Source: Psammoneis japonica (lineage: Eukaryota). Taken from it: DNA of 64,000 nt. The stretch is taken from positions 620,001 through 684,000 of the forward strand of contig QPGO01000027.1 of assembly GCA_008632985.1 (NCBI GenBank), in the 5' to 3' direction. The position numbers and the translations under genes were made by a program. How positions within the stretch are numbered: the first letter of the stretch is position 1; every line of letters starts with the position of its first letter. The notes beneath the pieces are model-generated. The model saw only the letters and a program-made list of their open reading frames with translations, did no database searches and was not told the DNA's origin. Of this stretch, positions 1 through 64,000 are shown one piece after another.

Positions 1-1950
1 CAGGGGGTCATCTCAGAGGAAATGCTGCTCTGCACACTTGTTCCAGACTTGGGTGGGTGCACGCACAAAAAATGACCCTTTTTGCATGAAGCACATGGCC
101 CAAACTTTTGGCACCATTTTTAAAACCATGCATTTAAAGCTGACAATGTGGGCTGAGTTTTTGATCACCAAATGCTGCCGCAAGACATGGCTTGGTTTTC
201 TGATGAGCAATTTATGATCTCAGTCATGTGCACATAAAAACATGAAGAAAATGTTCAATGAAATGTTTGTTGACTGCAAAGTGGTGCGAGAAGATGTGAG
301 AAGAAATTAAACTCAGCCCATGCAATGGCATTGACTTTGGACCATTTTTCATTGCTTTGTCAACACAAATGACTGGAACACTTGTGTCAGTTGATGACAT
401 GGAGGGAACACACATGGGGGTTGAAAAGAACTTGTTGTTTTTGATGCAAATGGTGAGTGAAATGAGGCTCATTTGTTGTCACTGACAGATTGAAATTCTT
501 TTGTTCTGCTGCAGCCTGTAACAAGCATTTTCGTTGTTGTCATCAATGTCAATCAATTTCCCACAAGGTTGAAAAAAAAGGGCTGTCATGGTCGCTGAAA
601 GTCATGGCCATTTTGGCAGTGAGGTTGGTTCAAATTTTTTTGTTTGTTTTTAAATGAAAACACATTTACACGAAGACATTGATGCGACATTGTTGGTGTT
701 GAACAAAGCACAAAATGTTCGTTCTTGGTGCAAAAAGGGGCATGTGTGCTTCACCCAAGTCTGGAACAAGTCTCCACCACATCAACAGGCAGTCTGCCCA
801 CAAGGTCTGATGTCCATTTGGGGTCACTTGCTTGAGTTTGACATTGACAATCCACACACCAAATGCCGGTCCAACTGCCAACTGCAAGCAAGAACTCCCC
901 CTGTGCAAGGGCCTCTTGATGCAGGCAGTGCTCCTTTGTCATGTCTCAGCTCTTTGCCCAGCCACCAAGAGCTGCAAACAACCCCCTTGTTTGGGGGAAG
1001 ACCTGGGCCAACTTCAGCAATCTCAAGGACCACAAGGGGCACCCATGCTCTGTGCTTTTGTGGCAGTGCTGCTTGTGTGCAGCACCAGCAATCTTGTGGG
1101 TTTTGAAGGTGCCAAGTTGCCTCTCCAAAATCCCCCAATGTGTCTGGCACATTCCTGCATTGGTGCACAAAGACTGTGTGTGTTGAGTTCTCTGTGGAAG
1201 TGCCCCCCCCCCCCAACTGGGCTGTGGGCAACTGCCAGCAAATGTGCAAGTGTTCTGAGCTTTTGCAAAAGGCACTCAAGCTGCCACCCAAGTGCCTTGA
1301 CTGCTGGGTTTTCAAAAGAAATTCAACTCAGTCAAGAAGATGAAGTGCAAGTGTTGCCTTCATGATCTTGCCAAGTTGCCAAGTCAGATCACACCAACTG
1401 CACAACTCCTGGACTCAGCTGGCTGCAGGGTCAAGACCCATTTGTGCAAGAGTCTTGCAGGGGGGGGGCTCATGAGAAAGGTGATGAGTGGCTGGCTTTG
1501 TCCTCCAAACTCCCAGGGAGCAGTGTTTCTGCCACACACCTTTCTCCAAAGAGACTGCCAGAGCACTGGTGTGTGGCCTTGCTGGCTGCACAAAAATTGC
1601 ATGTGTTCCAAGTGCAAAGATGCACATGTCTGTGTTGGAACAATGAGTTGTGAGACATGTGACCCAGGCGTGTTGAAGAAAAGACATTTGATCTCTGACG
1701 TGGATCGGGAGAATGCTTCTTCACATTCAAAGATCTCGCCCACTTTGAACTTTGAATGTGTGTGTTTCTGTCTCATTCTTTCGAGTGAATCATTTGGTTT
1801 GCATGATTGTTGTTTGGCATCAAGAGACACCTGCATTGCAGTGGTTGCAGAGTTTACATTGACACCCAGGCATCCCACAGCCGCTGGAGACTGCCAAGGC
1901 AAGAGCAGCGCACAGGAAGGAAACCTTTGAAAAGCACGACGACGAACAAG
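1..1950. other. TpA- and CpG-depleted, TpG/CpA-rich degenerate block A
   Basis: Very few TA or CG dinucleotides by eye. Overlapping ORFs are Cys/His/Trp/Gln-rich and lack Tyr. Normal composition resumes at about 1950. Confidence 0.85.
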
Positions 1951-2476
1951 ATGTTATACGTGAATTTTCTACGTGAGTTTTGTACCAGAAATCGGCCCAA
2001 ACCCTTTTTTCGAGACTCCTCAAAACCCCTGCACATGGATAATCGCATTTTCGGTGCAACCTAACCTCTTGTTGTCGGCGGCGGAGAAATCAACGAAACG
2101 CTGCGGCGATAGTAGCATCATAGATGACATTGCTGCCGACGATGTGTTCATCACAAACGACTTATCAAGTGCACATAAAAGTTTTCTCTTACGACGTATG
2201 ATGCTGCTTTATTCAACATTATGCTCTTGGTTTGGTCTTCTTCCACTGGGAAGAGGAGCCGGAGTTTTACAGGAGTACACTCTACTGGGCAATCTCACAC
2301 GGAAGTGTGGATAACACATCGGTCGTGCTATGTAATCCTTGTTACGAAGTATCTGGCGAGGTTGAGGGCAGGAAAGCAACGTACAGGTATGGGGGAGTCA
2401 ATGTCTTCGACGAGAATGACGTAGATGTGCAATCAGGCTTACCTTGCCATTTCGTATCCAGGGCAAATCGACCGTC

Positions 2477-3574
2477 CTACCCTACGGCTTCCAACTTAGC
2501 TGTGGAGCCATCAAATTCTGAGCCATGCAAGCTGAAATCAAAAAGGTTTAACATACAGGAACCTTGAGAGGAGAACGAATGATGCGAATTATCATCGAAG
2601 GAGCCGTCGGTCTGTTTGCTGCCAAAGAACCAGTCTTGGTATAGCTCTCTAACGGCAGTTGCATCGTCGTAGCTACCATCCGCACCCGTCGTTCTTATCA
2701 TCATTTCGTCTTCATCAGATGGCTTGCCACTTTGCCATGTTTGTGCAGTGCGCTCACTATCAAGGAACTGGACGCGGTCCTGGCAGCCTTTCTGGCTACT
2801 ACCGGGTAGTTCTTCCAATTGCTCCCTCACCGCGGTTTTATCGCCATAGCTACCCTTTGCAGCTGTCATGCTTTTATTCATTTCGAGTTCATCAGGTGGC
2901 TTGCCAGACCGCAGTGGCTGTGCAGCGAGCCCAATATCAAGACACGGAACGATGTCCAGGCGTCCTCTCTGGTCACCGCTGCTTGAGAAGTCTTGGCATA
3001 TTTTTTCCACCTCGGTCGCATCATCATAGCTACCGTCTATATGTGCCATGCTTCTTGTCGTTTCACCTTCATCAGGTGTCATAACACTCTGCTCTGGTTT
3101 GAAGAGCTTACCCTGATGGAATCGGACGATACCACCCCAGTCGAAGTCGTGTGCTGACCTAAAACAATCTCCGAACCCATCCAGGTTTTGGACAAGCGAA
3201 TAATTACTCAGTATGTGTGGCTTCCTTGCAGTGTCCCGGAATTCCTGTGAAATCTTGTTGGCAGCTTCTCTAGGGCTCACTAGCTCCCACTCCTCACGAC
3301 AGCCTTTCTTTTCCCTGAGGAACCGGCCACCTGATTTCAGAATTGCGGCAACAATGCTCCTGAGGAAACTAGTCTTTTTGGACCTTTTCTTCTTGTCAAT
3401 TGTCTTGTACTCATCTCCACAACAGCCAATTAATGTTCGGAAACTCATGTTTCCTATGTGCTTGATGCTGCGATCGCCATTCCCGTAGAGAATGTCCAGA
3501 TCAGACAAGACGTTGGAGGTGATATGGCGACTCGTCTCGTGCGCACCTCTAGATTTCTGATCGCTTTCTGCCAT
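2477..3574 (-). CDS. DUF6824-domain protein with three C-terminal ~59-aa repeats
   Basis: Motif DILYGNG..HIGN..FR..I....EY......KK......IV..I...GGRFL.....WE.V....A..KISQ.FRD is typical of diatom DUF6824. First ATG (MAESDQK) is at 3574. The repeat core GSY(D/G)D.T.V occurs three times. A 3' intron cannot be excluded. Confidence 0.75.
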   Translation of the reverse strand: MAESDQKSRGAHETSRHITSNVLSDLDILYGNGDRSIKHIGNMSFRTLIGCCGDEYKTIDKKKRSKKTSFLRSIVAAILKSGGRFLREKKGCREEWELVSPREAANKISQEFRDTARKPHILSNYSLVQNLDGFGDCFRSAHDFDWGGIVRFHQGKLFKPEQSVMTPDEGETTRSMAHIDGSYDDATEVEKICQDFSSSGDQRGRLDIVPCLDIGLAAQPLRSGKPPDELEMNKSMTAAKGSYGDKTAVREQLEELPGSSQKGCQDRVQFLDSERTAQTWQSGKPSDEDEMMIRTTGADGSYDDATAVRELYQDWFFGSKQTDGSFDDNSHHSFSSQGSCMLNLFDFSLHGSEFDGSTAKLEAVG

Positions 3575-4057
3575 TGCGCGGTGTTCTTGTAACGAAGTAG
3601 CTAGTGCCTGAGTAACGAAATCACCTTGAGTTGAATGTGCCCGTGTCTTGGTCAATTTCGAAATGCAAAACGAAGAGATGATGCGAGCAACCAGAGCCTG
3701 TCCTGTGGTCCTAGGCGACAATGATCACGTTTCTTTGCTGATTATAGTAACCTTGCAACAAGACCTCCACTTTGGGATTCATTTGCGAACACTTTTCTGC
3801 ATTTTGGGATTCATTTGCGAAGTCTGCGTTTAAACACGAGTGAAGAAATTCGCACGGCGTTTTTTCACGTACCGTACAGTAGAACCTGTTCCTCGCTCGC
3901 TCGAACATCAACAAGAAAATCGAGAGATGTCATTTCTACGCTTACTATGCAGAATGTTCGGCTAATCGAAGTTTGTGCATTCCCGTACTTTCCAATTTAC
4001 TTAATGTGAAGAAGTCATTATTTTTAGTACATCACGCCCAACAGACTAGTGTGGGGA

Positions 4058-4257
4058 AAGCTACATAAAGATAACATTGAAGTAGACGGTCATTCGATAA
4101 GTAAATTCCCCTTTTAAATAAAGGAGGTTTATAAGCTACATACATCACGCGATGATTCAACAACCTGCTATAATATGTAGATTATAACTTTTATAAGCTA
4201 CATATATAACGGGAGTTTATAAGCTACATAAAGCGATGCATTATACGCTACATAAAG
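4058..4257 (+). repeat. Short dispersed direct repeats TTATAAGCTACATA in AT-rich spacer
   Basis: Copies at 4129, 4191 and 4217, a variant (TTATACGCTACATA) at 4241 and a partial copy at 4058. Confidence 0.8.
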
Positions 4258-6654
4258 ACAAAAGATCAATTACTTAACAAGAGTCATTGTTGTCAGTATA
4301 GGGAATTCTGACATACGACGTCCAGACGATTGAAGCACCTACGAAGTAAAGAACGAACGAACGTGAGGCCCTCGCTCAAAACAACACAGGAAAAAGACCA
4401 CATGACAGCAGCAACAGCCAATGCTAGATTGTGCCACCAAACCTTTTCCCACCAACAATGCCAATGCATTGCATGCCACATTTTGCTCTGACAAGCACAT
4501 CCATGAAAAGAGACAGGTGAAACAAAATCCAAAAGAGTGGGCGAAAACTCCTCCTGTGATTTTGTTGTCATCCACAATCTCCAATCTCACAACTTCAACA
4601 GCTGATGCTTTTTTGCCACCAAACTTTTCCCACCAACAATGCTGACACATGACATGCTTCATTGCACTCAGAAAGTGCACACATGAGAAAAGAGAGAGGT
4701 GAGAAAGAAAGAAAAGCTCGAAAATTGACGAACACTCCTTCTGAGATGTTTTGCTGATGTTCAGGCTCTTTTCTCAAAAATGTCACATTTCAATTTGTCA
4801 ATTCTTGACAGATTGAAGAGTGCAGCATCTGTCATTCAGAAAAATGAAGATTTTTCTCGAAAATGTCGTTTTTGTGCACATGCTTTGGCGGTTCTTGCGC
4901 GGCTGGAGCATGTCAAAAGGGGAGACAAGGGTTGACTCAAGGGCGCGGAGCATTTGTTGTGGCAATCTGCAATCTGTCACTTTTGGAAAAGTCTGGGAAC
5001 AGCTGGCAAATGATGTTGCTTTTGTCTCTGAACATTTGAGCAACTGCATGGGTTGCTCGCTGGCTGCAGCGGCACCCAGGCAGCAACTTCTTCTTGCAAA
5101 GATGTTCATGTGGCTTGGGTCCCCCCCACCTCTGAGCATCAAGACAGCCAACTGGAGCCAAGGGAGGTTGCTCCCTGGTGAGGCATTGATTGACACTTCC
5201 AAGGAAGGGAGTGTCTTTCAATGCTGTGGGCCCAAAATCTCAGTCGCAGCAGGGCTGTGCTGCCCTCGAAAGCTGGCGCATGTGGGTTGACTGCTCTTGG
5301 CATCATGACTGCCACCACCACTGCCATTTTGACTGCCACCATTGCAACTGCTGCCATTGAAACTGCTGTTGTTGTGACTGCTGCCATTGAAACCACTGCT
5401 GTTGGGACTGCAGCCGTTTGCTGCTGGCGCCATCGCGGCTGCTGCCACCCGGACTGCACTGCAACTGCTGCAACTGCAACTGTGATTGTTGCAACTGCCA
5501 TCATTGTGGCTGCTGGTGCCATTTGAACTTCTGTTGTTGTGACCACTGTTGTTGCAGGGGGCTGGTTGCCAGGAGCTGTGACTGTGCCACTGTTTGGACT
5601 GCGGCCGCTGTTGAAGCTTGAGTGTGCTTTTGCTTTTTGCCTCAGCTGGCAATTCTCTCTGCATCTTGCTTGTTCTTGAAACATCCTGTTTTGCCTGACT
5701 GTGCCCTTCCTCTGTTTTTGGTCCCCTCATGCAAGTGCTCTTTTGCAGCTGGTGCCTTGAGATTTTCCAAGGCCTGCTGAGAGTTTGTTTTTCCTCGTGT
5801 CTCTTTTTTGCTTGTCAATCAATTTTTGCTCCAAACCCTCTTGCCTTTCTTTTGCTTTGGCCACTTGCTGCTCTGCAATGACTGCTCTCTGATGCTTGCT
5901 TCCTTGTCTGGCATGTTTGGAGAATCTCATTTGTGTCAAACGCCGCTGCACGAGTGAGCTGAACCTCAGTCAGAACAGCACCAAAAGGTGCAAATCGCAA
6001 CAAGGCAAACAGCAAACATTTGACATCTCGCTGCTTCCATTGCCAGTGCCCCACCCAGGATCTGGCCCATCATCATCCCTGGAGTGAAACCAAACCAATC
6101 ACTGCCACGGAGTTCACCATGGATGCTGCCCCCCAGCAGCTTCTTGTGCCACTTCCTGAGTGCTGCTTGCCCCAACACCAGCCACCTTGCAAAGCACAAC
6201 AAAGAATTTCAACCTCACTCTGCTGCTCTGACAGAACTGCAAGCACCACATTTGGCAACAGTGCAATGACATTGATGCAACAACCAAGAAGAAGCACCCC
6301 AACAGCTGGAACAACATGTGGTGGGGGGCACCAGCAAGGTTGAGGTTAAACAATTGCACAAAGTGCCAAAAAGTTGACACACAAGTGCAACACATTTGTC
6401 AAAAGTGCAGCCAACATGCAAGAGCCCTGGCCTTGAAAACTCACCCAAGGCTGTCAAGAGACAATGATGGCTCAAGATTGATCAACTCTGGATGATTCAA
6501 GATGACAAGATTCTCTGCGCAGGTGCTGTTGATTTCTTTTGACTTGCTTCACATGGAGTTCATTCTCGCCCACACCATCATTGACAACTTGCCATTCATT
6601 GTCAGGTCATCCATGCAGCAGATCAAAGAGAAAGGAAAGGAGTCCATTGAGAAA

Positions 6655-8048
6655 CCAGTCTTTTGCTTTGACAGTTGAAGCAACTCAGTGAACATCTCGC
6701 ACAAAGTGCTGTGGCAGAACTTGGTGAGCATCTTCTGCCCAAGCTTTGGCTGATGGTCAGTGGTGCACTTGTTGCTTGTCTTGGGGTGTGGTGGCACCAT
6801 TCCCAGCATTGACCAAGGGAGTGGCTGCAATGACACTTGTCATTGAAGCTGCCCAATGCTGCAAGAACAGGTTGTGCTTGCAAATGACCAATGTTGTCAC
6901 AAAGGGTGGAATCTTCAAACAGCACAACCGGGCAAACATGGTGTGACCCAGATGGGCAGCCATTGCCGAGTTGATCCAAGAAAGATTTGAGATCATGCTC
7001 TGCTTGCTTCCACCAGTCACCAGTGTTGAGAGAGTCACAAATGTGCTCATTTGTTTTGGGACAGCACTTCTCATCATTGCACATCCACTGACAAGACTGG
7101 ACAACCCAGGGATCACGAAAGACCCTTCTCACACAGTGCTGCAGAAAGGAGAATTGGGGCACATGCACATTGGGGGGAAAGCAGGGCCCACATGCACTGT
7201 GGAGCAAATGGGCTTTGGGAGCCAACAAAATCAAAATGTTTGGCTTTCATGCATTGCAAGGCTGCAGAGCAGGAGAGAGACTTGCACTCACAGTCACTCT
7301 CCTTGGCACATTTGGCCCAAGAAAAAAGCCTTGTGCAAAGCGTGGGAGAGACGATGCTTCTTCGTCATCACAGCCAACTCTTCCTCTGCTGGATGAAGCT
7401 TCTTGGTGGCATTGGTGTCACAAATGCAGGGAGGTCACAACAGTTGGAGCTTCTTCTGTCTCCTCCAAATCAAGTGCACCAAAGCAGTGCAATCCTTCAT
7501 CGTCATTGTCATTGTTGGGGGGGAAGAGGATGACGTGAAATGTTGTGCTGAGAGCATGTCAAAGTCCTCTTCAAGGAAAAGGATGTCATCATAAAAGATG
7601 CCATCATCAGGGGATTCTGGGGCAAGACACCCAGTGCCAAGTTTGTCTGGCTGTGGTGCAGGATGAGAATTGGCAACAGCGTCGTCAAAGGAAAATTCCA
7701 ACACCAGCAGTTCACTGGAGGAGGGATTGCCATGGGTGGAGGGTTGAAACTCATGATCAATGCCATCTGGAAAAAGGTGGGATGGATCACCATCATTGAG
7801 AGACAGGGACAAGAATCCTTTGGTGCTTGAATTGAGGGATTGGTTGGAAGGCACTGATGCACCAAAAGAGACAGAGGCACCACTGTTGCTCAGAGAGCAA
7901 TGAGGGGAGGAAGATGCATTGCCAAGGCCACAACAAAAGAAGGAAGAGCACTGGGGATGCCTTTGAAAATGTCGGCAGAGAGCATGCCGGTCATTGTTGT
8001 CAGACATCCAACTGGGACAGAGTGGATTGTGACAGGGGTGCGCCACTG
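6655..8048 (-). mobile_element. Plavaka-like transposase relic, copy 1
   Basis: ICDSLNTGDWWKQAE...CPVVLFEDSTLCDNIGHLQAQPVLAALG resembles the Plavaka pattern Y...NTGDWW..PIILF.D.T..D..GRL..EPV..TLG. Frameshifted, and homologous in inverted orientation to 14622-16350. Confidence 0.65.
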
Positions 8049-10624
8049 TCATTGTCAGATTTTAGGTCGGCAGGTGGCTTGTGGTGTGTGCTGTGGGAAA
8101 AAAGGACAGATGCAGCACAAACAGAGCAAGACAGAAGGGAGCCAGCTGACAATTGGAAAGAGAAGGAATGAAATGCATGCAAACCTGACAAGTTTAATGA
8201 TGCACACACAAAAGGGACAACAGGCAACTTTTAAAACAAGAAAAACCAATTGAATGATTTGCAAATTGACAACAATCAACAACAAGAATCAACGTCCATG
8301 TGCCAAGAAGATCGGCAGGAAAATCAGGCAAATGTGTGGAATTTTTTATGATGACAATCATCACTCTGGTTGAGCACAGAAACATGTTGAAGATGAATGG
8401 AGCAAAAAACCAAACCAGCGGATGCAATTGTGGCACTTGATCCACCACACTTGCACTCTTGCATGGTCACATGACAATGTCAGACCTTGCCACTGCAACA
8501 GAAGCAAAAATCAATCGACTGCTCTTGCTTTTCTTGAGAGTGCACAAGAGAGAAAAAAATTGAGAAAGTGAGAAAATTGAAAAGCACATTTTGACATGTT
8601 GGCATTGTTTTGAATTGCAGTGTTCACATTCAACTCACTTTGAACATTTGAAAGAGACAATGTTCCCACTCTTGGCTCCATGAGATGAAGAGACTTGAAA
8701 CCCCACCGTGTTGGTGCTTGTCAACACCCTCAGAATGCTTCAACATCATTTCTTCCTCATTGTTGGCAACTGAGTTTCTTTAATTTCTACATGATTTTGG
8801 CGAAATTTTGCATCATTTTATGGTGCAATCATCAGGCGATCCATTCAACAACTTTTAACATTTTTTTCTTCTACACCATTCTCGAGTGTCTTAAGAATGG
8901 CGCAGGGCAGGCGCACTGTCCAAAACTCCGAGTGCGAACAGAGACACATGCACTGCAAACTTGGCCATTTGTTTTGTGTCGAAGACAAACACATCCATCA
9001 ATCAGAGTGTGAACCACAGAGCTTGCATGCAGAATTCTACGGGGCAAATGTCACAAAAAGTCCCGCCTGGGACTGGAGCCCGTCTGCCGGCGTGGCATGT
9101 TGAAAAATGCACTCAGCTTCAAACGAAGACAATTTGTCGTGAATTGCACACAAAACAGTCACATTGGGGAAAACATCATGTGTCGAACAATGACTGTGTT
9201 TGTGCAGTGCACCATTGTGGCAACAAATTGGAAAAAAAGAGTGTCTGTGCACCTCGCCACTGCCCCAAAAATGGCATGAGACATCAAACGCAATGGCCAT
9301 CTGAGTCGCCGGTGTGGTGGCCATGCCACAATGCCAGCCACGGCAGCAGGGCCCTGCATGCATGCAGGCAATGCAGCATGCAATGGCACACACCCACACC
9401 CACAAAAAAAGACAAGTGGCCAATGCTCCCCGCAGGCCTGGTTCTGTGCAAGCCCATGTGTGCAAACGGAGTGCCATTTTTTGCTTCCTGCCATCCACAA
9501 TTTAGGGGCCACCAAACTTTCTTCCCACAAGAGCAACTGAAGTGCTTGCTCACCAATGGAAGCAGAGCCAAAGGAGCTGTGTGCGACAACTCTCTCATCC
9601 ACCACTGTCGCTGTGTTGCTTCCATTGGACATCTCATCTTCAGGTCCATCGCATCCAGGGTGGTGCCCACCTGGGACAGGCCATGGGTCCTTGATGCCAC
9701 CCTCAGCACACCATTGAAGATTTTTGTGATTGTTCTGGCCCTGTCCACGACATCCGTTGATTGGAACAGACACTCTGCAATGGAGGAGCACTTTGGCTTC
9801 ACGATTCTTGTGGCAAACTGTGTGTTTTTCTCCTTTTCCCCAGGTTTTGGCAAACAGCTCAAACTCTTCATGACAAAGCTCCCACAGACAAGGCTCCTGT
9901 TTGCAGTGGCTGCAAATGGTTGCCTCCTTTTTGATCTTGACCTTCTTCAGTGGCAGAGGATGGTTGGAATGCCCGTCAGATTCGGAGGAAGACATGTTCA
10001 CAGCCGCGGCTGTTGAGTCTTGATTTTTTGTGGGGAAGTGGTCAAACGCCATTGGGGTCCACGGAGAACAATCAACAACTGCGATTCTCTGCAATTGCCA
10101 CTCATGCAGTCATTTTCTGTTGGCCGCTGGAACTTGCCATCTGTGCAAACAACAAAGACATTTGCAGTTTGTTGCTCTGCAAAAAAAATCAAGAGATGTC
10201 ATTTCTGCACTTGCTGTGGGGCAGAATCTTCCGGCTGATCGAATGTTTTGCCATTGCCCCGCACTGTTCGTCTGAGGAAAATGAAATCTTCAAGACATTT
10301 CCTTCTGGCGTGAAAACTCCGGGATGTCAAGCAGTTTCCAACTCACTTGTGGTGAAGAAGTCATCATTTGTGGGACATCACGCCCAAAACAGACTGCTGC
10401 ACTGACTGCACATGCAATGACCAATTGACTGCAATCCCACTGCATGCACGCACGCTCTGTCGTGCGTTTCGTTGATTCTCGCCATGTGTTGTGTTGCCGG
10501 CAGCACTGCACAGCCCTGTTCAACAAAGTTTAAAAGTCGCACAGGGCTGCTTTGTAGACATCACATCAACAGACTCCAGCCGCATCAACTGCAGCATGGC
10601 AATGACCCGCTGTGTCACATCTAA

Positions 10625-11170
10625 TTGTCCTGCTCCGTTTTTGGTCATGTGGCTGTTCCTGATTTAATCAAGAACGAAGCGAGCACTGCTGCACTTGAAT
10701 GCATGCTGGCCTGTGACATGACGACGGTTGGACAGGAAACCCAACATGAAACCACCCTCACATCCGCCCTTGACAACGCCGGCATTTGCCTCATCCCTTT
10801 CACCTTCGACCACTTTGGAGCCCCAGGCTGCTTCGCACACCGCCTTCTCTTTGGAGCCGATCAACAACACCCTGTCCCCGCCACACCAGCACCTCCTTGG
10901 AACACCGAATCTTCTTTCCAACATCCTGCCACCCATGCTGCGTGCACCTGTGCACAACAATCCCCATCCGCCATCCTCCCCTCCACCACCGCCAACTGGA
11001 AAAACACATCTGCTGCATGTTTCGGGGGCTTGACCCACCACACCTCAACTCCATCACAATGGGGCATTCTTCAAAGCCGCTTGCTGACCAACTCACCCAC
11101 TGCTCCACCAATCTGCGCTCCCAGCTCGCCAACCCCAGCCCCAAACCCGCCCCTTGCCCTGCTCGCATGA
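10625..11170 (+). mobile_element. Possible non-LTR retrotransposon C-terminal (RLE-type) relic
   Basis: LIPFTFDHFGAPGCFAHRLL resembles the F.PF..E.FG..G..A..L tail of RLE-bearing non-LTR elements. Heavily degenerate. Confidence 0.35.
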
Positions 11171-13799
11171 CTCAGCACAGCTCCGCCCCTGCTCTGCATC
11201 TGTCCCTCCCCCCACGCCACTGGGTTGCGTTGCACGTGAACTCCTCATGCATGTGCACCAGGCAGTTTCCCCAACCAACAACAACACAGGTCGACTCTTT
11301 GTTGGTGGAATTCTGCACCCCCGCCAGCAAGTGCAGATGATGACTCAAGCTGTGAAACCAGAAGTCATGTGATGGAGAGCTGCAAAGACCTGTGACGATT
11401 GAACAACAGCGGCCAGCTGCAGATGCATTGTGAACAAAAAGCCAACAAGAACAATCCAAAGTTGTGCCCATTCTGCAAGAAGCAACAAGCGGGTTTGCAG
11501 AGCTTTTTTGCACTGCAAATGAGAACCACGTTGTTCTTCAGAGAACTCTGATGTGTGGTGGGTGCTGTGAAACAGCTCTTTGGAATTTCAGAGAATGACA
11601 GCAACATGGTCCACCCTCCTTGACTCTGGTTTAAAAATGTGCCCCACCTCCCACCTGCCTCTGGGTCTGGAGCGGCGTCTGTCATGTGATGGGATGTGCT
11701 GGCCCATCTTCTCTTGCTCCCTGGCTTTGGCTGAGCACTGCTGCTGGAGTCAGAGCTTGCAGGGCTCTGTCCATTGTTTTCACCATGTGGCTCACTTGAA
11801 CATCAACCACTTTGCCAGCCAAGCACACTCAGCAAGTGGTGCAGTGACAACTTGACCTTGTGCTTCCACGTGTGAACTCAAACCCCAGTTTCTAACCACA
11901 GAGTGAAAGTGCGCATCCCCACATGGATTGACTGGAGTGAAATGCTTGTGTCAATCTGAATCTAAGTTCTGGAAGCACCCCAGAGCAAACATGGTGTGCC
12001 GAGTTGACTGACACCATTGTTGTGCTGAAGCTGTTGCTGAATCTTTTCCCTGGCGCTCCTTGTGTGCAGGCTGAAAGATCTTCTTGGGTGTGGGTCTTCT
12101 TCTTGGGATTGGAGGAAGACCTGTGACTCTCATTGCCTTTGTCACAGCCACAACTTTGGCCTTGGTTTTTACCACTTGTTCCATCTCCTCCCCTGCCACT
12201 CATTGTGCAGATGTTTGGTGTTCAGCTGGCTGCATGAAGATCATTGGTGTGTGTGGGTGTGTGCACAAGCAGCACTGAGTGCAGCTCCAGCAACTCTTTG
12301 GAGCAAACCTGCAATGACTGTGGGTTGCCAAAAATTGTCAATGTAAACTGCAAACTTGTGATGATGTCACAGGCACCCAGTGGTGCCGAATGACAAAACA
12401 AATGACTCGCTCCTCCAAAAAATGTGATGAAAGTCAAAGGTGAGGGGTCAATGATGGCAAAGCTCTTCTCACAACAAGTCACTCAGCAAACCATGCCAGG
12501 AGCAAAATCATTTTCCTTCAACACATCTTTGCACCTTTCAGCACCCCTGTGACCCAGATTTTCAAACACACTCCTGCTGCTCCCATCGATGCTTCAAAAT
12601 TGAGGCCAACATCATGCAAGACTGGGGCCCTCTGGAATGTCAACCAAATCAACATCAGCTGCCAGTGTGCAAAAAATGCAGCCCACCCCTTTCATCTTGA
12701 ACAAGCTGCTCTCTTAGAAACTTTCCTGGGCAGATGGGCAGCCACAAAGCCAGAGGAAGCTCCGCCCATTTGTTTGGCACTGTTTCTTGGTGTTTTGATG
12801 TTGCTGTCATCTTGGCAGTCTTTCAAAGCACCCAGGATCTTCCCCATTGTGTGTCAGACAGGCAAGGGTGCAGCCAAGAAAGGGGGGACAAAGCCAGCTT
12901 GCACACAAGTGAGTCATTTTGCAGCACATGGACCAGTTTGACACATGTTTGCTCAGTGAGAGAGTGACAAAAGAGGATGCCTGAGAAGAAAAGTGCTGCT
13001 GCCAGATGACCCATGCCAGCAAAGAAGGAGAAACCAAGGTGTGGCAAGGCCAAAGTTATCTTGTCATTCCAGGGAGGAGCAACTCAATGACAACATCATG
13101 GGAGGACCAACATTGAGAGCATGGCACACCTCCTCACATCATGTGGTGTTGGCACAATGAGGTGTGAGCACCTGCTAGCTGTCATGAAATTGCTCAAAGA
13201 AATGCCAGCACCAGCACAGCTCTCATGTGTTGCCTCCATCAGAAATTGACAAACACACTGCCACCAACAAGTTTGCCAAGCAACTGAAGTGCCCCCACTT
13301 CCACACATCTGAAACTTGAGCATGCTGCTTCAGAGCATGCTCCTCAAGGTTGGGGGAAATGACAGTTCACACTGTGTTGTGATGAGCAGGAGGAGAAGCA
13401 ACCCAAAGTCATTGTGGAGTGTGACATCTGTGTGCAAGCAAATGTGGCAAAGCATGGCTGCACCCCCAAATGTTGGGCCTCTGGTGCAATTGACCCCCCA
13501 AAAAGAAAGTGCAATTTTGTCACACTGGCTGCCTGTTTTGCTCAACTCACAACAAGAAGGACAACAAGTGTTGTGTGTGAGATCATGTGCTCCCTCAACA
13601 AAGCCTTGGCAGGAGACATGCTTGGTGCCAACCATCTTGCTGACCAGGTGGTGCAGTCAAGCACAGCACTGATGCCAAGTCACATCATGACAAGCAAGTG
13701 TTGCACACTGTTCCCACCTTGTGCATGCACTGTTTTGGAGAGAGAGAGAGAGAGAGAGAGAGAATGTCTTCATGAGTTTTGCTGCTCTGGCTCAAACTG

Positions 13800-14430
13800 A
13801 GCACATTGCAAAAATGGCTTGTGGCAACTCCAAAGAAATGCACTGGCAGAGTGCTGTGGGGGAGACTCCACTCAAAGAACTCCTTGAGAGAGGCGCGGTG
13901 CAGCTTGTGCCATTTTGTTGGTGGCAAGCACCCCCCAGCTGTCAACAAGCTGAAAGAAGAAGACTTTGGTGTCAAGGCAGCCATGCCAATGTGTGTTGCT
14001 GCATGTGCTGCACCTTTGTTGATGATGCTGACCTTCCCTGTGCACTCAAGGATCCCAGCACCACCTGCAAAGCCAGGGTGTCCAGAGCTCAAGAAATGCT
14101 GGGCTGCTGGGGGGGGGGGGGAGGAGGCACTTGGCTGTCTCTGGAGGAGTGCCCATGTGGGAGAAGAGTTGCTGGTCACACTTGCCTCTTTCAAGTCAGA
14201 GAGCCAGGAGAATTTGCTCTGCTGGGCAATGAAAACACCAACAACAGGAGAGCTGACATTTGCTCAACAGCCACACCCAAAGCATGAGAGATGCGGGGTG
14301 TTTGGATCACTGTGGATGATGGCAACTCTGGTGCACCACATGAGAATGCAGTGAAGGCTGAGTTTCAGAAATGGCTGGACCAAGTCAGATCAGGGCACCT
14401 CAAAAGCAGAACAGAAGCATGGATTTTGCT
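13800..14430 (+). mobile_element. Non-LTR (LINE) reverse transcriptase relic
   Basis: FVDDADL (RT catalytic FVDDTDL-type motif), followed across frameshifts by GVWITVD.GN and WLDQVRSGHL..TEAW. Confidence 0.55.
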
Positions 14431-14621
14431 GACAGGAGGGGGGGATGTTGCTGGAGCATCTGCTGGCAGCTGCCTCTCTCTCTCTCTCTAAAAAAAAGGG
14501 TGAGTCCAAACAAAGAAACCACTGGAGTGCCAGGGGGGGGGCTCTTGTGGCAATGGGCTGTCCAAGATCCTTCCCCAAGAAAGCATTGTTTTTGCTCTGT
14601 GACAACTCAATGGGCCGGGCT

Positions 14622-16480
14622 CAGTGGCACACCCCTGTCACAATCCACTCTGTCCCAGTCAGATGTCTGACAACAATGACTGGTGTGCTCTCCGCCAACA
14701 TTTTCAAAGGTGTCCCAGTGCTCTTCTTTCTTTTGTTGTGGCCTTGACAATGCATCTTCCTCTCTCAACCACTCTCTGAGTGACAATGGTGCCTCCATGT
14801 CTTTTGATGCATCAGTGCCTCCCAACCATTCCCTCAATTCAAGCACCAAAGGATTCTTGCCCGTGTCTCTTCATGATGGCAATCCATCCTTCCTTTCCAG
14901 ATGACTGTGATCAAGAGTTTCAACCATCCACCCATGGCCATCCCTCCTCCAATGAACCGTCATTTGGATTTTTCCTTTGACGGTCGATGTTGTCAATTCT
15001 CATCCTGCACTGCTGCTGAAAGAACAATGGGAGTCATTCGAAAATGTCGCGTGGGTCACAATTGATGTTTCACATGAGGAAAAACACAAAATCGTGCAGA
15101 AATGTGCACAATGTCATGCGAGAGAGTGATCAGAGCTAATGGCTTTTCGGGAACTGAATTGAAATGCTGTCTGATTGACGGCATTGGCCTTCACTGTGTG
15201 AATCAAAATGCCGTCAATCAGACAGCATTTCAATTGATTTCCCGAGAAGTTGACATTCGTGTGCGGACGGATGGACAGACTGACAATGATCATTTTTAGT
15301 GCTCTCCTGCACAATTTCTACGTGATGACTCTCAGGACCCGAATGACTCCCATTGCTTGGCACTGGGTCTCTTGCCCCAGACCCTCCTGATGATGGCATC
15401 TTCTGCAATGACATCCTTTTCCTTGAGGGGGAGTTTGATGCACTCTCAGCAAAATGCTCTGTGTCATCTTCTCCCCCCCCCCCAACAATGACAAGGACAA
15501 TGAAGGATTGCACTGATTTGATGCACTTGATTTGGAGGAGATGGAAAAAGCTCAGCTGTTGCAACCTCCCTGCATTTGTGATGCCAATGCCACCAAGAAG
15601 CTTTGTCTGGTGTGGAGGAAGAGCTGGTTGTGATGAAGAAGAAGCGTTGTCTCTCCCATGGTTTGCACAAGGCTTTTCTTTCTTGGGCCAGATTTGCCAA
15701 GGAGAGTGACTGTGAGTGCAAGTCTCTCTCCTGCTCTGATGCCTCACGATGCATGAAAGCCAAGCATTTTGATTTTGTTGGCCCAGAGCCAATTTGCTCC
15801 ACAGTGCACACAGGTCTTGATTTCCCCCCCAATGCATGTGTGTGCTGATTTTCCTTTCTGCATCATGTGAGAAGGGTCTTTTGCAATCCCCAGGTTGTCC
15901 AGTCTTGTCAGTGGTTGCACAATGAGAAGTGCTGCTCCAAAACAAATGAGCACATTTGTGACTCTCTTGACACTGGTGACTGGTGGAAGCAAACAGAGCA
16001 TGATCTCAAATCTTCCCTTGATCAACTCAGCAATGGCTGCCCCTCTGGGTCACACTTTGTTTGCCCAGTCATGCTGTTTGATGATTCCACCCTTTGTGAC
16101 AACATGGGTCATTTGCAAGCACAACCCATTCTTGTGACATTGGCAATTTTAACAATGAGTGTCATTGCAGCCACTCCCTTTGGTCAATGCTTGGAGTGGT
16201 GCCACCACACCCCAAGACAAGCAATGAGCACACCACTGACCATCAGTGAAAGCTCAGACAGGAAACGTGGTGCATCAAGTTCTGCCACTGCACTTTGCGC
16301 AAGATGTTCACTGAGTTGCTTCAACTGTCAAAGCAAAAGACTGGTTTCCTGATTGTGATGCCATCCTTTGGATTTGTTCATCTCCACTTTTGATTGTGCA
16401 TGACAATCGGCGGTGCAGAAAGCCACAATGACATGGCTTGTCACCGCAACTCCCATTCCAGCAACATCTCCCAGATGAAC
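14622..16480 (+). mobile_element. Plavaka-like transposase relic, copy 2 (interrupted by a MITE)
   Basis: ICDSLDTGDWWKQTE...CPVMLFDDSTLCDNMGHLQAQPILVTLA. Aligns by eye with the reverse complement of 6655-8048, apart from an insertion at 15025-15355. Confidence 0.65.
15025..15355. mobile_element. MITE with 16-bp TIRs and an internal 29-bp perfect hairpin
   Basis: TIRs CAATGGGAGTCATTCG (15025-15040) and CGAATGACTCCCATTG (15340-15355). Absent from the homologous site in Plavaka copy 1. Internal inverted repeat at 15157-15185 / 15207-15235. Confidence 0.8.
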
Positions 16481-19400
16481 AGGGGCTGTGGCATGCCACA
16501 GCATTTTGGTGACAATCCCTTGTTTGCTTGCAATTTGGTGGAACAAGAGAACATCCAGGGGACAGTGGAGGCTGCCATGGTGGCTGTGGAGGAAAGATGT
16601 CATGGCAAGACAATGCCAACTTGGACAAGTCTTTTGAGTCAGACATCTTTTCATGCGATGATCTTGATGTGCTGAGTCTGGACAGTGCTGGTTGTCAATG
16701 GATTTGTTGACACCATCTCTGCACACAAAAAATTGTGAGTGTCACAGGAGGCAAGTCACCCCACCAGGTGACATTCATCTGTCAACAAAGTTGAGTGGTC
16801 CTGTTCAACACACACAAAGAAATGCAGACATGGGTTTCCATGGCTCTGTCAAGCTTGTCCAAAAGCATTCAAAAAGCAAGGAGAAGGAGATGGAAGAGAC
16901 AACAAGGTGCACAATTGATTGCTCAGGCAAGGCAGTGCCAAACACATTCTGTGAGGCTTGGTCCATTCACAAAGAGTTGACAGCATGGCACAAGAAGTGG
17001 TGGGCCACCATCAAAAGGCTTCATTGAGTGGTGAAAGAGTTGGCCAATGGCAACAAAAAGTTGTGCTCCATGGAGGATGACACCTGCACACAACCCTCAC
17101 AATCGGCAGTGGCTGTGGTGGTGGGGTTGCAGGCATTCACATGGACACACACAATGCGTCCATGCGCTGGAGGGGATTGCCAGACTTCCATTGCAACCCA
17201 ACCAACAACACAAACGTTGTCCTCCTTGTGTGCGTTCCAGTCAAAAAAGGTGTGTTGAAACCAATCTTGGTTTTGCAACATGCCAAAACCATGACTCATT
17301 TCCATGCAGGATCATTTTGTCATGGAGCAGTTCATGTGGGGATGCACCTTGCTCATTTGAACAACTTGTTCATCCACACAAGCAAATCAAACAAATTGCT
17401 CAGGCCCAAGCTAGTGTGGATTGGCAACAGCAGCAAGAATGGAAAATGTCTGTTCCTCACTTGGCACACAAAGCAAAACTTGCAAATGGTGGATGCAAGA
17501 CAGATGAGGTGTGCCAAAAAAAAAACATGGAACCTTGTTTGTTCATGATGAAGATCAGCAATGGACCAAATCAAATTTAAAAAAAAGGAATGAACCCCAT
17601 GACCTGAGCAGTGTTGGCTCCGACAAGGATTGGGGATGCATCTTTGTGACAAGCCAGACAGAATGGAAACAGCTCATGACTGTGGTGAGGTGTCCAAAAT
17701 TTGGCAGCTTCAGGAAAGGCAACAATTGCAATGACAGTGCATTCAAGGAGCTGCTTCCATGGATGACAGATGGGGCTGCCATGGCTGGAATGTTCCAAAA
17801 AGGACACAACTGAAACACATCAAAATCCGGCAAATCCATGAGCCTCATCAAACATGTTGTCATTGTCTGCCACAGAACACTCTAGTTCCTTGGTTGCATC
17901 CAGCACCTTTTCGTCTGGTTGCACCTCATCATCCTGCTTGGAGGGTGGGAAATCAACTTGTTCCACCAGGACAAGGTTGCTGTTGCCTGTTCCCTTGGTG
18001 TGTGATAGAAAATCAAGAGTTGGTCCAACCAGGATGCCCATTGCTGGAGCAGCCAAACCTGCATTTGCAGCGACAGCTGGCTGATTTGGTTCCTCCACCT
18101 CCAAATTGTTGTTCAAGGAAACAAAGGCAAGCCTGCACCCTGAGTTGGGGTTCTCAGGTTCATTCAGAGTGCCATCCAATGCCCAGTCAGAGGTTGTGAC
18201 AATGTTGCACCACTTCATGAAACACATGCCATGTCCGGGGCAGCAGCACGCTTCTGCTTGGATTTTGCCAAAGGGACATTGCAGTGAAATTTTCAATCTT
18301 GACAAGAACAGTTCAATGTGACAAAATCAAACTTGTTGAATGCATGCAGGACATCAATGACTGAATGATTTGTTGAGGTTTTTTTCAAGTCCTTCATTCA
18401 AACCATTGCATTGCCATGAAAAGATTGAATTTTAAAACAAAATTGTTGCTGAAAAAGAGACACTGGTGGGAATCAACTGATGGTGAGGCTCACAGTTTTG
18501 CCAAAAACACGAGTTGTCCCTCTCTCACAAGACACAAAAAATGCAAACTCAAGTCACATGTGGCACACAAAAATGAGAGCAGCTGCGGCAGGCAGCGGCA
18601 TTGCAGATGGGGTGGAATGAAATGCAGGACACAAGGTGAGAAAGAGGAAACAAGTGGCGAATGCACAGAGATTGGGTGCACAATGCAAACGGCTGACACT
18701 TGCACACATCTTTGCACACAGACATCTGGACACGCAAGCAACCTGAGATGCAAAAGAAGATGGTCAACAAGGAAGGGCACAAAGGTGAGCAGAAGCAGTG
18801 TGTGAAACAAGATTGTAAGATGCACGATGCACAAGACATGCACAAAAAACTGATCATTGGCACAAAGTTTTCTCAGGTTGCAGGTGATGCTTTGGCTGAC
18901 CAAACAGAGGGAATGTGAGATTGACCATTGGAGAACAACATTGTTGCCCAGTGTGGATGATTGTGAAGAGAGTGAGAGTGGTTGCAAAGGAGGACACAAG
19001 GACCAAAACATCACACCCATTGTGTGGGGACTGCAAAGGACAACAGGAGCTGGTGGAACACAGGAGAAAAACAAGAACAGGGAAAGAAAGGGAGCACTGT
19101 TTGGTGAGCAGTGCAGAAACAACAAAACGGAGCAATTAAATGGCAGATGACAAGCAGCATGGAGACAATGCACAAACAGGTCAATGTGAGACAATTGAAC
19201 ATCATTGCTTTCAGAAATGAACAATGTCAAAATGTTGTTGCAAAAACACGGTTGCTGAGATAGAAACAGAAGCAAGTGACGAGCTTTGTCAGCTGTCATT
19301 TCCCACTTGGAAGGTCAGTTTAATCATGGACGGATGCAAAAACAATGTTGAAATGAGCAGACGCACAAAATTGTCAAGAATGTGTGTGTGTGTGCAACTG

Positions 19401-20656
19401 ATTTCCGTTGACCATTAAATCCCACTTGGAAGGTTCTGACAATTGTTGGACTCCCTTTGTTGACAATCATTGAGGACTTGTTGAGAGCACAGGATTCTGA
19501 AAAAGAGAATGTGAGCTCTGAACAAGAGCAAACATGTTTTCCAGATGTCAAGCACAGGGCTGCTACAAAAGCAGCAGTCGTGTTTTTCTGCAGCAGGTGG
19601 ACTCACCTTCTGTGATGGGGAGAGAGACTCAGTGTGTTTGTGAGACCATGGTTCTTGAGTTTGGACATGCTGTGGACCTGTCAAACACTCTCCCTTGAGT
19701 GCAACAAGTCAGTGTGCTGCTGGGGACCAAGACACAAGCCAAGTCACTCTGGCAATTTTGCAGTGTGCGTTCCACCTGCCTCCACTGACAGCCCCCTTCT
19801 GTGATGGTGACTCCACTTTGAAACAACTCTTTTTTGATGGGCATGTTTGCAAACTCTCACAGTGGTGGTTGAGTGCACTGAAAATTTTTGTGTGTGTTGG
19901 TGTCCAGGGAATGAAAATGCACCATGCCAGAACCTTGGGTGGTGCTTTGCAGCACAAGAACTCCTCTGCCTGAAAGCAAGTTGTCTGTTTCTGCTGTGCT
20001 GGAGGGCCTGACATGCATGCTGGATCACCCCAAAACACAAGAAGCTGGAAATTTGTTGGGAAGATCCACTCACAATGTCAAGTCAACAACAGCAAAGTGG
20101 TGCTGGCTTGCAGCTGTGGCACAGGCCTGCACACACGTCTCCTGTGATGACCAAAAGCTCACAAACTGTGATCTCATGCCCTCCCACCAGGGCCACAACT
20201 CAAGATCTCTCTGAACAAGAGTTGATGACCCATCTTGAGCAGCTGAGTGTGGAGATGGACTTGCTTGTGAAAGTGTGCTGGGAAGCATGGAAGGACTGTG
20301 ACATCATGGCATCCACACCCTGTGCTGGACCACGTGCAGGCCATGGACCACCAGCAGAGAGACAGAGTCTGCAGTTTTGCAACAGCTCTTTGAACAAAGA
20401 AACCTCTGCAAGATTGTGATGTCTGAGAGCCAGTGCGTTAAAGTGACGTCTAGTGTTGCCTTTGTTTGTTTCTCTTTGCTGTGCATCACAGATTGCACCT
20501 CCCTCCCACCCACATTGTTTTGGTTTCACTTGCTGGCTTGAAGCTTTTTAGCGGCAACGCCTTGGGGATTTTACCCTTTAAATTGACATGTGTTGATTGG
20601 GTCCAGGCAACTGCAACCTTCAACACGATCGCCTCAAGAGAAGAACTGGAAAGAAG

Positions 20657-22984
20657 TTAAACGTTATTGGTTACAGGATAGGCTGACCACTCAAACCCGG
20701 CATTTTCCAATGCAGCTATTCGTTCCGAAGTCAATGAACCAGGCTGTTTTTTATCTTGAATTCGTTTGTAACTTCTACGCTGGGTCGCGATCCAACGTCC
20801 GAGGCGCTTGTTTCCCGAGTAGTTGGTTGGCACACGGCAATGTCCATGAACAGTTCTAAATTGAATTAACTCATCATACATGGCATTCCAATTACTCGTT
20901 TGTCGTGACCATTCGAATCCAGCTCCCTCCAATGCTTTAATGCGACCCGGCGTCATTGAACAAGGCTTCTTTTTGTTTTGGTAACGCTTGTAATGTATGC
21001 GCTGCTGAGAAACCCACCGGGCGAGTCGTTTGTTCTCCTGATAGACATTTGGCACGCGACAATGCCCGTGAATGGCTTTGAATCCCAAAAGCTCATCAAA
21101 CATAACATACCATCCCTTTCCTTGTACCGACCATTCAAATCCTACATCTTCCAATGCTCTTATCCGGTCTGTCGTCAATGCGCATGGCTGAGTATTGTCT
21201 TGACAGCTTTTGAATTCTGTACGTTGCCTCGCAACCCAACTATATAGGGCTTTATTCTCTGAGTAATTAGGGACACGACAATGCCCATGCGTAGCTTTGA
21301 ATTCCAACAACTCATTGAACCAGTCATTCCATTTCCGCGTTGTTGCCGACCACTCAAATCCGGCATCTTCCAATGCACTTATCCGAGCACGCGTCATGGG
21401 ACAAGGCTTCTCTTTGTTTTTAAACTTCTTGTAGTTAAAACGCTGTGTTGCGACCCAATTGCCTAGCCGTTTGTTTTCTGAGTACGGAGACGGGACACGA
21501 CAATGCCCATGAATTGCCTTGAATTTCAACAGCTCATTTAACATCAAATTCCACTCCTCGCTGATAGCGTCTCTGCGAAACCACTCGAATCCTGCATCTT
21601 CCAATTGTCTTATGCGATCAGGTGTGATCTGGCAAGGCTTGTTGTTTTGATAAAGCTTAAAGTATGCACGCTGGTTCATCACCCAATGTGCGAGTCGCCT
21701 GTTTTCCGAATAAGATATTGGGACTCGACAATGGCCATGAACAGCTTTGAATTCCAACAGTTCGTTGAGCATGCGCTTCCAACGGGAATTGTCAAGAGCC
21801 GTTCTTCCTCGCGTTCTTCCTCGCGGCACAGACCACTCAAATCCTGCGTCTTCCAGTGCTTTCAGACGATCCGGAGTCATTGAGCAAGGCTTGCTTTTGT
21901 TTTGATAACGCTTGTAGTTCCTACGCTGCGTCATGACCCAAAGTGCGAGGCGTTTGTTTTCCGAATAAGATGTTGGGACACGACAATGCCCATGAACAGC
22001 TTTGAATTCCAGCAGTTCGTTGAGCATGCGCTTCCAACTGGAATTGTTGAGAGCCGTTTTTCCTCGCGGCACAGACCACTCAAATCCTGCGTCTTCCAGT
22101 GCTTTCAGACGATCCGGAGTCATTGAGCAAGGCTTGCTTTTGTTTTGATAATGCCTGTAGCTCCTGCGCTGTGTCATCACCCAATGTGCGAGGCGTTTGT
22201 TTTCCGAATAATGCTGCGGGACACGACAATGTCCATGAGCAGCTTTGAATTCTAACAATTCATCGAACATGCGCTTCCAATTACTCCCGTCGGAATCCGG
22301 ACCCGTTTTAGGTGACCACTCGAATCCCGCATCTTCCAGAGCTCTCACACGATCTGGAGTCATTGGGCAAGGCTTACTTTTGTTTTGATAAAGCTTGTAA
22401 GTCCTACGCTGTCTCGTGACCCAACGTGCGAGGCGTTTGTTATCCGAAGAATGCTGCGGCACACGACAATGCCCATGAACAGCTTTGAACTCCAAAAGTT
22501 CATTAAACATACGATTCCACTGATCAGCTGGTCTTGATGGCTCGAAATTGAATCCAATTCCTCTAAGCTGTTCTTCCCTAGCATCGGTGAGCGCTGATTT
22601 ACCATTTTGTAACTTTTTTCGGTATGCCTTTCGTTGTCTGATTGTCCACGTGCCCAAAGGAGTCTTTGTGGGTGCGCAAAAGTCCCCATTTTTCTCGTGA
22701 AACTCAACCAGTTCTTGGAATCGATTTTGCCACCGGGCCTCATCAGATTGCCCCTTCACGGCCCAGCACGTTTGACGCTGCTGGCGTATGAACCATGCTC
22801 TCTCCTTGCAGGCTCTGTTGTTAAAAGTCCATGTCGAACAACCAGAAGTTGTTGGATTGTAGTAAAAGCTACCGGTGGAGCGAGATCGAAAAGGTGCTAA
22901 AAACGCATCAGTGTTGCATGTCAAGAAAACGAGAACAAGCCAAACTGCGAAACGCAGTCGTCGCATCAGGCTCAAACAAGACAT
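20657..22984 (-). CDS. Tandem helicase-associated (HA, PF03457-type) domain protein, 9 repeats, predicted plastid-targeted
   Basis: Nine W...F.EL.EFK..HGHCRVP......L..WV..QR......R...LE..GFEW units. N-terminus has a hydrophobic signal (FAVWLVLVFLTC) and TDA|FLAP cleavage, then a Ser/Thr/Arg-rich segment. First ATG at 22984, no helicase core. Confidence 0.9.
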   Translation of the reverse strand: MSCLSLMRRLRFAVWLVLVFLTCNTDAFLAPFRSRSTGSFYYNPTTSGCSTWTFNNRACKERAWFIRQQRQTCWAVKGQSDEARWQNRFQELVEFHEKNGDFCAPTKTPLGTWTIRQRKAYRKKLQNGKSALTDAREEQLRGIGFNFEPSRPADQWNRMFNELLEFKAVHGHCRVPQHSSDNKRLARWVTRQRRTYKLYQNKSKPCPMTPDRVRALEDAGFEWSPKTGPDSDGSNWKRMFDELLEFKAAHGHCRVPQHYSENKRLAHWVMTQRRSYRHYQNKSKPCSMTPDRLKALEDAGFEWSVPRGKTALNNSSWKRMLNELLEFKAVHGHCRVPTSYSENKRLALWVMTQRRNYKRYQNKSKPCSMTPDRLKALEDAGFEWSVPRGRTRGRTALDNSRWKRMLNELLEFKAVHGHCRVPISYSENRRLAHWVMNQRAYFKLYQNNKPCQITPDRIRQLEDAGFEWFRRDAISEEWNLMLNELLKFKAIHGHCRVPSPYSENKRLGNWVATQRFNYKKFKNKEKPCPMTRARISALEDAGFEWSATTRKWNDWFNELLEFKATHGHCRVPNYSENKALYSWVARQRTEFKSCQDNTQPCALTTDRIRALEDVGFEWSVQGKGWYVMFDELLGFKAIHGHCRVPNVYQENKRLARWVSQQRIHYKRYQNKKKPCSMTPGRIKALEGAGFEWSRQTSNWNAMYDELIQFRTVHGHCRVPTNYSGNKRLGRWIATQRRSYKRIQDKKQPGSLTSERIAALENAGFEWSAYPVTNNV

Positions 22985-23312
22985 ATTAGGCTGTATGATC
23001 AACAGAGACAAAGTGGGTATCAGTAAGGGGAACAGTTGTTACGGTATGCGATAATGTGCCTGTTGCCCTCTCGCCATCGGTTGATTTTTTTACTACATGC
23101 TGTTCTTTGATGGAATGATGACGTCATCAGGTCATGAAGTTCCGATCCGACGACACCGCGACTGACCGCGACCACCCACCCACCCACGACCGACCCCAGG
23201 CAGACCCAAGCTGGGAGTGGTGCCCGCCCAGACCCTTTCTCATCTTACAATGTCTCTCTTTTTTGTTTCATCAAACTCTTTTGCCTCTATCTACCATCAT
23301 CTGCCAGCAACG

Positions 23313-26206
23313 ATGGAGGGGAGCACCGACAAGAAGCGAAAGGGAGGTAAATCAGGCGGTGGAAATGGGTTTCAAAGTTTGGGATTATCTGAGCCTGTGT
23401 ATCGTGGGATTGTGAGAATGGGATTTCGAGTGAGTGTCGTCACTTTTCTCAAAAGTTGTCGTCGTCGTCTTTTTTTCTGACGTTCTCTTCGATTTCATTC
23501 TACTAGATGCCGACACCGGTGCAACGAAAATCGTTACCGGTAATACTGACAGGTGCGGACACAGTTGTCATGGCTCGAACGGGAAGTGGCAAAACCGCGG
23601 CGTTTGTGATTCCCATTCTCGAAAAGCTTGCCGGAGACACGAGGAGGGACGACAATGATTTTTCTCAGATTCAGCAGCAACAACAACGATGTTGCAGAGC
23701 CGTCATTTTATCTCCAACACGAGAGTTATCCCTACAGACGCTTCGTGTTTTGCAAAAATTGGCGCACTTTACTTCAATCAAATCGGTTGGAATTCATGGT
23801 GGAGAAAGTATGGAGAAACAGTTTGATTTGTTATCGTCAAAACCTCACGTTATTGTAGCGACACCGGGTCGTTTGGCCCATCACTTGACAGAGATTCCTG
23901 ATTTTAATCTTCGTCACTGTTCCATGTTTGTCTTGGATGAAGCCGACCGCTTGCTAGAAATGGGCTTTGCCCTGCAGATTCGACAAATCGCATCCAGCAT
24001 ATCGGAAGAACAGTGTCAAAAGGTTTTACTGAGCGCCACCATGCCCAAGGCGTTGGTGGAATTCACAAAGGGTGGATTCTGTGTAGATCCACAAGTGGTG
24101 CGACTCGATCAAGAAGCGTCTGTGAGTGAGGAGCTGCGTATCGCCTTTTGTACTTGCAAAAGTCACGACAAGGACGCGGCGTTACTCCATCTTATGAATT
24201 TCATACAACAAGATCAGGAGGAGCAACACGAAAGTCAGCGGACGGGACTGACCCTTGTCTTTGCAGCCACCCGTCATCATGTCGAATACATTACATATCT
24301 TTTGCGGGGTTCAGGTATACAAGCAACCATGGTGTACGGAACGCTGGACCAGGAAGCTCGAAAAGCCAACCTATCTGCCTTTCGTTCGGGTCGTAATCCC
24401 GTTTTGGTTGTCACGGATGTCGCTGCAAGGGGTATTGACGTTCCACTGATTGACCATGTCATTCATTACTCCTTTCCGCCGAGCGCAAAACTGTTTGTTC
24501 ACCGGTCAGGACGAGCGGCCCGTGCCGGACGGATTGGATATTGTTGGGCCTTGGTTGAACCTGATGAAATGCCCTACATGGTTGACTTGCACTTGTTTCT
24601 CGGAAGAAAACTCAGTACGGGTAATGACAAAGATGAAGGAGAAGGAGGATCAGCCACTGATAAGGAGGAATACACTTATACGCTCGATCAAATGACACCC
24701 GATATGGTTCACTACGGAACGGTTCCTGAATCCGTCCTGGTGCAAGAATCTGAAAACGTCAGACGCATTATGGATTCCGAGTTGACGGGATCCAATGAGG
24801 CAGAGACACTCAAGGCACTGGCCAAGGTTTGCAACAATGCCATGAAGCAATACCGTCGTACACGGCCAGAAGCATCTCGAGCTGGAGTTCGACGAGCCAA
24901 GGCAATCCTGGAAGGCGAGCGGATGGACAGCGGCAAGCGTGTCGGTGGCGGAGCGTTTATTCCATCCCATCCTCTATTGCTAGGAATGGAACGACGAGAA
25001 TACTTGGCGAGAAAAGAATCTGGTAGCAAGGGTGGATTGGATGACTTGGAGAACATTCAGAAACGGCAAGAGTTCCTCCGTGCCATGGCGAACTTCCGGC
25101 CCAAGGAAACAGTGTTTGAAGCCTTTTCCACAGGCGGCGAAAAGAATGTGGGCGTTGTCAGCCATGTGGACAAGGGTAGAACAACAACTTCGAAGAAGAA
25201 TGAAACAAGTGCAGCGGCACTCATGGCCATGAAGAGCATGAGACGACAAATGAGAATTGCCAACGACAAGGGCTCGGCTTTGGTTATTGCTGGAAGTGCA
25301 AACGCGCAAGCCATGAATGGCGATATTGCAAAAGAGCTTCAGGATACAGACATTGAGGAGAAAGAGACTGAGAGTATAAAGGCGGCTCACACCAAGACCG
25401 TAGCACCGGAAGGGCCAAAAGTAGAAAGCAAACGACGGCTCTCCAAGGCTGAACGCAAACGCCTCAAGAAAAATCCAAAAGCCACGGTGGGACAAATCGT
25501 GGCGGAATCATCGACGGAGACCACCAAAAAGCAAAAGGACCGCAAGGGCTATCGTGACGAGGCTTTTTTCATTAGCAACAATTACTCGGATCGCGAACGA
25601 CAAGTCGAGGCAGCGATGCAACCCTCGGCGTCGTCGAATCAAAAAGGCTCGACCGCGGCGGCTTTACGAATTGAAGAAACCATGTTGGATATTGTGGGTG
25701 ACGAAAATGCTGACTTGGTGCAAAAGCAACGCATGATGCGTTGGGACAAGTCCAAGCGTAAATACGTACAAACCACGGTTGGCGCGGAACTGAGTGGCGA
25801 CAGCAAGAGCAAAAAGATTCGACTCGAGAGTGGACAGCTGGTAAAGGCCGACAAGATGAAGCTGGGAGAAGTTTACGAAAAGTGGCAAAAGAAGACTAAC
25901 AAGAGTATTGGTCGTGTAGGGGTATTTGATGATGCGGTTCAAGAGGATGTGGAGGAGCCTGCCGTTCCTCAGAATCGTCGTGGTGGAAAGAAGCAGCAAG
26001 GAAAACAGAAGCGAGCCAAGGGTGACGAACTCAAATCTGCTTCTCAAATTCGAAAAGAACGAGAGACAAAACAAAATCTCAAGCTCAAGAATATGAAAAA
26101 GAGCGACCGGAGGAGAATCGAACAACGAAACAGCGAGAAGAATGCGATGCCGGGGTTTTCCAAGAAGAGCAAAAAGGGTGTCAGTGGAAGATGGAAGAAA
26201 CGATAG
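23313..26206 (+). CDS. DBP10: DEAD-box RNA helicase DBP10/DDX54; join(23313..23429,23507..26206)
   Basis: Q motif GFQSLGL/PTPVQ split by a 77-nt GT-AG intron (23430-23506). Also ARTGSGKT, PTREL, DEAD, SAT, HRSGRAARAGR and a DBP10CT-like WDKSKRKYV..KKIRLESG..YEKWQKK. Confidence 0.93.
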
Positions 26207-26558
26207 TCGCAACAAGTCTAGAAAACATGTTGCTACTCTCTCTCTCTAACGTGGTCCATCATAGCATACTGTCTGGCCGTTTTAATGAAGGTAGAGTTTG
26301 GATTGGAATAGAAAAAAGGATCGATGCTCAATGTTATTGATGTGTGGAAATGCGAGGCGCGCCATTTTTGTATTCGAATGTTGGGCGGTTGTGCTTTTTC
26401 CGCTTGACGTAGACTGCACTACACTTTCTACGCGGGTGCACACTTTTCCCCGACACAACACAACCATCACACATCGAACATCAACACAACATCGGCATTG
26501 CTTCGATCGAATCCTCTTTTGCGCTATCGCTCTTCTCTCTGTAACGCACATTCCTACC

Positions 26559-27538
26559 ATGAATCGCACTGCTGCTCCCGCTAATAACAAGGGCCTCGTT
26601 GAGAGGAACTCGGTTCAATCGCAGTTTTCCGAGTTGACTCGCGAACGCGACGTGCTTCGTCACGCGGCCCAAGCCGCCGATCGCGAACGCAAGACCCAAG
26701 AACGAGCCATTCAAGCTCTTCGTGAGACGGAAACGTCTCTCAAGGAATCGATGCAAAAGGCTCATGCGACGCTTGGTATGGAAACCAAGAAACGCGTTTT
26801 GTTGCAACAAGAACACGAGGCCAAAACGCGCGTCATGAAGGAGGAGCGGAACGAGATTGACAAGCTGAGCAGTGATTTGGTCGACATGGAAAAGTCGGAG
26901 CAAGCAAAGAAGGTTTCCTTTTGTAAGGAAATGTCTGTCATCAACAAGGACATGGAGGACGCGCTCCGTCTACAGGAAGAAATCAAACTCCGTAGACTCG
27001 TCATGGTGCCGACCGTGGAGCTCCTATTGAAAACGCTCGGAGCAACGGAAAGCAGCATCCCGTTGAATCAACAGGAACGCGAGGTTCTCGGTGCCGGTAT
27101 TCTGGAGGCTCTCGATGTCCTCAAGGAGGCCACCGGCAAGAAGGAGAAGGAAATGCAGTACCTGGCAGAGCTGGAAGCAGAAGCGAAGGAGTTGCGCGCC
27201 CAAGCCATCAAAGGCCACGGAACCACGGAAGAAGGCGGCAAGGTGAGTACAATGCAAATTGTCAATACTTTGTGATTTGTCTACGTTATTCATAATACTC
27301 ACAACAATATGTATTGATTCGCCTTCTATCATTTTTGCAGCCTCTTGGCGAACAGGAACTGAACGAGCTTGAGGTTCTTTGGGAGCAGAACTGGGAGGAT
27401 CAAGTGATGGAGGATTCCGCGGAACCTCAAGTCGGGGCGAATGCTCATGAAGAAACGGTCGGGATGCAGCTCTTTTACGGCGGCCAGCCGGATCATCTCG
27501 CTGTCGACACGGACATGTCGGTAGAACCCGTCATGTAA
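26559..27538 (+). CDS. Coiled-coil protein of unknown function; join(26559..27242,27341..27538)
   Basis: Glu/Lys/Arg-rich heptad ORF with normal composition. A GTGAGT...TTTTGCAG intron (27243-27340) joins the exons in frame. Confidence 0.7.
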
Positions 27539-27736
27539 GCCGAGCACAAGCGAAACCGGGACGAAATTATGGACAAGAAACTACACTCTGCGAAAACTCC
27601 CCCCGCCGTCGAAGGCAGCTACCGCATGGTGGAACAATAGGAATTGAACTACAGCATCAGACTAGTAGCACAAAAACGGTTTCAACTTTCCTTATCTTGT
27701 AGCTATTAGCACGATCTCCACCAGCCGGCGTCTCGT

Positions 27737-29332
27737 TCAATCCAGTTCAAATCTAGCAGCAATCGACATGTGATCCGATGGATATCGCAATCCTGGAAGG
27801 TATCCATCCTTCTCAATTTCCTGCGGATCTGGCATATCGAGCGTGTGTGTACACCGAAGCCCCTTGTTGGTGTAAAAGATGTAATCTATTATGCGCTGGA
27901 CCGTATCGTCACCCCGTGTTTTCCACGTTGTAAAGAATCCGTTTCGAGGAGGGTCCACGGGGTAAGCTGAAAAGAATCTTCGAGATTGCGATGATGATCG
28001 GTGATTCTTTAGTATCCGCTTGACGCAACCGGCGCCAATGACCGAAGGAGGGTCGGAATTCAAGTCGCCAAGGACAAGAATTGGCACTTCCTGGCTGTCG
28101 TTATTATTATCGTCGTGGTCATTAGCCATTTCCTTTTGAAGATCAGCTGCACGAAGGGCTATCTTCTCCGCATGTTCAAGTAGCTCTGAGATTTGTGCGG
28201 TTCTTATTTGTTCGTTGGCTTTGCTCCTTTGTGCCTTGAGGTGCGTCACGGCAACTACCATGAAACGATTGGAGGCACGGTGCTTGAGAATTACAACTCC
28301 AAAGACTTGTGTCCCCACACGATAATGTTCGGAATGCTCTTCTATTAATTCAAAAGTATCATTCCGGTAGAATAGGGCGCAGCCGTCCGAATACCATCCC
28401 AACCGAGCTCCTGGAGCACGCGGTTTGGGGAGAAAGATTCCTTGGTACCCAAACAAGGCCAACATTGGGGCAAAGAAGCCACCATATCGATCCAGTTCTT
28501 CTGAAGCAATCAAATCAAACAATTTGAATTCCTCGTCTCCGCCTACTGTTGTGGATTCTTTGCTGTCGTTTGCAGTAGTGTCTTCCTCGGATGACAAGGC
28601 AGCATCGTCATTGTGTTGGCAAAGCATGACCTCCAAGAGACGCCATCGTCGCAAGTCAAAATCTACAATCTTTCCGGGGTCGTCCTTTGACTTTGAAAAC
28701 TTGGAAAATCCACCGTAATTGCTCTTTTGTCGGGACTTTTGCTCCGACTTTGCGGGTACCGGAAACGGAGTTTGAGCGTTCGGTCCGCAGCAGAGTCCCT
28801 CGGCAAGTGCGTTGAATTGCATGACTGAGAAAGAATAAGTTTCTTCCTTGGCTTGATCGCTGCGCTTGTTGTTGAGAAGGGGTTGTATTATTCTTCTCGG
28901 TGAAAGCATACCAAGTAGACCACTAGACTTTGCTTCCTGCCATGCTCGCGGATAGAGATCTGCGCGGCCGCACTCTTGCTGAACCTGAATCGTTTCTCCA
29001 ATCTTGTTGAGCACATCTTGTCGACTTTGAATACCATCAAGACTCTTGTCTGGACCTGCTTGAAGTCGAATCCATCGATAAATTTCATCCTCATCTCGAA
29101 TCTCTGGCCCTTCAGGAGAAACTGAACACTGCGAAGTAAACTCATTGTTTTGTGATATTAGAGTCACATTTTCGTATGCTTCGCATCCAAACTTGTCAAC
29201 TACCAAACAGTACCCGCTCGGAACTGCATTATCCTTGTCCATAGTTCCTACTACAGCTTTTGGTGGTGGTGGAGATGACGCCGTGTGATTGCCATCTGCG
29301 GCAGAACCGTCTCTCTGACCGCCTCGCAGCAT
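27737..29332 (-). CDS. Nocturnin/CCR4-like EEP-family phosphatase
   Basis: Motifs MQFNALAEGL, EELD, DGCALFY, VTHLKA, GDLNSDP, TTWKTRG..IDYIFY and YPSDH. Start taken at the first ATG and uncertain. Confidence 0.85.
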   Translation of the reverse strand: MLRGGQRDGSAADGNHTASSPPPPKAVVGTMDKDNAVPSGYCLVVDKFGCEAYENVTLISQNNEFTSQCSVSPEGPEIRDEDEIYRWIRLQAGPDKSLDGIQSRQDVLNKIGETIQVQQECGRADLYPRAWQEAKSSGLLGMLSPRRIIQPLLNNKRSDQAKEETYSFSVMQFNALAEGLCCGPNAQTPFPVPAKSEQKSRQKSNYGGFSKFSKSKDDPGKIVDFDLRRWRLLEVMLCQHNDDAALSSEEDTTANDSKESTTVGGDEEFKLFDLIASEELDRYGGFFAPMLALFGYQGIFLPKPRAPGARLGWYSDGCALFYRNDTFELIEEHSEHYRVGTQVFGVVILKHRASNRFMVVAVTHLKAQRSKANEQIRTAQISELLEHAEKIALRAADLQKEMANDHDDNNNDSQEVPILVLGDLNSDPPSVIGAGCVKRILKNHRSSSQSRRFFSAYPVDPPRNGFFTTWKTRGDDTVQRIIDYIFYTNKGLRCTHTLDMPDPQEIEKDGYLPGLRYPSDHMSIAARFELD

Positions 29333-30195
29333 GGCGTTCAAGCAAAGATGTCCTCGATTGGGACTGTCTGCAGCGCAATACCAACCAGAGTAACCAAGCC
29401 CTACTACTTGACTGAGTCCAAAACAGATCTTCCTCTCAGAGTAGCAAACGATGAAACAGAAACCGAGGCAATCGCGACGAAGGTCGTCAAAGTGATTGCG
29501 AATCGAGTAGATGAGAAGTTAAAGGACATGTGAGTCCCTGTTTCGTAGTGACTGTCGAATCTTTCCTAAAGATCACTTCTAACAATTGTAAAGCGTTCAC
29601 TTGATTCTAGTTGACAGGATTATACAGTTACAGCTCTCCTGAGTTCGACATGGGTTGCATTTTCATGGCCAAGTTGCCAAGTTGTGAGTGAGAAAAACTC
29701 CCTCCACGTTGACACACTCGAGCGAAGACAGCTTGGAGGGAGTTTTCATTTTCCAAATGTAAGATTCCCGATTCCTTTTGCGATTACCACTTACTGAGTT
29801 TCTCACGTAGAAATGTAGTACAAACACACAGCGCCGCACATTTTGCAAGGTGCGTGTTGTTGTTGTATGGGAGAGACTGACCATGGCGTCCTTTGTGTAC
29901 CATGCCTACCTTTGTTCTTGTTATTTAGCCGATGGTGGAGCTATTGAGTCGATATGCACGACTGTATCGCAAGTGGGGTCTGAGGGAAACACAAAACGAC
30001 GGACGACCTCATTCGTTCATGACCTGATTGTTTTTCTCCGCCTTGATCTTTTCGCGCTGAGGGATTCCCTTTTGTAGTCCGCCCCTACGTGCACCCGCTA
30101 CGAGTCTGGAATCATCTTTTGACGTCTGAAGAATTTCTGCTCACAAATTGCGTTTCTTTCCCTCTCGACAGTCTGTACGGTAGAAACACTCCACC

Positions 30196-30639
30196 ATGGA
30201 CGCTGAAAAAGTTGCAGAGCTTCGTAAGAAGCGCGCCTTCCGTAAATTCACCTTTCGTGGAATTGAGCTCGACCAGATCTTGGACTTGACCAACGATGAG
30301 CTCATGGATCTCGTCACGGCCCGTGCTCGCCGCCGCATGTCCCGCGGTCTCAAGCGCAAGCCCATGGCTCTCATCAAGCGTCTCCGTCAGGCCAAGAAGG
30401 AGGCTGCTCCAGGAGAAAAGCCCCGCGGTATCAAGACTCACTTGCGAGACATGATTATCGTGCCTGAAATGATTGGAAGTATCATTGGTATTTACAATGG
30501 AAAGATGTTTTGTGGTGTGGAGATGAAACCGGAAATGATTGGAATGTATTTGGGAGAGTTTGCTATCACGTACAAGCCTGTGAGGCACGGACGTCCCGGT
30601 GTTTCTGCAGCGCACCAGACTCGGTTTATTCCACTTTAA
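30196..30639 (+). CDS. RPS15: 40S ribosomal protein S15 (uS19)
   Basis: [12 protein letters not shown]..., [39 protein letters not shown]. Intronless. Confidence 0.97.
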
Positions 30640-30692
30640 AAAAAGTAACAAAATTTGAATATTCAGTGGAATCTTTAGTACAAGTTACAGTG

Positions 30693-33659
30693 TCATAGCG
30701 ATGGCTGTAACGTCACTCCTCGGTGAATAGGGAGAGGTCTGCATGGATTGACAATCTCTAAATCCATGACCTTTGAGGAAGGCTTGTGCGGAACCGTTTC
30801 GCTGGCTTTGTTGCTCGTGCGATGGTTTTTGAGTACACAGGTGCGAGGTCTTCGTGGCGGCGATTCAGAAGAAGTGGATTCAGACTCAGATGAATCCGAT
30901 TCGCTTTCGCTAATGTGCTCCTGTTCTAGTAAGTACCCTCTAGATAACAGCCTCTCGATCTGGCACTTTGAACTCAGGTTGAGACGAATCCTAAAGACGA
31001 CATCACGTGTGATTTGCTGAATCACGCCACGGTATTGCTGTGCATTGTCCAACAAGGAGGTTGCAAAGTTAGTTAGGCAAGAACGCGAAAAGAAATGTCA
31101 ACACCAAGCGTGTAAAACAGTACACACACTCACTCCCCCATTCTCCAAGCGAACCACCACCATACCAGGTTTGACGTCTTGTTCTCGAAGTTCAACTGGC
31201 CTTTCGCGTCCTGGGATGCGCAACGTGTCATAAGAAACAAACTCATCGTGAAACGACGGGAGGTTATCATATCTGAATAACGCAAAAAGTTGTGCCCCAT
31301 CTTCTATATCTAGCACTTCACCAGTGACTTTCTTCCCCAGCAACTGAACGGAGACGGCATCGCCCACTGACACCTTGGCATTCTCCGAAAGCCTGACATC
31401 GCGCACCGTGACTCTGGGTAGTCTCAGAAATAGCTTTTCGGGGTCAGCATGCTTAGGAACCACTGCAGCACAATCCACCTTCGTTATCGCACTCATCTGA
31501 GTTGGATCTATATCGCTAGCAGCATCCCTCGTTGATGCGGCAGGCTTTCGGTGAACCTCGCTGGTTGCACTTGCCTTTGGTTTGCTTGTCCGAAAGGGCG
31601 GCACCTTTTTGAGGTGCCGGTAACGAATTTCGTGAAGGCACAGATCCATATCTTCCACCAGTGTATCCCAGTCATGCTCTGGATTATCATCTTGAAACCA
31701 CCAAGGTTGCTTATCCATTTCCCATACAATATCTTTCTTCATCTGATGATTTTCGTTGAACATCGATACACGTCGAGCAACCTCGCAGACAATATTCCGC
31801 AACGCACGGGTTGTGTTGACCAACTTTTTCATCTCCTCTGAAGCTGGCGGCAGTTTCTTGCCTGCCTTGACCATGGAACGCGCCTCATCCACATGCTTGT
31901 CCAGCTTGTTGATGAGCTCTGACGCACAATTCCAAATCACGACATCATGACTAATTTCAGGTGCGTCCTCGTCAATCATGGAGTGCAAAAACGCTGCCAA
32001 ATTCACAGTATCCAGATGAAAGCGAGAATATGACAGACACGGTGTCACGTTGCGGCATTGATGATAAGTACCCTGTGGCATCAACAGGATTTCTCCAGGA
32101 TTGACTGTCGTCTTCCAAATGCGGGCTTGTGGCAAGAGAGGGTATGAGTTCAAGCAAATATTCTCAAGGCTCGCTTGCAAATGATCGAGAAAACTAATGC
32201 CATCTGCCCGATGCACCATCACACACTCTTTCTTACCCACAATCGGGGCAATGGAAATCGCTAAGCCACCTGGGTCACAGTGAAGTTTGGAGAGAGTTTC
32301 CTCTCTACCCATGAAAAGGTACTGAAGGGGGCAGTCCAACTTACACTGTGGTAGATCGATCCAATACTTGAGAATATCTTCTCCAAGGATATCATATGGA
32401 AGGGGTGTGTTCTGGTGACATAGCTTTCGTCCTGCCGTATCCTTAATTGGAAACTGCCACTGATGTAGATACAGACGCTGAGCAGCACGAGTGGCAGTAG
32501 ACGAGCCTTCTGTGTCGGTGGGCCAACACTCCTTCAAAAATGTGGCGGCGGGAATTTCTTCGCGGATAGGATTTGCATCATCGTAGTCTCGACGAACAAC
32601 AGGAACATATTCAGACCCAATGTCTTCTATCATTGCCTCGATATCCAACTTATGTGGCTTTGAAAGGTCTAGCAAGTCATCCTCAGCGCAAGCTGTAGAC
32701 ACTTTTTCATCAGATAGGCAACCTCGTTCCACTTGAGGTGATGAGAGCCAACGCTTGGCGAAATTGGCCCACCCAACGTGCCCAGTAAGCACCACCGGCG
32801 TACCATTCTTGCGTGCTTCCGTGACCAAAACTCGTGAATTTTTATCATGAACATTGATCCGTTGCACTATTTGAAACTCAACCTGCTCCTCGTCGTTCCA
32901 TTTCCATGGATCATCGCAGTTATCATAGATCAAATCAGACGGCTCTTGTTTCGCCTTAGGAGCTTGCTTGGTGGCGTCAATGGGCGGAGCATTCTCTGGG
33001 CCTAAATGAACCTTCTCGTTGTCGAGGGAGATATTGTTCAAAACTTCCGATTCAGGACGAGCTTGCTCACAACTTCCAACCTTATCTAGACAAAGATTGT
33101 CTTTGGTAGCCTTACAGAAAGGAATAGATTCTGGATTCATCAGACTGAGGCCAATTTCTGGATTCTTAAGGTTCTGTGTTGATGTGGCTTCTGACGCGCT
33201 GTACAAGCCCAATCGACGTTCAGCTTCCCGACGCTTGATTTCCCTCTGGCTCTCCTCGCTAACAAAATTTAAGGCCTCCGCCATGGCCGTGTCACAAAGA
33301 TTATCCGTTGGCTCCCAGGTGTTTTCACTCTCCGAGCATCCTTTCCATCGAATTAGATACTCCTCCTTACCGTTTCTTACACGACGGCCAACAACTTTTT
33401 CTACTTCCCAGAACGTTTCATCCTTGACAGAAGAAACCACGCTGGGGCCCTCTTCTGCTTTGCGGCTCTGGATCTTGTTGTTGCGCCTTCGTTCTGCACG
33501 CCGCCTCTTAGCGCTGGGCTTTTTCGGTGGATTCTTCTTACGTGCTGTTTCTCGATTTCGTTTCTTATTTTCGGTTTTAGTCTTGTCTGCCATGAGCAGT
33601 GGTGCTGGAGCACGTGGCTGTTGCAGCGACGACGCCGCATCCACGGGGGGGAGCTCCAT
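30693..33659 (-). CDS. Chromodomain + JmjC 2OG/Fe oxygenase protein with possible C-terminal Tudor-like module; complement(join(30693..31037,31134..33659))
   Basis: Chromodomain WEVEKVVGRR..EYLIRWKG..ENTWEP..NL. JmjC LFMG..LSKLHCDPGG..GKKE..PGEILLMPQGTYHQCRN with the HxD...H triad. A 96-nt GTGAGT..CTAAC..CAG intron (31038-31133) joins the last exon in frame. Confidence 0.85.
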
Positions 33660-35902
33660 TGTTGGTATCACAACCGGTAGTGTGCTTCAGTGCGTTGATG
33701 AATGAAGCAAGGCTGAAGATTTTTTGCAAGTGAAGTGCGCCGGCCGCATCGCCCTCCGCTCTCGCGTAGAAATTGTACTAAAAGCCACGTGAGCCAGAAC
33801 CCGAACTTTTTGGCGCATTGCAGTTTAGGCGCCCAAAAGCCATTGCTCGCCTCTTGTCAGGTCTCAGGTTGCGTTTGCCATGGCGTTTGCAGCGTGCTAA
33901 ATTGTTGGACTAAAGAACTGCCCCTGACAACTCCTGTCCATTGCATCCACAAAGACAGTGCACCCCAATGGTGGATTGTTGCTCTAAAAATAATGAGACT
34001 TTCTTGCACAGCCACCAGCGTGCGCAGCCACACAACATGCCAGGAACAAACGCTCGAGAAGCATCTCCCCAGTGCTTGTTTTTGCTTGCGCACATTCTTT
34101 CAACAAACGCGCTGTGTGTCCATTGTCAGTGAAGCTCTCCAGAACACACTCCTTTGCACAAGCATGCAGTTGGACTCTTTTGGATGCCCCAAGATGCTTG
34201 ATCAGCCCAGCCATGACACAAGCGGTGAGAACTCTTTGTGGTGCAGACCCAAAAACCGCTGGCTCTCCTGGCTCTCTGTTGTTCTCAGGATGACCCACCT
34301 CTTCTTGTGGCCCTTCCTCTTGTTGCCACCCACACTTCACCAGCTCCTTGGGCATCTTGCTCACCTTGTGCTGGGCCCTCACCAGACTTCTGCTCGTCCA
34401 GGCACGACGGTGTGATGCATGACTTGCAGTGCATCCTCCCTCTGCCTTTTCAGGGTGCTTTTCACATCATTCCCCAAGAGGTGCAGCAATCTGACACCTG
34501 CCACCCACTCAAAAAGCTCAGCCAAAAGTGTCTTCTTCTTGCAAGCACAGTCCAAGAAGATGACTGCCAAATGCTTGCCTTCCTCAATCTTCAAAGCCTT
34601 GTCACAGGCTTGGTGGCAGCACACTTTGCACTCTTTTCTGAAAGCCCAACTGGCAGCTGGTGCAAAATGCCTTGCTGACAGACCTTTCAAAGCCTCCACC
34701 CAAAAGGCTCTGCAAACAACATGCCAGCAGCCCAATGACATGTCTTCTGGAGTGCCCTGGAAGCCTGCTGAAGAAGTGGTCTGTGCCTCTTCCTTCTGTG
34801 CACATCAAACCATGCAAGCTTGAGAGATGATGCCAGACTCACTTTGCACAAGTCATTGCATCTTGTCAAAGCCATGATCTGCCTCCTGTTCTCTGCACAG
34901 CTTTCTCACACACCTGCTGGCCAAGCAAAGCAGCAAAAATGTCAAGCTGATGTGCCATGCACCCCATCTTCTCAGTGGCAGCATTGTTTTTTGTTTGTTG
35001 GCATGGGTGGGGTGGTGGCTTGCAATGGCATGCTTGGACCCAAGAATCAACTCCTCTCCTCAAGCCACAATTTTCCTTGGCAACTTTGCTTTCCAACTTG
35101 ACATGTTTGCTTCTTCAAAAGCATCAGCATTCTTTCACAAGGAGGAGTCAATCATTTTTCCCTTTTGCTGGTTAAAAAACAGAGCAACAAATCTGCAACA
35201 ACTTGCTTTGTTCAGTTGTCTCAAATGCCACAATTGCTGACATGAGTTGTGCACTTGGACTTTCCATGTCACTTCCCAGCCAGCTTTTGACAGTGGCTCT
35301 CCTGTTTGGCCAAGCTGCCCCTGACAAGAACTCCTGCCTGTTGCATTGTCAAACAAAGTGCACCAAGACACCAGAGGTTGAGCATCACTTTGAAAAAAGA
35401 GAGTGCTGCCAGTTGCACACACATTCACACAATCCAAACAACATTGCATTTTTGCCTCAACCAACAGACCGTCACCATCAGCAGCAAGTCAGCATCAGAA
35501 AAAATTGCTCCAATGTCAATTCCTCACTGCTGAGCCAACAATGCAGATGAAAAGGGGGAGAAGAGCTTGTCAGCTTTGTGCTGATTCAGCTGTCAGCAGC
35601 ACTGCTTTCATGGTGAGTTCTTGAGATTTTGTGAGAACCCAGCAGAGAGGATCATGTCCTGAGGTTTGGTCTCAGTTCAAAAATTCATTAAAAAATGGTT
35701 GACTTCATTGTGAGCAAAGAAGCCATGGCAAACAGCTTTCTGTTGATTGCCAAGTTGAGCAATCTGCTTGGCATGCTGACCCTGACAAAATTGACAAGCC
35801 TGCACCAGAGACATGCCTTTTGAATTGGGAGCAAGTCTTTTGCTGCTCTGTGTTTTTTTCACAGTGGCAAACTGAGGACAGGCATGGAGAGACAGAGCTT
35901 GG

Positions 35903-36553
35903 ATGATTGATGATGCAAAATCTGTTCAGCTTGTGTCCACTTTTCTGTGCAAGCACACATTGGCAGTTTCCATGTGGAATCCCATGTGTTTTTTGCACCA
36001 AGCAGCCATCACCATGATGACCCCTCCACCACCACAGACTGGCCCTGCCAGTGCCCCCCCCCCCCCTGATCCACCTCTGGTTCAGGACCCTGCTCCATCA
36101 ACTCCAATGAGGAGTGGCTCTGGCAAGTCCAATCCATTGGTTCCAAAGGAAATTGCCATCCATTTTGAACTCACCTCTCTAGATGACAATGCTTCTGCAG
36201 TCTCAGCCATGGGGCACACAGCCATCCTCTGTGCCCTCCAACAGAAAGCAACTCAGGACCCTTCAACACACAAAATCTTGATCATGTTGAACCGTGGTGT
36301 TGATGTTCCCAACATCAAGTGGATGTCAGGCCTCATCCATTCCCAACACTTTGTCGTTCACCAAGTTGGCGGAACCCACCACCATGCCCCAACGCACATT
36401 GTCGCTCACCACATCCGCACCGCACTTTCCTTGTCAGATGTCAGGAATGTTCCCTTTGTTCACAAGGTCCTCAAAGACAATGGCACTTGTGTGCGCCGTC
36501 ACAAATGGGATGAGACTGTGGTCAATTTATCCCGAGTTGCTCTTCTTTTTTAG
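35903..36553 (+). mobile_element. Possible non-LTR ORF1-like relic
   Basis: HHIRTALSL..V...L......RRHKWDE pattern recalls ORF1 of diatom LINE-like elements. Recall only. Confidence 0.3.
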
Positions 36554-37269
36554 ACAATGTGCCGAAACATTGTCGGGCTGACATTGCACAGAAATGCCCA
36601 CTGTCACTTTTGCTCCATGCAGCCATTCTAAAGTTCCTTTCAGGTTGATTGTCCAATCGGCATCATTCCCAAACAACAAAACCACACGCGCAAATTTTTG
36701 CACAATTGAAACCCCCGTGATCAAGCCAAGGATGTGATTGCCACCTTAAATGGAAGCATTGAAAGAGCATCCCTCAGCAGTGATTTTCTTGTGCTGGTGA
36801 CACTCTCATCCAGAAGAATTTGACAAAGTGGTGCACAAGCAGTGAAAACAAGCACCAAGACTCACATGATTCCCTTGTTGCACCATGCAGATGGCATGCA
36901 CTTCATGTGTCAGACAAAATTTCTGCTGCCCCCGGAGCATCAGACGTGGTCCCTTCCCAGCACAAATTGACAGTTCCTTGTCACAACATTCTTGTGGACA
37001 AAGCCCACTTTCACCAAATCAAACAATGCATTTCCGACAACTTGCCCGGTTGGATGAATGATCTCCCAGAAAATGAGTCACCTCATCACAACCAATTCCG
37101 CCCAATGATTCCCGGCATCAATGATGAAATGTCCAATGCGGTTCAGTTGATCACTTCCAGGCATCCCTTGATGTGTCCAATGTTTCTCCATCCAGATCAC
37201 AACCTGCCTGCTCCCAACTCCGAGCAGCCACCAGTTTTCCCACCGGTGCCTCAGAACAGGAATGCCCAA

Positions 37270-37600
37270 AGAGGGATCTGACACAGCCGACAGGTTGGCC
37301 GTGGCAGTGGCATCAGCTTTGGTGGATGGTTGCCGGCATGTTGAGCAGAAGAGTGTCCCTGATGCACACCCATCTCACCCGTTTCCTTGTTCACACACTT
37401 GTCACACCAGTGCCAGGTGGTGCCTTTGGCATCGGCGATGGTCACACCTTTGTGGATGAAATGCCAGGCAGGCTTGGATGATTTCTTGGAGGGGTCAGGC
37501 ATCTTGACGCTGCCTGCGGTGTCCAAAGGGTCATCCTTCTGTTGGTCCACTTTGCCCTTCCAGTCTTTCCTGTGCTGGTCCTTGCAGGTGGGACACGTGC
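37270..37600 (-). mobile_element. LTR retrotransposon gag C-terminal relic
   Basis: WHWCDKC......G.H....H His/Cys knuckle preceded by a C..C...H remnant, as in diatom copia gag tails. Confidence 0.4.
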
Positions 37601-38337
37601 TCCTCACTGGGCACAGGCGAGAGCACTCAGCTCTGGCGAAGCAAGCAGACCAAGCTGCCAGGATGGCTCAGCTGCCAGCAGAGCCAGTGGGAGTGCAGTG
37701 CAACAACCAATGGAATGATCAACAGGCTTGTGTCACAACTGCACATGTGCAACAAGTGAGCCCATCAGAACCCTCTCACAGCCATCAAAAAGTTCCCTCC
37801 AAGGACACTTCACTGATGACCTCGCACATGACCTCACACTTGACAAGTTGACTGTCACCAGCAGCACACCAAATTGTGCTCAACACTGCGACATTCACTT
37901 GGCACAAGCTCAGTGTTCAATGCCTTCCAACCCCAGTAGAATTCCATGTGGAGCACCAGAATTGGCGTCAATGTAGATGTGCTTGAGCATTGTGTTTGAG
38001 CACGACAACTGCCGATTTTTCGCTCTCGACGACACCACGATGAGATGCTCCGTCGAATGGGTTTGGCCCCAAGGAAGCTTTTCTGCTTAGCATGAGTGGT
38101 GCCACATTGTCGTTTATATGTGTGGATGATGCTGAGTGGGTCGTGCTAAGTACATTTGCCTCCATCACGCACAGACCGAGTTTGCCATTTCACGTTTGTT
38201 TCGTCGTGCTTTGGAGTCAATCGCTGGTTTAGTCGAATTAATCCCCATATTCACGCCACGGCGCGGCGTTCTTCGTTCCGCCCTCGACCCTCGACGAATT
38301 TTCATTGAAGGCGGCGCATACGATTCGATCGAACATT

Positions 38338-40353
38338 ATGACGAAAGTATACGTCTGGTACAAGCTTGATGATGCATGTCCGTCCAGATTGGAAGTGCAA
38401 GATGATTCTATTGTGGATGATCTGAAGAAAGCAATCAAGGCGAATCGGCCAAACAAGTTGAAGGACGTCGACGCTGCTGATCTCAAGGTCTTCGCTGCGG
38501 GTTCCGGCCCAAGCACCAGCACTCCTCTCGAGCCTTACGATCCCGTTCCGACTACTTCAACGGGTCAGTATCCGCTCGTCGTGGTCGCTCCGAAGTATGC
38601 AACAAATAAGAAACAACGGGTTACAGCAACCATCATTGAGAGCAAGGAGTTGCTTTCACCTGCGGACGTGGTTCCCCCGAAAAAGTCTTCTCCCCCCTTT
38701 GTTTGCCGACAGTCGTGGCTCAGTGATGTTCAGACCGAGATAATATGGGGGCTTCAGAACTGCGACGATGCAGCTGTCGAGATGGACATGAACGATGAGA
38801 ATCTGCAGAGGATCCCACCAATGGGTCTCGCAAGATGTTCTCGTGGTGGGAAGACGAGGGCACTCTACGAGATTGCAAATATGATGAAAGATTATTCAAT
38901 TATCAATCTTGATCCTGATCCTGATGATGAGCTTGTGGCTTGCGTCTATGTCTCTTTCAATGACGCCACTAGCATAGAGGGATGGGAGCAGGAAGACCCA
39001 TTGCAAGCTCTTCTTCGCCGGATCGCCTTTGCGGCGCTACCACCTGATCCTTCTAAACGAAAGAGTGAGCGCTTTCGTGATTTGTCGAGAAAGGAACCAG
39101 TTTGGGAGGAATCATCCTTCTTAGACTGGATAAAGGATACTCCATGTCTTCTACTCATTGATGAATTGAATAACTTGCACAAGCTAACGGACACAAATTC
39201 AAATGTGGCTGCACACTTTGGCTTGTTCCTCAAGCGAGAATTCATCGGTAAGGAATATCGGTACATGGTGTTCTCTTCTCATTTGCTGGGTACCTTCAAC
39301 TTTCTCAGTGATTACCTCGACAGCAGTGAGGGTAGTTCTCGCACTGTCACTTTGCAAGAACTCCCTATAGTTCCATCTCTTCGGGAGGCGACAATGCTGA
39401 AGCCAGGGCTCAACTCGGTAAGGGAAGCAATGTACTACGGACTGGTCCCAGGGATGATTTACGAATCCAGTGTGAAGGGGAAAAACATTGATGGGAAGCG
39501 CAGCTCTTGGGTACAAAAGGCGATCCAAAATCATTTGGATGGATTGGACGACTGCTTTCATTCCATTCTCAAATCTCTCATTAATGGCTACATGGACCTT
39601 AATTTCCCAGCAGAGCTTGGCACTTTGTTAGACTCTGTTCAACAAGAAGTTGGTGATCCGGATAAAATTCGTTGGGTGCCTTACCATTTGCAGTTTGTGT
39701 TGCGTGAGTTGAGCGCAAAACGTTTTGCGCATGCAAGACTTGCAGAGCAGTTGTCAGAGTATTGCAATCTTATGAAGGATGCGAAGGAACTCTCCGGAGA
39801 AGGTTGGGAAGGTCTCTTTGTTCTTTTTCTTGTGGCTCGTTGTCTCATTCGTAAAAGTGACACGACAATTGTTCCGGATTTGTGGTTCGAAACTGGCGGA
39901 GAGGAGGTTGCAGTTGTTCTGAATCGCTACGACGCATCCGTGAACGAAAACCGACCATTGTCAGTTTGCAAAACATGGGACGAAATGAAGGCTGGAGTGA
40001 TTCCTGGGAACGAAAGTTATTGCTTGAACATTCTCTATCCATCCCACAACAACTTTGAAGTTTACGATGTTATCGTTGTATTCTTTGTTGGTAGAAAGAA
40101 AAACCATGTATGGGGATATCAGCTTAAGGAGGGAAAGGCCCCAAGAAAGCGCAAGGCGCACCCAGATATGGACAGTAGTCTGTTTGTACAAGGAAGTCCT
40201 CCAGCAGGAACTATAAAGGATGATGGAAAAGGCTGGACAATTCCGGGCAAGGAAGCGATCGACGCCTTTTTTGGTGAATCGGGCAAGTACTGGACACCGG
40301 AAAGCTGGAGGAAATTCAGGAATAGCGCCATCATCCCTGGGGCTTACTTTTAG
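38338..40353 (+). CDS. Crinkler-like protein A: ubiquitin-like header + P-loop NTPase + restriction-endonuclease-fold domain
   Basis: Header VWYKL...VDDLKKAIK..PNKL..VDAADLKVF...PLVVVAP. Walker A-like RCSRGGKT and Walker B LLLIDE. C-terminal YDVIV...GYQLK (D..QxK). Intact ORF with normal composition. Confidence 0.75.
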   Translation: MTKVYVWYKLDDACPSRLEVQDDSIVDDLKKAIKANRPNKLKDVDAADLKVFAAGSGPSTSTPLEPYDPVPTTSTGQYPLVVVAPKYATNKKQRVTATIIESKELLSPADVVPPKKSSPPFVCRQSWLSDVQTEIIWGLQNCDDAAVEMDMNDENLQRIPPMGLARCSRGGKTRALYEIANMMKDYSIINLDPDPDDELVACVYVSFNDATSIEGWEQEDPLQALLRRIAFAALPPDPSKRKSERFRDLSRKEPVWEESSFLDWIKDTPCLLLIDELNNLHKLTDTNSNVAAHFGLFLKREFIGKEYRYMVFSSHLLGTFNFLSDYLDSSEGSSRTVTLQELPIVPSLREATMLKPGLNSVREAMYYGLVPGMIYESSVKGKNIDGKRSSWVQKAIQNHLDGLDDCFHSILKSLINGYMDLNFPAELGTLLDSVQQEVGDPDKIRWVPYHLQFVLRELSAKRFAHARLAEQLSEYCNLMKDAKELSGEGWEGLFVLFLVARCLIRKSDTTIVPDLWFETGGEEVAVVLNRYDASVNENRPLSVCKTWDEMKAGVIPGNESYCLNILYPSHNNFEVYDVIVVFFVGRKKNHVWGYQLKEGKAPRKRKAHPDMDSSLFVQGSPPAGTIKDDGKGWTIPGKEAIDAFFGESGKYWTPESWRKFRNSAIIPGAYF

Positions 40354-40520
40354 CGCGATTGTGTTATTATATTACCTTTACGGTTTGGCCAAATTAGTCA
40401 ATTTTTGGGCCGAAGTGAGCGGAATTCACCCCTCTTTATTCCCCGCGAATCCGCCCCGCTCTCTGTCACAAGACATTATTCAACATACGAGGACGACTAA
40501 GATAATGAAAATACTAAAGG
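38563..40520 (+). repeat. ~1.96-kb near-identical direct repeat, copy 1 (copy 2 at 44981-46953)
   Basis: Identity starts at GGTCAG(T/A)ATCCGCTCGTCGTGG and continues through the 3' flank to AAAATACTAAAGG. Confidence 0.95.
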
Positions 40521-41045
40521 CATTGTCCCGGGGCAGCCGAAGCTGTCCCTGGAGATGTCCCCGAGGCACGGGGCAACTGTGTTGCCACCACATGTTTTGT
40601 CAATGCAGACCATGCTGGTTGTCATGTGACATGACAATCCCACACTGGGATCATCATCTTTGCACAATGGGCTCCAATCTTGTGGTGCTCTAAACGGCAG
40701 AATGCCGCAGAATCCTCAACTTTTGGGTTGGAATTTGTTGCGATGAAAACTGCGGCAGAACAGATCGAAGCTTTGTGTCACAAGCTCTGAATGCTGGGAA
40801 TCCCAGTCGAGGGACCAACCAATGTTTTCTGTGACAATGAGGCTGTGTTCAAGAACTCCAGGCAGCCGGAGTCAACACTCAAGAAGAAGCACAATGCCAT
40901 TGCCTGCAACCGGATGCGCGAGGTGCAAGCTGCTGGCATTGTGCAGATTGCTTGGGAAGATGGGTGCACAAATCTGGCAGATGTTCCAACTGAGCTCATG
41001 CCTGGACCAAAGCTCTGGGAACTCATTCGTCACATCCCATGGTGA
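40521..41045 (+). mobile_element. Ty1/copia (CoDi-like) RNase H relic
   Basis: FVNADHAG..T*QSHTG..APILWCSKRQN..ESSTFG.EFVA..ALCHKL*MLGIPVEGPTNVFCDN..ESTLKKKHNAIAC..RE..AAG..NLAD. Two in-frame TGA stops. Confidence 0.9.
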
Positions 41046-42666
41046 ATTGGCGAGTCCAAAATGGACAGGCCGGGATTTTCCCCTCCAAAATGGAGGAGGT
41101 TTTGCCCATCCCAAATGAAGTTAAGATTGTGCCTGGAACAGGGTGGCAATGCGAACGGCAGGTCATGTCAAACTGACCTGACTGGGCCAGTGTCAGTCAG
41201 CCAAAGGGGGCTGAGCAATTCCAGCCATGCTGTCGCCAAACAAGCATTGGGGCCATTTGGCAAAGACCGCCACTGTCACTCAAACAGTGGGTGGCACATG
41301 TGGAGCAACCCTCACAATTTCTAGAATCCTGTTGATTGCCGCAACAACACTTTTCCATTAGATCTTGTCCAATTCTTGGCAACTGCGGCATGATTTGCTC
41401 AAAAGCATCTTGAAATCTGGGAGGGAGTCAGACCCGTTGCACTCATGGAACGAGAGTTGAAATTTCAGAAATTCATCTGCAATTCTGCAAGCAATGGCAT
41501 GTTCATTGAACACATGCTCCTGAAAACATTTTGACAACTGAGCAGACACAACTCCACATCTCCAATTTCAATCCAACCACATGAGTGAGATTGAACATTC
41601 TAATGACAGTGTCAAAACACCATGGCATTCGGTGGCTCCACTGCGGCCACACGCATGTCAAATCACTGTTCTGACAAGCACAGTTGATTTGCAACAATGT
41701 GATCAACATCACATGTTGTTGTCATGTCCACAGCTGAGGTTTCAGCAACCACATGACGTGTTTTTCTTCTGAAAACAAGGTGTGAAGTTGCCATCATTTT
41801 GTTGTTGGTTGACTTCAATCACGTTGAATTTTGCTGTTCTTTCTTTCATGAACACATCACAACAGCTCCACAGCAACAATTTTTCACATCTCTTGTTGGC
41901 TTGAGTTTGTTGTTGATTGTTGGTTGTCATTTTTGTTTGACACTCTGATGTTTGTTGCCATCATGGATGATGATCAGTCTGTTTTCTCGCACAAAAAATT
42001 GCAGGCAAAAAATGCATGTCTCTGGCAGCCAATTTGTTGCAACGTGTGTTTTTGCACCCCAAAATTGCACCCTGAATTGCCCCCTTTGCCACGAGTGCAA
42101 CGGGTCTCAGAGGTTGGAGGTTGCGCGAGAAATTGCACAGAAATGTGTCAGGTGCTCATTGCGCAGATTTCTGTGTGATGTGAAACCATCCACATCCATG
42201 CAGACCTCTAATCTCCCAAATGCTGGGGAGTGAGAAAAGCCCCCTGCTCCACTCTGCAGCCATCGGGTCTGTCTGTCCTTCATTTCTTTTTGGGACTCCC
42301 ACACCCTCTGATGGCAAACGCATGATTTTTTTCCCAGACACAAGACCCAGCCACACTGCGCACACTTTCAATGCATGCCGGAGGTGCACATCGTGTGTCG
42401 TGTTGTTGGCACGCGTTGAGGAAAGGTTGTGAGCACATTCCATCTGTTGTGTTTGGGAAAAAAATCGTGCATTTGCCCCACCCCTTCACAAGTGGTCCCG
42501 TGGGATGTGGGTGTGGGTGATGTGTGACAACATCATCACATGCATTGAGCTGGATGTGTTCATGCTCTTGCAAATGTGCACATGTTGTCAAGCAAAAACT
42601 CCCATCCCATGGCACCCCCAAATCTTAAGTCGCCTGGAACCACCCTTCGCAAGTGGAGAACATGGC

Positions 42667-44022
42667 TTTGATGTCATGGTGATGCAATGTTCACGCAATG
42701 AATTTTTTGCATGTTGTCATGTCACTTAATTTTGCATTTGTGCACAAATGCCAACAGCAACAGGAAAAATCCTGAACCATGTTCTCCCCTGAATCTCGAG
42801 TCACCTGGAACCGACTGCAGCTAAAGACACTTTTTGACCTTTCTTGCAACCACGAAAAAAGCATGCACGTCACATCAGATCAACCATGATGATGCCATGC
42901 AACTCTTCCCCAATGCCTTCCCAGGACACCGTTCCTGCTGACACTGTCAACAACAACGCTGACCCAACAGGTGATGTTGTCACTTCTGTTCTGAATGGCC
43001 TGATGCGTGCAAAACAAGATGCCACAAACTGACACTGTCATTTTCATGCTCCGCTGCCTCCCACAGATGCTGTCACAAACACCAATGCCGTTCCTGCATT
43101 TCTTTTGACTGGCATGCCTGATGCTGTTGCTCATGCCCTTGGTGCAACAGGTGCTGTTGATGCTGTCATTGCATTGCACCAATGACATCCACTGTCAATT
43201 GCTGCAAACTGACACTTTTGTTTCCATGCTGCACTGCCTCCACCATCACAATTTTCCAAGATGGCACTGCAATTGTCAAGAACGCTCCAGCGATTCTGCC
43301 ATGTGTCGATTCTTCCGTTAAACTTGTGGGCCGCAAATTGGGCGGGTCACTTTCACACGGGGCTTTGTGTGGTGATGTCTTTCATCATGTCCTGTCCTTT
43401 CCTGATGCCCACAACTTGGCTCACACCTCAGTGCTGCTGCAACCACATCAAGACCTTGCTCATTTTGAAAGCATGCCGGGATTGCAGTTGCTGCATTGTG
43501 TTGAGAACAGCGGGGTCGATGACAGGGAGAGCGTTTTGACAGACGCAATGGCAGCAGCAAATCGTTTCTTCCAAGTCGCCCCACAGTGCTTTGAAATGTT
43601 GATGATGTGTCCTGCAACCTTTGCAAAGACACTTTTTCAGTGATTCTCACACCACCAAAAAAACATCTTATTTTGCATGTGTCAGGCCATTCAGAACAGA
43701 AGCAATGGCGTCACCTGTTGGGTCAGTGTCATCATCGACAGTGTCGGCAGGAATGGTGTCCTGGGAAGGCATTGGGGAAGAGTCGCGTGGCATCATCATG
43801 GTCGATCCGATGTGACGTGTGCTTTTTTCGTGGTTGCCAGAAAGGTCAAAAAGTGTCTTTGGCTGGCCAGAGTCAGCTCCAGGCGACTCGAGATTTGGGG
43901 GAGAATGTGGCTCAGGATTTTTCCTGTTGCTGTTGGCATTTGTGTGCAAATGCAAAATTAAGTGACATGACAACATATAAAAAATACATTACGTGAACAT
44001 TGTGCATCACCATGACATCAAA
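42667..44022. mobile_element. Long-TIR (~355 bp) non-autonomous element carrying a host gene fragment (Pack-MULE/foldback-like)
   Basis: Inverted arms at 42667-43021 and 43664-44022 align by eye over their full length. No TSD resolved. Confidence 0.75.
43260..43630 (+). pseudogene. TauD / gamma-butyrobetaine dioxygenase-family fragment
   Basis: LCGDVFH..DAHNLAHTS..LQPHQDLAHFESMPGLQLLHC..ESVLTDAMAAA. HxD motif present, with conserved Tyr positions replaced by C/H. Confidence 0.8.
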
Positions 44023-44117
44023 AGGGGTGCGTTTGCCCTCAGAGTCTACAGCTACAGAGTGCCCGCGCCGCGCCGCCCCCTGCCACTACAATGCCGGAGC
44101 TAGCTAGTAGAGGTACC

Positions 44118-44369
44118 TTCATCGTGAGACCCCACAAATACGGAGGGACCCTCCTGTAGAGCTCTACGCGAATTTTTGTATGTGGTACTGAAACATGTAG
44201 CCTACATACGCAAAACTGGTACAGTTTCTACGACAAAAATCCGAAAAAACGCCTAGTTCGCGAGATAGCTCTGGTACAAAACCTACGTGAACAGTCCCCA
44301 TACATTCACGTAGAACTCTACACATTTCCGGTTGCGGGTCCCTCCGTATTTGTGGGGTCCCACGATGAA
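44118..44369. mobile_element. MITE with 34-bp TIRs
   Basis: TTCATCGTGAGACCCCACAAATACGGAGGGACCC (44118-44151) and its inverted copy at 44336-44369, one mismatch. A solo degenerate end lies at 55920-55965. Confidence 0.8.
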
Positions 44370-44482
44370 CCTTAGTAGGGCCCTAGCTACTAGCAGCTCT
44401 GCACTGGTCCCCGGCTGTCGCGCTGTCGCTTTCACACGGCTCAACGGCTCTAAGCTTCCACATCAACGCGAGACAAACCACC

Positions 44483-46765
44483 ATGACCGACGACGAAAGC
44501 GCCATCAATCGTGATCGGTGGCTCGCCCAGATGGAGGAAAGTGTCAAAGGCAGGGTGGGTGATCAATGGAGGAATGGAAGATGGTCGGACTTTATAAAAG
44601 AAGTTGTGTTGTTGCTCCACGAGAAGGAGCGAGATGACGAGGACACGATTGACGCTGCGGTGGGGCTCATCAAGTACGGAATAAAGAAAAAAGAGGATTT
44701 GGTCAGCGTTGCTGGCACTCTGCCTGATGCGGATAGATTCAACAACAGATTGGAGCCTAAGGGCGTTCTCCCCGCCATCTGCGACATTTTGTTCAACAAG
44801 TACGTCCCTGTTGCTCCGGCTGGCTTTACCGTGGAAACGATACCAGAACACTTGGTTCCTATGCAGCAGCAGCAGCAGAAACAGCAGCAGAAACGATCAA
44901 TCTTCTCACATGGATTACCGGAAATGGGACCAATCTTGGAGTCTACTCATTTCACGTCCAACCCGTCCGTGCCATCAGATGGTCAGAATCCGCTCGTCGT
45001 GGTCGCTCCGAAGTATGCAACAAATAAGAAACAACGGGTTACAGCAACCATCATTGAGAGCAAGGAGTTGCTTTCACCTGCGGACGTGGTTCCCCCGAAA
45101 AAGTCTTCTCCCCCCTTTGTTTGCCGACAGTCTTGGCTCAGTGATGTTCAGACCGAGATAATATGGGGGCTTCAGAACTGCGACGATGCAGCTGTCGAGA
45201 TGGACAGGAACGATGAGAATCTGCAGAGGATCCCACCAATGGGTCTCGCAAGATGTTCTCGTGGTGGGAAGACGAGGGCACTCTACGAGATTGCAAATAT
45301 GATGAAAGATTATTCAATTATCAATCTTGATCCTGATCCTGATGATGAGCTTGTGGCTTGCGTCTATGTCTCCTTCAATGATGCCACTAGCATAGAGGGA
45401 TGGGAGCAGGAAGACCCATTGCAAGCTCTTCTTCGCCGGATCGCCTTTGCGGCGCTACCACCTGATCCTACTAAACGAAAGAGTGAGCGCTTTCGTGATT
45501 TTTCAAGAAAGGAACCAGTTTGGGAGGAATCATCCTTCTTAGACTGGATAAAGGATACTCCATGTCTTCTACTCATTGATGAATTGAATAACTTGCACAA
45601 GCTAACGGACACAAATTCAAATGTGGCTGCACACTTTGGCTTGTTCCTCAAGCGAGAATTCATCGGTAAGGAATATCGGTACATGGTGTTCTCTTCTCAT
45701 TTGCTGGGTACCTTCAACTTTCTCAGCGATTACCTCGACAGCAGTGAGGGTAGTTCTCGCACTGTCACTTTGCAAGAACTCCCTATAGTTCCATCTCTTC
45801 GGGAGGCGACAATGCTGAAGCCAGGGCTCAACTCGGTAAGGGAAGCAATGTACTACGGACTGGTCCCAGGGATGATTTACGAATCCAGTGTGAAGGGGAA
45901 AAACATTGATGGGAAGCGCAGCTCTTGGGTACAGAAGGCGATCCAGAATCATTTGGATGGATTGGACGACTGCTTTCATTCCATTCTCAAATCTCTCATT
46001 AATGGCTACATGGACCTTAATTTCCCAGCAGAGCTTGGCACTTTGTTAGACTCTGTTCAACAAGAAGTTGGTGATCCGGATAAAATTCGTTGGGTGCCTT
46101 ACCATTTGCAGTTTGTGTTGCGTGAGTTGAGCGCAAAACGTTTTGCGCATGCAAGACTTGCAGAGCAGTTGTCAGAGTATTGCAATCTTATGAAGGATGC
46201 GAAGGAACTCTCCGGAGAAGGTTGGGAAGGTCTCTTTGTTCTTTTTCTTGTGGCTCGTTGTCTCATTCGTAAAAGTGACACGACAATTGTTCCGGATTAT
46301 TGGTTCGAAACTGGCGGAGAGGAGGTTGCAGTTGTTCTGAATCGCTACGACGCATCCATGAACGAAAACCGACCATTGTCAGTTTGCAAAACATGGGACG
46401 AAATGAAGGCTGGAGTGATTCCTGGGAACGAAAGTTATTGCTTGAACATTCTCTATCCATCCCACAACAACTTTGAAGTTTACGATGTTATCGTTGTATT
46501 CTTTGTTGGTAGAAAGAAAAACCATGTATGTGGATATCAACTTAAGGAGGGAAAGGCCCCAAGAAAGCGCAAGGCGCACCCAGATATGGACAGTAGTCTG
46601 TTTGTACAAGGAAGTCCTCCAGCAGGAACTATAAAGGATGATGGAAAAGGCTGGACAATTCCGGGCAAGGAAGCGATCGACGCCTTTTTTGGTGAATCGG
46701 GCAAGTACTGGACACCGGAAAGCTGGAGGAAATTTAGGAATAGCGCCATCATCCCTGGGGCCTGA
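44483..46765 (+). CDS. Crinkler-like protein B: alternative alpha-helical header + poly-Q + same NTPase/REase body
   Basis: Nearly identical to protein A from PLVVVAP onward, with an unrelated ~170-aa N-terminus. Intact ORF. Confidence 0.75.
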   Translation: MTDDESAINRDRWLAQMEESVKGRVGDQWRNGRWSDFIKEVVLLLHEKERDDEDTIDAAVGLIKYGIKKKEDLVSVAGTLPDADRFNNRLEPKGVLPAICDILFNKYVPVAPAGFTVETIPEHLVPMQQQQQKQQQKRSIFSHGLPEMGPILESTHFTSNPSVPSDGQNPLVVVAPKYATNKKQRVTATIIESKELLSPADVVPPKKSSPPFVCRQSWLSDVQTEIIWGLQNCDDAAVEMDRNDENLQRIPPMGLARCSRGGKTRALYEIANMMKDYSIINLDPDPDDELVACVYVSFNDATSIEGWEQEDPLQALLRRIAFAALPPDPTKRKSERFRDFSRKEPVWEESSFLDWIKDTPCLLLIDELNNLHKLTDTNSNVAAHFGLFLKREFIGKEYRYMVFSSHLLGTFNFLSDYLDSSEGSSRTVTLQELPIVPSLREATMLKPGLNSVREAMYYGLVPGMIYESSVKGKNIDGKRSSWVQKAIQNHLDGLDDCFHSILKSLINGYMDLNFPAELGTLLDSVQQEVGDPDKIRWVPYHLQFVLRELSAKRFAHARLAEQLSEYCNLMKDAKELSGEGWEGLFVLFLVARCLIRKSDTTIVPDYWFETGGEEVAVVLNRYDASMNENRPLSVCKTWDEMKAGVIPGNESYCLNILYPSHNNFEVYDVIVVFFVGRKKNHVCGYQLKEGKAPRKRKAHPDMDSSLFVQGSPPAGTIKDDGKGWTIPGKEAIDAFFGESGKYWTPESWRKFRNSAIIPGA

Positions 46766-46953
46766 TGAGCCTTTCTTACTTTTACCGGGATTGTGTTATT
46801 ATATTACCTCTACGGTTTGGCCAAATTAGTCAATTTTTGGGCCGAAGTGAGCGGAATTCACCCCTCTTTATTCCCCGCGAATCCGCCCCGCTCTCTGTCA
46901 CGAAGACATTATTCAACAAACGAGGACGACTAAGATAATGAAAATACTAAAGG
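44981..46953 (+). repeat. ~1.97-kb near-identical direct repeat, copy 2
   Basis: Matches 38563-40520 with scattered substitutions and an indel next to the stop codon. Confidence 0.95.
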
Positions 46954-47684
46954 GTGCTATTATTTGCCATGCGAGTACGTCTAGTCTTAGTCCATACTTG
47001 CGTGAGCGCAAAGGAAGGAACGACGAAGAAGTTCAAAATGGACACTAACAATCAACGACAAACGACACGAACCGTAGCGTCTCTTTGTGTTTTTGGCAAC
47101 ACTGCGGGATGTGCTGGTAGTCCATCCTTCACGACATGATCACAAAATCACAACACAATGCACAACAAGCAAGAAAGCTCAAATGCCCACACAACTTGAA
47201 CTGCAACTGCAAAACGACATGTCATCTCGAAAGTCAAATCCAGTTGCCATCCACGCTGCTAACTACAATCCACCAGAAAGTACGAGTGCTAATGCAAGCC
47301 ATTCATTGATTGTTTCTTGTGGCAGCAGGTCGGGAGTCACAAAAACTGTGCATGAAGTTCCAGAACCCTCCACACTCGTGGCACCATTGGGTGCCACACA
47401 GACTGGTCATGTGGAGACAACCTAAAATGCGGGTCATGTGCGTGCCACAACCGGGACAAGGGAGTCCATCAAATTCGATGTTGTTGACAGCATGGCATTG
47501 ACTTTGGTGTGCTCGATGCAGGAAATGTTACAATGGGAACGAGGATCACACTCCCATGCAAAGTGACACTTGTTTTGAAAGTGTTGCTGTTGGCACTGCT
47601 TCTTCCTTCATGTCAACTTGCTTTGCATGTGCAATCCAACACACTTTGTCTTCAGCGGGGACTGAATCTCTGGATGGAATGTCC

Positions 47685-47935
47685 CCAAATGAGCTTGACT
47701 CACATGCAGATGCTTGTGTTGCTGGGTCAGCTCATTCATCATTCTCTGCTCCTGACGTGCCATGTCCGTGCGACCACATTCCGACGAGTGCGAACAACTT
47801 CACAAAGTCCCAATGCAGTCAGTTGCCACTGCCTGGATGGATCCTTTGACGGGCCAACCACACTTGCTGATGATGCATGAGGCCATGTGTTTTGGGGACT
47901 GAGTGAAGAACTCACCAATGTGTCTTAATCAACAA
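47685..47935 (+). mobile_element. Ty1/copia (CoDi-like) aspartic protease relic
   Basis: ELDSHADACVAG (family pattern ELDSHADTC..G), then VATAWMDP.TG..HLL..HEAMCFGD in another frame. Confidence 0.7.
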
Positions 47936-49711
47936 AGGAGCGAGCTCAATGCCGGCACTTGAAAAACATCATTCTTCATGCATCGATGTCTCACTTTTGT
48001 CGAAATTGTAAAAAGTGAAGGACCAGTTCAAGGGAGATGCAACCTTGCCAAATGTCCCAAATTGCATGAGTGCATTCCACCTGGGGCTGGAGCAGGCCAC
48101 GCAGATTGACACCGGGGTGTGACCCCTCCTTGGGCATCAACCAAGATGCTCCAAGCAAATTGCCCCCTGCACTCTCATGATGCAGGTTTGTTGGCAATGC
48201 GCAAAAAGAGCTCAGAGTGGACTCAATTGGAAGACCTCAAATGATGCCTGTTCCTGTGCAATGCCATTGTGGGTGCATTTCTTGTGCTTTCGCTTGTGCT
48301 TTCACTTGTGCTTCATGGATGCTCCTTTGCAGGTTTTCTGAAGAGAAATGGAGCTCATCTTCTCCAGAGCAGCACAGGCTGTCTCAGGTGTTCTGCTCAC
48401 AGCACCTGGCTGTGATGGTCGTCAGGCAAAGACTGAAGATGTTGCCTTGGTGGGAGGGCAGGACCCAAATCACCAAGTCATTGTGAAGGGCACAGAGTGG
48501 TCCAGCATGCTGGAAACTCTGGCTAAATCCAACACAGCTTTTTGTTGTCATCTTTGCTTGAAGTTGCCCATGCACCACATGGTGATTCCTGCTGGATCTT
48601 TGCTGGTCAGATCATTGAGATTGGGTGGAAATTGAACATTGCCAGAAATTGGTTGGCAGGCAGCATTTTGAGATGAGCACAAGAGAAAGTTTTGAACACC
48701 AGTGTTTGACAAGCTGAAAGAAAGTGAGGCCTGCTCACATTGGAGGGTGGGCAGATTTTCTGTCCACCCACAAGATGAAGTGCAAGGCAATGGCTGCAAC
48801 TCTTTCTGGACAGCAAGGCTGCATCATTGAGGCACAGAACTTGAAGAGGAGTAGTTGTCGTCAATGTTGCCATTCGCCGTTGCCTTGGTCTTGGCATCAG
48901 CCTGGTTCTCTTCTGTTTCTTTTTCATTTGTCACCGCAGCTTCACCGTTCTCCTCCAGTTCCTTGTTCTCCTCTTTGGTGGAAGATTTTTCTTGGTCTTT
49001 GTCATCATCAAATGCAACTGCACTCATTGCATTGTCAATGTCATCATCACTGTCATTTGCGGCCTGTTCCTCTGCATCTTCAAATTTGGCTAAATCCAGC
49101 CTGACTGCCTTCACAGCGTTCTTCTTGTCTTTGTCCAGGGCACGTTCAAAAGTCTCTTCTTTTGACCCAGACCCAGCCTCAGGATTGATTTGAGCAGAAG
49201 AATCTGTGGCCTTGCTCTCATCATTGGAGACATTCATGCTGGGGCAACACAAGTTGACAACATGATGTAGCCTGGCTTTGACAAAAGAGGGTTGTCAGGT
49301 GTCTCAAGCAAAACTCCTTTCCAACCATGGATGAAAAGGCCACAAAGAACAAAGCAAAGGTGGAAACTTCAGCTGACAGTGGCATGTCCTGTGATTGCCA
49401 ACATGACAAGCAATCAACACCACAGAGAAGACGTTGCAGGTCCATGGAACCAAATTTTGTGAAAGCACAGACACTCACCTGGTCAATGGTCTTGACATGA
49501 TGAAGCTGTGGTTTCTTTTCTTGCTTGCTCTGATGGGATTTCTTGCAATGGAACTGTGCCGCATCCTGACATTGATGGTTGAATTCCACAATCACAGCCA
49601 AAGGCACAGGACAAGGTGCTCCAAAGAGGTCAGAATTGAACTCTGACAGAAACGTGGGGCATGCACAATGGCAACCACAGCACTTCTCCAAAATTTCCTC
49701 GGGGCCTTGTC

Positions 49712-50600
49712 TGACCTCTTTGAGGAAAAGCATTCCTTGGTCAGCCACCTCAAAGTGCCCCGTCTTGTGTCTCTCCGCACCAGCAAAGGCCCCTTTCTCA
49801 TGGCCAAAAAGCTTGCTTTCAAGCAATGACTCAGGCAGTGCCAAGCAGTTGAGCTGGACCAGGGGAAAATCCACCCTTCCCAACTGATGATGGATGATCT
49901 TGGCCAGGACCTCCTTTCCCATGTCTGTTTCACTGAGAAGAAAGATCAAGATCAATGATTGTGCAATGCAGGGGATTTTGGAGAGGATTTTGTTCATCGG
50001 CAGTGAAGCAAAGGCACAGCCAAAGGCATTGACCAGCTGGGCATCAGCCATCAGATCGGTCACGAGCGGCACCTCGCCCTGACTGCAGATCCTCTTGTTC
50101 TCCTCCAGCAAGCATGCAACCTGGGCAAAGAGGAACTCGGTGCTTGATGCATCATCCAGGCAGAATGCCAGACCAAAAGCACATGGAGTGGTGCATTGTT
50201 GCCCCCCGCGTCCAGATCTGATGCAAGCTCCTTGAGGCCCGACCGCACCAGAGCGCCAGATGGACATGGCGGTTTGTGTCGGAGAGCAGGATGTCGAACT
50301 CCCTGGGGGCATTGCACCTGATGATGTGCATGTCGTGGTGCACTTTTTGGATCACAGTGGAGATGCAGTTGAGAGCCACATCAGCCTTGTGGTGGCTGTC
50401 TGCCCTGATCCTCTCCAGATTGTCCAGGCTGATCCGGAGGAGGGCAAGCTTTCTGCTGGTGCAAACGGTCCAGTCCAGTTCTTCAGCAAGGCAGTGATGG
50501 AAGAACGCTCAGAAACAGAGCCCCATTTCTGGGTCCTGGATCACCATGAGGCAGAGTTGGGCATTCTCAAAAGAGATGGTGATCTGCTGGGCCATGCTGG
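49712..50600 (-). pseudogene. Bacterial-type GAF-tail / GGDEF-like / sigma-54 activator AAA+ gene fragment
   Basis: AQQITISFENAQLCLMVIQDPEMGLCF*..LAEELD..LALLRISLDNL..EFDILL, then SETDMGKEVLAKIIH..LNCLALPESLLESKLFGHEKGAFAGA..GHFEVADQGMLFL (degenerate GAFTGA). Contains a stop and a frameshift. Confidence 0.85.
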
Positions 50601-50615
50601 TTGGGTGGTCCCTGT

Positions 50616-51657
50616 TCACCAGGCAAACTCACCGAGCCCCACGCTTTCAACCCGATGTTTGAGATGCACATTGGAGCCATTCACAATGATGATTCCAAGG
50701 CCTGTCTCCACCCCAAAACCATGCAGGGCATCTTCCTCAATTGCAAAAACATGCTCAATGTGATGCATGTGAAGGTTCCTTTTGGCATCGCCCAGGTTGG
50801 CAAAGCTTTCCTTGACAAAGTGACACCTCACAATTGTGTTTTTTGCTCACGCGAGTTCAAACAGATGGAAATGGAATGGTTCTGCCATCCCGATGACTCC
50901 CAGGCATGGTTCCGGTTCTGGAAAGAAGAGCACATGAAGTGGTGGAAAGGTCTTGGTGTCCGGGAAGATCTGCTGATCTTCCATGACCATGCTGAAGATG
51001 AACTTGCCCACTGCTCAAACGCCTGCATTGATGTTGAGTGCATGCACCCCTTCACTGATCCAAATTGTGATGAGATTAAGAGCATTGCCCACTGCAGATG
51101 TTTTGACCTGACTCAGCACCAGGAACACTCCAGTCAGAAGATGGAACATCTCAACCAGGAAACCAAGGAACACTTCATCCCCAACATCATCAAAGCTGCA
51201 TTGGGCCTGACTCGTGCTGCACTCGTGGTGCTTTGTGAAGCCCATCATGAAGAGTGGGTTCCCAAGGCCAAGGACGGAACCAAAGGCGGCATCATTGAAG
51301 CTGAACCTGGAGGAAAAGCTCCCGAGGGATGCAAGAGCAGGGTTGTCATGAATTTCCTGCTGTCGCTGGCCCCTGTCAAGGTTGCATTTTTCCTGCTGCT
51401 TAAGAACAAGCCCAAGCTGGTTGCCAAGACCCAGGATCTGTTCATGGCACATCGTGGCAAGTGTGTGTTCTTCTGCAACCAGGTTGGAGCCATTGGATGC
51501 CACTGCTGCCAACAGGATGAAATTGGCACACCGTTCTGTGTGACCGTAGACTTCAACATGCTGGAAGACAACACCGTCACCATTTGCTGGCACAACTTGA
51601 TGAAGCAGGAGCACATCAAGATCAACAAACTTGATGTGTTCTTCAACAAGCGGCTGA
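50616..51657 (+). pseudogene. glyQS: Bacterial-type alpha2 glycine--tRNA ligase fragment (N-terminus missing)
   Basis: TEP.AFN.MF, CLHPKTMQGIF (YLRPETAQGIF), PFGIAQVGKAF, REFKQMEMEWF, ELAHCS (ELAHYS), IGCHCCQQDEIGTPFCVTVDF (IGRRYRRQDEIGTPFC). Catalytic Arg residues lost and no Tyr in the ORF. Confidence 0.92.
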
Positions 51658-52899
51658 AACTTCATTCTTTAACAGGATTTACAGGGTCAAGCAACAGGGT
51701 TGTTTGATTGTGTTCATCCTGCAAATCCTGTCCAAAATGGCCTTCCAAGGCTGGTCATGCTTTTGCATGGTTCACTCACTGTGAATGATGAGAAATCCCC
51801 TCTTAAAGTCTGCCAGGAAATTGGTGCCCAGGGTGTGGCATGGCACTGCCCCAAATGTGGTGATGACATCAGTGTTGAAACCAGCTTCTGTGCCAGCTGT
51901 GTGCATGATGAGAAGACGGGAAAACTGCCATGGAAAAAGCAGCTGCCAAGAAATGTGCCCTCATGGCCTTCTTCATGCTGATCATCCTTGGTGCTCTTGT
52001 GGGAGTTGGCTGCTTCACAGTGGAGCGCATGCCCTTGTTCAAGGAACAACAGGCCACAAGCCATGTGCAGGGGTTGTGATTTCCGAAAAACAGGGTTTGG
52101 GCTGATTTCTGGTGCAAAACTCACGTAGAAAATTCGTGTGGAATGTCTTGTTCATTGTGCTTTTCCCGTGCTTTGCAAAAAACAGGCCACAACCTCAAGG
52201 AATCGATTGCAGTCATAATTGTTGACACTTTGCGCACTCACTTTTTGATGACAAACACGACGATGTCCACCGTTTGGCAAAATTCCATCATTGGAAAATG
52301 TTTGCCGTGGTGGGACCGTGTTGAAGTGTTGATCGAATTTCTGAAAATGGAGTTTTGAAGTGTTCATGCACAGAATCATGCCACTTGTGTAAAAGTCATC
52401 ATGCAAAGTGTCAATGGTTTCAGGGGAAAACGATTCCTTGAGGTGTCGGTGGAGCAGAGAAGCACGGCAGAAGCACGAGAAAAAAATCGGCCCAAACCCC
52501 AATTTTTGTAACTTTTTCTACGTAGAATTTCTGCGTGATTTTTGTGCCAGTGCACATGGCTTGTTCACTTGGAGGTCATCACCAAGAAGGCAGAGGCCCT
52601 CAAGGTCAAGCTGGACAAGAAGGCTCCCATGGCCCAGGTTGGCAAGATGATTGAGCTCAAGGATCTGAAAGGTCACTACCTGCACAGCAAAATCCTGGAA
52701 CTTGACAACAGCCAGGTTCTGTTGGACATGGGCAACCAGGGCCACAAGACCATTGCCTGTGCCTTGCTGGCAACAAATGTCAGGGTCAGGGCAGATGGTG
52801 CATTTCATGAAAATTTCTGAAGAATTCGGTGGCAAACAGATCCCCTGACCATGATTGCCAGTCATGTTGACACGTCCCTGCCCTTTTCATGTGCTTGCC

Positions 52900-53900
52900 G
52901 GATCAGGGATTTCAGCCCCACAGCCATGAGGAGAACTTGGTGAAGTGCATTTGGTGTGCCCAACCTTGCCACAGCCACAGCAATGTTTGTTGGTGTTGCC
53001 AGCAGTCAGGTTGGACTCTGGGAGTTTGCTGGCTGGGGCAGGCCAATCTTCATCACTGACAAGCTCACCATGGGTCTTGGTGATCCATCCAATGAGACCA
53101 ACAGGTCCAAGTTCCACACAGTCAGTGTCCTTGGGGACCTCCGCGGGGACATGCAAACAACACTTGTGGCATTCCAACCTCTTGACAGAGCCAAGCTTGT
53201 CAAAGACTTGGCAGTTGAAAAACTCAGAGGATGTCTTGGATGCCCCAGTTAAAACAGCAGATCAAGCATCAACCAGCACAGTGCTTGGTCCGTCTGCATG
53301 ATTTTGAGCAGGCGCAGGGCCTCGGTCACAAGCTCGGTGCAATCCTCACCAAGGCATTGATCAAGAGTGAGCTCCTTCAACTTGTTCTTGGCAGCCTCAA
53401 CGTCAATGAGAGCACTGGCGTTGCAGGCATCGAGAGCCATCGCAAGCAGGACAGACCCTGGGAGATCCTTGCAGTTCTTCGTGTGATTGAACTTGGCCTC
53501 AATCTTTTCACAGAAGGTGTCAGTGATGCAGGACTTGATGATGAGTTGCAAAAGCCAATGTCTTCAATCTCACATTGGGTCTCAAGGTCTTCAACAGTGA
53601 AGGTGTGAAGATGATCAAAAAGGTGCATGACCTTGCCATTGACGTTCTTGAGATGGCAGAAGGTTTCTTGTCCATGTGACTCAATTAAGTCCTGGACAGT
53701 CTTGACAGAGTGGTCTTTGTCCAGTTCTGCACTGGAGCCATTGGATGACTCAATCTGACCATTGAACTTGGAGGCAGCAGATGAGGGAAGTTGATCACAA
53801 AGGGATTGCTTGATGGGATCAACAGCTTTCAGATGGTGATGCTGCAAGGCAAAATGGCAGGTGCACTTGTCTTTCTGGCCATGCTTGTCATTCAAAGCAG
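52900..53900 (-). mobile_element. LTR retrotransposon gag relic (copia-like)
   Basis: LPGSVLLAMALDACNAS..D...A...L..L.L..CLGED and a terminal CCGCGKVGH knuckle remnant. Frameshifted. Confidence 0.45.
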
Positions 53901-54519
53901 AACCACCCAGACAGACACTGTGAGAGTGGTGGGTGCCACTGTGAGTTGGCACTGGGATCAAAGGAGTGGGGTTTGTTGAGGCTTGCATGGCAGCAAAGGC
54001 TTCAGCAAACCTCTTGAAGGCATCAGGATCCATGGAAGTGATGGTCACACATGAGGATCATTCGACACAGAAGATCAATCAGTCAAGGAGCTGGGCAGGG
54101 TTGCAACACAGATGATCACCATTGGATTGTGATGCAGAAGATTGCTGTTGGATTGTGACATAGAAGATCGCCATTGGAAGGGATGTTGTCTGTTACAAGA
54201 TGAACAAGTGGCAGCAACTCCATCATGAGTTGACACCGGTGTGTGAATTGGGGTCGCAACCACTTGGGATGCAACAATGCACTGCATGGGATGGAGAGTT
54301 CAGGGCTCTCTTGAGGTTGTAAAACACAGTGCAGAGGATGACAGGATGTGGTTTGGGGCAACAAGATGCACCAAAGATGCGAATTGTGAGAAGATCTCAT
54401 GATGAATTGGAAATGACATCATGACCTGACGGTTGTGTGTGTCACTCTGATTGCTGTTGCCAGTGGCTGCAGTGTGACCGGGGGCATCATCCGTGAATCA
54501 GACTTGACGTTGGTCCTGG

Positions 54520-55170
54520 TCACCTTTGGCAGACTTGACCTGCTCAATCCGCTTGCAGAATTGCACGAACTCAGACACAGTGTGAGCCAACGGGTCAAAA
54601 TTCTGCAGAGTCATGATCTTCTGCCACGCGTTTGGCACTCCGCACTCAAACAAGTCACAGAGTTCATCATTGGGCAATGACTCCGGTGTTTCTCCTCCTT
54701 GTGTCACAGGCAGAAACTGAGAGACACAGCCATTGCTTTCAACAGCTCTCGTGACATGGTCACAAGTGGAAACCTCAGCGGGCTTGCGCGCGAAGCGTTG
54801 CAGATGACGTTTCTGCAGCAGTGCCGCCCTGTGTGGGAATGCACTTTCCTTTGGCTTTGCTGTGCATGCAGCATGCTCAGCGTTGGTTTGAGAAGCCTGC
54901 TCTTCAGCAGCATTGTCAAAGGTTGTCAGGGCATCACCCTCGAGAAGCCTGTGCACAAGTGCATGCTTCGCCGGCCCCACAGAGTGATGGTGTTGCAGAG
55001 AAAAATCAGAAGTTCCTCGCATGTTCCCACAGAAAAGTGTGGCAGACCCATCTTGTGCATTGGACTGTCAGCATCAGCAGGGTCGTTACGCAGCTTGAAT
55101 GTCTGGCACTCACCCTGCTGCATTTCCTTCTTCTCCAGCCACACAAACAGAATCGGCGGCTTGAGATGCT
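54520..55170 (-). mobile_element. LTR retrotransposon gag relic (Ty3/gypsy-like)
   Basis: FKLRNDPADADSP..F..GT.EELL, GPAKHALVHRLLEGDAL, FP.RA..LQKRHLQR..RKP, GVPNAWQ..M..QNFDP..FVQFCKRIE. Confidence 0.55.
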
Positions 55171-55919
55171 TCTTCATGGTGGTTTTTGAGTTTGTCGGTC
55201 CTGCCAGCATGTCTCAGCATTCGTTTTCGTAGATTTTGTAACCTCACACACTGTGCGGGAGCAACATTGCTGTGCCCCATGTGTGCAATGGGCAACAAAA
55301 ATGCAGATGTGTTGCAACTGCATCGATGTGAAAATTGTGAGCTGGTTTGTGTGCAGAGAAATGGAATCGTGCGAATGGGGAATCTTGCCCAATTTGTCAC
55401 ACCAATTGATCGTGCATTCGCATTGTGGATCGTGCAAATCATGCCATCATGCACCATGCATGAGTGATGTCATCATGTGGAATCACGCCACTGTTGTGGG
55501 CCAGACAACAGGTTAGAGTGCTCCACACGGGTGCTCTCTTGGCATCCTTCTAGATTGCCTGAGACATGGAGCCATGCCCTCCTGTGGTGTGCTTCCCAGG
55601 TGCGTGTTGGCAATGCTGTGCTGCCATGCACAAGAGGCTGTGCATGGTTTTGCTGTGTTGTCCAGCACTGAGGCACGCTGCAGATTGATGATCATGCACA
55701 GTCTGTGCAGCTCATGTCCCTCAAAACTCTCTGATCAAGTCTCCATGACTGGCCTCAATTTTTGCACCACACTCTCTTCTTGTTCTGAGTGGGGCCAAGA
55801 AGGAAGCAACAAAAAACACGACCTGCCATTGGCAGAAGTGCTGTGGGAAAAGATCTGATCTTGCATCTCTTGAGCTGTGGCACATGACGCAGATGATCCC
55901 GGTGTCGCTCTCCTGGAGA

Positions 55920-55965
55920 TTCATCGTGGGACCCCACAAATGCGGAGGGACACACAACCCGGAAA
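55920..55965 (+). repeat. Degenerate solo end of the 44118-44369 MITE family
   Basis: TTCATCGTGGGACCCCACAAATGCGGAGGGAC versus the intact TTCATCGTGGGACCCCACAAATACGGAGGGAC. Confidence 0.85.
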
Positions 55966-56461
55966 CAGAGCAATTTTGATTTTTTGCTCATGACGCATGA
56001 GACAACAAAATGAACAAAGATGCCGTTGCGTTTGACACTCTCATTCTAGCTGCTGAAACACTCCTTCAGCAGCATGTTGTGGCACCGATGTCTCTCAAGT
56101 GCATTGTGAACAGTCAAAAGGCAGAGGCTCCAAAACAATGCTGTTCTGCTTCCAACAAGTCTGCTGACAGTTTGCATGCCAATGCTGTTGCTCAGGCAGG
56201 CATGCGACTTGGGAAGGAGCTTGCTGACACCAACCAGGTGGAAACCATGGTTCAACTGAGATGCAGCAGCCATGCGCGAAGAATGACTGATGCTGGGGCT
56301 CAATGCCAAACAGCAAACAGGCAGAGATGGGAGCAGAATCAACAAACGCATGATGAGGAGAATGTGACCGCTGAACAACCCCCCCCCCCCGCGAGTTGGA
56401 AGAAGAAGGGGCAGTTGAGCCTCCACCCACAGCGGAAGGAGAGACAGACCATGAAGTGGAG

Positions 56462-56634
56462 GTGGAAGAGGAAGAAGGTGCTCCTCCAGCTGAGGAGGAA
56501 GAAGCAACTTCACCAGCAGCATCTGCGGAAGAGGAAGGAAAGGAAGAAGAAGAAGGTGCTCCTCCAGCTGAGGAGGAAGAAGCAATGTCAGCAGCAGCTT
56601 CTGTGGAAGAGGAAGGAAAGGAAGAAGAAGGTGC
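56462..56634 (+). repeat. 81-bp tandem repeat encoding a Glu/Ala-rich peptide
   Basis: GAAGAAGGTGCTCCTCCAGCTGAGGAGGAAGAAGCAA occurs twice, with flanking partial units. Confidence 0.7.
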
Positions 56635-59600
56635 CACAACACGCAATCCCTTTGAGCATCCCAAAGACTGTGCACCTAGAAATGAATCAAACATTGGTCA
56701 GCATGATGCGCAGGATCTCAAAAGGAAGAAGAAAGGCACGAACAACATGACTGGAGCCAAGAAAAGATGAAACCTGACGGATCTTCCACAAAGTGCACGA
56801 GCTTCCTTCAACCACAACATGAGAACAAAATTTGGCTGCATGACAAAGAATGCATGCGGTGCACTTGAGCACTGTGCACTCGATCCTGAAAGTGAATCAT
56901 TCACCAAAATCAGCCCAAAAGTCAGGGTGACTCTTGCGATCGAGACTGATGTGAAGCATTTCAAATCAAACAAAGAAGCAGAAAGTGGTTGTCTCACAGA
57001 ATGAGAAAAAGTGGACAAACTCAAAAGGGAGAGGCCGTCACTGATTCTCGCATCCAACAGCAGGGAGGATGCAAGGAGCACCTTCACTGCAGTTGAGTCA
57101 TGCCTGAATGAAGCCAAGCAGTTGTGCAAGGAAAAGGAAGAGGCCGGTGGGACAGCTGGTTTTCTGAGTTGCAGACTGAAGAAGTGCATGAGCTGCATGG
57201 TGTGGGCAATGAAGATGAGGCAGAGGAATTCATGAAAATGGCAGTGGATCCGGGGAAGGAGGGCAAATGGACTGAATCCAACACTGGTCCTCATCAAGCA
57301 CGTGAAAAGCTGATGAGGCGATGGCAATCAAACCCAGTGTGGTGTTGCAACAATGCATGAGTCGCAACAATGTGTGACACAAATGCACCTCTCTGGTTGT
57401 TCTAGTCTGAGACAGTCACATGGATCGCTTCTTTCTTCATGGGCTGGAGAGGCTGACAATGGAAGAATCAATGCTGCCCAGCGTTGAGGCTGACACTTGA
57501 CTGAGCACTTGGTCCTGCGACTGAGACAAGTTCTCATGCTGTGAGGTGGCAAAGTTACGGGAATGATCCACAGCACACTGTTGTTGGCCTCCAGACCTTG
57601 ACTCTGTTGTCCCATGATGGAACGGCATCCTTGTCTGCTTTTTCAGTTGAGCCACATCAATCCCGTCCAATGCATGTTCCTTGTCAAACAATTCTTCCTT
57701 TCTCTTTTTTCTGGCATCGTAAAAACCAGGAACCTTGTTGAGATGCTCTCGAGCCTTTGTCACCATGGTGAGATGCCAGTCTCGAGCAGCAGCACTTTCC
57801 ATGCCCTCAGTGGCCATGTCTGTGGGGAAGGCCCATTCAAATTTCTGCTTCTGTGCCATCCAGGATTCATTTGTTTTGTCTTGTCTCTCAACACCTTGCA
57901 TTCCGCCAAGAGAAATTTTTCAGTGTGCGCACCTTTTATTTTCTTCATCTCTTTCTTGCTGTCAGACATCATCTTCAAGCTCTTCAAGGGTTGCTTGAGG
58001 TGGCTTTGGCAGTGCCTTTTGATTGACAGGGTTGGGGTTGCTCTTGTTGAAGGGATTGGCTTTGTGACAATCAAGGGCAGCCTTTTCTCCCGGTTCTGCA
58101 AGGAAGCAGTTCATGGGATCGACTTGGCACTTCCCTTTTGGTGACCGCAGGTTCCTCCTTTCCAAGAGTTTCCGGTGGACTGTCATGGTGCACTCCCATG
58201 TGGCTCACATCCCACAACTGACAGACCATGGCGCAAAACGTGCAACCAAGATTTAGAGGCCTGTCACTCTTTGAAATGGAATTCAACAAGTGTCGCTTCA
58301 AGAGACGCCCTGGCTCTTCCTTCAGATTCGTGTTGCAGTTCACATTTCTTGCGGCAATGATTTTTTTCACACTCATCTGCATTCTGATGACAGAAAGTGA
58401 CTTCTCAAAGTTGGGTGTGCATTGCAGTGGCATGGTGCATCAACTTTGTTGACACACCTGTCAATGCATTCCTCTTTCAGTTTCAAGCTTCCCAAGTCTT
58501 GCGTGCCGCATCCAATTGAGGTGTCCTTCTGTTGGAATTCTTGGTGTCGATCGGTGCACACAATGGCTCCTTGTTCCGTCTTCTTGAACACCACAAACTT
58601 CTTGAACATGGCTTGATCTTTTTCAGACATGGTGCATTCTCGCTTTGCATCTTCCTCAGCAATCCTCTTGCATCCAGCGGCATTTGCAATCGAAAAGATG
58701 AGCTGATGGAGGATGTTTGCGGCAACAAACATGTCTCCATCTCCATCGCCATGAGACAGTCCAGCTGCAGGCTCCTTTGCTTCTTCCTCCTTGTTCACTG
58801 TCATTTGTGGGGTTGTGAAATGGCATGTGGGAGTGCACCTGTCTGCAACAAGCCTTTTGTCAAGATTGTCCAAACTGATCCCCAGCTGATCACCTTTCTG
58901 AACATCGAGTTGGCGCATGAATTCACTGCCTCGGCAATGTCCTTGTGTCAAACGGAACTTTTTGAGAGGGAGAGACCCCAATTGTGGAAGTGTGAACTCT
59001 TGGCACTTGACGATGACTTGGAAAGGACCTCTGCTGAAGTCCTTTGGAAAGGTGTTGGCTCATTGCTCACAACATTTCTGATGAGCTCTGCACAGACGAA
59101 CGCCTTGTTGCAAATTCTCTTTGTCACGTCTGTCACTTTTCCGTTGTCTTGCTCTCTTGAGCCTGTCATTGGGTGCTCCACAAAAAGACTCAAGAGGCTC
59201 TTGTCATTGTTGGCAAACCCTTGCAGCCAGTCTGTGGAGCCGTTCCAATGGAGAGCCGGATCTCGGCGCGCTTCAGGCTGAACCAAGAAAGCATGAAGTG
59301 CCAAAGCAAGTGAACAAAAATTGGTCCTCACATCTGCAGAGAAACATCCCAACTCAGCTGCCCGCAAATTTACAGAAAACGACCATCCGCGCGCACCAGT
59401 GGCAACTCCTTCCCCCCTGTCGCAACTGCAAAAACCACTCCGCTCTTTTGTTCACGCGAAGGAAGACACAAGAAATCATCAAGAGCTTCAAAGCCGCCAA
59501 TGTCAAAATGTGAGCATGATGACTCTTGCTGTGTGACTCCAGTGCAGGAGCATTTTCTCGAGCTGGCGTGTCTCGGCAAGTGGCGCACTTGTGGCAGTCA

Positions 59601-60028
59601 GCACGGCCATCGCAGCTGGGACAAATGGGCCCTTCACAAAGTCACTGTGCGCGCATTTCTCCAAAGCAGTGCAGGCACAAATGGCGCCCACACGGACGCA
59701 TGGTGAAGTGTGTCTTGCTCTTCAGTGCGCTTCTTGACACGCCACATTTCCACAGCTTTCCTCTGGGGAGGCGGCCTTCCTTTTTGATGACATGATGACC
59801 TTCCACAGTGCCAAACGGTCTTCTCATAGAGTGTGACAAGTGAGTGGAGTAGAGGATTGAACTGCACAACAACTGTGTGCTCTCCATCGGACGCAACAGC
59901 GTTTGTGGTCATGCATCTTTCATCGAGAAAAAATCAAAAAATCAAAATTGCTGCATTTCCGGGTTACGTGTCCCTTCCTCTTGTGCGCTTGTCCGCATTT
60001 GGCTCGCTCACGCACATCCGCGTGTCAC

Positions 60029-61590
60029 TTAACGGGGACCCCCCGTAAGTCTGTACGACCATCCGATGGAGCATTTTTTGCGAGTGAAACGCAACCGCTT
60101 CTCGTGTTGTCACCATGATAATTTCCGTTTCAGTCTGTTGCATGCCAAGCTTGTTCTAGCTGTTCTGCTGGCGATCCTTTTCAACAAATCGTTTGTTCCA
60201 CTCCTGTTGCCGAGTTTTGGTGAAAAGGATCGCCAGGTGAAAGTGTTTTTTCGATGACAACAACTGTGGTTCTGAGTGTCGCTGTCACCAAGCAACGATG
60301 CGCCAAACTCGTCTAAACCCAGCCAAATGAAAGAAAGAGTTGACAAAAAGAAGCATGCAATCCCGGTACATGATGCATGGTGCTAGCATGGAAGAAAACA
60401 AGAGTTTCAGTGCCAGGAGCAAGTCGCAAAATGTCAATGTTCTTTGTCGTGTTGCGCCAATGTCTCGCATCTCATGAACGTTTCTTTGGCCGTTATAGCT
60501 GTCCTGTTGTCAATCCTTTCCTATAAATCATTTTTTCTGATTCTATGGGTGAGATTTGATCAAAAGGATTAACAGCAGAAAGATTTTTGTGATGACAAGA
60601 ATTGTGTGTCTCTAATGTCGCCGTTGCTGAGCAGCGACACAACATGCGCCTCCACCAAGGCCACCCAAATGATGAAAAAAAATGGAGGAAGATTCGCAAG
60701 CGGGAGGTGTGGAATGCCCCTTGCTGTCTCTTTGTCGACAGAGAAGTTTTGAATGCAAAAGCATCCACAAACGGTGTCTTTTGTGGATTGGCAGTGTCAA
60801 GCAAATGCGCGCATTGTCAGGGGCACCGGAAACCAAAGAATCCTTTGGAATGTTCGCAATGCCTGCCCATCAGAGAATGGCAAGGGCAAGGATTACTGCA
60901 AAAGTGTGCAGAGCTGGGACAACTATGCTGCGACTACAAGCGCTGCTGTTTTTGTCGGCGTGACAGAGCATTCGCCACAGCTCTAGGATGATCCAGGTTT
61001 TCACTCTACAACTGTTGATTCTAGGTTTCTTCTAATGGTGATGATCTATAAAGCATTACATTGATGTCTTAAAAGGTCATTGATGCTTGAGCAACTCCCG
61101 TGCGGTAAAATGCCCAACATGCCCATCGCATTGACTTTTCTCGGATGGGCTGTTTCTGATCATCAGCAAATGGATGCTCTCTAGAAATCATTGCATCCTT
61201 AGAAGCAAACATTCTTTGACTCCTGTGCTTCATAGCATCTGTACTGGAGTTGTTACCGGACCGAGCGACAGTGCATTAGCACATCCCACATCCCTTGCAG
61301 CAGTTGTCGGCGTATGGGGCTGCAACCGAATTTGAGGCGCATCAGAGGGCAGATGAGATTCTGGACTTATGAAGTCCCAGAAAGCCACCATGCTGTAGCA
61401 CCTTATGTATAAGGTGAGGATCCATCCATACACCTTGCAAGCTAGCCGAAAATGCTGTGATAAGAAACGTTACGGCCTCCGCAATCTTCATGGTTGGTTT
61501 GATGTTTTTGTGATGGGAAACACATCGCACATTTATCACGAGCAGAAGCATCCACGGTCAACGTACAGACTTACGGGGGGTCCCCGTTAA
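60029..61590. mobile_element. Non-autonomous piggyBac-like element (TTAA-flanked, 25-bp perfect TIR)
   Basis: TTAA-CGGGGACCCCCCGTAAGTCTGTACG (60029-60057) and its exact reverse complement (61562-61590). No transposase ORF inside. Confidence 0.8.
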
Positions 61591-61670
61591 TTTATTTACC
61601 TCTCATGAATACTCTCTCTCTATTTTATTTCTTCTAATCTCAAACTGTGCTGGCATTGTTGTTCATCGCC

Positions 61671-62969
61671 ATGAGTGTTAGACATTCTGATAACATCCCG
61701 CGGTTCCTCCCTCAAACCGAAAACAAGTGGCCATGGGCCAACTGCACCGTTGGGGAAGAAGCCATGCTTCGTAAGTTTCCTTTGCTTGCTGGGTTGAACA
61801 TTCCGCTCGGCATGACCCCTGCCGATCAAGCCTGTCGAGATGGCATCTTGGCGAGTCTTTTGAGTGTAAACGACAGCACTAGCGGGAAACAAAGAATGAA
61901 GGGATTGAAGGATAAATTCCAAGTTACGGGCGGCAACAACACCGACCACGTCTACGTCAGAGTGCCCCAAGGCAAGGGGGAAAGCGACAAAGCACATCGG
62001 CGCTTGCACGATTTCTTTGACTTGGTGATTGGAAGCTTGCCGAATAACCTCACAGATGAAAATGATGAGGATGACGAAGAAACGAAAAAGATAGAGTGCT
62101 GGCTCCAGTGGGCTGCGAAAAAGCATCCGAAAGTCTTTCTGAAAAAATGCAAAGAGCTTCAGGAAACAGCGGAAGAATGTGAAAAGAAAAGGTTGAAAAA
62201 GGAACCCTTCCAGGCACCTCCGGATCTTGAAATGTACGACGGGGGAGACCGTGAGGAACCTTTGCACGTGAATTGGAATATCATGTACCGGGCGCTCAAA
62301 GCCTACAAGGAAGAGCACGGCGACTGTTTGGTATCGTCCAGATCAAAGGAACACCCACCCGAGCAGGAGGAGCGACTGAAAAAGCTTTCTCGCTGGATAA
62401 ATTCTCAGCGATCGGCGAGACGCCAGAAGAGTGCTTCCTTAACATCGAAGCGTATAGAACTGCTGGATTCGATTGGATTTGCGTGGGAACTCAACCGGGA
62501 CCACGCGAACCACGTGGATGACGTTCGCTTTCAAAAGGCAATCGCTGCCAAACTCTTCTTCCAAGAAACCTTGACAGCTAAAGAAGCCATGCTCATGTCG
62601 GGGTACCCGCTAGAGGAAGCCACAAATGACAACAGAAAAAAGAACATGAACAACATTGTGTGCCGTTTCTACTCGAAAAGGTTCAAATGCTCCAATGCAG
62701 TCGAAAAAATCTTAGGTATTCTTCAGCAAACCTATTTGGGCAACGAAGAAGCAGTTCTCCAACAGGTTTTTGGAACACACGACATTGTACCAACTTTGAT
62801 CCAACAGGGCAAGCTGGTTGCTCGTCCTGCAAAGCGACAAAGTGCTGATGGCGACGATGATGATACCAATCACAGCCACGAGAGCAACAGCGACGACATG
62901 AATCGTTCACCGCCCCGGAAACGACCGGCCTTACCCTTGCAGCGGTACCAAGACCGATATTGGACGTGA
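61671..62969 (+). CDS. Single helicase-associated (HA) domain protein
   Basis: NWNIMYRALKAYKEEHGDCLV...LSRWINSQR...LTSKRIELLDSIGFAW. First ATG at 61671. Confidence 0.8.
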   Translation: MSVRHSDNIPRFLPQTENKWPWANCTVGEEAMLRKFPLLAGLNIPLGMTPADQACRDGILASLLSVNDSTSGKQRMKGLKDKFQVTGGNNTDHVYVRVPQGKGESDKAHRRLHDFFDLVIGSLPNNLTDENDEDDEETKKIECWLQWAAKKHPKVFLKKCKELQETAEECEKKRLKKEPFQAPPDLEMYDGGDREEPLHVNWNIMYRALKAYKEEHGDCLVSSRSKEHPPEQEERLKKLSRWINSQRSARRQKSASLTSKRIELLDSIGFAWELNRDHANHVDDVRFQKAIAAKLFFQETLTAKEAMLMSGYPLEEATNDNRKKNMNNIVCRFYSKRFKCSNAVEKILGILQQTYLGNEEAVLQQVFGTHDIVPTLIQQGKLVARPAKRQSADGDDDDTNHSHESNSDDMNRSPPRKRPALPLQRYQDRYWT

Positions 62970-63382
62970 CCTTGTGCGTGGACACATCTTGCAATTGCTG
63001 TTCCCTCGGTAGTCCTCCAATCTCCTCCTGGTATCAGTGGATCTTCCGTGTCGCAGTTCTCTGTTGAGGTGGTGTCGAAAGTAAGAGTTTAGGACAGTCT
63101 GTATAGCTAACTCTGGAGTAACCGAGGTGCACTTTGTTACTCTCTGTACTAAAAATATTGACGTCTACTAGCTATAGCAAACCAAAACGGTAGCCAATTC
63201 ATATAGTTGAAGGGGGTTCCCGCGATGTTGTTGTTGTTGTGTAATTTCTTTTGCAATTTGGATTCCAAGGAGAAACTAATTCTCTCCCATTCTCAAATGA
63301 AGCTATGCACCCAGCTTAGTTTGGATCAGCACCTCTCGTAGAGACAGACTACGTGCATCTGAAACTCTTCGTATTTTCTCAT

Positions 63383-64000
63383 TTACCCAAACAGAACAGT
63401 AGACATTGATACTGCCAGTACCCACGATACAGTGGTTGTACTCGGACTCCATGTTGCGGACTGCGAATCCATGGGAGAAGGACCAGGCGTAGCGGTAGTT
63501 GGGGAAGGACAAGCTGACCCATCGCTCACCTGTCTCTGAAGCACCAGTGTCGCTTCTTCGTTGGTAGACAGAAATTCAAATACGTTGTACGCACACCGAT
63601 ACACCGCTTGAATGTGATCACCTTCAAGCGGGTTACCAAGAAAGGTTGACCCATCTACAACATTTTCATGTGCAAAAAGATCTGTGGTGAACTGATAGGA
63701 TGGGATGATTGAATCTTGAGGACTGAAACACAAGGTCGTATTTGATGTGATGTTGGACCAGTCTTTCACAATGCCGTTGCTCAGGATCGCCTCGCATAGC
63801 AGTTCCGTCGTTGCATCAACAGCCTCACTTTGACAAGGATTCGTGAGGTTCAAGGCATTTGCCTCTCGAGCGAGGATGAGTAAATTTTCGTTCACAATTT
63901 TAAGGGGGTAATCCATTGGCATCAATTGAAACCATTCCTCCCCTGAGACTGGATCAGGACTTTTTAGCCATGCCACGACATTTCGATTAAAATCATCCGG
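63383..64000 (-). CDS. C-terminal part of a probable secreted alpha/beta-hydrolase (lipase-like) with hydrophobic tail; 5' end outside window
   Basis: Frame open to the window edge. LCFSPQDSII and GDH are candidate Asp/His positions, followed by a Ser/Thr/Pro linker and a hydrophobic C-terminus. Confidence 0.5.
   Translation of the reverse strand, partial: PDDFNRNVVAWLKSPDPVSGEEWFQLMPMDYPLKIVNENLLILAREANALNLTNPCQSEAVDATTELLCEAILSNGIVKDWSNITSNTTLCFSPQDSIIPSYQFTTDLFAHENVVDGSTFLGNPLEGDHIQAVYRCAYNVFEFLSTNEEATLVLQRQVSDGSACPSPTTATPGPSPMDSQSATWSPSTTTVSWVLAVSMSTVLFG

Follow-up and report, generated by a model that had tools for sequence, protein, structure and literature searches.

Bounded TA-poor blocks in a diatom genome point to TpA-specific hypermutation acting beside decay of methylated CpG

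Results

Five TA-poor blocks with sharp edges

Approximately 37 kb of the 64-kb window, the whole stretch of Psammoneis japonica DNA analysed here, is taken up by five sharply bounded TA-poor blocks, while the gene islands between them, and the genes they carry, have normal composition. With a probability of roughly three in four, we consider the blocks to be putatively silent nuclear DNA of the diatom which was rewritten in place by TpA-specific hypermutation together with a separate decay of methylated CpG, a process of the same kind as that in the alga Bigelowiella natans. The initial annotation had already described five blocks depleted of TA and CG and rich in TG and CA; that observation is confirmed, and its coordinates proved good to about 100-200 bp (Table 1). 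The transitions at the block edges take no more than a few bases, and they coincide with insertion or rearrangement breakpoints.

Table 1. Blocks, relics and repeats in the 64-kb window (o/e, observed/expected)
Feature	Coordinates	Strand	Remarks
Hypermutated block 1	1..1935		TA o/e 0.08-0.10, CG 0.19-0.21; right edge ~1935-1950; continues beyond window start
Hypermutated block 2	4380..20640		48 TA in 16.2 kb; sharp left edge 4373/4380; two inverted Plavaka-like copies and UPF0014 relic
Hypermutated block 3	33900..38000		TA o/e 0.00-0.08, CG 0.02-0.31
Hypermutated block 4	40521..43960		12 TA in 3.4 kb; start is exact end of unmutated 2-kb duplicate
Hypermutated block 5	47100..59960		46 TA in 12.9 kb; carries bacterial-type gene relics (Pfam)
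UPF0014 family relic fragment	5969..6208	-	Pfam PF03649, E 1.2e-6
Plavaka-type transposase relic, copy 1 of repeat 6651-8048	6626..7246	-	Pfam PF18759, E 1.7e-4, under curated cut-off
Plavaka-type transposase relic, copy 2, inverted repeat 14622-16348	15849..16349	+	Pfam PF18759, E 5.2e-5, under curated cut-off
Unmutated duplicate copy 1, gene with Crinkler-N domain	38563..40520	+	Internal control; normal composition; 98.2% identical to copy 2
Copia-type (Ty1/copia) pol C-terminus relic	40521..41042	+	2 in-frame TGA stops; 120 intact homologues, 59-72% identity
Inverted repeat, arms 42667-43021 and 43664-44022	42667..44022		Right arm spans edge of block 4
TauD/TfdA-family dioxygenase relic	43161..43640	+	Pfam PF02668, E 1.4e-6
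Unmutated duplicate copy 2	44981..46953	+	98.2% identical to copy 1
Sigma-54-dependent activator relic (AAA+ domain), bacterial type	49224..50351	-	Pfam PF00158, E 2.5e-28
Bacterial-type glycyl-tRNA synthetase (GlyRS) relic	50583..51704	+	374-codon frame without stop and without Tyr; PDB 8u2q, E 6.6e-70, 348 residues

Within the blocks, the 1-kb bins gave TA o/e ratios of 0.00-0.15 and TG and CA ratios of about 1.5-2.1, compared with 0.37-0.76 for TA and about 0.7-1.3 for CG in the island bins. In a set of 35 block bins TA o/e ranged from 0.00 to 0.10 (median 0.05) and CG o/e from 0.02 to 0.57 (median 0.27). When TA was counted per kb the two classes were disjoint, with a maximum of 10 in the blocks (146 counting windows) and a minimum of 23 in the islands (94 counting windows). 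TA is ~12-fold depleted, and its o/e ratio is far lower in the blocks than in the gene islands, in keeping with the initial annotation. The balance of dinucleotides is equally clear: relative to islands, the blocks have lost 37.5 CG and 33.2 TA per kb and gained 36.3 TG and 38.6 CA, the gain of TG plus CA offsetting the loss of TA plus CG almost exactly. The changes are concentrated at TpA, as had been proposed, and at CpG. Mononucleotide composition is the same in blocks and islands, and overall G+C stays constant because TA->TG/CA and CG->TG/CA offset each other. TG and CA are present at 109.6 and 109.5 per kb of block, and their order along the blocks is random, free of strand runs (runs-test z -1.1 to +0.7).

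The CG deficit accompanied by TG/CA excess is the signature of methylated-CpG decay, and the setting is alike as well, with CG lost and TG/CA gained in transposon-rich, putatively silent DNA. Such decay accounts for no more than roughly half of the TG/CA gain, however, and methylated-CpG decay cannot remove TA. The initial annotation's proposal of a second, strand-symmetric A:T->G:C process that acts at TpA in sharply bounded domains beside CpG decay is supported. One route suggested for it was error-prone patch synthesis of the Pol-eta type, changing A to G at WA once deaminated 5mC has been repaired. WA is indeed the motif in which Pol eta mutates A, and TA loss does share its blocks with CpG decay, but the other WA dinucleotide, AA, is spared, at 80.9 per kb in the islands vs. 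81.4 in the blocks (+0.5 per kb), and Pol eta is therefore disfavoured. Moreover, TA is saturated where CG still stands at 0.5-0.6 of expectation, and two environmental copia copies described below lose TA and keep CG. We consider this route highly improbable.

Support of the block sequence by read-built contigs

The base sequence of the blocks was compared with contigs assembled from a public run (X1; word depth about 60-68, as for single-copy sequence), so that read support here means assembled contigs and not raw reads, from a run which is possibly the source sample of the assembly itself. These contigs reproduced the hypermutated sequence, as the initial reading implied: 0 base differences were found over 5700-6632, 8016-8597, 14111-14654, 16555-17553 and 19453-20661 (one of these contigs has 1 gap), 1 difference over 11028-13727 and 4 over 9891-11056. 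The pattern is unusually clean, and the contigs come from a run of unrecorded library type that is possibly the source sample; on these grounds one could invoke errors of assembly, errors of base calling at modified bases, or DNA of a foreign organism naturally without TA and CG. Against this stand the exact reproduction of kilobases by k-mer contigs at 60-68x, the stops, frameshifts and directed codon changes that separate the relics from intact homologues, the CA<->TG double differences between repeat copies, and the normal composition of relatives of the same element. An artefact of either sort is thus very unlikely. In another run (X2), the island at 20668-23999 was covered and block 2 was represented by two short matches only; neither is read as evidence on expression.

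Direction of change in a copia relic

Comparison of the copia relic with 120 intact homologues identified 30 differing conserved columns, of which 9 were restored by reversal of one TA change and 10 by reversal of one CG change, compared to 2 restored by any other single transition. All four conserved Tyr residues were replaced (Cys 3, His 1), and the TA changes fell on both strands, 5 to TG and 4 to CA. In DBP10, an intact control gene, TA or CG reversal restored 2 of 54 differing columns and Tyr was kept at 9 of 9 positions. In the relics, Arg residues encoded by CGN have become Cys, His, Gln, Trp or stop, a pattern that DBP10 does not share. Tyr-free proteins were found neither among the 120 copia homologues nor among 120 sigma-54 homologues, and across 80 environmental copia loci the median o/e was 0.74 for TA and 0.90 for CG. 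Judged from these alignments, the TA-poor state of the copia relic is derived and its intact relatives are not TA-poor; the expectation that intact copies of the same family would not be TA-free was borne out.

The strands affected also bear on editing of RNA or cDNA before integration by an ADAR-like or APOBEC-like activity, whereby the copies would have arrived already mutated. Coincidence of block edges with insertion or rearrangement breakpoints would suit such a history, but the copia relic is hit on both strands, TG and CA in the blocks show no strand runs, and the effect extends equally to a DNA transposon and to bacterial-type genes, neither of which passes through an RNA intermediate. 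ADAR prefers G 3' of the edited A, whereas the 3' preference deduced here is for a pyrimidine. The preference of ADAR for U 5' of the edited A, given in the accessible parts of a preprint on B. natans (10.64898/2026.01.13.699255), does agree with a TpA target. Taken together, we regard arrival in an edited state as extremely unlikely.

Other relics in the blocks

Plavaka and copia elements as well as bacterial-type genes all bear the block signature, and transposon remains account for most of the recognisable content. No viral gene was recognised in a Pfam scan of 269 ORFs (stop to stop, 75 aa or longer), a set in which shorter or frameshifted relics may be missed. Relative to intact homologues the relics show stops, frameshifts and directed codon changes. 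The best solved relative of the TauD relic is TmpA (6npb, E 7.8e-8), and the target Tyr is now His. Every organism-labelled match of the sigma-54 relic is from Bacteria, with identities of 35-60% across 23-47% of the query; 26 differing columns, confined to residues about 110-222 since frameshifts make the remainder of the alignment unreliable, comprise 1 explained by TA, 7 by CG and 13 unexplained, which weighs against the main reading. For the GlyRS relic the best representative (P0361) is 52% identical, and the Atlas clusters nearest to that representative are 100% Bacteria. At the 27 Arg positions of P0361 the relic has His 10 times, Cys 5 times and Gln once, and the 169 mismatches between the two include 42 explained by CG, 15 by TA and 14 by other transitions.

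Each relic quoted in the initial annotation was recovered, namely copia pol, GlyRS (AHYS -> AHCS) and TauD (LAYT -> LAHT). Its statement that conserved Tyr always reads Cys or His holds for copia (4/4) and is slightly too strong for GlyRS, in which 10 of 13 Tyr of the best homologue follow the rule (Cys 7, His 3) and the rest are Phe (2) and Asp (1).

Repeat copies were converted independently

The two Plavaka copies are 84.6% identical, and they differ at 29 sites by CA<->TG double transitions; two further block repeat pairs have 7 and 8 such doubles. Shuffling gave means of 1.45, 0.42 and 0.45 for the same three pairs, with the observed value reached in 0 of 2000 shuffles, and the unmutated duplicate pair in the islands has 0 doubles. 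Since the copies differ by these double transitions, each block copy was converted independently. The direction of change is visible at the DNA level in the inverted repeat with one arm, the right, extending over the edge of block 4: TA is kept outside the block, the matching sites of the in-block arm are TG or CA, and the single TA common to both arms sits in TTAA.

A repeat-triggered, RIP-like system, in which duplications would be detected and then mutated, TA and CG being simply the target context of this lineage, has to be weighed here. Much of block 2 is high-copy, with summed contig depths of 15,634 and 4,560 vs. about 65 for single-copy sequence, and the dominance of transposon remains points in the same direction. 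Yet the mutated stretch 9891-13727 is matched by long contigs at a depth of 64-66, close to the 61.6 of an island contig, bacterial-type gene relics are hit too, and the hypermutated NCLDV region of B. natans is described as single-copy in the accessible text of the preprint (10.64898/2026.01.13.699255). Further, the two 2-kb duplicates, 4.4 kb apart and 98.2% identical, are fully unmutated, although this is not decisive because the duplicate may be very recent. A repeat trigger is, in our judgement, quite unlikely.

Loss of TA is separable from loss of CG

In a DNA-level screen of the 80 environmental loci only two (L052 and L073) carried the signature. Their TA o/e was 0.25-0.26 and their CG o/e 0.79-0.86; Tyr was changed to Cys or His at 0.70 (L052) and 0.58 (L073) of aligned Tyr positions, compared to an Arg loss of 0.17 and 0.18. 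Because these copies lose TA without losing CG, the two processes are separable. Likewise, just within the edge of block 4 CG survives over some tens of bases that have already lost TA, and throughout the blocks the loss of TA has reached saturation everywhere, with CG o/e ranging from 0.02 to 0.57.

The initial annotation had coupled TA loss to CpG decay under the term 'reverse RIP', and a single machinery converting both TA and CG to TG/CA, either RID/DNMT4-like or a dual A/C deaminase complex, can be envisaged. The two losses share their blocks and edges and jointly balance the TG/CA gain, and their o/e ratios in block bins are weakly correlated (Spearman 0.35, p 0.04). According to the accessible parts of the sources, a RID-related DNMT4 of unknown function occurs in many diatoms (PMC9998398), and 10.64898/2026.01.13.699255 refers to ADAT2-type enzymes with activity on A as well as C. 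Nevertheless, the uniform TA depletion (o/e at most 0.10) against variable CG, the CG persisting at the block 4 edge, the two environmental copies and the near absence of C->T from the B. natans spectrum (10.64898/2026.01.13.699255, accessible parts) all speak against coupling, and we consider one shared machinery unlikely. We thus retain two separate processes, hypermutation at TpA and decay of putatively methylated CpG; in other diatoms, transposon CG methylation depends on DNMT5a according to the accessible part of PMC9998398.

Discussion

Relation to Bigelowiella natans

The initial annotation held this kind of mutation to be undescribed. That claim is superseded by the 2026 preprint of Mettrop et al. 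(bioRxiv 10.64898/2026.01.13.699255), which, in its accessible parts, measures TpA->TpG/CpA hypermutation of integrated viral DNA in B. natans de novo, in mutation-accumulation lines. The spectrum reported there consists of A->G/T->C at TpA only, with almost no C->T, at a rate about 1000-fold over background in some lineages only; an ADAT2-like adenosine deaminase is proposed, and ADAT2 DNA editing in amphioxus and trypanosomes is cited (10.64898/2026.01.13.699255). The diatom blocks have in common with that system the TpA->TpG/CpA changes on both strands; in both cases these changes stay within sharp borders of foreign or silent DNA and leave host genes alone, silence being presumed in the diatom. 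The long-term footprint described in the preprint is similar too: TA-poor, TG+CA-rich clusters rich in transposon, viral and bacterial-type domains.

The two cases differ in several respects. The host here is a diatom (Stramenopila) and B. natans is a chlorarachniophyte (Rhizaria); the targets are transposon remains and bacterial-type relics rather than viral DNA; and TA o/e is about 0.05 here vs. 0.45 in the B. natans NCLDV region (preprint, accessible parts). CpG decay is superimposed in the diatom, and neither CpG nor diatoms appear in the accessible parts of the preprint. The flank preference, with TTAA refractory and TAY favoured, is derived here. By analogy with the preprint, we infer that the same mechanism may operate in both algae. 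Our search of the openly accessible literature returned no report of TA loss or TpA hypermutation in diatoms, and a term search of Maumus et al. 2009 (PMC2806351) gave no mention of either. TpA-specific hypermutation has so far been reported once, in an unrelated alga, and the diatom case appears to be new. About half of the initial reading therefore stands, and about half is superseded or disfavoured.

A possible mechanism and its relation to known systems

In the mechanism that we propose, the A of 5'-TA-3' would be changed to G on either strand, yielding TG or CA, until saturation, and ordinary decay of methylated CpG to TpG/CpA would be added to a variable extent. As the candidate enzyme we infer an adenine deaminase that works on DNA, such as one with the ADAT2/TadA fold; it would act site by site and non-processively, the resulting hypoxanthine pairing with C at the next replication. 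A 3' pyrimidine would be preferred (TAY > TAG > TAA), with TTAA most refractory, as suggested by 109 surviving TA sites and an exploratory tetranucleotide comparison that assumes an island-like ancestral composition. As a consequence, TAA and TAG stops and every Tyr codon would vanish, ATA, TTA, CTA and GTA codons and T|A sites across codons would be altered, CGA would become TGA and AT-rich regulatory motifs would be lost. Foreign and mobile DNA would in this manner be permanently inactivated without AT-rich isochores of the RIP type.

Fungal RIP resembles this process as a domain-restricted, defence-like transition hypermutation which permanently disables mobile DNA and leaves a dinucleotide footprint. 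The direction is opposite, as the initial annotation pointed out: RIP makes C:G->T:A transitions, mostly from CpA to TpA, and thereby creates TA and AT-rich isochores, whereas in the blocks TA is destroyed, CA and TG rise and G+C is unchanged. RIP is also triggered by duplication, while the nearly identical, possibly recent duplicate in the window is untouched. Context-specific base deamination as a defence is likewise shared with APOBEC3 on viral cDNA, ADAR on dsRNA and TadA/ADAT2, but APOBEC and ADAR leave clusters coordinated by strand, on substrates that are single-stranded or RNA, in contrast to the independent, strand-symmetric sites on chromosomal DNA found here. The A34 targeted in ADAT/TadA substrates comes directly after U33, which fits a requirement for T-A. 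We know of no APOBEC-, ADAR- or ADAT-type deaminase that has been tied to a TpA footprint in any organism.

A broader reading is that an ancient enzyme-driven defence, common to diatoms and chlorarachniophytes and possibly SAR-wide, edits adenine at 5'-TA-3' directly in double-stranded chromosomal DNA of newly silenced foreign or mobile elements, independently of CpG decay and with TAY preferred over TAR, until every TA in a bounded domain is erased. We put this forward tentatively, as possible rather than probable. If it is true, the enzyme responsible would edit adenine in DNA naturally and with dinucleotide specificity, and it could be recognised in genomes by a fingerprint of Tyr-free 'proteins' and TGA-only open frames.

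Implications

The fingerprint has a practical side. TGA is the only stop in TA-free DNA, and long spurious ORFs therefore appear in all six frames; ORFs of 150 aa or more number 72 in the 64-kb window, the majority lying in the blocks, and Tyr-free predicted proteins deserve flagging during annotation. An enzyme search can be guided by the refractory TTAA, the 3' pyrimidine, the strand-independent single sites, the independence from CpG and the sharp targeting, and a natural TA-specific DNA adenine-editing activity would interest base-editing research. The window displays the long-term end-state, a saturated, GC-neutral erasure of TA over tens of kilobases. If the process is the same as in B. 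natans, its reach, so far one rhizarian alga, would take in the diatoms, which are a major and experimentally tractable group of phytoplankton. The process is also relevant to the means by which protists disarm transposons, integrated viruses and bacterial DNA, and hence to what becomes of genes acquired by horizontal transfer.

Five sharply bounded blocks are depleted of TA

Sliding 1-kb counts and 200-bp segmentation delimited five stretches of near-zero TA. Both the block coordinates and the relics quoted in the initial annotation are right. In 35 non-overlapping 1-kb bins within the blocks, the observed/expected ratio (o/e) was 0.00–0.10 for TA (median 0.05) and 0.02–0.57 for CG (median 0.27), with TG and CA o/e at approximately 1.5–2.1 in sliding 1-kb counts. 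TA counts per kb did not overlap between the blocks (at most 10; 146 windows) and the islands of normal composition between them (at least 23; 94 windows). When 37,295 bp of block sequence were compared with 24,449 bp of island, CG and TA were lower by 37.5 and 33.2 per kb and TG and CA higher by 36.3 and 38.6, the remaining dinucleotides shifted by no more than 10 per kb, and base composition was the same in both. AA was unchanged (+0.5), which disfavours Pol-eta-type mutagenesis at WA, one of the mechanisms previously put forward. Block edges are abrupt and resolved within a few bases: at the left edge of block 2, dense TA and CG continue through 4373 and both are absent from 4380 on, and block 4 starts at the exact end of a duplicated island segment.

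Features of the stretch (positions in the window; block limits approximate)
Feature	Position	Strand	Remarks
Block 1	1–1935		near-zero TA
Block 2	4380–20640		near-zero TA
Block 3	33900–38000		near-zero TA
Block 4	40521–43960		near-zero TA
Block 5	47100–59960		near-zero TA
Plavaka-type transposase fragments	6626–7246; 15849–16349	−; +	block 2
High-depth segments	8669–9335; 14672–15338		block 2
HA-repeat gene	20657–23038	−	9 tandem HA (helicase-associated) domains; internal DNA repeats 66–72% identical; 3′ end at right edge of block 2
Segment omitted from X2 contig	23430–23506		77 bases, directly upstream of DBP10 ORF
DBP10 ORF	23507–26206		
Chromodomain + JmjC/cupin gene	31098–33686	−	adjoins left edge of block 3; 5′ end ~200 bp from first TA-free sequence
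Duplicate pair	38563–40520; 44981–46953		2 kb, 98.2% identical, 4.4 kb apart
Long ORFs in duplicate	38242–40353; 44387–46765		703 aa, Crinkler-N (E 1.6e-5); 792 aa
copia relic	40521–41042	+	start of block 4
Sigma-54 relic	49224–50351	−	block 5
GlyRS relic	50583–51704	+	block 5
Tandem duplication	56464–56630		block 5; ~78-bp period, 93% identical; Glu/Lys-rich repeat in one frame

The hypermutated bases are genuine. Assembled contigs (library type unrecorded) from X1, a sequencing run of the one public sample containing this stretch and possibly the assembly's own source, reproduced the hypermutated sequence with 0–4 base differences per contig: 0 over 5700–6632, 8016–8597, 14111–14654, 16555–17553 (with one gap) and 19453–20661, 1 over 11028–13727 and 4 over 9891–11056. 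Their word depth (~60–68), close to that of an island contig (61.6), corresponds to single copy. The two high-depth segments reached summed contig depths of 15,634 and 4,560, respectively, vs. ~65 for single-copy sequence, which places them in families of tens to hundreds of genomic copies. Most differences between paralogous contigs and the window were transitions (A>G 54, T>C 60, C>T 47, G>A 47; transversion classes 5–15 each), and contigs joining 8054 to 15055 and 8966 to 15030 indicate other copies without the intervening 6–7 kb.

Block content and host genes

Island ORFs matched Pfam domains DUF6824, HA-domain repeats, DBP10-type DEAD-box helicase, Exo_endo_phos, chromo + JmjC and Crinkler-N. 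All relatives of the DBP10-type helicase that bear organism names are diatoms, the closest being raphid pennates (59–62% identity; top match overall 67%), indicating that the window is diatom DNA without a close relative in the protein collection searched. The segment upstream of this ORF that is missing from a contig of X2, another run, looks like a spliced intron, which suggests that X2, recorded as 'DNA?', is RNA-derived.

Inside the blocks, a Pfam scan of the 269 stop-to-stop ORFs that reach 75 aa identified two Plavaka-type transposase fragments (both under the curated cut-off), UPF0014, a TauD/TfdA-family fragment, a weak double zinc ribbon, a class-II aaRS core with anticodon-binding domain, and a Sigma-54 interaction domain (E 2.5e-28). 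Block 4 begins with the C-terminus of a copia-type pol, for which 120 intact homologues were found (59–72% identity). The Sigma-54 and GlyRS relics are neighbours in divergent orientation. Every match of the former bearing an organism name is bacterial (35–60% identity). The latter aligned with the bacterial-type GlyRS 8u2q over 348 residues (E 6.6e-70) and with human GlyRS only over residues 10–106; its top representative among 1.84 billion proteins, P0361 (52% identity, E 3.7e-110), has an N-terminus beginning right at the conserved core, and the Atlas clusters nearest to P0361 are 100% bacterial. The blocks thus contain defunct transposons as well as one or more pieces of bacterial-type DNA, with the Sigma-54 and GlyRS relics side by side in one of them.

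Both TA and CG were converted to TG or CA

For conserved alignment columns at which a relic differs from the consensus, we asked if the consensus residue reappears when one TG or CA overlapping the codon is set back to TA or CG.

Reversal of TG/CA at conserved columns
Sequence	Conserved columns	Differing	TA-explained	CG-explained	Other single transition	Unexplained
copia relic	137	30	9	10	2	9
Sigma-54 relic, residues 110–222	71	26	1	7	5	13
DBP10, intact control	580	54	1	1	13	39

At conserved Tyr the copia relic reads Cys (3) or His (1), and at conserved Arg it reads Arg (4), stop (2), Gln (2), Trp (2), Cys (1) or Lys (1), whereas the DBP10 control retained all 9 conserved Tyr and 51 of 56 conserved Arg. 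The GlyRS relic is identical to P0361 at 182 of 351 aligned residues; the 169 mismatches comprise 42 explained by CG, 15 by TA, 14 other transitions and 98 unexplained, with Cys 7, His 3, Phe 2 and Asp 1 at Tyr positions of P0361, and His 10, Cys 5, Gln 1, Arg 5 and other residues 6 at its Arg positions. At the DNA level, two repeats span block edges, and TA in the outside copy is TG or CA in the inside copy; the sole TA common to both copies of the block-4 edge repeat sits in TTAA. The conversions TA→TG/CA and CG→TG/CA are thus demonstrated, and not just deduced from composition.

Sites were changed singly and on both strands

Two Plavaka-like copies in block 2 (84.6% identical) differ by 29 CA↔TG double transitions, a number reached in 0 of 2000 column shuffles (mean 1.45, maximum 7), and two further repeat pairs carry 7 and 8 such doubles vs. 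shuffle means of 0.42 and 0.45. This implies that the same ancestral palindromic site was resolved separately in each copy after the copies had parted. On the sense strand of the copia relic, TA-derived changes read TG at 5 sites and CA at 4; in the blocks as a whole, TG is as common as CA and the two are interspersed at random (runs-test z −1.1 to +0.7). Both strands were therefore changed, one site at a time, without processive runs. The changes on both strands, with a DNA transposon and genes of bacterial type among the targets, rule out an edited RNA or cDNA intermediate as the main route.

Of the 109 TA surviving in blocks, 31 lie in TTAA; the environmental copia loci give a baseline of 5.7% of 13,661 TA sites. 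The base 5′ of TA was T 54, C 31, G 18 and A 6 in block survivors vs. T 223, C 201, G 252 and A 206 in islands; the base 3′ was A 54, G 33, C 16 and T 6 vs. A 187, G 185, C 262 and T 248. In an exploratory tetranucleotide comparison, which assumes island-like ancestors, NTGC and NTGT gained more than NTGA and NTGG, tentatively pointing to an influence of the base 3′ of the edited A (TAY > TAG > TAA).

TA loss and CpG decay are separate

The initial annotation had coupled TA loss to CpG decay, a link that our data do not bear out: TA loss is uniformly saturated among block bins while CG o/e spans a nearly 30-fold range, and CG is still present just inside the block 4 edge. The copia family is not intrinsically TA-poor, as 80 environmental loci encoding relatives of the relic have median o/e of 0.74 for TA and 0.90 for CG, and no Tyr-free protein was found among the 120 homologues. 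Two of these environmental loci, L052 and L073 (77% identical to each other), have TA o/e of 0.25–0.26 and CG o/e of 0.79–0.86. Aligned Tyr positions read Cys or His at a fraction of 0.70 in L052 and 0.58 in L073 (loci median 0.05, window relic 0.95), and Arg loss is 0.17–0.18 vs. 0.63 in the window relic. Their surviving TA rarely have a 5′ purine (13 of 45 pooled cases, A in 6; the baseline is 27% for A by itself). L052 and L073 may capture the TpA process (A→G at 5′-TA-3′ on either strand) at a younger stage in another organism, and their loss of TA with CG mostly kept indicates that it also operates outside this diatom and does so without CpG decay. TA loss and CG loss are two processes, not one.

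Trigger

The duplicate pair is free of hypermutation, its copies differing by 10 transitions, 11 transversions and 0 CA↔TG doubles, and stretches at single-copy depth are mutated. A RIP-like duplication trigger is thus unsupported, although the duplicate may be recent. The two long ORFs within it form small normal-composition islands amid hypermutated blocks and may represent a young mobile or recently duplicated gene. Such small, sharp-bordered islands separate blocks 3, 4 and 5, suggesting that the activity is episodic, as in Bigelowiella natans, or that targeting is sequence-specific and not purely positional.

Discussion

The central proposal of a TpA-specific, strand-symmetric A:T→G:C process in silent DNA is supported. 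Its chemistry, supposed to be undescribed, has one description in the literature searched. In B. natans mutation-accumulation lines, 230 of 231 single-nucleotide mutations in an integrated NCLDV and a virophage changed A→G or T→C, each of the 230 on TpA, at a rate ~1000-fold over background in some lines only; the genome carries TA-poor, CA + TG-rich clusters enriched in transposon, viral and bacterial-type domains, and the authors put forward an ADAT2-like deaminase (Mettrop et al., bioRxiv 10.64898/2026.01.13.699255). CpG and diatoms are both absent from that preprint. Our literature search found no report of TpA hypermutation in diatoms, and a term search of Maumus et al. 2009 yielded no statement on it. 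Diatom transposons are CG-methylated through DNMT5a, and many diatoms possess RID-related DNMT4 enzymes of undefined function (PMC9998398). Fungal RIP is a functional analogue, but its chemistry runs the opposite way.

The window is the first diatom case found in our literature search, at a saturated end-state. It adds GC-neutrality, independence from CpG decay, single-site and strand-independent action, a TTAA-refractory and, tentatively, TAY-favoured context, sharp edges, and bacterial-type DNA among the targets. Block stop trinucleotides number 54 TAA, 33 TAG and 960 TGA; because TA-free DNA is restricted to TGA stops, long open frames arise in all six frames (72 ORFs of at least 150 aa in the window, mostly within blocks). 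Gene callers will consequently predict spurious Tyr-free proteins in such blocks, and these could serve as a cheap screen for the footprint in other genomes.

Follow-up and report, generated by a model that had tools for sequence, protein, structure and literature searches.

The bacterial DNA at positions 49713–51659 of the window (the whole 64,000-nt stretch analyzed here) is very probably a dead mosaic relic in a diatom nuclear chromosome, truncated and then hypermutated. That it is a dead relic of horizontal transfer follows from its bacterial homology, its truncation and its TA/CG signature. Two truncated gene pieces lie head to head in this single insert, 5 nt apart: a piece of a regulator gene on the minus strand (49713–50622) and a piece of a GlyRS gene on the plus strand (50628–51659), whose donor loci appear not to be adjacent. 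The first-pass annotation had described two bacterial gene fragments at 49712–51657 that met at about 50600–50616. Our homology limits agree with this description (a start at 49713 instead of 49712), and so does the junction, to within ~10 nt. It was also right that both fragments lack their 5′ ends, but this is incomplete, as the regulator piece is without its 3′ part (residues 1645–1875) as well.

Table 1. Features of the insert and of the block around it (window positions)
Feature	Position	Strand	Remarks
TpA/CpG-depleted host block	47001..60000	.	contains the fragments; 49 TA and 290 CG in 13,000 nt
Regulator part 2	49713..50180	-	linker and first ~60% of the sigma-54 AAA+ domain; P0121 residues 1489–1644
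Frameshift zone	50181..50250	-	70 nt for 22 homolog residues (1467–1488); frame -2 to -3
Regulator part 1	50251..50622	-	GGDEF-like; P0121 residues 1343–1466
Junction	50623..50627	.	5 nt, attributable to neither piece (tblastn and boundary check)
GlyRS fragment	50628..51659	+	C-terminal 70% of a dimeric bacterial GlyRS, without the 5′ end
Tail	51660..52055	.	single copy; from the GlyRS end to a high-copy foldback element; depth 61.6

Amino-acid homology ends sharply on both sides of the junction, with the regulator (minus strand) reaching 50622 and GlyRS (plus strand) beginning at 50628 (boundary check). The rest of the two genes is absent elsewhere in the window, as judged by tblastn with five regulator homologs and three full-length GlyRS (E ≤ 1e-3). 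The tail beyond GlyRS carries a weak zinc-ribbon match (Pfam DZR, 8.7e-5, under its cut-off) that is probably an artifact of cysteines created by mutation. Comparison of 12 bacterial glyS loci (Kiritimatiellia-like) with positions 47000–53000 by tblastx gave nothing significant beyond glyS itself, tail included. An inverted repeat is present shortly 3′ of GlyRS (~51672–51731); it was considered as a terminator relic, and no T-run follows it.

The minus-strand piece corresponds to residues 1343–1644 of a giant bacterial HAMP/GGDEF/sigma-54 AAA+ regulator of ~1875 residues. The best homolog, P0121 (1875 aa), served as the reference, and the alignment comprised P0121–P0124. One frameshift separates two parts of the piece, since the two tblastn segments sit in different frames. 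Part 2 is 68.6% identical to P0121 over 156 aa (tblastn), and the minus-strand open reading frame (ORF) matches Pfam PF00158 (Sigma54_activat) with an E-value of 2.3e-28 over profile positions 7–108 of 168. Sigma-54 activators with the GAFTGA motif are bacterial. In the fragment this loop reads GAFAGA, Walker A reads SETDMGK and Walker B reads LFLKEV, while all four homologs have GAFTGA, GETGVGK and LFLDEV, respectively. Sequence comparison thus makes descent from bacterial sigma-54 enhancer-binding AAA+ activators clear, and by the same comparison the function of the AAA+ piece is lost. The AAA+ domain is incomplete and the C-terminal DNA-binding region is missing: homology stops at residue 1644 of 1875, at 49713, and beyond this position the translation is unrelated to the regulator homologs (boundary check).

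Part 1 of the regulator is 63.7% identical to P0121 over 124 aa (tblastn), and its homology begins exactly at LVNR. One in-frame TGA, at 50511–50509, stands where the homologs have Arg (alignment). The Pfam GGDEF match on this part is weak (E = 0.014), and the best homologs carry PF00990. Of the composition proposed in the first-pass annotation (GAF, GGDEF-like and sigma-54 activator) the last two elements stand, whereas no GAF match was seen in the window piece of the regulator. The ATG at 50598 was considered as a true regulator start with GAF upstream of it and was rejected, the Met being internal to a motif, SMAQQ, that is present in 4/4 homologs.

The plus-strand piece belongs to the dimeric (alpha2) class II GlyRS of the bacterial short form, with a match that takes in both the catalytic core and anticodon-binding domain. 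By tblastn, residues 136–468 of the 478-aa P0004 map to 50628–51632 and residues 192–532 of the 533-aa P0001 to 50628–51656. The fragment matches a bacterial GlyRS structure (PDB 8u2q; phmmer E = 6.5e-70, chain residues 148–477 of 479) and the NCBIfam model NF003211 for glycine--tRNA ligase (E = 1.3e-90, profile positions 138–451 of 454; 304.4 bits, just below the cut-off of 312). Among Pfam domains HGTP_anticodon scores above its cut-off (25.6 versus 21 bits) and tRNA-synt_2b below (22.9 versus 29.3 bits). The reading frame is open and free of frameshifts across 1,032 nt, with many Tyr replaced by Cys or His and many Arg replaced by His, Cys or Gln; the conserved GRRYRRQDE, for example, reads GCHCCQQDE (alignment). 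With residues 1–135 missing from the window and conserved Arg and Tyr replaced, a working enzyme is not encoded, and the piece is, on its sequence features, a pseudogene fragment of the family and no functional member. PFTDP, noted in the first-pass annotation as an insertion, is not one: the clade of this GlyRS conserves the motif (consensus YPFTAP), and its true insertion is the EWVPK...PEGYE stretch. Peptide patterns of the mutated GlyRS gave 11 pattern matches in JGI metagenome contigs, with no relatives among them.

The bacterial origin of both fragments is well founded. Best hits are proteins of bacterial metagenome-assembled genomes (MAGs), with 57–60% identity for GlyRS and 61–69% for the regulator, and not intact diatom nuclear genes. 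In a FastTree tree of 114 sequences the GlyRS piece falls in a 6-member clade (SH-like support 99) within a larger clade of 25 members (99), in which names are attached only to Kiritimatiellia (3) and Verrucomicrobia (1), so the earlier guess of a PVC affinity for GlyRS is supported. Across 401 sampled Verrucomicrobiota genomes the best GlyRS matches are 55–59% identical, and among the matches listed in a profile search of genome contigs with the GlyRS alignment there were distant relatives only (≤46% identity). The regulator is harder to place. A P0121 query matched 400/401 of the Verrucomicrobiota genomes, with two candidates scored per genome; the listed matches cover the AAA+ end only (~1450–1870) at 41–53% identity, and no close ortholog of the regulator was found among them. 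The GGDEF-like piece gave no match in 5 + 301 Planctomycetota genomes, in searches run without a positive control, and a protein atlas returned generic GAF/GGDEF clusters only (score 0.88). The donor lineage of the regulator was not found in these genomes, and the two pieces may come from one donor organism or from two.

Gene neighborhoods in relatives agree with the first-pass claim that the two genes were not natural neighbors, the true donor not being among the few relatives examined. In both metagenomic loci examined for the giant regulator gene (L099 and L100) no GlyRS lies within 8–10 kb upstream, and a conserved queC-x-pnp arrangement is found there. In the five genomes with the closest GlyRS, sigma-54 matches cover the generic AAA+ part only (35–49% identity), and none of them adjoins glyS, the nearest being 14 kb off and 35% identical. 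The PNPase encoded beside the regulator gene is 44–46% identical to its counterparts in these five genomes and 49–53% identical to those of five Planctomycetota genomes, which at the sequence level hints at another lineage for the regulator than for the GlyRS donor.

Residence in a diatom, as the first-pass annotation had it, is supported by the surrounding genes. All named matches among the top 120 of a DBP10 helicase ORF (23507–26203) are diatoms, at 55–62% identity (the best matches, which are unnamed, reach 67–68%), and HA-domain and DUF6824 genes lie nearby in the window. A separately built Logan contig of 5,195 nt (run X1) spans 47500–52115 and bridges 49713, 50625 and 51660, with 9 substitutions and 3 indels relative to the window. 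Its depth, 61.6, equals that of the unique flank at 52861–53500, so the fragments are single copy. The region is not repeated within the window either. Run X1 may come from the same sample as the window assembly; only one public sample carries the sequence, and no RNA run is listed. Both ends of the contig run into repeats (~46924 and 52115), so that it is the assembly of the window and the common mutational signature that tie the insert to recognizable diatom genes.

Little else can be identified around the insert. Pfam searches with 59 ORFs of at least 110 aa (35176 to the window end) and with 93 ORFs of 55–109 aa in the 13-kb block gave only weak, below-cut-off zinc-ribbon/IBR matches, which we rejected as probable artifacts of Tyr-to-Cys and Arg-to-Cys changes. 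One ORF, at 53380–54057 on the minus strand, has 101 homologs, and no Pfam domain was present in 12/12 of those scanned. Because the two bacterial pieces are the only ones identifiable in the 13-kb block, 'graveyard', the word used for it in the first-pass annotation, is generous.

The mutational signature is the same in both fragments and in their flanks, in agreement with the common process proposed earlier. Observed/expected ratios are 0–0.05 for TA and 0.30–0.33 for CG in the fragments and ~0–0.05 and ~0.3 in the flanks, while the homologous bacterial stretches, 9/9 of them unlike the fragments, have 0.17–0.61 and 1.02–1.30. Per ~1 kb, homologous bacterial DNA contains 48–129 CG and 5–46 TA, and the fragments 20–21 and 0–3; between 49601 and 51000 there is no TA at all. 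TpA depletion and CpA+TpG enrichment are strongly coupled over windows (correlation –0.91), with a mean Rho of 0.06 for TpA and 0.29 for CpG.

Because the bacterial ancestors of the fragments are known, it can be seen directly that TA and most CG were lost by transitions after integration. Of 251 GlyRS alignment columns with ≥70% conservation, the window agrees with 178 and departs from 73. Back-mutation of TG/CA in silico, suggested in the first-pass annotation, was informative: an origin of TG/CA from CG or TA accounts for 53 of these 73 differences, while three control dinucleotide models account for just 4, 7 and 16. After this correction GlyRS matches the bacterial consensus in 231/251 conserved columns. 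All conserved Tyr are now Cys or His (11/11 in GlyRS and 5/5 in the regulator), their 16 TAY codons having become TGY (10) or CAY (6). Conserved Arg were altered by CG-to-TG/CA changes in 32 cases out of 44 (17/22 in GlyRS, 15/22 in the regulator), with His, Cys, Gln, Trp or, once, a TGA stop as the outcome. It should be noted, however, that mutation did not inactivate the fragments, as had been supposed: truncation had already made both of them non-functional.

Several known systems share features with this relic. RIP of fungi, which hypermutates selfish DNA and destroys its coding capacity by C-to-T changes mainly at CpA and so raises TpA, is alike in being a context-specific transition hypermutation that wrecks the coding capacity of non-host or selfish DNA. 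With usual RIP thresholds of TpA/ApT > 0.89 and (CpA+TpG)/(ApC+GpT) < 1.03, the values obtained here are the opposite (0.026 and 2.15 in the fragments, 0.066 and 1.91 in the block), and RIP of the fungal type was rejected. Repeat recognition, unlike in RIP, is not required, because the target is single copy. NUMT, NUPT and Wolbachia-type insertions come from donors within the host cell and decay by ordinary mutation or CpG methylation; they too are non-functional fragments of foreign DNA that became fixed in a nuclear chromosome, often as strings of pieces that were not adjacent at their source, but the near-total TpA removal seen here sets this insert apart from them.

The closest parallel for the insert itself is in another diatom, Epithemia clementina, where NUDTs, nuclear integrations of DNA from the diazoplast endosymbiont, are described (PNAS 2025, PMC12377750). 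Like our insert, NUDTs are bacterial DNA in a diatom nuclear genome and form mosaics of fragments from distant donor loci; their genes are truncated (121/124 by >30%), decaying and unexpressed, the truncation and decay resembling what we see here. In both cases the pieces may have been joined before insertion or rearranged after it. NUDTs differ in that they stem from a cyanobacterial endosymbiont resident in the host and are young, with 98.4% identity to the source and donor-like low GC (PMC12377750), whereas our insert has PVC-type donors with no known residence in the cell, two recognizable fragments, and TA and CG heavily rewritten.

For the mutation pattern the parallel is the chlorarachniophyte Bigelowiella natans, in which TpA-specific hypermutation of integrated viral DNA has been reported (bioRxiv 10.64898/2026.01.13.699255, a 2026 preprint). 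In viral DNA integrated there as a single copy, de novo mutations strike TpA only and yield TpG or CpA; clusters depleted of TpA hold foreign genes, bacterial ones included. By the thresholds of that preprint, 38/64 1-kb windows (59% of the 64-kb window) are depleted here. We find the same coupled and clustered TpA depletion with CpA+TpG gain, and the same TpA to TpG/CpA direction on both strands, on DNA that is likewise single copy and non-host; in B. natans the targets are single-copy, silent and non-eukaryote-derived, here the DNA is bacterial. The two cases differ in that mutations were caught arising in mutation-accumulation lines of B. natans, while the diatom block is known from its end state alone, and in that depletion is mild there (Rho TpA of 0.45 in the viral region) and extreme here (10.64898/2026.01.13.699255). 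CpG, moreover, is depleted too in our block, which lies in a stramenopile host and is calibrated by bacterial DNA. Our literature searches found no report of TA/CG hypermutation in diatoms.

These comparisons can be assembled into a scenario. Two unrelated internal gene pieces, a central 910-bp segment of a HAMP/GGDEF/sigma-54 regulator gene of ~5.6 kb and a segment of ≥1,032 bp out of the 3′ portion of a Kiritimatiellia-like glyS, would have been joined head to head and inserted, or else rearranged to this form soon after insertion, with end-joining of broken DNA as the most likely route; neither piece could ever have yielded a working protein. Of the order given in the first-pass annotation (ligation, integration, then mutation), mutation by one process is supported by the signature that both pieces bear; that ligation preceded insertion, with no later rearrangement, we infer. 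The gene-poor 13-kb block would then have come under two context-specific transition processes imposed by the host. One, TpA to TpG/CpA, is essentially complete, and enzymatic deamination of adenine on either strand, the proposal made for B. natans (10.64898/2026.01.13.699255), explains it best. The other, CpG to TpG/CpA, about 75–85% complete, bears the signature of methylated-cytosine deamination. The two are possibly unrelated, because the B. natans signature comes without CpG loss. A dedicated enzyme is suggested by the end state and by a rate argument, in which at most 20/251 conserved columns left unexplained are set against 100% TA loss in Tyr codons. The block reaches well past the insert, so heterochromatin may have been targeted with the bacterial DNA as a bystander and not as the trigger.

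Alternative origins of the insert were weighed against this joining of unrelated pieces. Least probable by far, to the point of being negligible, is bacterial contamination or an assembly chimera that would leave the fragments outside the diatom genome. MAG-like bacterial genes are a common artifact of eukaryotic assemblies and the sequence is confined to one sample, but the fragments share the dinucleotide composition of the flanking 13 kb and not that of bacterial homologs, no living bacterium could use a GlyRS with all of its conserved Tyr codons mutated, and an independent contig crosses all junctions at unique-flank depth. Alternatively, the regulator and glyS could have been divergent neighbors in one contiguous bacterial stretch, with a later deletion of at least 4.4 kb removing both 5′ parts. 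A single deletion between divergent neighbors would leave just this head-to-head orientation, both sets of best matches come from PVC-type or unnamed marine and environmental MAGs, and the Epithemia study allows mosaics to arise before or after insertion (PMC12377750). We nonetheless regard this as improbable, given the queC-x-pnp arrangement where a GlyRS would be expected, the lack of a close regulator ortholog in the five closest-GlyRS genomes, the PNPase hint at a different lineage, and the cut at the 3′ side of the regulator, which needs at least one further break. Slightly more improbable still is that a gene-capturing transposon (Pack-MULE, Helitron or CACTA/KDZ type) moved pieces of earlier, perhaps once intact, bacterial-derived diatom genes. 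Such transposons do join internal pieces of genes, in mixed orientation, into chimeras; the window has Plavaka/KDZ transposase remnants in depleted blocks other than this one, and the region adjoins a high-copy foldback element (52056–52564). Against this, the depth points to a single copy, the fragments are not flanked by terminal inverted repeats or target-site duplications, searches of the 13-kb block yielded neither transposase nor helicase, and the near-complete agreement of the corrected GlyRS with the bacterial consensus leaves little room for a long prior life as a diatom gene.

It is more difficult to dismiss a real insert that lost TA and CG by slow neutral decay, through spontaneous bias in unexpressed methylated heterochromatin and with no enzyme or defense involved, although we consider this unlikely too. 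CpG decay via spontaneous 5-methylcytosine deamination is universal. Four of the eight substitution differences between run X1 and the window in 47500–52115 are at CG/TG/CA sites, as in ordinary ongoing CpG decay, and most of the 13-kb block is unrelated to the insert. However, TA loss is complete, with every conserved Tyr codon changed, while other substitutions are few and GlyRS has kept its frame. Complete TA loss with so few other changes implies, by a rough estimate, a TpA rate tens of times above background, and we know of no spontaneous chemistry specific to A or T in TpA. The same change in B. natans comes in bursts, in some lines only, at ~1000 times background, according to the preprint (10.64898/2026.01.13.699255).

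Hypermutation of integrated foreign DNA directed at TpA is, to our knowledge, so far described only in that one chlorarachniophyte preprint. As a tentative proposal, to which we give a little under an even chance, diatoms may possess a DNA-editing defense, probably adenine deamination at TpA, that acts beside CpG methylation and marks newly integrated or selfish DNA, driving it TA-free at any copy number; it would be the same system as in B. natans and so widespread or ancestral in SAR. The extreme TpA end state together with CpG decay over 59% of the window suggests that such a genome defense is possibly common in major marine algae, and as diatoms are a transformable group the idea can be tested. 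The relic is a control with a known answer, in which bacterial ancestors give the direction of change of a host block. It also carries a warning for annotation: because TAA and TAG cannot occur in TA-free blocks, long open frames persist, the blocks fill with long false ORFs and dead fragments look like genes, and cysteine-rich false 'zinc-finger' matches arise as well. Most gene transfer from bacteria to diatoms fails; dead inserts of this kind reveal its raw input, whereas published surveys count mainly the survivors. If the editing defense is real, the bacterial fragments would calibrate its direction and completeness, and other relics of this kind could serve to map it and date it across the genome.

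The first-pass annotation had placed a truncated bacterial sigma-54 activator (minus strand) beside a 5'-truncated GlyRS (plus strand), with coordinates that prove correct to within a few bases (homology spans 49713-51659). In the minus-strand fragment Pfam recognises the sigma-54 interaction AAA+ domain (PF00158, E 2.3e-28, only profile positions 7-108 of 168), and database search links it to a distinctive family of very large bacterial proteins (1875-1893 aa), the best of which (P0121-P0124) are 61-69% identical and carry HAMP, GAF_2, GGDEF, CBM9-like and sigma-54 AAA+ domains. The piece is internal, residues 1-1342 and 1645-1875 of the homologue being absent. Since its two tblastn segments sit in different frames, one frameshift lies within 50181-50250; an in-frame TGA occupies a position (50511-50509) where four of four homologues have Arg, and the Walker A, GAFTGA and Walker B motifs are degraded. 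More distant relatives are labelled Planctomycetes (38-39% identity), and no close orthologue was found among the 401 Verrucomicrobiota and 306 Planctomycetota genomes searched.

The plus-strand fragment derives from a dimeric bacterial GlyRS, of which it encodes the C-terminal 70%, and matches PDB 8u2q (6.5e-70, chain residues 148-477 of 479) and NCBIfam NF003211 (1.3e-90, profile positions 138-451 of 454). Its reading frame is open, without frameshift, and its Arg/Tyr-rich motifs are degraded. Top matches are proteins from MAGs that bear the label Verrucomicrobia or Kiritimatiellia (57-60% identity), whose clade-specific insertion EWVPK...PEGYE is also present in the aligned window fragment; the 401 sampled Verrucomicrobiota genomes gave best matches of 55-59%. 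In a FastTree phylogeny of 114 sequences (the fragment and all hits of 400 aa or longer in the GlyRS hit set P0001-P0120 and P0244, shorter hits being excluded) it falls within a 6-member clade (support 99) nested in a 25-member clade (support 99), the named members of which are three Kiritimatiellia and one Verrucomicrobia. The PVC affinity suggested earlier for this enzyme thus agrees with the tree, and best hits are bacterial for both pieces. The branch is long (0.77) and the composition skewed, as expected of a hypermutated sequence, so grouping with Kiritimatiellia/Verrucomicrobia enzymes is a good indication from sequence comparison, not proof.

At the amino-acid level homology ends abruptly, at '...tld|LVNR' in the regulator and '...|LTEPR' in GlyRS; five bases between them are assigned to neither, and tblastn found the missing parts of neither gene elsewhere in the window. 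The sequence is present in one public read run (X1), where a single 5,195-nt Logan contig covers 47500-52115 with 9 substitutions and 3 indels relative to the window. As it bridges all three internal boundaries at a depth of 61.6, equal to that of the unique contig at 52861-53500, junctions and single-copy status are confirmed. Repeats bound the contig at either end, the left one a paralogous gene end (95% identical) near 46.9 kb and the right one a foldback element that starts at about 52056; by itself the contig therefore does not establish linkage to a diatom gene, and it may share a sample with the window assembly. Normal-composition parts of the window hold eukaryotic genes (DBP10 helicase, chromo-JmjC protein, ribosomal protein S15/S19, nine-HA-domain protein, DUF6824 protein). 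Among the top 120 hits to the DBP10 ORF every one with a name comes from a diatom (Bacillariaceae, Cylindrotheca, Nitzschia, Pseudo-nitzschia, Fistulifera, Seminavis, Cyclotella, Thalassiosira) and shares 55-62% identity; the best, unlabelled, reach 67-68%.

Could one insertion followed by one deletion have produced this arrangement? Two metagenomic loci, L099 and L100, carry giant regulator genes (79% and 55% identical to P0121); no GlyRS occurs in the 8-10 kb upstream in either, where a conserved queC-x-pnp order is found instead. Likewise, no sigma-54 activator match lies beside glyS in the five genomes that have the most similar GlyRS, and the matches that these genomes do contain cover the generic AAA+ part only (35-49% identity). 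In the relatives compared the two genes are not neighbours, in line with what was first proposed. This non-adjacency in relatives, together with the cut at the 3' side of the regulator, favours the joining of unrelated fragments, the true donor genomes not being among those compared. The L099 PNPase is 49-53% identical to those of five Planctomycetota genomes versus 44-46% for the five best-GlyRS genomes, which, with the regulator relatives, weakly hints at two donor organisms. Both metagenomic contigs have a GC content of 60-62%, and upstream of the regulator gene each carries a large ORF (~1020-1050 aa), a queC-like gene, a small ORF and then pnp.

The window alternates sharply between two block types: normal DNA (observed/expected about 0.9 for CG and 0.5 for TA) and depleted DNA (TA 0.02-0.09, CG 0.1-0.5, TG/CA 1.5-2.0). 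Thresholds for TpA-depleted/CpA+TpG-enriched DNA from a Bigelowiella natans preprint (bioRxiv 10.64898/2026.01.13.699255) are reached by 38 of 64 1-kb windows. Both fragments lie inside the depleted block at about 47-60 kb, with 49 TA in 13,000 nt; per ~1 kb they hold 20-21 CG and 0-3 TA, against 48-129 CG and 5-46 TA in nine homologous bacterial stretches. Because the fragments are of bacterial ancestry, depletion postdates transfer and its direction is known. Across 20 GlyRS homologues, 251 alignment columns are conserved at the 70% level or above; the window fragment agrees at 178 of them and differs at 73. CG or TA replaced by TG or CA accounts for 53 of the differences, three control models for only 4, 7 and 16. 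Every conserved Tyr is now Cys (TGY) or His (CAY), 11/11 in GlyRS and 5/5 in the regulator, and CG>TG/CA has changed conserved Arg at 17/22 and 15/22 positions, respectively. The signature is common to both fragments and the 13-kb block, in line with the earlier proposal that the same mutational process acted on both fragments.

The depleted blocks are uniform in their loss of TA but differ in that of CG (Rho 0.02-0.67), a pattern suggesting two distinct processes. In the fragments TA loss is complete, CG loss is partial and variable, and other substitutions are few; complete TA loss with so few other changes and no indel-induced GlyRS frameshift speaks for processes that far outpace background mutation. 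The RIP indices run opposite to those of fungal RIP (TpA/ApT 0.026, (CpA+TpG)/(ApC+GpT) 2.15). Run X1 and the window differ by eight substitutions within 47500-52115; that four of these fall at CG/TG/CA sites fits ongoing CpG decay, but speculatively, they may instead be methylation-related base-calling differences between technologies. Over both strands together the depleted block contains 690 TGA versus 37 TAA and 30 TAG, and the scarcity of TAA and TAG is all that keeps the frames of the dead fragments open.

Other features are collected in the table. Plavaka remnants lie inside other depleted blocks, so transposon relics carry the same signature. The inverted match at two block edges may represent ends of one repeat family, and the two intact ORFs a repeated gene family that is young and has so far escaped mutation. 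The 226-aa ORF belongs to an uncharacterised protein family, possibly of mobile elements; no Pfam domain was found in 12 of 12 homologues scanned. Zinc-ribbon/IBR matches are probably artefacts, since Tyr>Cys and Arg>Cys changes add cysteines, and such matches call for caution in annotating depleted blocks.

Coordinates of features in the window and in the two metagenomic regulator loci
Feature	Coordinates	Strand	Remarks
Depleted blocks	1-2000, 5001-21000, 34001-38000, 41001-44000, 47001-60000		normal blocks between them bear genes
Regulator piece	50622-50251	minus	P0121 residues 1343-1466 (tblastn)
Regulator piece	50180-49713	minus	P0121 residues 1489-1644 (tblastn)
Bases between fragments	50623-50627		
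GlyRS fragment	50628-51659	plus	residues 136-468 of 478 of the GlyRS P0004 (tblastn)
Loci with the giant HAMP/GGDEF/sigma-54 regulator gene, ~1880 aa	L099 843-14047, L100 2343-15589		upstream synteny conserved in both
Plavaka (KDZ-type) transposase remnant, weak	6626-7246	minus	E 1.7e-4, under Pfam cut-off
Plavaka (KDZ-type) transposase remnant, weak	15849-16349	plus	E 5.2e-5, under Pfam cut-off
Foldback MITE-like element	52056-52564		nested inverted repeats; depth 1800-5000 vs flanks 61.6; right limit of the single-copy stretch with the bacterial fragments
Foldback arms	52081-52108/52484-52511, 52192-52208/52428-52444, 52056-52069/52551-52564		
Inverted 111-nt match	52061-52165 vs 1929-2038		82% identical; both at depleted-block edges
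Intact ORF, 703 aa	38242-40350	plus	normal-composition island between depleted blocks
Intact ORF, 792 aa	44387-46762	plus	as the 703-aa ORF; 3' ends of the two 95% identical over 454 nt; one of the two with weak Crinkler N-terminal match (1.6e-5)
TauD-family dioxygenase fragment, gamma-butyrobetaine/trimethyllysine type	43161-43640	plus	within depleted block; TauD in Pfam at 1.4e-6; NCBIfam hits at 2.8e-13 to 1.2e-9, well short of their cut-offs; may be a host pseudogene or foreign
226-aa ORF	53380-54057	minus	depleted block; 101 homologues in 1.84-billion-protein library, best 2.3e-17, 35-37% identity; N-terminal in proteins of 76-5061 aa
Zinc-ribbon/IBR Pfam match, weak	47306-47527	minus	depleted DNA
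Zinc-ribbon/IBR Pfam match, weak	51673-51978	plus	depleted DNA
Tandem repeat	56464-56630		two copies of 89-nt unit (78-nt offset), 93% identical; depleted block

As a mosaic, the insert most resembles the Epithemia NUDTs (PMC12377750), which comprise 8-42 pieces from distant endosymbiont loci and are decaying and silent, with 121 of 124 genes truncated. There a resident endosymbiont supplied the DNA and the insertions are young, whereas the donors here resemble PVC-type bacteria. The mutational signature is closest to that of B. natans. In two integrated viral regions its preprint (bioRxiv 10.64898/2026.01.13.699255) counted 231 de novo mutations, 230 of them A>G or T>C and every one on TpA, at a rate about 1000 times background and in some lines only; TpA-poor clusters are enriched in foreign genes, and an ADAT2-like adenine deaminase is proposed. 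Its main text mentions neither diatoms nor CpG loss, the latter being present here.

Most likely, DNA fragments from one or two PVC-type bacteria would have reached the diatom nucleus, where end-joining linked them and a chromosome break took them up, a route also proposed for NUMTs, NUPTs and the NUDTs of Epithemia. The end state shows that the insert and its 13-kb surroundings underwent TpA>TpG/CpA and CpG>TpG/CpA on both strands, by a mechanism that we infer. What remains is two dead fragments whose catalytic motifs have decayed. The first-pass annotation is confirmed in its observation, and its reading of transferred, then mutated bacterial DNA is supported by identity, truncation, junction, non-adjacency and common signature; capture and end-joining are the conjectural steps.

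The insert itself is ordinary in kind, a failed horizontal transfer. It demonstrates near-complete TpA-directed hypermutation combined with CpG decay in a diatom; the literature searched yielded no report of a TA/CG hypermutation signature from this lineage. Its value is that of an internal calibrator.

Follow-up and report, generated by a model that had tools for sequence, protein, structure and literature searches.

A bacterial-type glycyl-tRNA synthetase fragment marked by TA- and CG-specific transitions in a diatom-type genome

A truncated synthetase gene and its neighbours

The window analyzed here, a 64-kb stretch of DNA, carries at 50616..51657 of the forward strand what homology and composition identify as the remains of a bacterial gene for a dimeric (alpha2) glycyl-tRNA synthetase (GlyRS), a pseudogene that has been hypermutated and has lost its 5' part. 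The homology lies within about 50616 to 51659 of an open frame of 374 codons (50583-51707, forward strand). When compared with PDB chain 8u2q_A, which has 479 residues, query positions 12-359 aligned with chain positions 148-477 (E 6.6e-70), and NCBIfam model NF003211 was matched at profile positions 137-451 of 454 (1.1e-90), with a score of 304.7 bits, under the cut-off of 312. Of the two Pfam models matched, PF03129 exceeded its cut-off (1.4e-5; 25.6 vs 21), while PF00587 fell below (1e-4; 22.9 vs 29.3). Judged from these alignments, the GlyRS homology is beyond doubt despite the sub-cut-off scores. The fragment thus shares with bacterial dimeric glycine--tRNA ligases (NF003211 / PRK04173; PDB 8u2q, 1ati) the catalytic core, here from about family position 137 onwards, and the anticodon-binding domain, but differs from them in being truncated, in scoring under the family cut-off and in having had invariant residues destroyed.

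The initial annotation, made from the DNA letters, had read this stretch as about 345 codons of a bacterial GlyRS with no stop, frameshift or indel and without a single Tyr. Indeed, the 345 aligned codons hold 0 stops, 0 frameshifts and 0 Tyr, as compared with 11-16 Tyr over the same 345 aligned residues of 25 homologues. In the same comparison, Cys (20 vs 3-7), His (23 vs 6-11), Lys (31 vs 11-22) and Met (14 vs 5-10) lie above the homologue range and Arg below it (8 vs 23-33). The absence of indels holds inside the fragment but not for the gene as a whole, as some 136-147 N-terminal codons are missing, making this a partial gene. None of the 14 columns in which Tyr is the majority residue kept it (7 became Cys, 4 His and 3 Phe), Arg was lost from 20 of 24 Arg-majority columns, with 17 of the 24 now His, Cys or Gln, and 47 of 180 family-conserved columns were altered. 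On this sequence evidence, the fragment is a dead relic and not an enzyme. In a random frame of the TA- and CG-depleted DNA described below, about 10.4 stops would be expected per 374 codons, with a probability of about 3e-5 of finding none. Because a chance frame of such length is improbable, the frame should be considered an old ORF, and it is still open because the mutation spectrum yields an in-frame stop only from CGA.

The closest relatives of the fragment are Kiritimatiellia-type GlyRS proteins, at 57-60% identity. When the signature changes described in the next section are reverted, this identity rises to 76-77%, which is an upper bound, while the same homologues share 66-81% among themselves. 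The upstream neighbour on the opposite strand is the remnant of a sigma-54 activator with an AAA+ domain (49224..50351, reverse strand; PF00158, 2.5e-28; 24 NCBIfam sigma-54 activator models, the best at 9.3e-33). Since the match in this frame covers no more than positions 7-108 of the 168-position profile, the pseudogene is probably frameshifted or truncated. As sigma-54 activators are a type of regulator found in bacteria only, this adjoining remnant, together with the Kiritimatiellia-type relatives, supports a bacterial origin of the GlyRS fragment, in agreement with the bacterial assignment made initially. A possible receiver-domain remnant lies at 50155-50508 on the reverse strand (a weak match, DgcA N-terminus, 0.0017). 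Directly 3' of the GlyRS fragment, a short frame (51673..51981, forward strand) with a weak, below-cut-off match to a double zinc ribbon (PF12773, 1.1e-4) may be a third bacterial remnant. A synteny search of the window with 4737 ORFs from 80 bacterial loci returned only GlyRS and generic sigma-54 activator matches. Likewise, Pfam found only GlyRS, Sigma54_activat, TauD and weak Plavaka and DZR matches in 189 stop-to-stop frames of the depleted blocks, NCBIfam gave nothing beyond GlyRS and sigma-54 in 31 frames of 47-59 kb, and Rfam and tRNA scans of the 64-kb window gave no matches.

Substitutions at TA and CG dinucleotides

The bacterial relatives among the matches listed are 47-58% identical to the query and are thus too distant for codon-level DNA alignment, so substitutions were classed at amino acid columns, namely the 180 that are conserved in at least 90% of the homologues. 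At these columns, 40 of the 47 mismatches are fully explained by TA>TG/CA or CG>TG/CA. The 50 underlying events comprise CG>CA (21), CG>TG (11), TA>TG (7), TA>CA (4), other transitions (4) and transversions (3), such that CG>TG/CA contributes 32 and TA-type events 11. Four fake context rules account for 17, 7, 3 and 0 of the 47 mismatches. When the real rule was applied to eight intact GlyRS genes from bacteria, it accounted for 6/42, 3/44, 4/41, 0/22, 2/43, 6/49, 3/49 and 0/30 mismatches, i.e., 0-14%. As the initial annotation had proposed, the changes are therefore concentrated at TA and CG rather than spread evenly over contexts, and both of its examples, YLRPETAQG>CLHPKTMQG and IGRRYRRQDE>IGCHCCQQDE, are visible in the alignment. 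The sigma-54 activator pseudogene serves as a small replicate, with 9 mismatches at 32 conserved columns, 5 of which are explained by the signature.

Dinucleotide counts present the same picture. Positions 50616-51657 contain 3 TA, 21 CG, 111 TG and 111 CA, as compared with 14-60, 23-129, 53-90 and 56-75, respectively, in an equally long part of each of the eight bacterial genes, while the total of all four YR dinucleotides has been kept (246 vs 243-278). Both strands were mutated within the one gene, as seen from the presence of both products of each dinucleotide. Non-signature changes affect only 7 of the 180 conserved codons. With no frameshift and with 11 of 14 Tyr columns changed to Cys or His, in addition to the Arg columns listed above, this bears out the earlier suggestion of a process that is fast relative to neutral decay. 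Two further features are trends only: in a test of the TA flank preference discussed below, Tyr codons preceded by a purine became His 3 times and Cys 2 times, as compared with 1 His and 5 Cys after a pyrimidine, and the mutation events show some strand-run structure.

One should consider that such a pattern might be apparent only, either as a sequencing or assembly artefact in which modified bases are miscalled as TG or CA, or as a live Tyr-free protein, perhaps RNA-edited. Some long-read basecallers do miscall systematically at modified motifs, and the frame is open over 374 codons. Nonetheless, the sequence of 46924-52115 recurs in k-mer contigs from a public run, X1, with only 9 differing letters in 5195, and the open frame is accounted for by the mutation spectrum. 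Moreover, a live gene would have to function without its first ~140 codons and with 47 of 180 family-invariant positions lost, including 20/24 Arg-majority and 14/14 Tyr-majority columns, and no protein of more than 60% identity was found among 8000 scored candidates. We consider both versions of this explanation extremely improbable.

Three other candidates were dropped, namely biased gene conversion, as AA, TT and AT are unaffected, selection against UpA and CpG in RNA, as the gene itself has been destroyed, and ADAR-type editing of an RNA that was then reverse-transcribed, as both strands are altered and the blocks abut genes.

The nearest precedent, a TpA process that is almost identical, is described in the accessible text of a preprint on the chlorarachniophyte Bigelowiella natans, in which integrated NCLDV and virophage DNA undergoes TpA-specific hypermutation (Mettrop et al., bioRxiv 10.64898/2026.01.13.699255, 2026). 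According to that text, two viral integrations, both single-copy, were followed in mutation-accumulation lines, and every GC-biased mutation in them fell at TpA. The rate was about 6e-7 per site and generation, or some 1000x the background. The genome also contains 124 clusters poor in TpA and rich in CpA and TpG, in which transposon, viral and bacterial domains are over-represented (10.64898/2026.01.13.699255).

Depleted blocks, copy number and repeats

The GlyRS fragment lies in one of five TA- and CG-depleted blocks, recognized by observed/expected (o/e) ratios, that occupy 37 kb of the 64-kb window and alternate sharply with normal blocks, with borders resolved to about 100-200 nt. The first block lies at the left end of the window (1..1700). 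The largest, at 4450..20400, holds an inverted pair of Plavaka/KDZ-like transposon remnants (6651-8048 and 14622-16348). A third lies at 34000..37900, and a fourth, at 40650..43850, contains a TauD-like fragment (43161-43640) flanked by inverted repeats of 360 nt. The fifth, the 12.5-kb block of the GlyRS fragment (47350..59800), presents a TA o/e of 0.00-0.11 and a CG o/e of 0.11-0.53 in all sixteen of its 750-nt windows. Pooled depleted DNA (37.2 kb) shows o/e values of 0.04 for TA, 0.27 for CG, 1.80 for TG and 1.71 for CA, as compared with 0.53, 0.95, 1.17 and 1.15 in normal DNA (25.1 kb). While the normal blocks contain long intact ORFs with diatom-type domains, such as a DBP10 helicase with 59-67% identity to pennate-diatom proteins, the depleted blocks contain bacterial genes and transposon remains, and the island around the GlyRS fragment is free of genes and contains transposon remains as well. 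As TAA and TAG are gone, long spurious ORFs appear in each of the six frames of the depleted blocks, and gene callers are liable to be misled by them. No 1-kb window with a TA o/e below 0.4 was found in 158,677 nt of DBP10-flanking DNA from 22 diatom-like metagenome contigs. The depletion was thus not seen in other diatoms, although these contigs are gene-dense and so provide weak evidence on this point.

The hypermutated bacterial DNA appears to be single-copy. The 5195-nt X1 contig over 46924-52115 runs across the border from normal into depleted DNA, spans both bacterial pseudogenes and has a depth of 61.6, as compared with 59.2 for other single contigs and summed depths of 1000-4200 for the neighbouring repeats. 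No second contig was found at 85% likeness or more over this stretch, although an independently hypermutated copy, about 85% alike, could be partly missed, and the single-copy status was read from contigs of one sample, possibly the very data from which the assembly was made. Runs X2 and X3 provide little cover of the depleted block. Within this limit, the expectation that the process also hits non-repetitive foreign DNA was supported. The same depleted block also contains multi-copy repeat families (52005..56006; summed depth up to about 4200 vs a baseline of about 60), the copies of which differ mainly by transitions. The two Plavaka-like copies differ by 155 transitions and 40 transversions, with CA in one against TG in the other at the same site being the commonest dinucleotide difference (39 times), which implies that mutation proceeded independently in the two copies. 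A 2-kb gene duplicate in normal blocks (38563..40520, forward strand, and 44981-46953), 98.2% identical and 4.5 kb apart, provides a negative control within the window, with 10 transitions, 11 transversions and no hypermutation.

These data bear on a repeat-induced defence, in which duplication would be the trigger and the bacterial piece would have been reached by spreading from the adjoining ~70-copy repeats or would once have been duplicated itself. Fungal repeat-induced point mutation (RIP), as known from ascomycetes, changes C to T mainly at CpA, creates TpA and requires duplication. Our blocks are like RIP in their near-saturating transitions, killed transposons, sharp borders and few indels, and in that repeat copies are altered independently of one another. 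The high-copy repeats begin near 52005, which is 350 nt beyond the GlyRS fragment, and a second copy about 85% alike, if independently mutated, could have escaped the 85% threshold. Nonetheless, the dinucleotide context is opposite to that of RIP, since TpA is removed here, for which A>G or T>C is needed. The single-copy piece was altered while the 98.2%-identical duplicate was spared, and along the 4.8-kb single-copy stretch the TA o/e (0.08, 0.02, 0.06, 0.00, 0.02, 0.11) is flat, with no gradient from the repeats. For these reasons, the process should not be considered repeat-triggered, and an explanation of the RIP kind is, in our view, distinctly unlikely. In its favour, diatoms possess DNMT4 enzymes related to fungal RID, of unknown function in the accessible text of PMC9998398, while the B. 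natans process is described as targeting single-copy DNA, which argues against it (10.64898/2026.01.13.699255).

A comparison of the window with the X1 contig also speaks to timing. Of the listed differences in 47336-52004, 5 of 8 are CG or TA against TG or CA, as compared with 2 of 13 for the normal gene next to this stretch, a hint that hypermutation is still in progress. If the DNA had instead been edited only once, as an extrachromosomal or single-stranded molecule before or during integration, and had then remained stable, such polymorphic sites would not be expected, nor would alteration of both strands inside one gene or blocks that cross elements of varied kind and copy number at a uniform TA level and end at gene ends. 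Long-integrated B. natans DNA, moreover, mutates in culture (10.64898/2026.01.13.699255). While editing at entry suits the saturation of the GlyRS fragment without indels, the individual pattern of every transposon copy and the rearrangement of the bacterial pieces, with the GlyRS 5' end lost at the sigma-54 junction as fragment capture predicts, we regard it as very unlikely.

Two processes and their relation to known systems

The TA and CG losses do not run in parallel. In all 48 of the 750-nt windows of depleted DNA, the TA o/e is 0.00-0.12, whereas the CG o/e ranges from 0.00 to 0.63. Moreover, the 107 surviving TAs are preceded by T in 52%, C in 27% and A in 6% of cases and followed by A in 54%, G in 25% and T in 7%, as compared with 21%-30% for each flank base in normal DNA, while no such bias is seen around the 611 CGs that remain. 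TA loss is thus uniform and favours TAY/RTA, a rule that is read from survivors and could partly reflect how TAs newly arise, while CG loss is variable and without flank preference. From this difference, the two losses are probably the work of two processes. The initial annotation had described one mutational signature; its dinucleotide specificity stands, while its singleness gives way to probably two components, with the flank preference belonging to the TA part.

Methyl-CpG decay in methylated transposon islands is known from vertebrates and plants, and transposon methylation is known in diatoms. Such decay resembles the CG component here, in which CG>TG/CA is limited to silent islands, lacks flank preference and varies in degree, but it cannot remove TA, which is the faster and more complete component. 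One could nonetheless explain both losses by passive chemistry, with no dedicated mutator, if heterochromatin carried 5mC at CG and a mark on T or A at TpA (e.g., of the hydroxymethyl-uracil or N6-methyl-adenine type), the slow decay or mis-repair of which gave transitions. The flank-independent CG loss that differs between blocks is what methyl-CpG decay predicts, the steady-state ratio of CG to TG and CA (611:8152) calls for only a ~13-fold rate excess, and sharp borders at gene ends suit chromatin domains. We know of no TpA-specific mutagenic modification in diatoms, however, and our literature search found none either. TA is saturated even in places where little CG has been lost (CG o/e 0.63 at 10450-11200). 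As this saturation is found everywhere with minimal background change (7/180 codons), the TA rate must be at least ~76x that of ordinary transitions (107:8152). In B. natans, the process was on in only 11 of 15 lines, which suggests regulation (10.64898/2026.01.13.699255). Passive chemistry is, accordingly, an explanation that we consider unlikely.

We consider it probable that a Kiritimatiellia-like insert in a diatom-type nuclear genome was hypermutated in place and block by block at TA and CG, through a fast TpA process and a slower methyl-CpG decay, with silent foreign or transposon DNA as the target. The data show that a fragment of a Kiritimatiellia-like chromosome entered a diatom-type nuclear genome, with GlyRS lacking its first ~140 codons and joined to the sigma-54 activator gene. 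They also show that transitions in place turned almost every TA and most CG into TG or CA on both strands with few other substitutions, altering the five blocks alike, sparing the intact genes between them and affecting repeat copies independently. The first process would be a fast A>G change at TpA, targeted by chromatin or origin, with TAY sites (RTA when read from the opposite strand) affected most and TTAA-like sites least. In its simplest form, and by analogy with the proposal for B. natans, adenine might be deaminated to inosine in DNA by an ADAT2/TadA-like or other deaminase. The second would be decay of methylated CpG, slower and independent of the flanking bases. Silent DNA of foreign or transposon origin would be targeted in its own right, rather than repeats per se.

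With the B. natans process, as far as the accessible preprint text describes it, our example shares TpA>TpG/CpA changes on both strands, TpA loss with CpA and TpG gain, restriction to foreign or transposon blocks with host genes spared, the possibility of a single-copy target and bacterial-type domains in the footprints. Several differences should be noted. The host here is a diatom-type stramenopile, over half of the 64-kb window is affected and depletion is near-total (TA o/e of 0.04 vs a Rho of 0.45 in the NCLDV region there). A TAY/RTA flank preference is seen here, while none is reported in that text, and the process was followed per generation there, whereas here it is read from its footprint. 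CG is also lost here (32/50 events; CG o/e of 0.27), while the term 'CpG' occurs 0 times in the accessible preprint text. The lack of CG loss in that report may mean that a different process is at work, or that a single enzyme here acts on A as well as C.

Only one report so far, the 2026 chlorarachniophyte preprint, presents A>G hypermutation as a natural means of genome defence in nuclear DNA, and our search of open-access papers and bioRxiv found no report of this signature in diatoms. A saturated diatom-type example would extend the phenomenon to a second major algal lineage. It would add the TAY/RTA flank rule, the separability of the TA process from CpG decay, and the finding that silent or foreign DNA is followed rather than repeats. 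As a dead housekeeping gene has thousands of intact relatives, the direction of every change can be known without an outgroup genome, making specificity directly measurable, and a simple screen for Tyr-free, Cys/His-rich pseudogenes in other assemblies suggests itself. We tentatively propose, as a possibility that falls short of probable, that the TA process may represent a dedicated, chromatin-guided DNA-editing defence, common to stramenopiles and rhizarians or arisen twice, that deaminates adenine at TpA, with TAY preferred, in silent foreign and transposon DNA, and that in this diatom would be saturated over most non-genic DNA, erasing all Tyr codons and TAA and TAG stops. If so, dead bacterial genes would serve as polarised recorders of its editing specificity.

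A truncated bacterial gene in apparently single-copy DNA

An open frame of 374 codons, 50583-51707(+), shows homology to the dimeric glycyl-tRNA synthetase (GlyRS) of bacteria between about 50616 and 51659; the first ~140 codons of the gene are missing. It matches PDB chain 8u2q_A (E-value 6.6e-70; query 12-359 against chain residues 148-477) and NCBIfam NF003211 (1.1e-90), the latter over profile positions 137-451 of 454 only and with 304.7 bits, below the 312-bit cut-off. Pfam gave PF03129 (1.4e-5) and, under the cut-off, PF00587 (1e-4). Among 8000 scored candidates from a collection of 5.8 billion proteins, the closest were 57-60% identical, the named top relatives being Kiritimatiellia or other PVC-group/Planctomycetota bacteria, and none carried the pseudogene's own residues. 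Directly upstream, on the opposite strand, the fragment adjoins a hypermutated sigma-54-dependent activator (PF00158, 2.5e-28; 24 NCBIfam activator models match), a regulator type known only from bacteria. Given this neighbor and the missing codons, the insert is rearranged or truncated bacterial DNA rather than a duplicated host gene, and the bacterial origin proposed in the initial annotation holds.

Copy number was estimated from the contigs of one public sample, of which one run, X1, contains 86% of the sampled words. A single X1 contig (5195 nt, depth 61.6, 9 other letters) spans 46924-52115, joining a normal gene to the TA- and CG-depleted block and taking in both bacterial pseudogenes; no second contig of at least 85% likeness was found in that sample for 47336-52004. 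Other single contigs have a depth of 59.2, and a 98% gene duplicate has 104.8 (~2x). At 52005-52671 and 54006-56006, contig depth sums to 1000-4200, and diverged repeat-copy contigs number 190, 231, 474 and 296 at ≥99, 95-99, 90-95 and <90% likeness, respectively, and transitions make up most of their differences (A>G 165, T>C 153, C>T 135, G>A 130; transversion classes 5-19 each). As far as these one-sample contigs tell, possibly drawn from the assembly's own data and with an independently hypermutated twin expected to be only ~85% alike, the GlyRS piece is single copy next to high-copy repeats, in line with the earlier view that apparently non-repetitive foreign DNA was hit. A rival explanation is that the fragment represents an artefact or a live gene; an error of base calling is improbable, since contigs built from k-mers give the same sequence.

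The substitution signature and the open frame

The fragment had been described as Tyr-free, with changes mostly of the types TA>TG, TA>CA, CG>TG and CG>CA (the signature), and this description stood up to controls. When the translation was aligned to its 25 closest homologues (345 aligned residues), the pseudogene presented no Tyr (11-16 in the homologues), 20 Cys (3-7), 23 His (6-11), 8 Arg (23-33), 31 Lys (11-22) and 14 Met (5-10). Of 180 columns in which 90% or more of the homologues agree, it matched at 133 and differed at 47, 40 of which are accounted for by the signature alone, counting codon-boundary cases such as C/GAA>C/AAA (Glu>Lys). Classified by context, the events in these columns are CG>CA 21, CG>TG 11, TA>TG 7 and TA>CA 4, with 4 other transitions and 3 transversions. 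As a search for explanations of mismatches leans toward the signature, two kinds of control were run. Four fake context rules accounted for 17, 7, 3 and 0 of the 47 mismatches, the score of 17 being due to ambiguous CGC contexts, while the real rule applied to eight intact bacterial GlyRS genes accounted for 6/42, 3/44, 4/41, 0/22, 2/43, 6/49, 3/49 and 0/30.

Base composition shows the same shift. The region 50616-51657 contains 3 TA, 21 CG, 111 TG and 111 CA dinucleotides, as compared with 14-60, 23-129, 53-90 and 56-75 in an equal-sized part of eight bacterial GlyRS genes, with the total of the four unchanged (246 versus 243-278). With signature reversions allowed, identity to the nearest homologues goes up from 58% to at most 76-77%, a value within the 66-81% seen among the homologues themselves; this gain implies that the process changed ~60 of 343 codons.

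A random frame of depleted DNA meets a stop every ~36 codons, nearly always TGA (1903 TGA, 114 TAA and 56 TAG in 74,388 codons), and the probability of no stop in 374 codons is ~3e-5. The open frame, in which neither stop nor frameshift was found, as first noted, is thus the old ORF. It survives without selection because the spectrum removes TAA and TAG and creates in-frame TGA only from CGA, which is scarce in the relatives' segments (0-10 each; 0-1 in five of eight). With non-signature changes at only 7 of 180 conserved codons and no frameshift, little ordinary decay has happened, which supports the fast process originally proposed. Because TAA and TAG are lost, each of the six frames of depleted DNA also acquires long ORFs that are spurious; 18 stop-free runs reach 200 codons or more. 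Two overlapping opposite-strand frames within a depleted block, 8895-10013(+) (373 codons) and 9162-10109(-) (316 codons), gave no family match; one of the two probably represents a further dead gene.

Behavior of the process across the window

Five depleted blocks, at 1-1700, 4450-20400, 34000-37900, 40650-43850 and 47350-59800 (the last containing the GlyRS fragment), total 37.2 kb, with borders placed to within 100-200 nt, near gene ends. Their pooled observed/expected (o/e) ratios are TA 0.04, CG 0.27, TG 1.80 and CA 1.71, versus 0.53, 0.95, 1.17 and 1.15 in the 25.1 kb of intervening normal DNA. Long ORFs, intact and free of introns, occupy the normal blocks; they encode DUF6824, nine helicase-associated (HA) domains, a DEAD-box helicase of the DBP10 type, chromo together with JmjC-like cupin domains, and an endonuclease/exonuclease/phosphatase domain. 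Pennate diatoms (Nitzschia, Pseudo-nitzschia, Cylindrotheca, Fistulifera, Seminavis) have proteins 59-67% identical to this helicase, which marks the host as a diatom-type stramenopile with no near relative among the named entries of the protein collection. In 22 diatom-like, gene-dense metagenome contigs at this gene (158,677 nt), overall o/e was 0.54-0.83 for TA and 0.60-1.10 for CG, and no 1-kb window had TA o/e below 0.4. By this comparison the normal blocks are ordinary diatom DNA and it is the depleted ones that are anomalous, a phenomenon not seen in the other diatoms represented by these contigs, gene-dense as they are. The nine-HA-domain gene, 20657-23011(-), is intact (784 aa, internal DNA repeats 66-72% alike), ends at its 3' side within ~250 nt of a depleted block, and is an ordinary diatom-type expansion. 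A very TA-rich stretch at 4001-4300 (36 TA in 250 nt) borders a block without any TA.

A repeat-triggered, RIP-like process with spreading is a rival explanation that should be considered, given the neighboring repeats. Against a repeat trigger stands the 2-kb gene duplicate 38563-40520/44981-46953 in normal blocks, which is 98.2% identical with an ordinary spectrum (10 transitions, 11 transversions); duplication as such does not trigger the process. The genes concerned, 38305-40353(+) and 44483-46765(+) (682 and 760 aa), have no Pfam family; feature-search leads were AAA+ ATPase-like clusters (0.95-0.96) and Crinkler (0.91). Just upstream of one, at 44001-44667, summed contig depth is ~1170, so that part of the duplicate unit is multi-copy yet not hypermutated. 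Against spreading, TA o/e is flat over the single-copy stretch, successive 750-nt windows from 47350 giving 0.08, 0.02, 0.06, 0.00, 0.02 and 0.11, with no gradient.

Repeat copies were mutated independently. Two inverted Plavaka/KDZ-type transposon remnants, 6651-8048 and 14622-16348 (~85% identical, with a ~346-nt indel; frames 6626-7246(-) and 15849-16349(+) match PF18759 at 1.7e-4 and 5.2e-5, both below cut-off), are set apart by 155 transitions and 40 transversions. The dinucleotide difference found most often between them is CA versus TG at one site (39 cases), as expected if a palindromic TA or CG was converted on one strand in the first copy and on the other strand in the second. Fungal transposons of this class are said to travel with TET/JBP genes. 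At a block border, a fragment of a TauD/TfdA-like dioxygenase, 43161-43640(+) (PF02668, 1.4e-6), lies between 360-nt inverted repeats (42667-43021/43664-44022; 87% alike, with 36 transitions and 3 transversions); the unit could be a small element bounded by terminal inverted repeats.

TA o/e was 0.00-0.12 in 48 of 48 windows, with CG o/e ranging from 0.00 to 0.63. Most of the 107 TAs that survive fit YTAR (5' flank T 52%, C 27%, G 15%, A 6%; 3' flank A 54%, G 25%, C 14%, T 7%; 21-30% each in normal DNA), and no flank bias is seen at the 611 CGs that remain. Read strand by strand, these flanks point to A>G occurring best at T-A-T and T-A-C and poorest at T-A-A, making Tyr codons (TAY) ideal targets and explaining their complete loss. 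Tyr fates were 5 Cys and 1 His after a pyrimidine, and 2 Cys and 3 His after a purine, a trend that is not significant. TG and CA are over-dispersed across the 48 windows (chi-square 94.6, 48 df), with strong asymmetry at 5200-5950 (TG 121, CA 50); original composition or strand-biased episodes could be the source.

If the blocks are close to steady state, 107 TA versus 8152 TG+CA gives a TA decay of at least ~76x the ordinary transition rate, and 611 CG gives ~13x, typical of methyl-CpG. At 10450-11200 and 51850-52600, TA o/e is 0.11 and CG only mildly down (0.63 and 0.53), and at 12700-14200 and 34750-36250 both are near zero; such contrasts are the clearest sign of separate clocks. The signature is thus probably the product of two processes, passive decay of modified bases being a rival. 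The process seems not yet finished: between window and X1 contig, five of eight listed differences in 47336-52004 set CG or TA against TG or CA, versus 2/13 signature-type differences in the neighboring normal gene. These differences speak against one-off editing at entry, another rival explanation.

Proposed mechanism and known systems

Direction, context, regional confinement, action on both strands, copy independence and single-copy bacterial DNA as a target are shown by the data. The mechanism we propose would combine a fast A>G process that acts at TpA and targets silent chromatin of foreign or transposon DNA with slower methylated-CpG decay superimposed on it; adenine deamination to inosine in DNA would be the most economical TpA chemistry. 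We lean moderately toward this two-process, deaminase-type defence. A single enzyme acting on A and C alike is possible; a T-modification route for the TpA changes is conceivable, though nothing observed here points to it.

The closest known case is Bigelowiella natans, described in a 2026 preprint (bioRxiv 10.64898/2026.01.13.699255). Its mutation-accumulation lines had 302 nuclear mutations, of which 231 lay within two regions of integrated viral DNA; nearly all of these were A>G or T>C and every one was at TpA, with a rate of ~6e-7 per site per generation (~1000x background), and they arose in 11 of the 15 lines. Of the two regions, the larger one is single copy and silent in transcription. 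The genome also contains 124 clusters that are poor in TpA and rich in CpA+TpG, with an enrichment of transposon, viral and some bacterial domains; the agent proposed is an ADAT2-like deaminase. The TpA rule, regionality and single-copy target are shared with the present case, whereas the host lineage differs, depletion here is at TA o/e 0.04 versus Rho 0.45 for the NCLDV region there, and CG loss and flank preference are added; neither CpG nor diatoms appear in the text of the preprint. Fungal RIP has a like outcome but differs in context and duplication trigger. Diatom DNMT4 enzymes are described as related to the RIP factor RID and of unknown function (PMC9998398), and this analysis gave no link between them and the present process. 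Full-text literature (open-access papers and bioRxiv) yielded no report of the signature in diatoms.

The initial interpretation is thus supported, with the refinements that the relic is truncated and lies beside a second bacterial pseudogene, that probably two processes are at work, that the TA one prefers TAY/RTA, and that there is a precedent in another alga. The phenomenon has been described only recently, and this case is of clear interest to researchers of mutation and genome defence.
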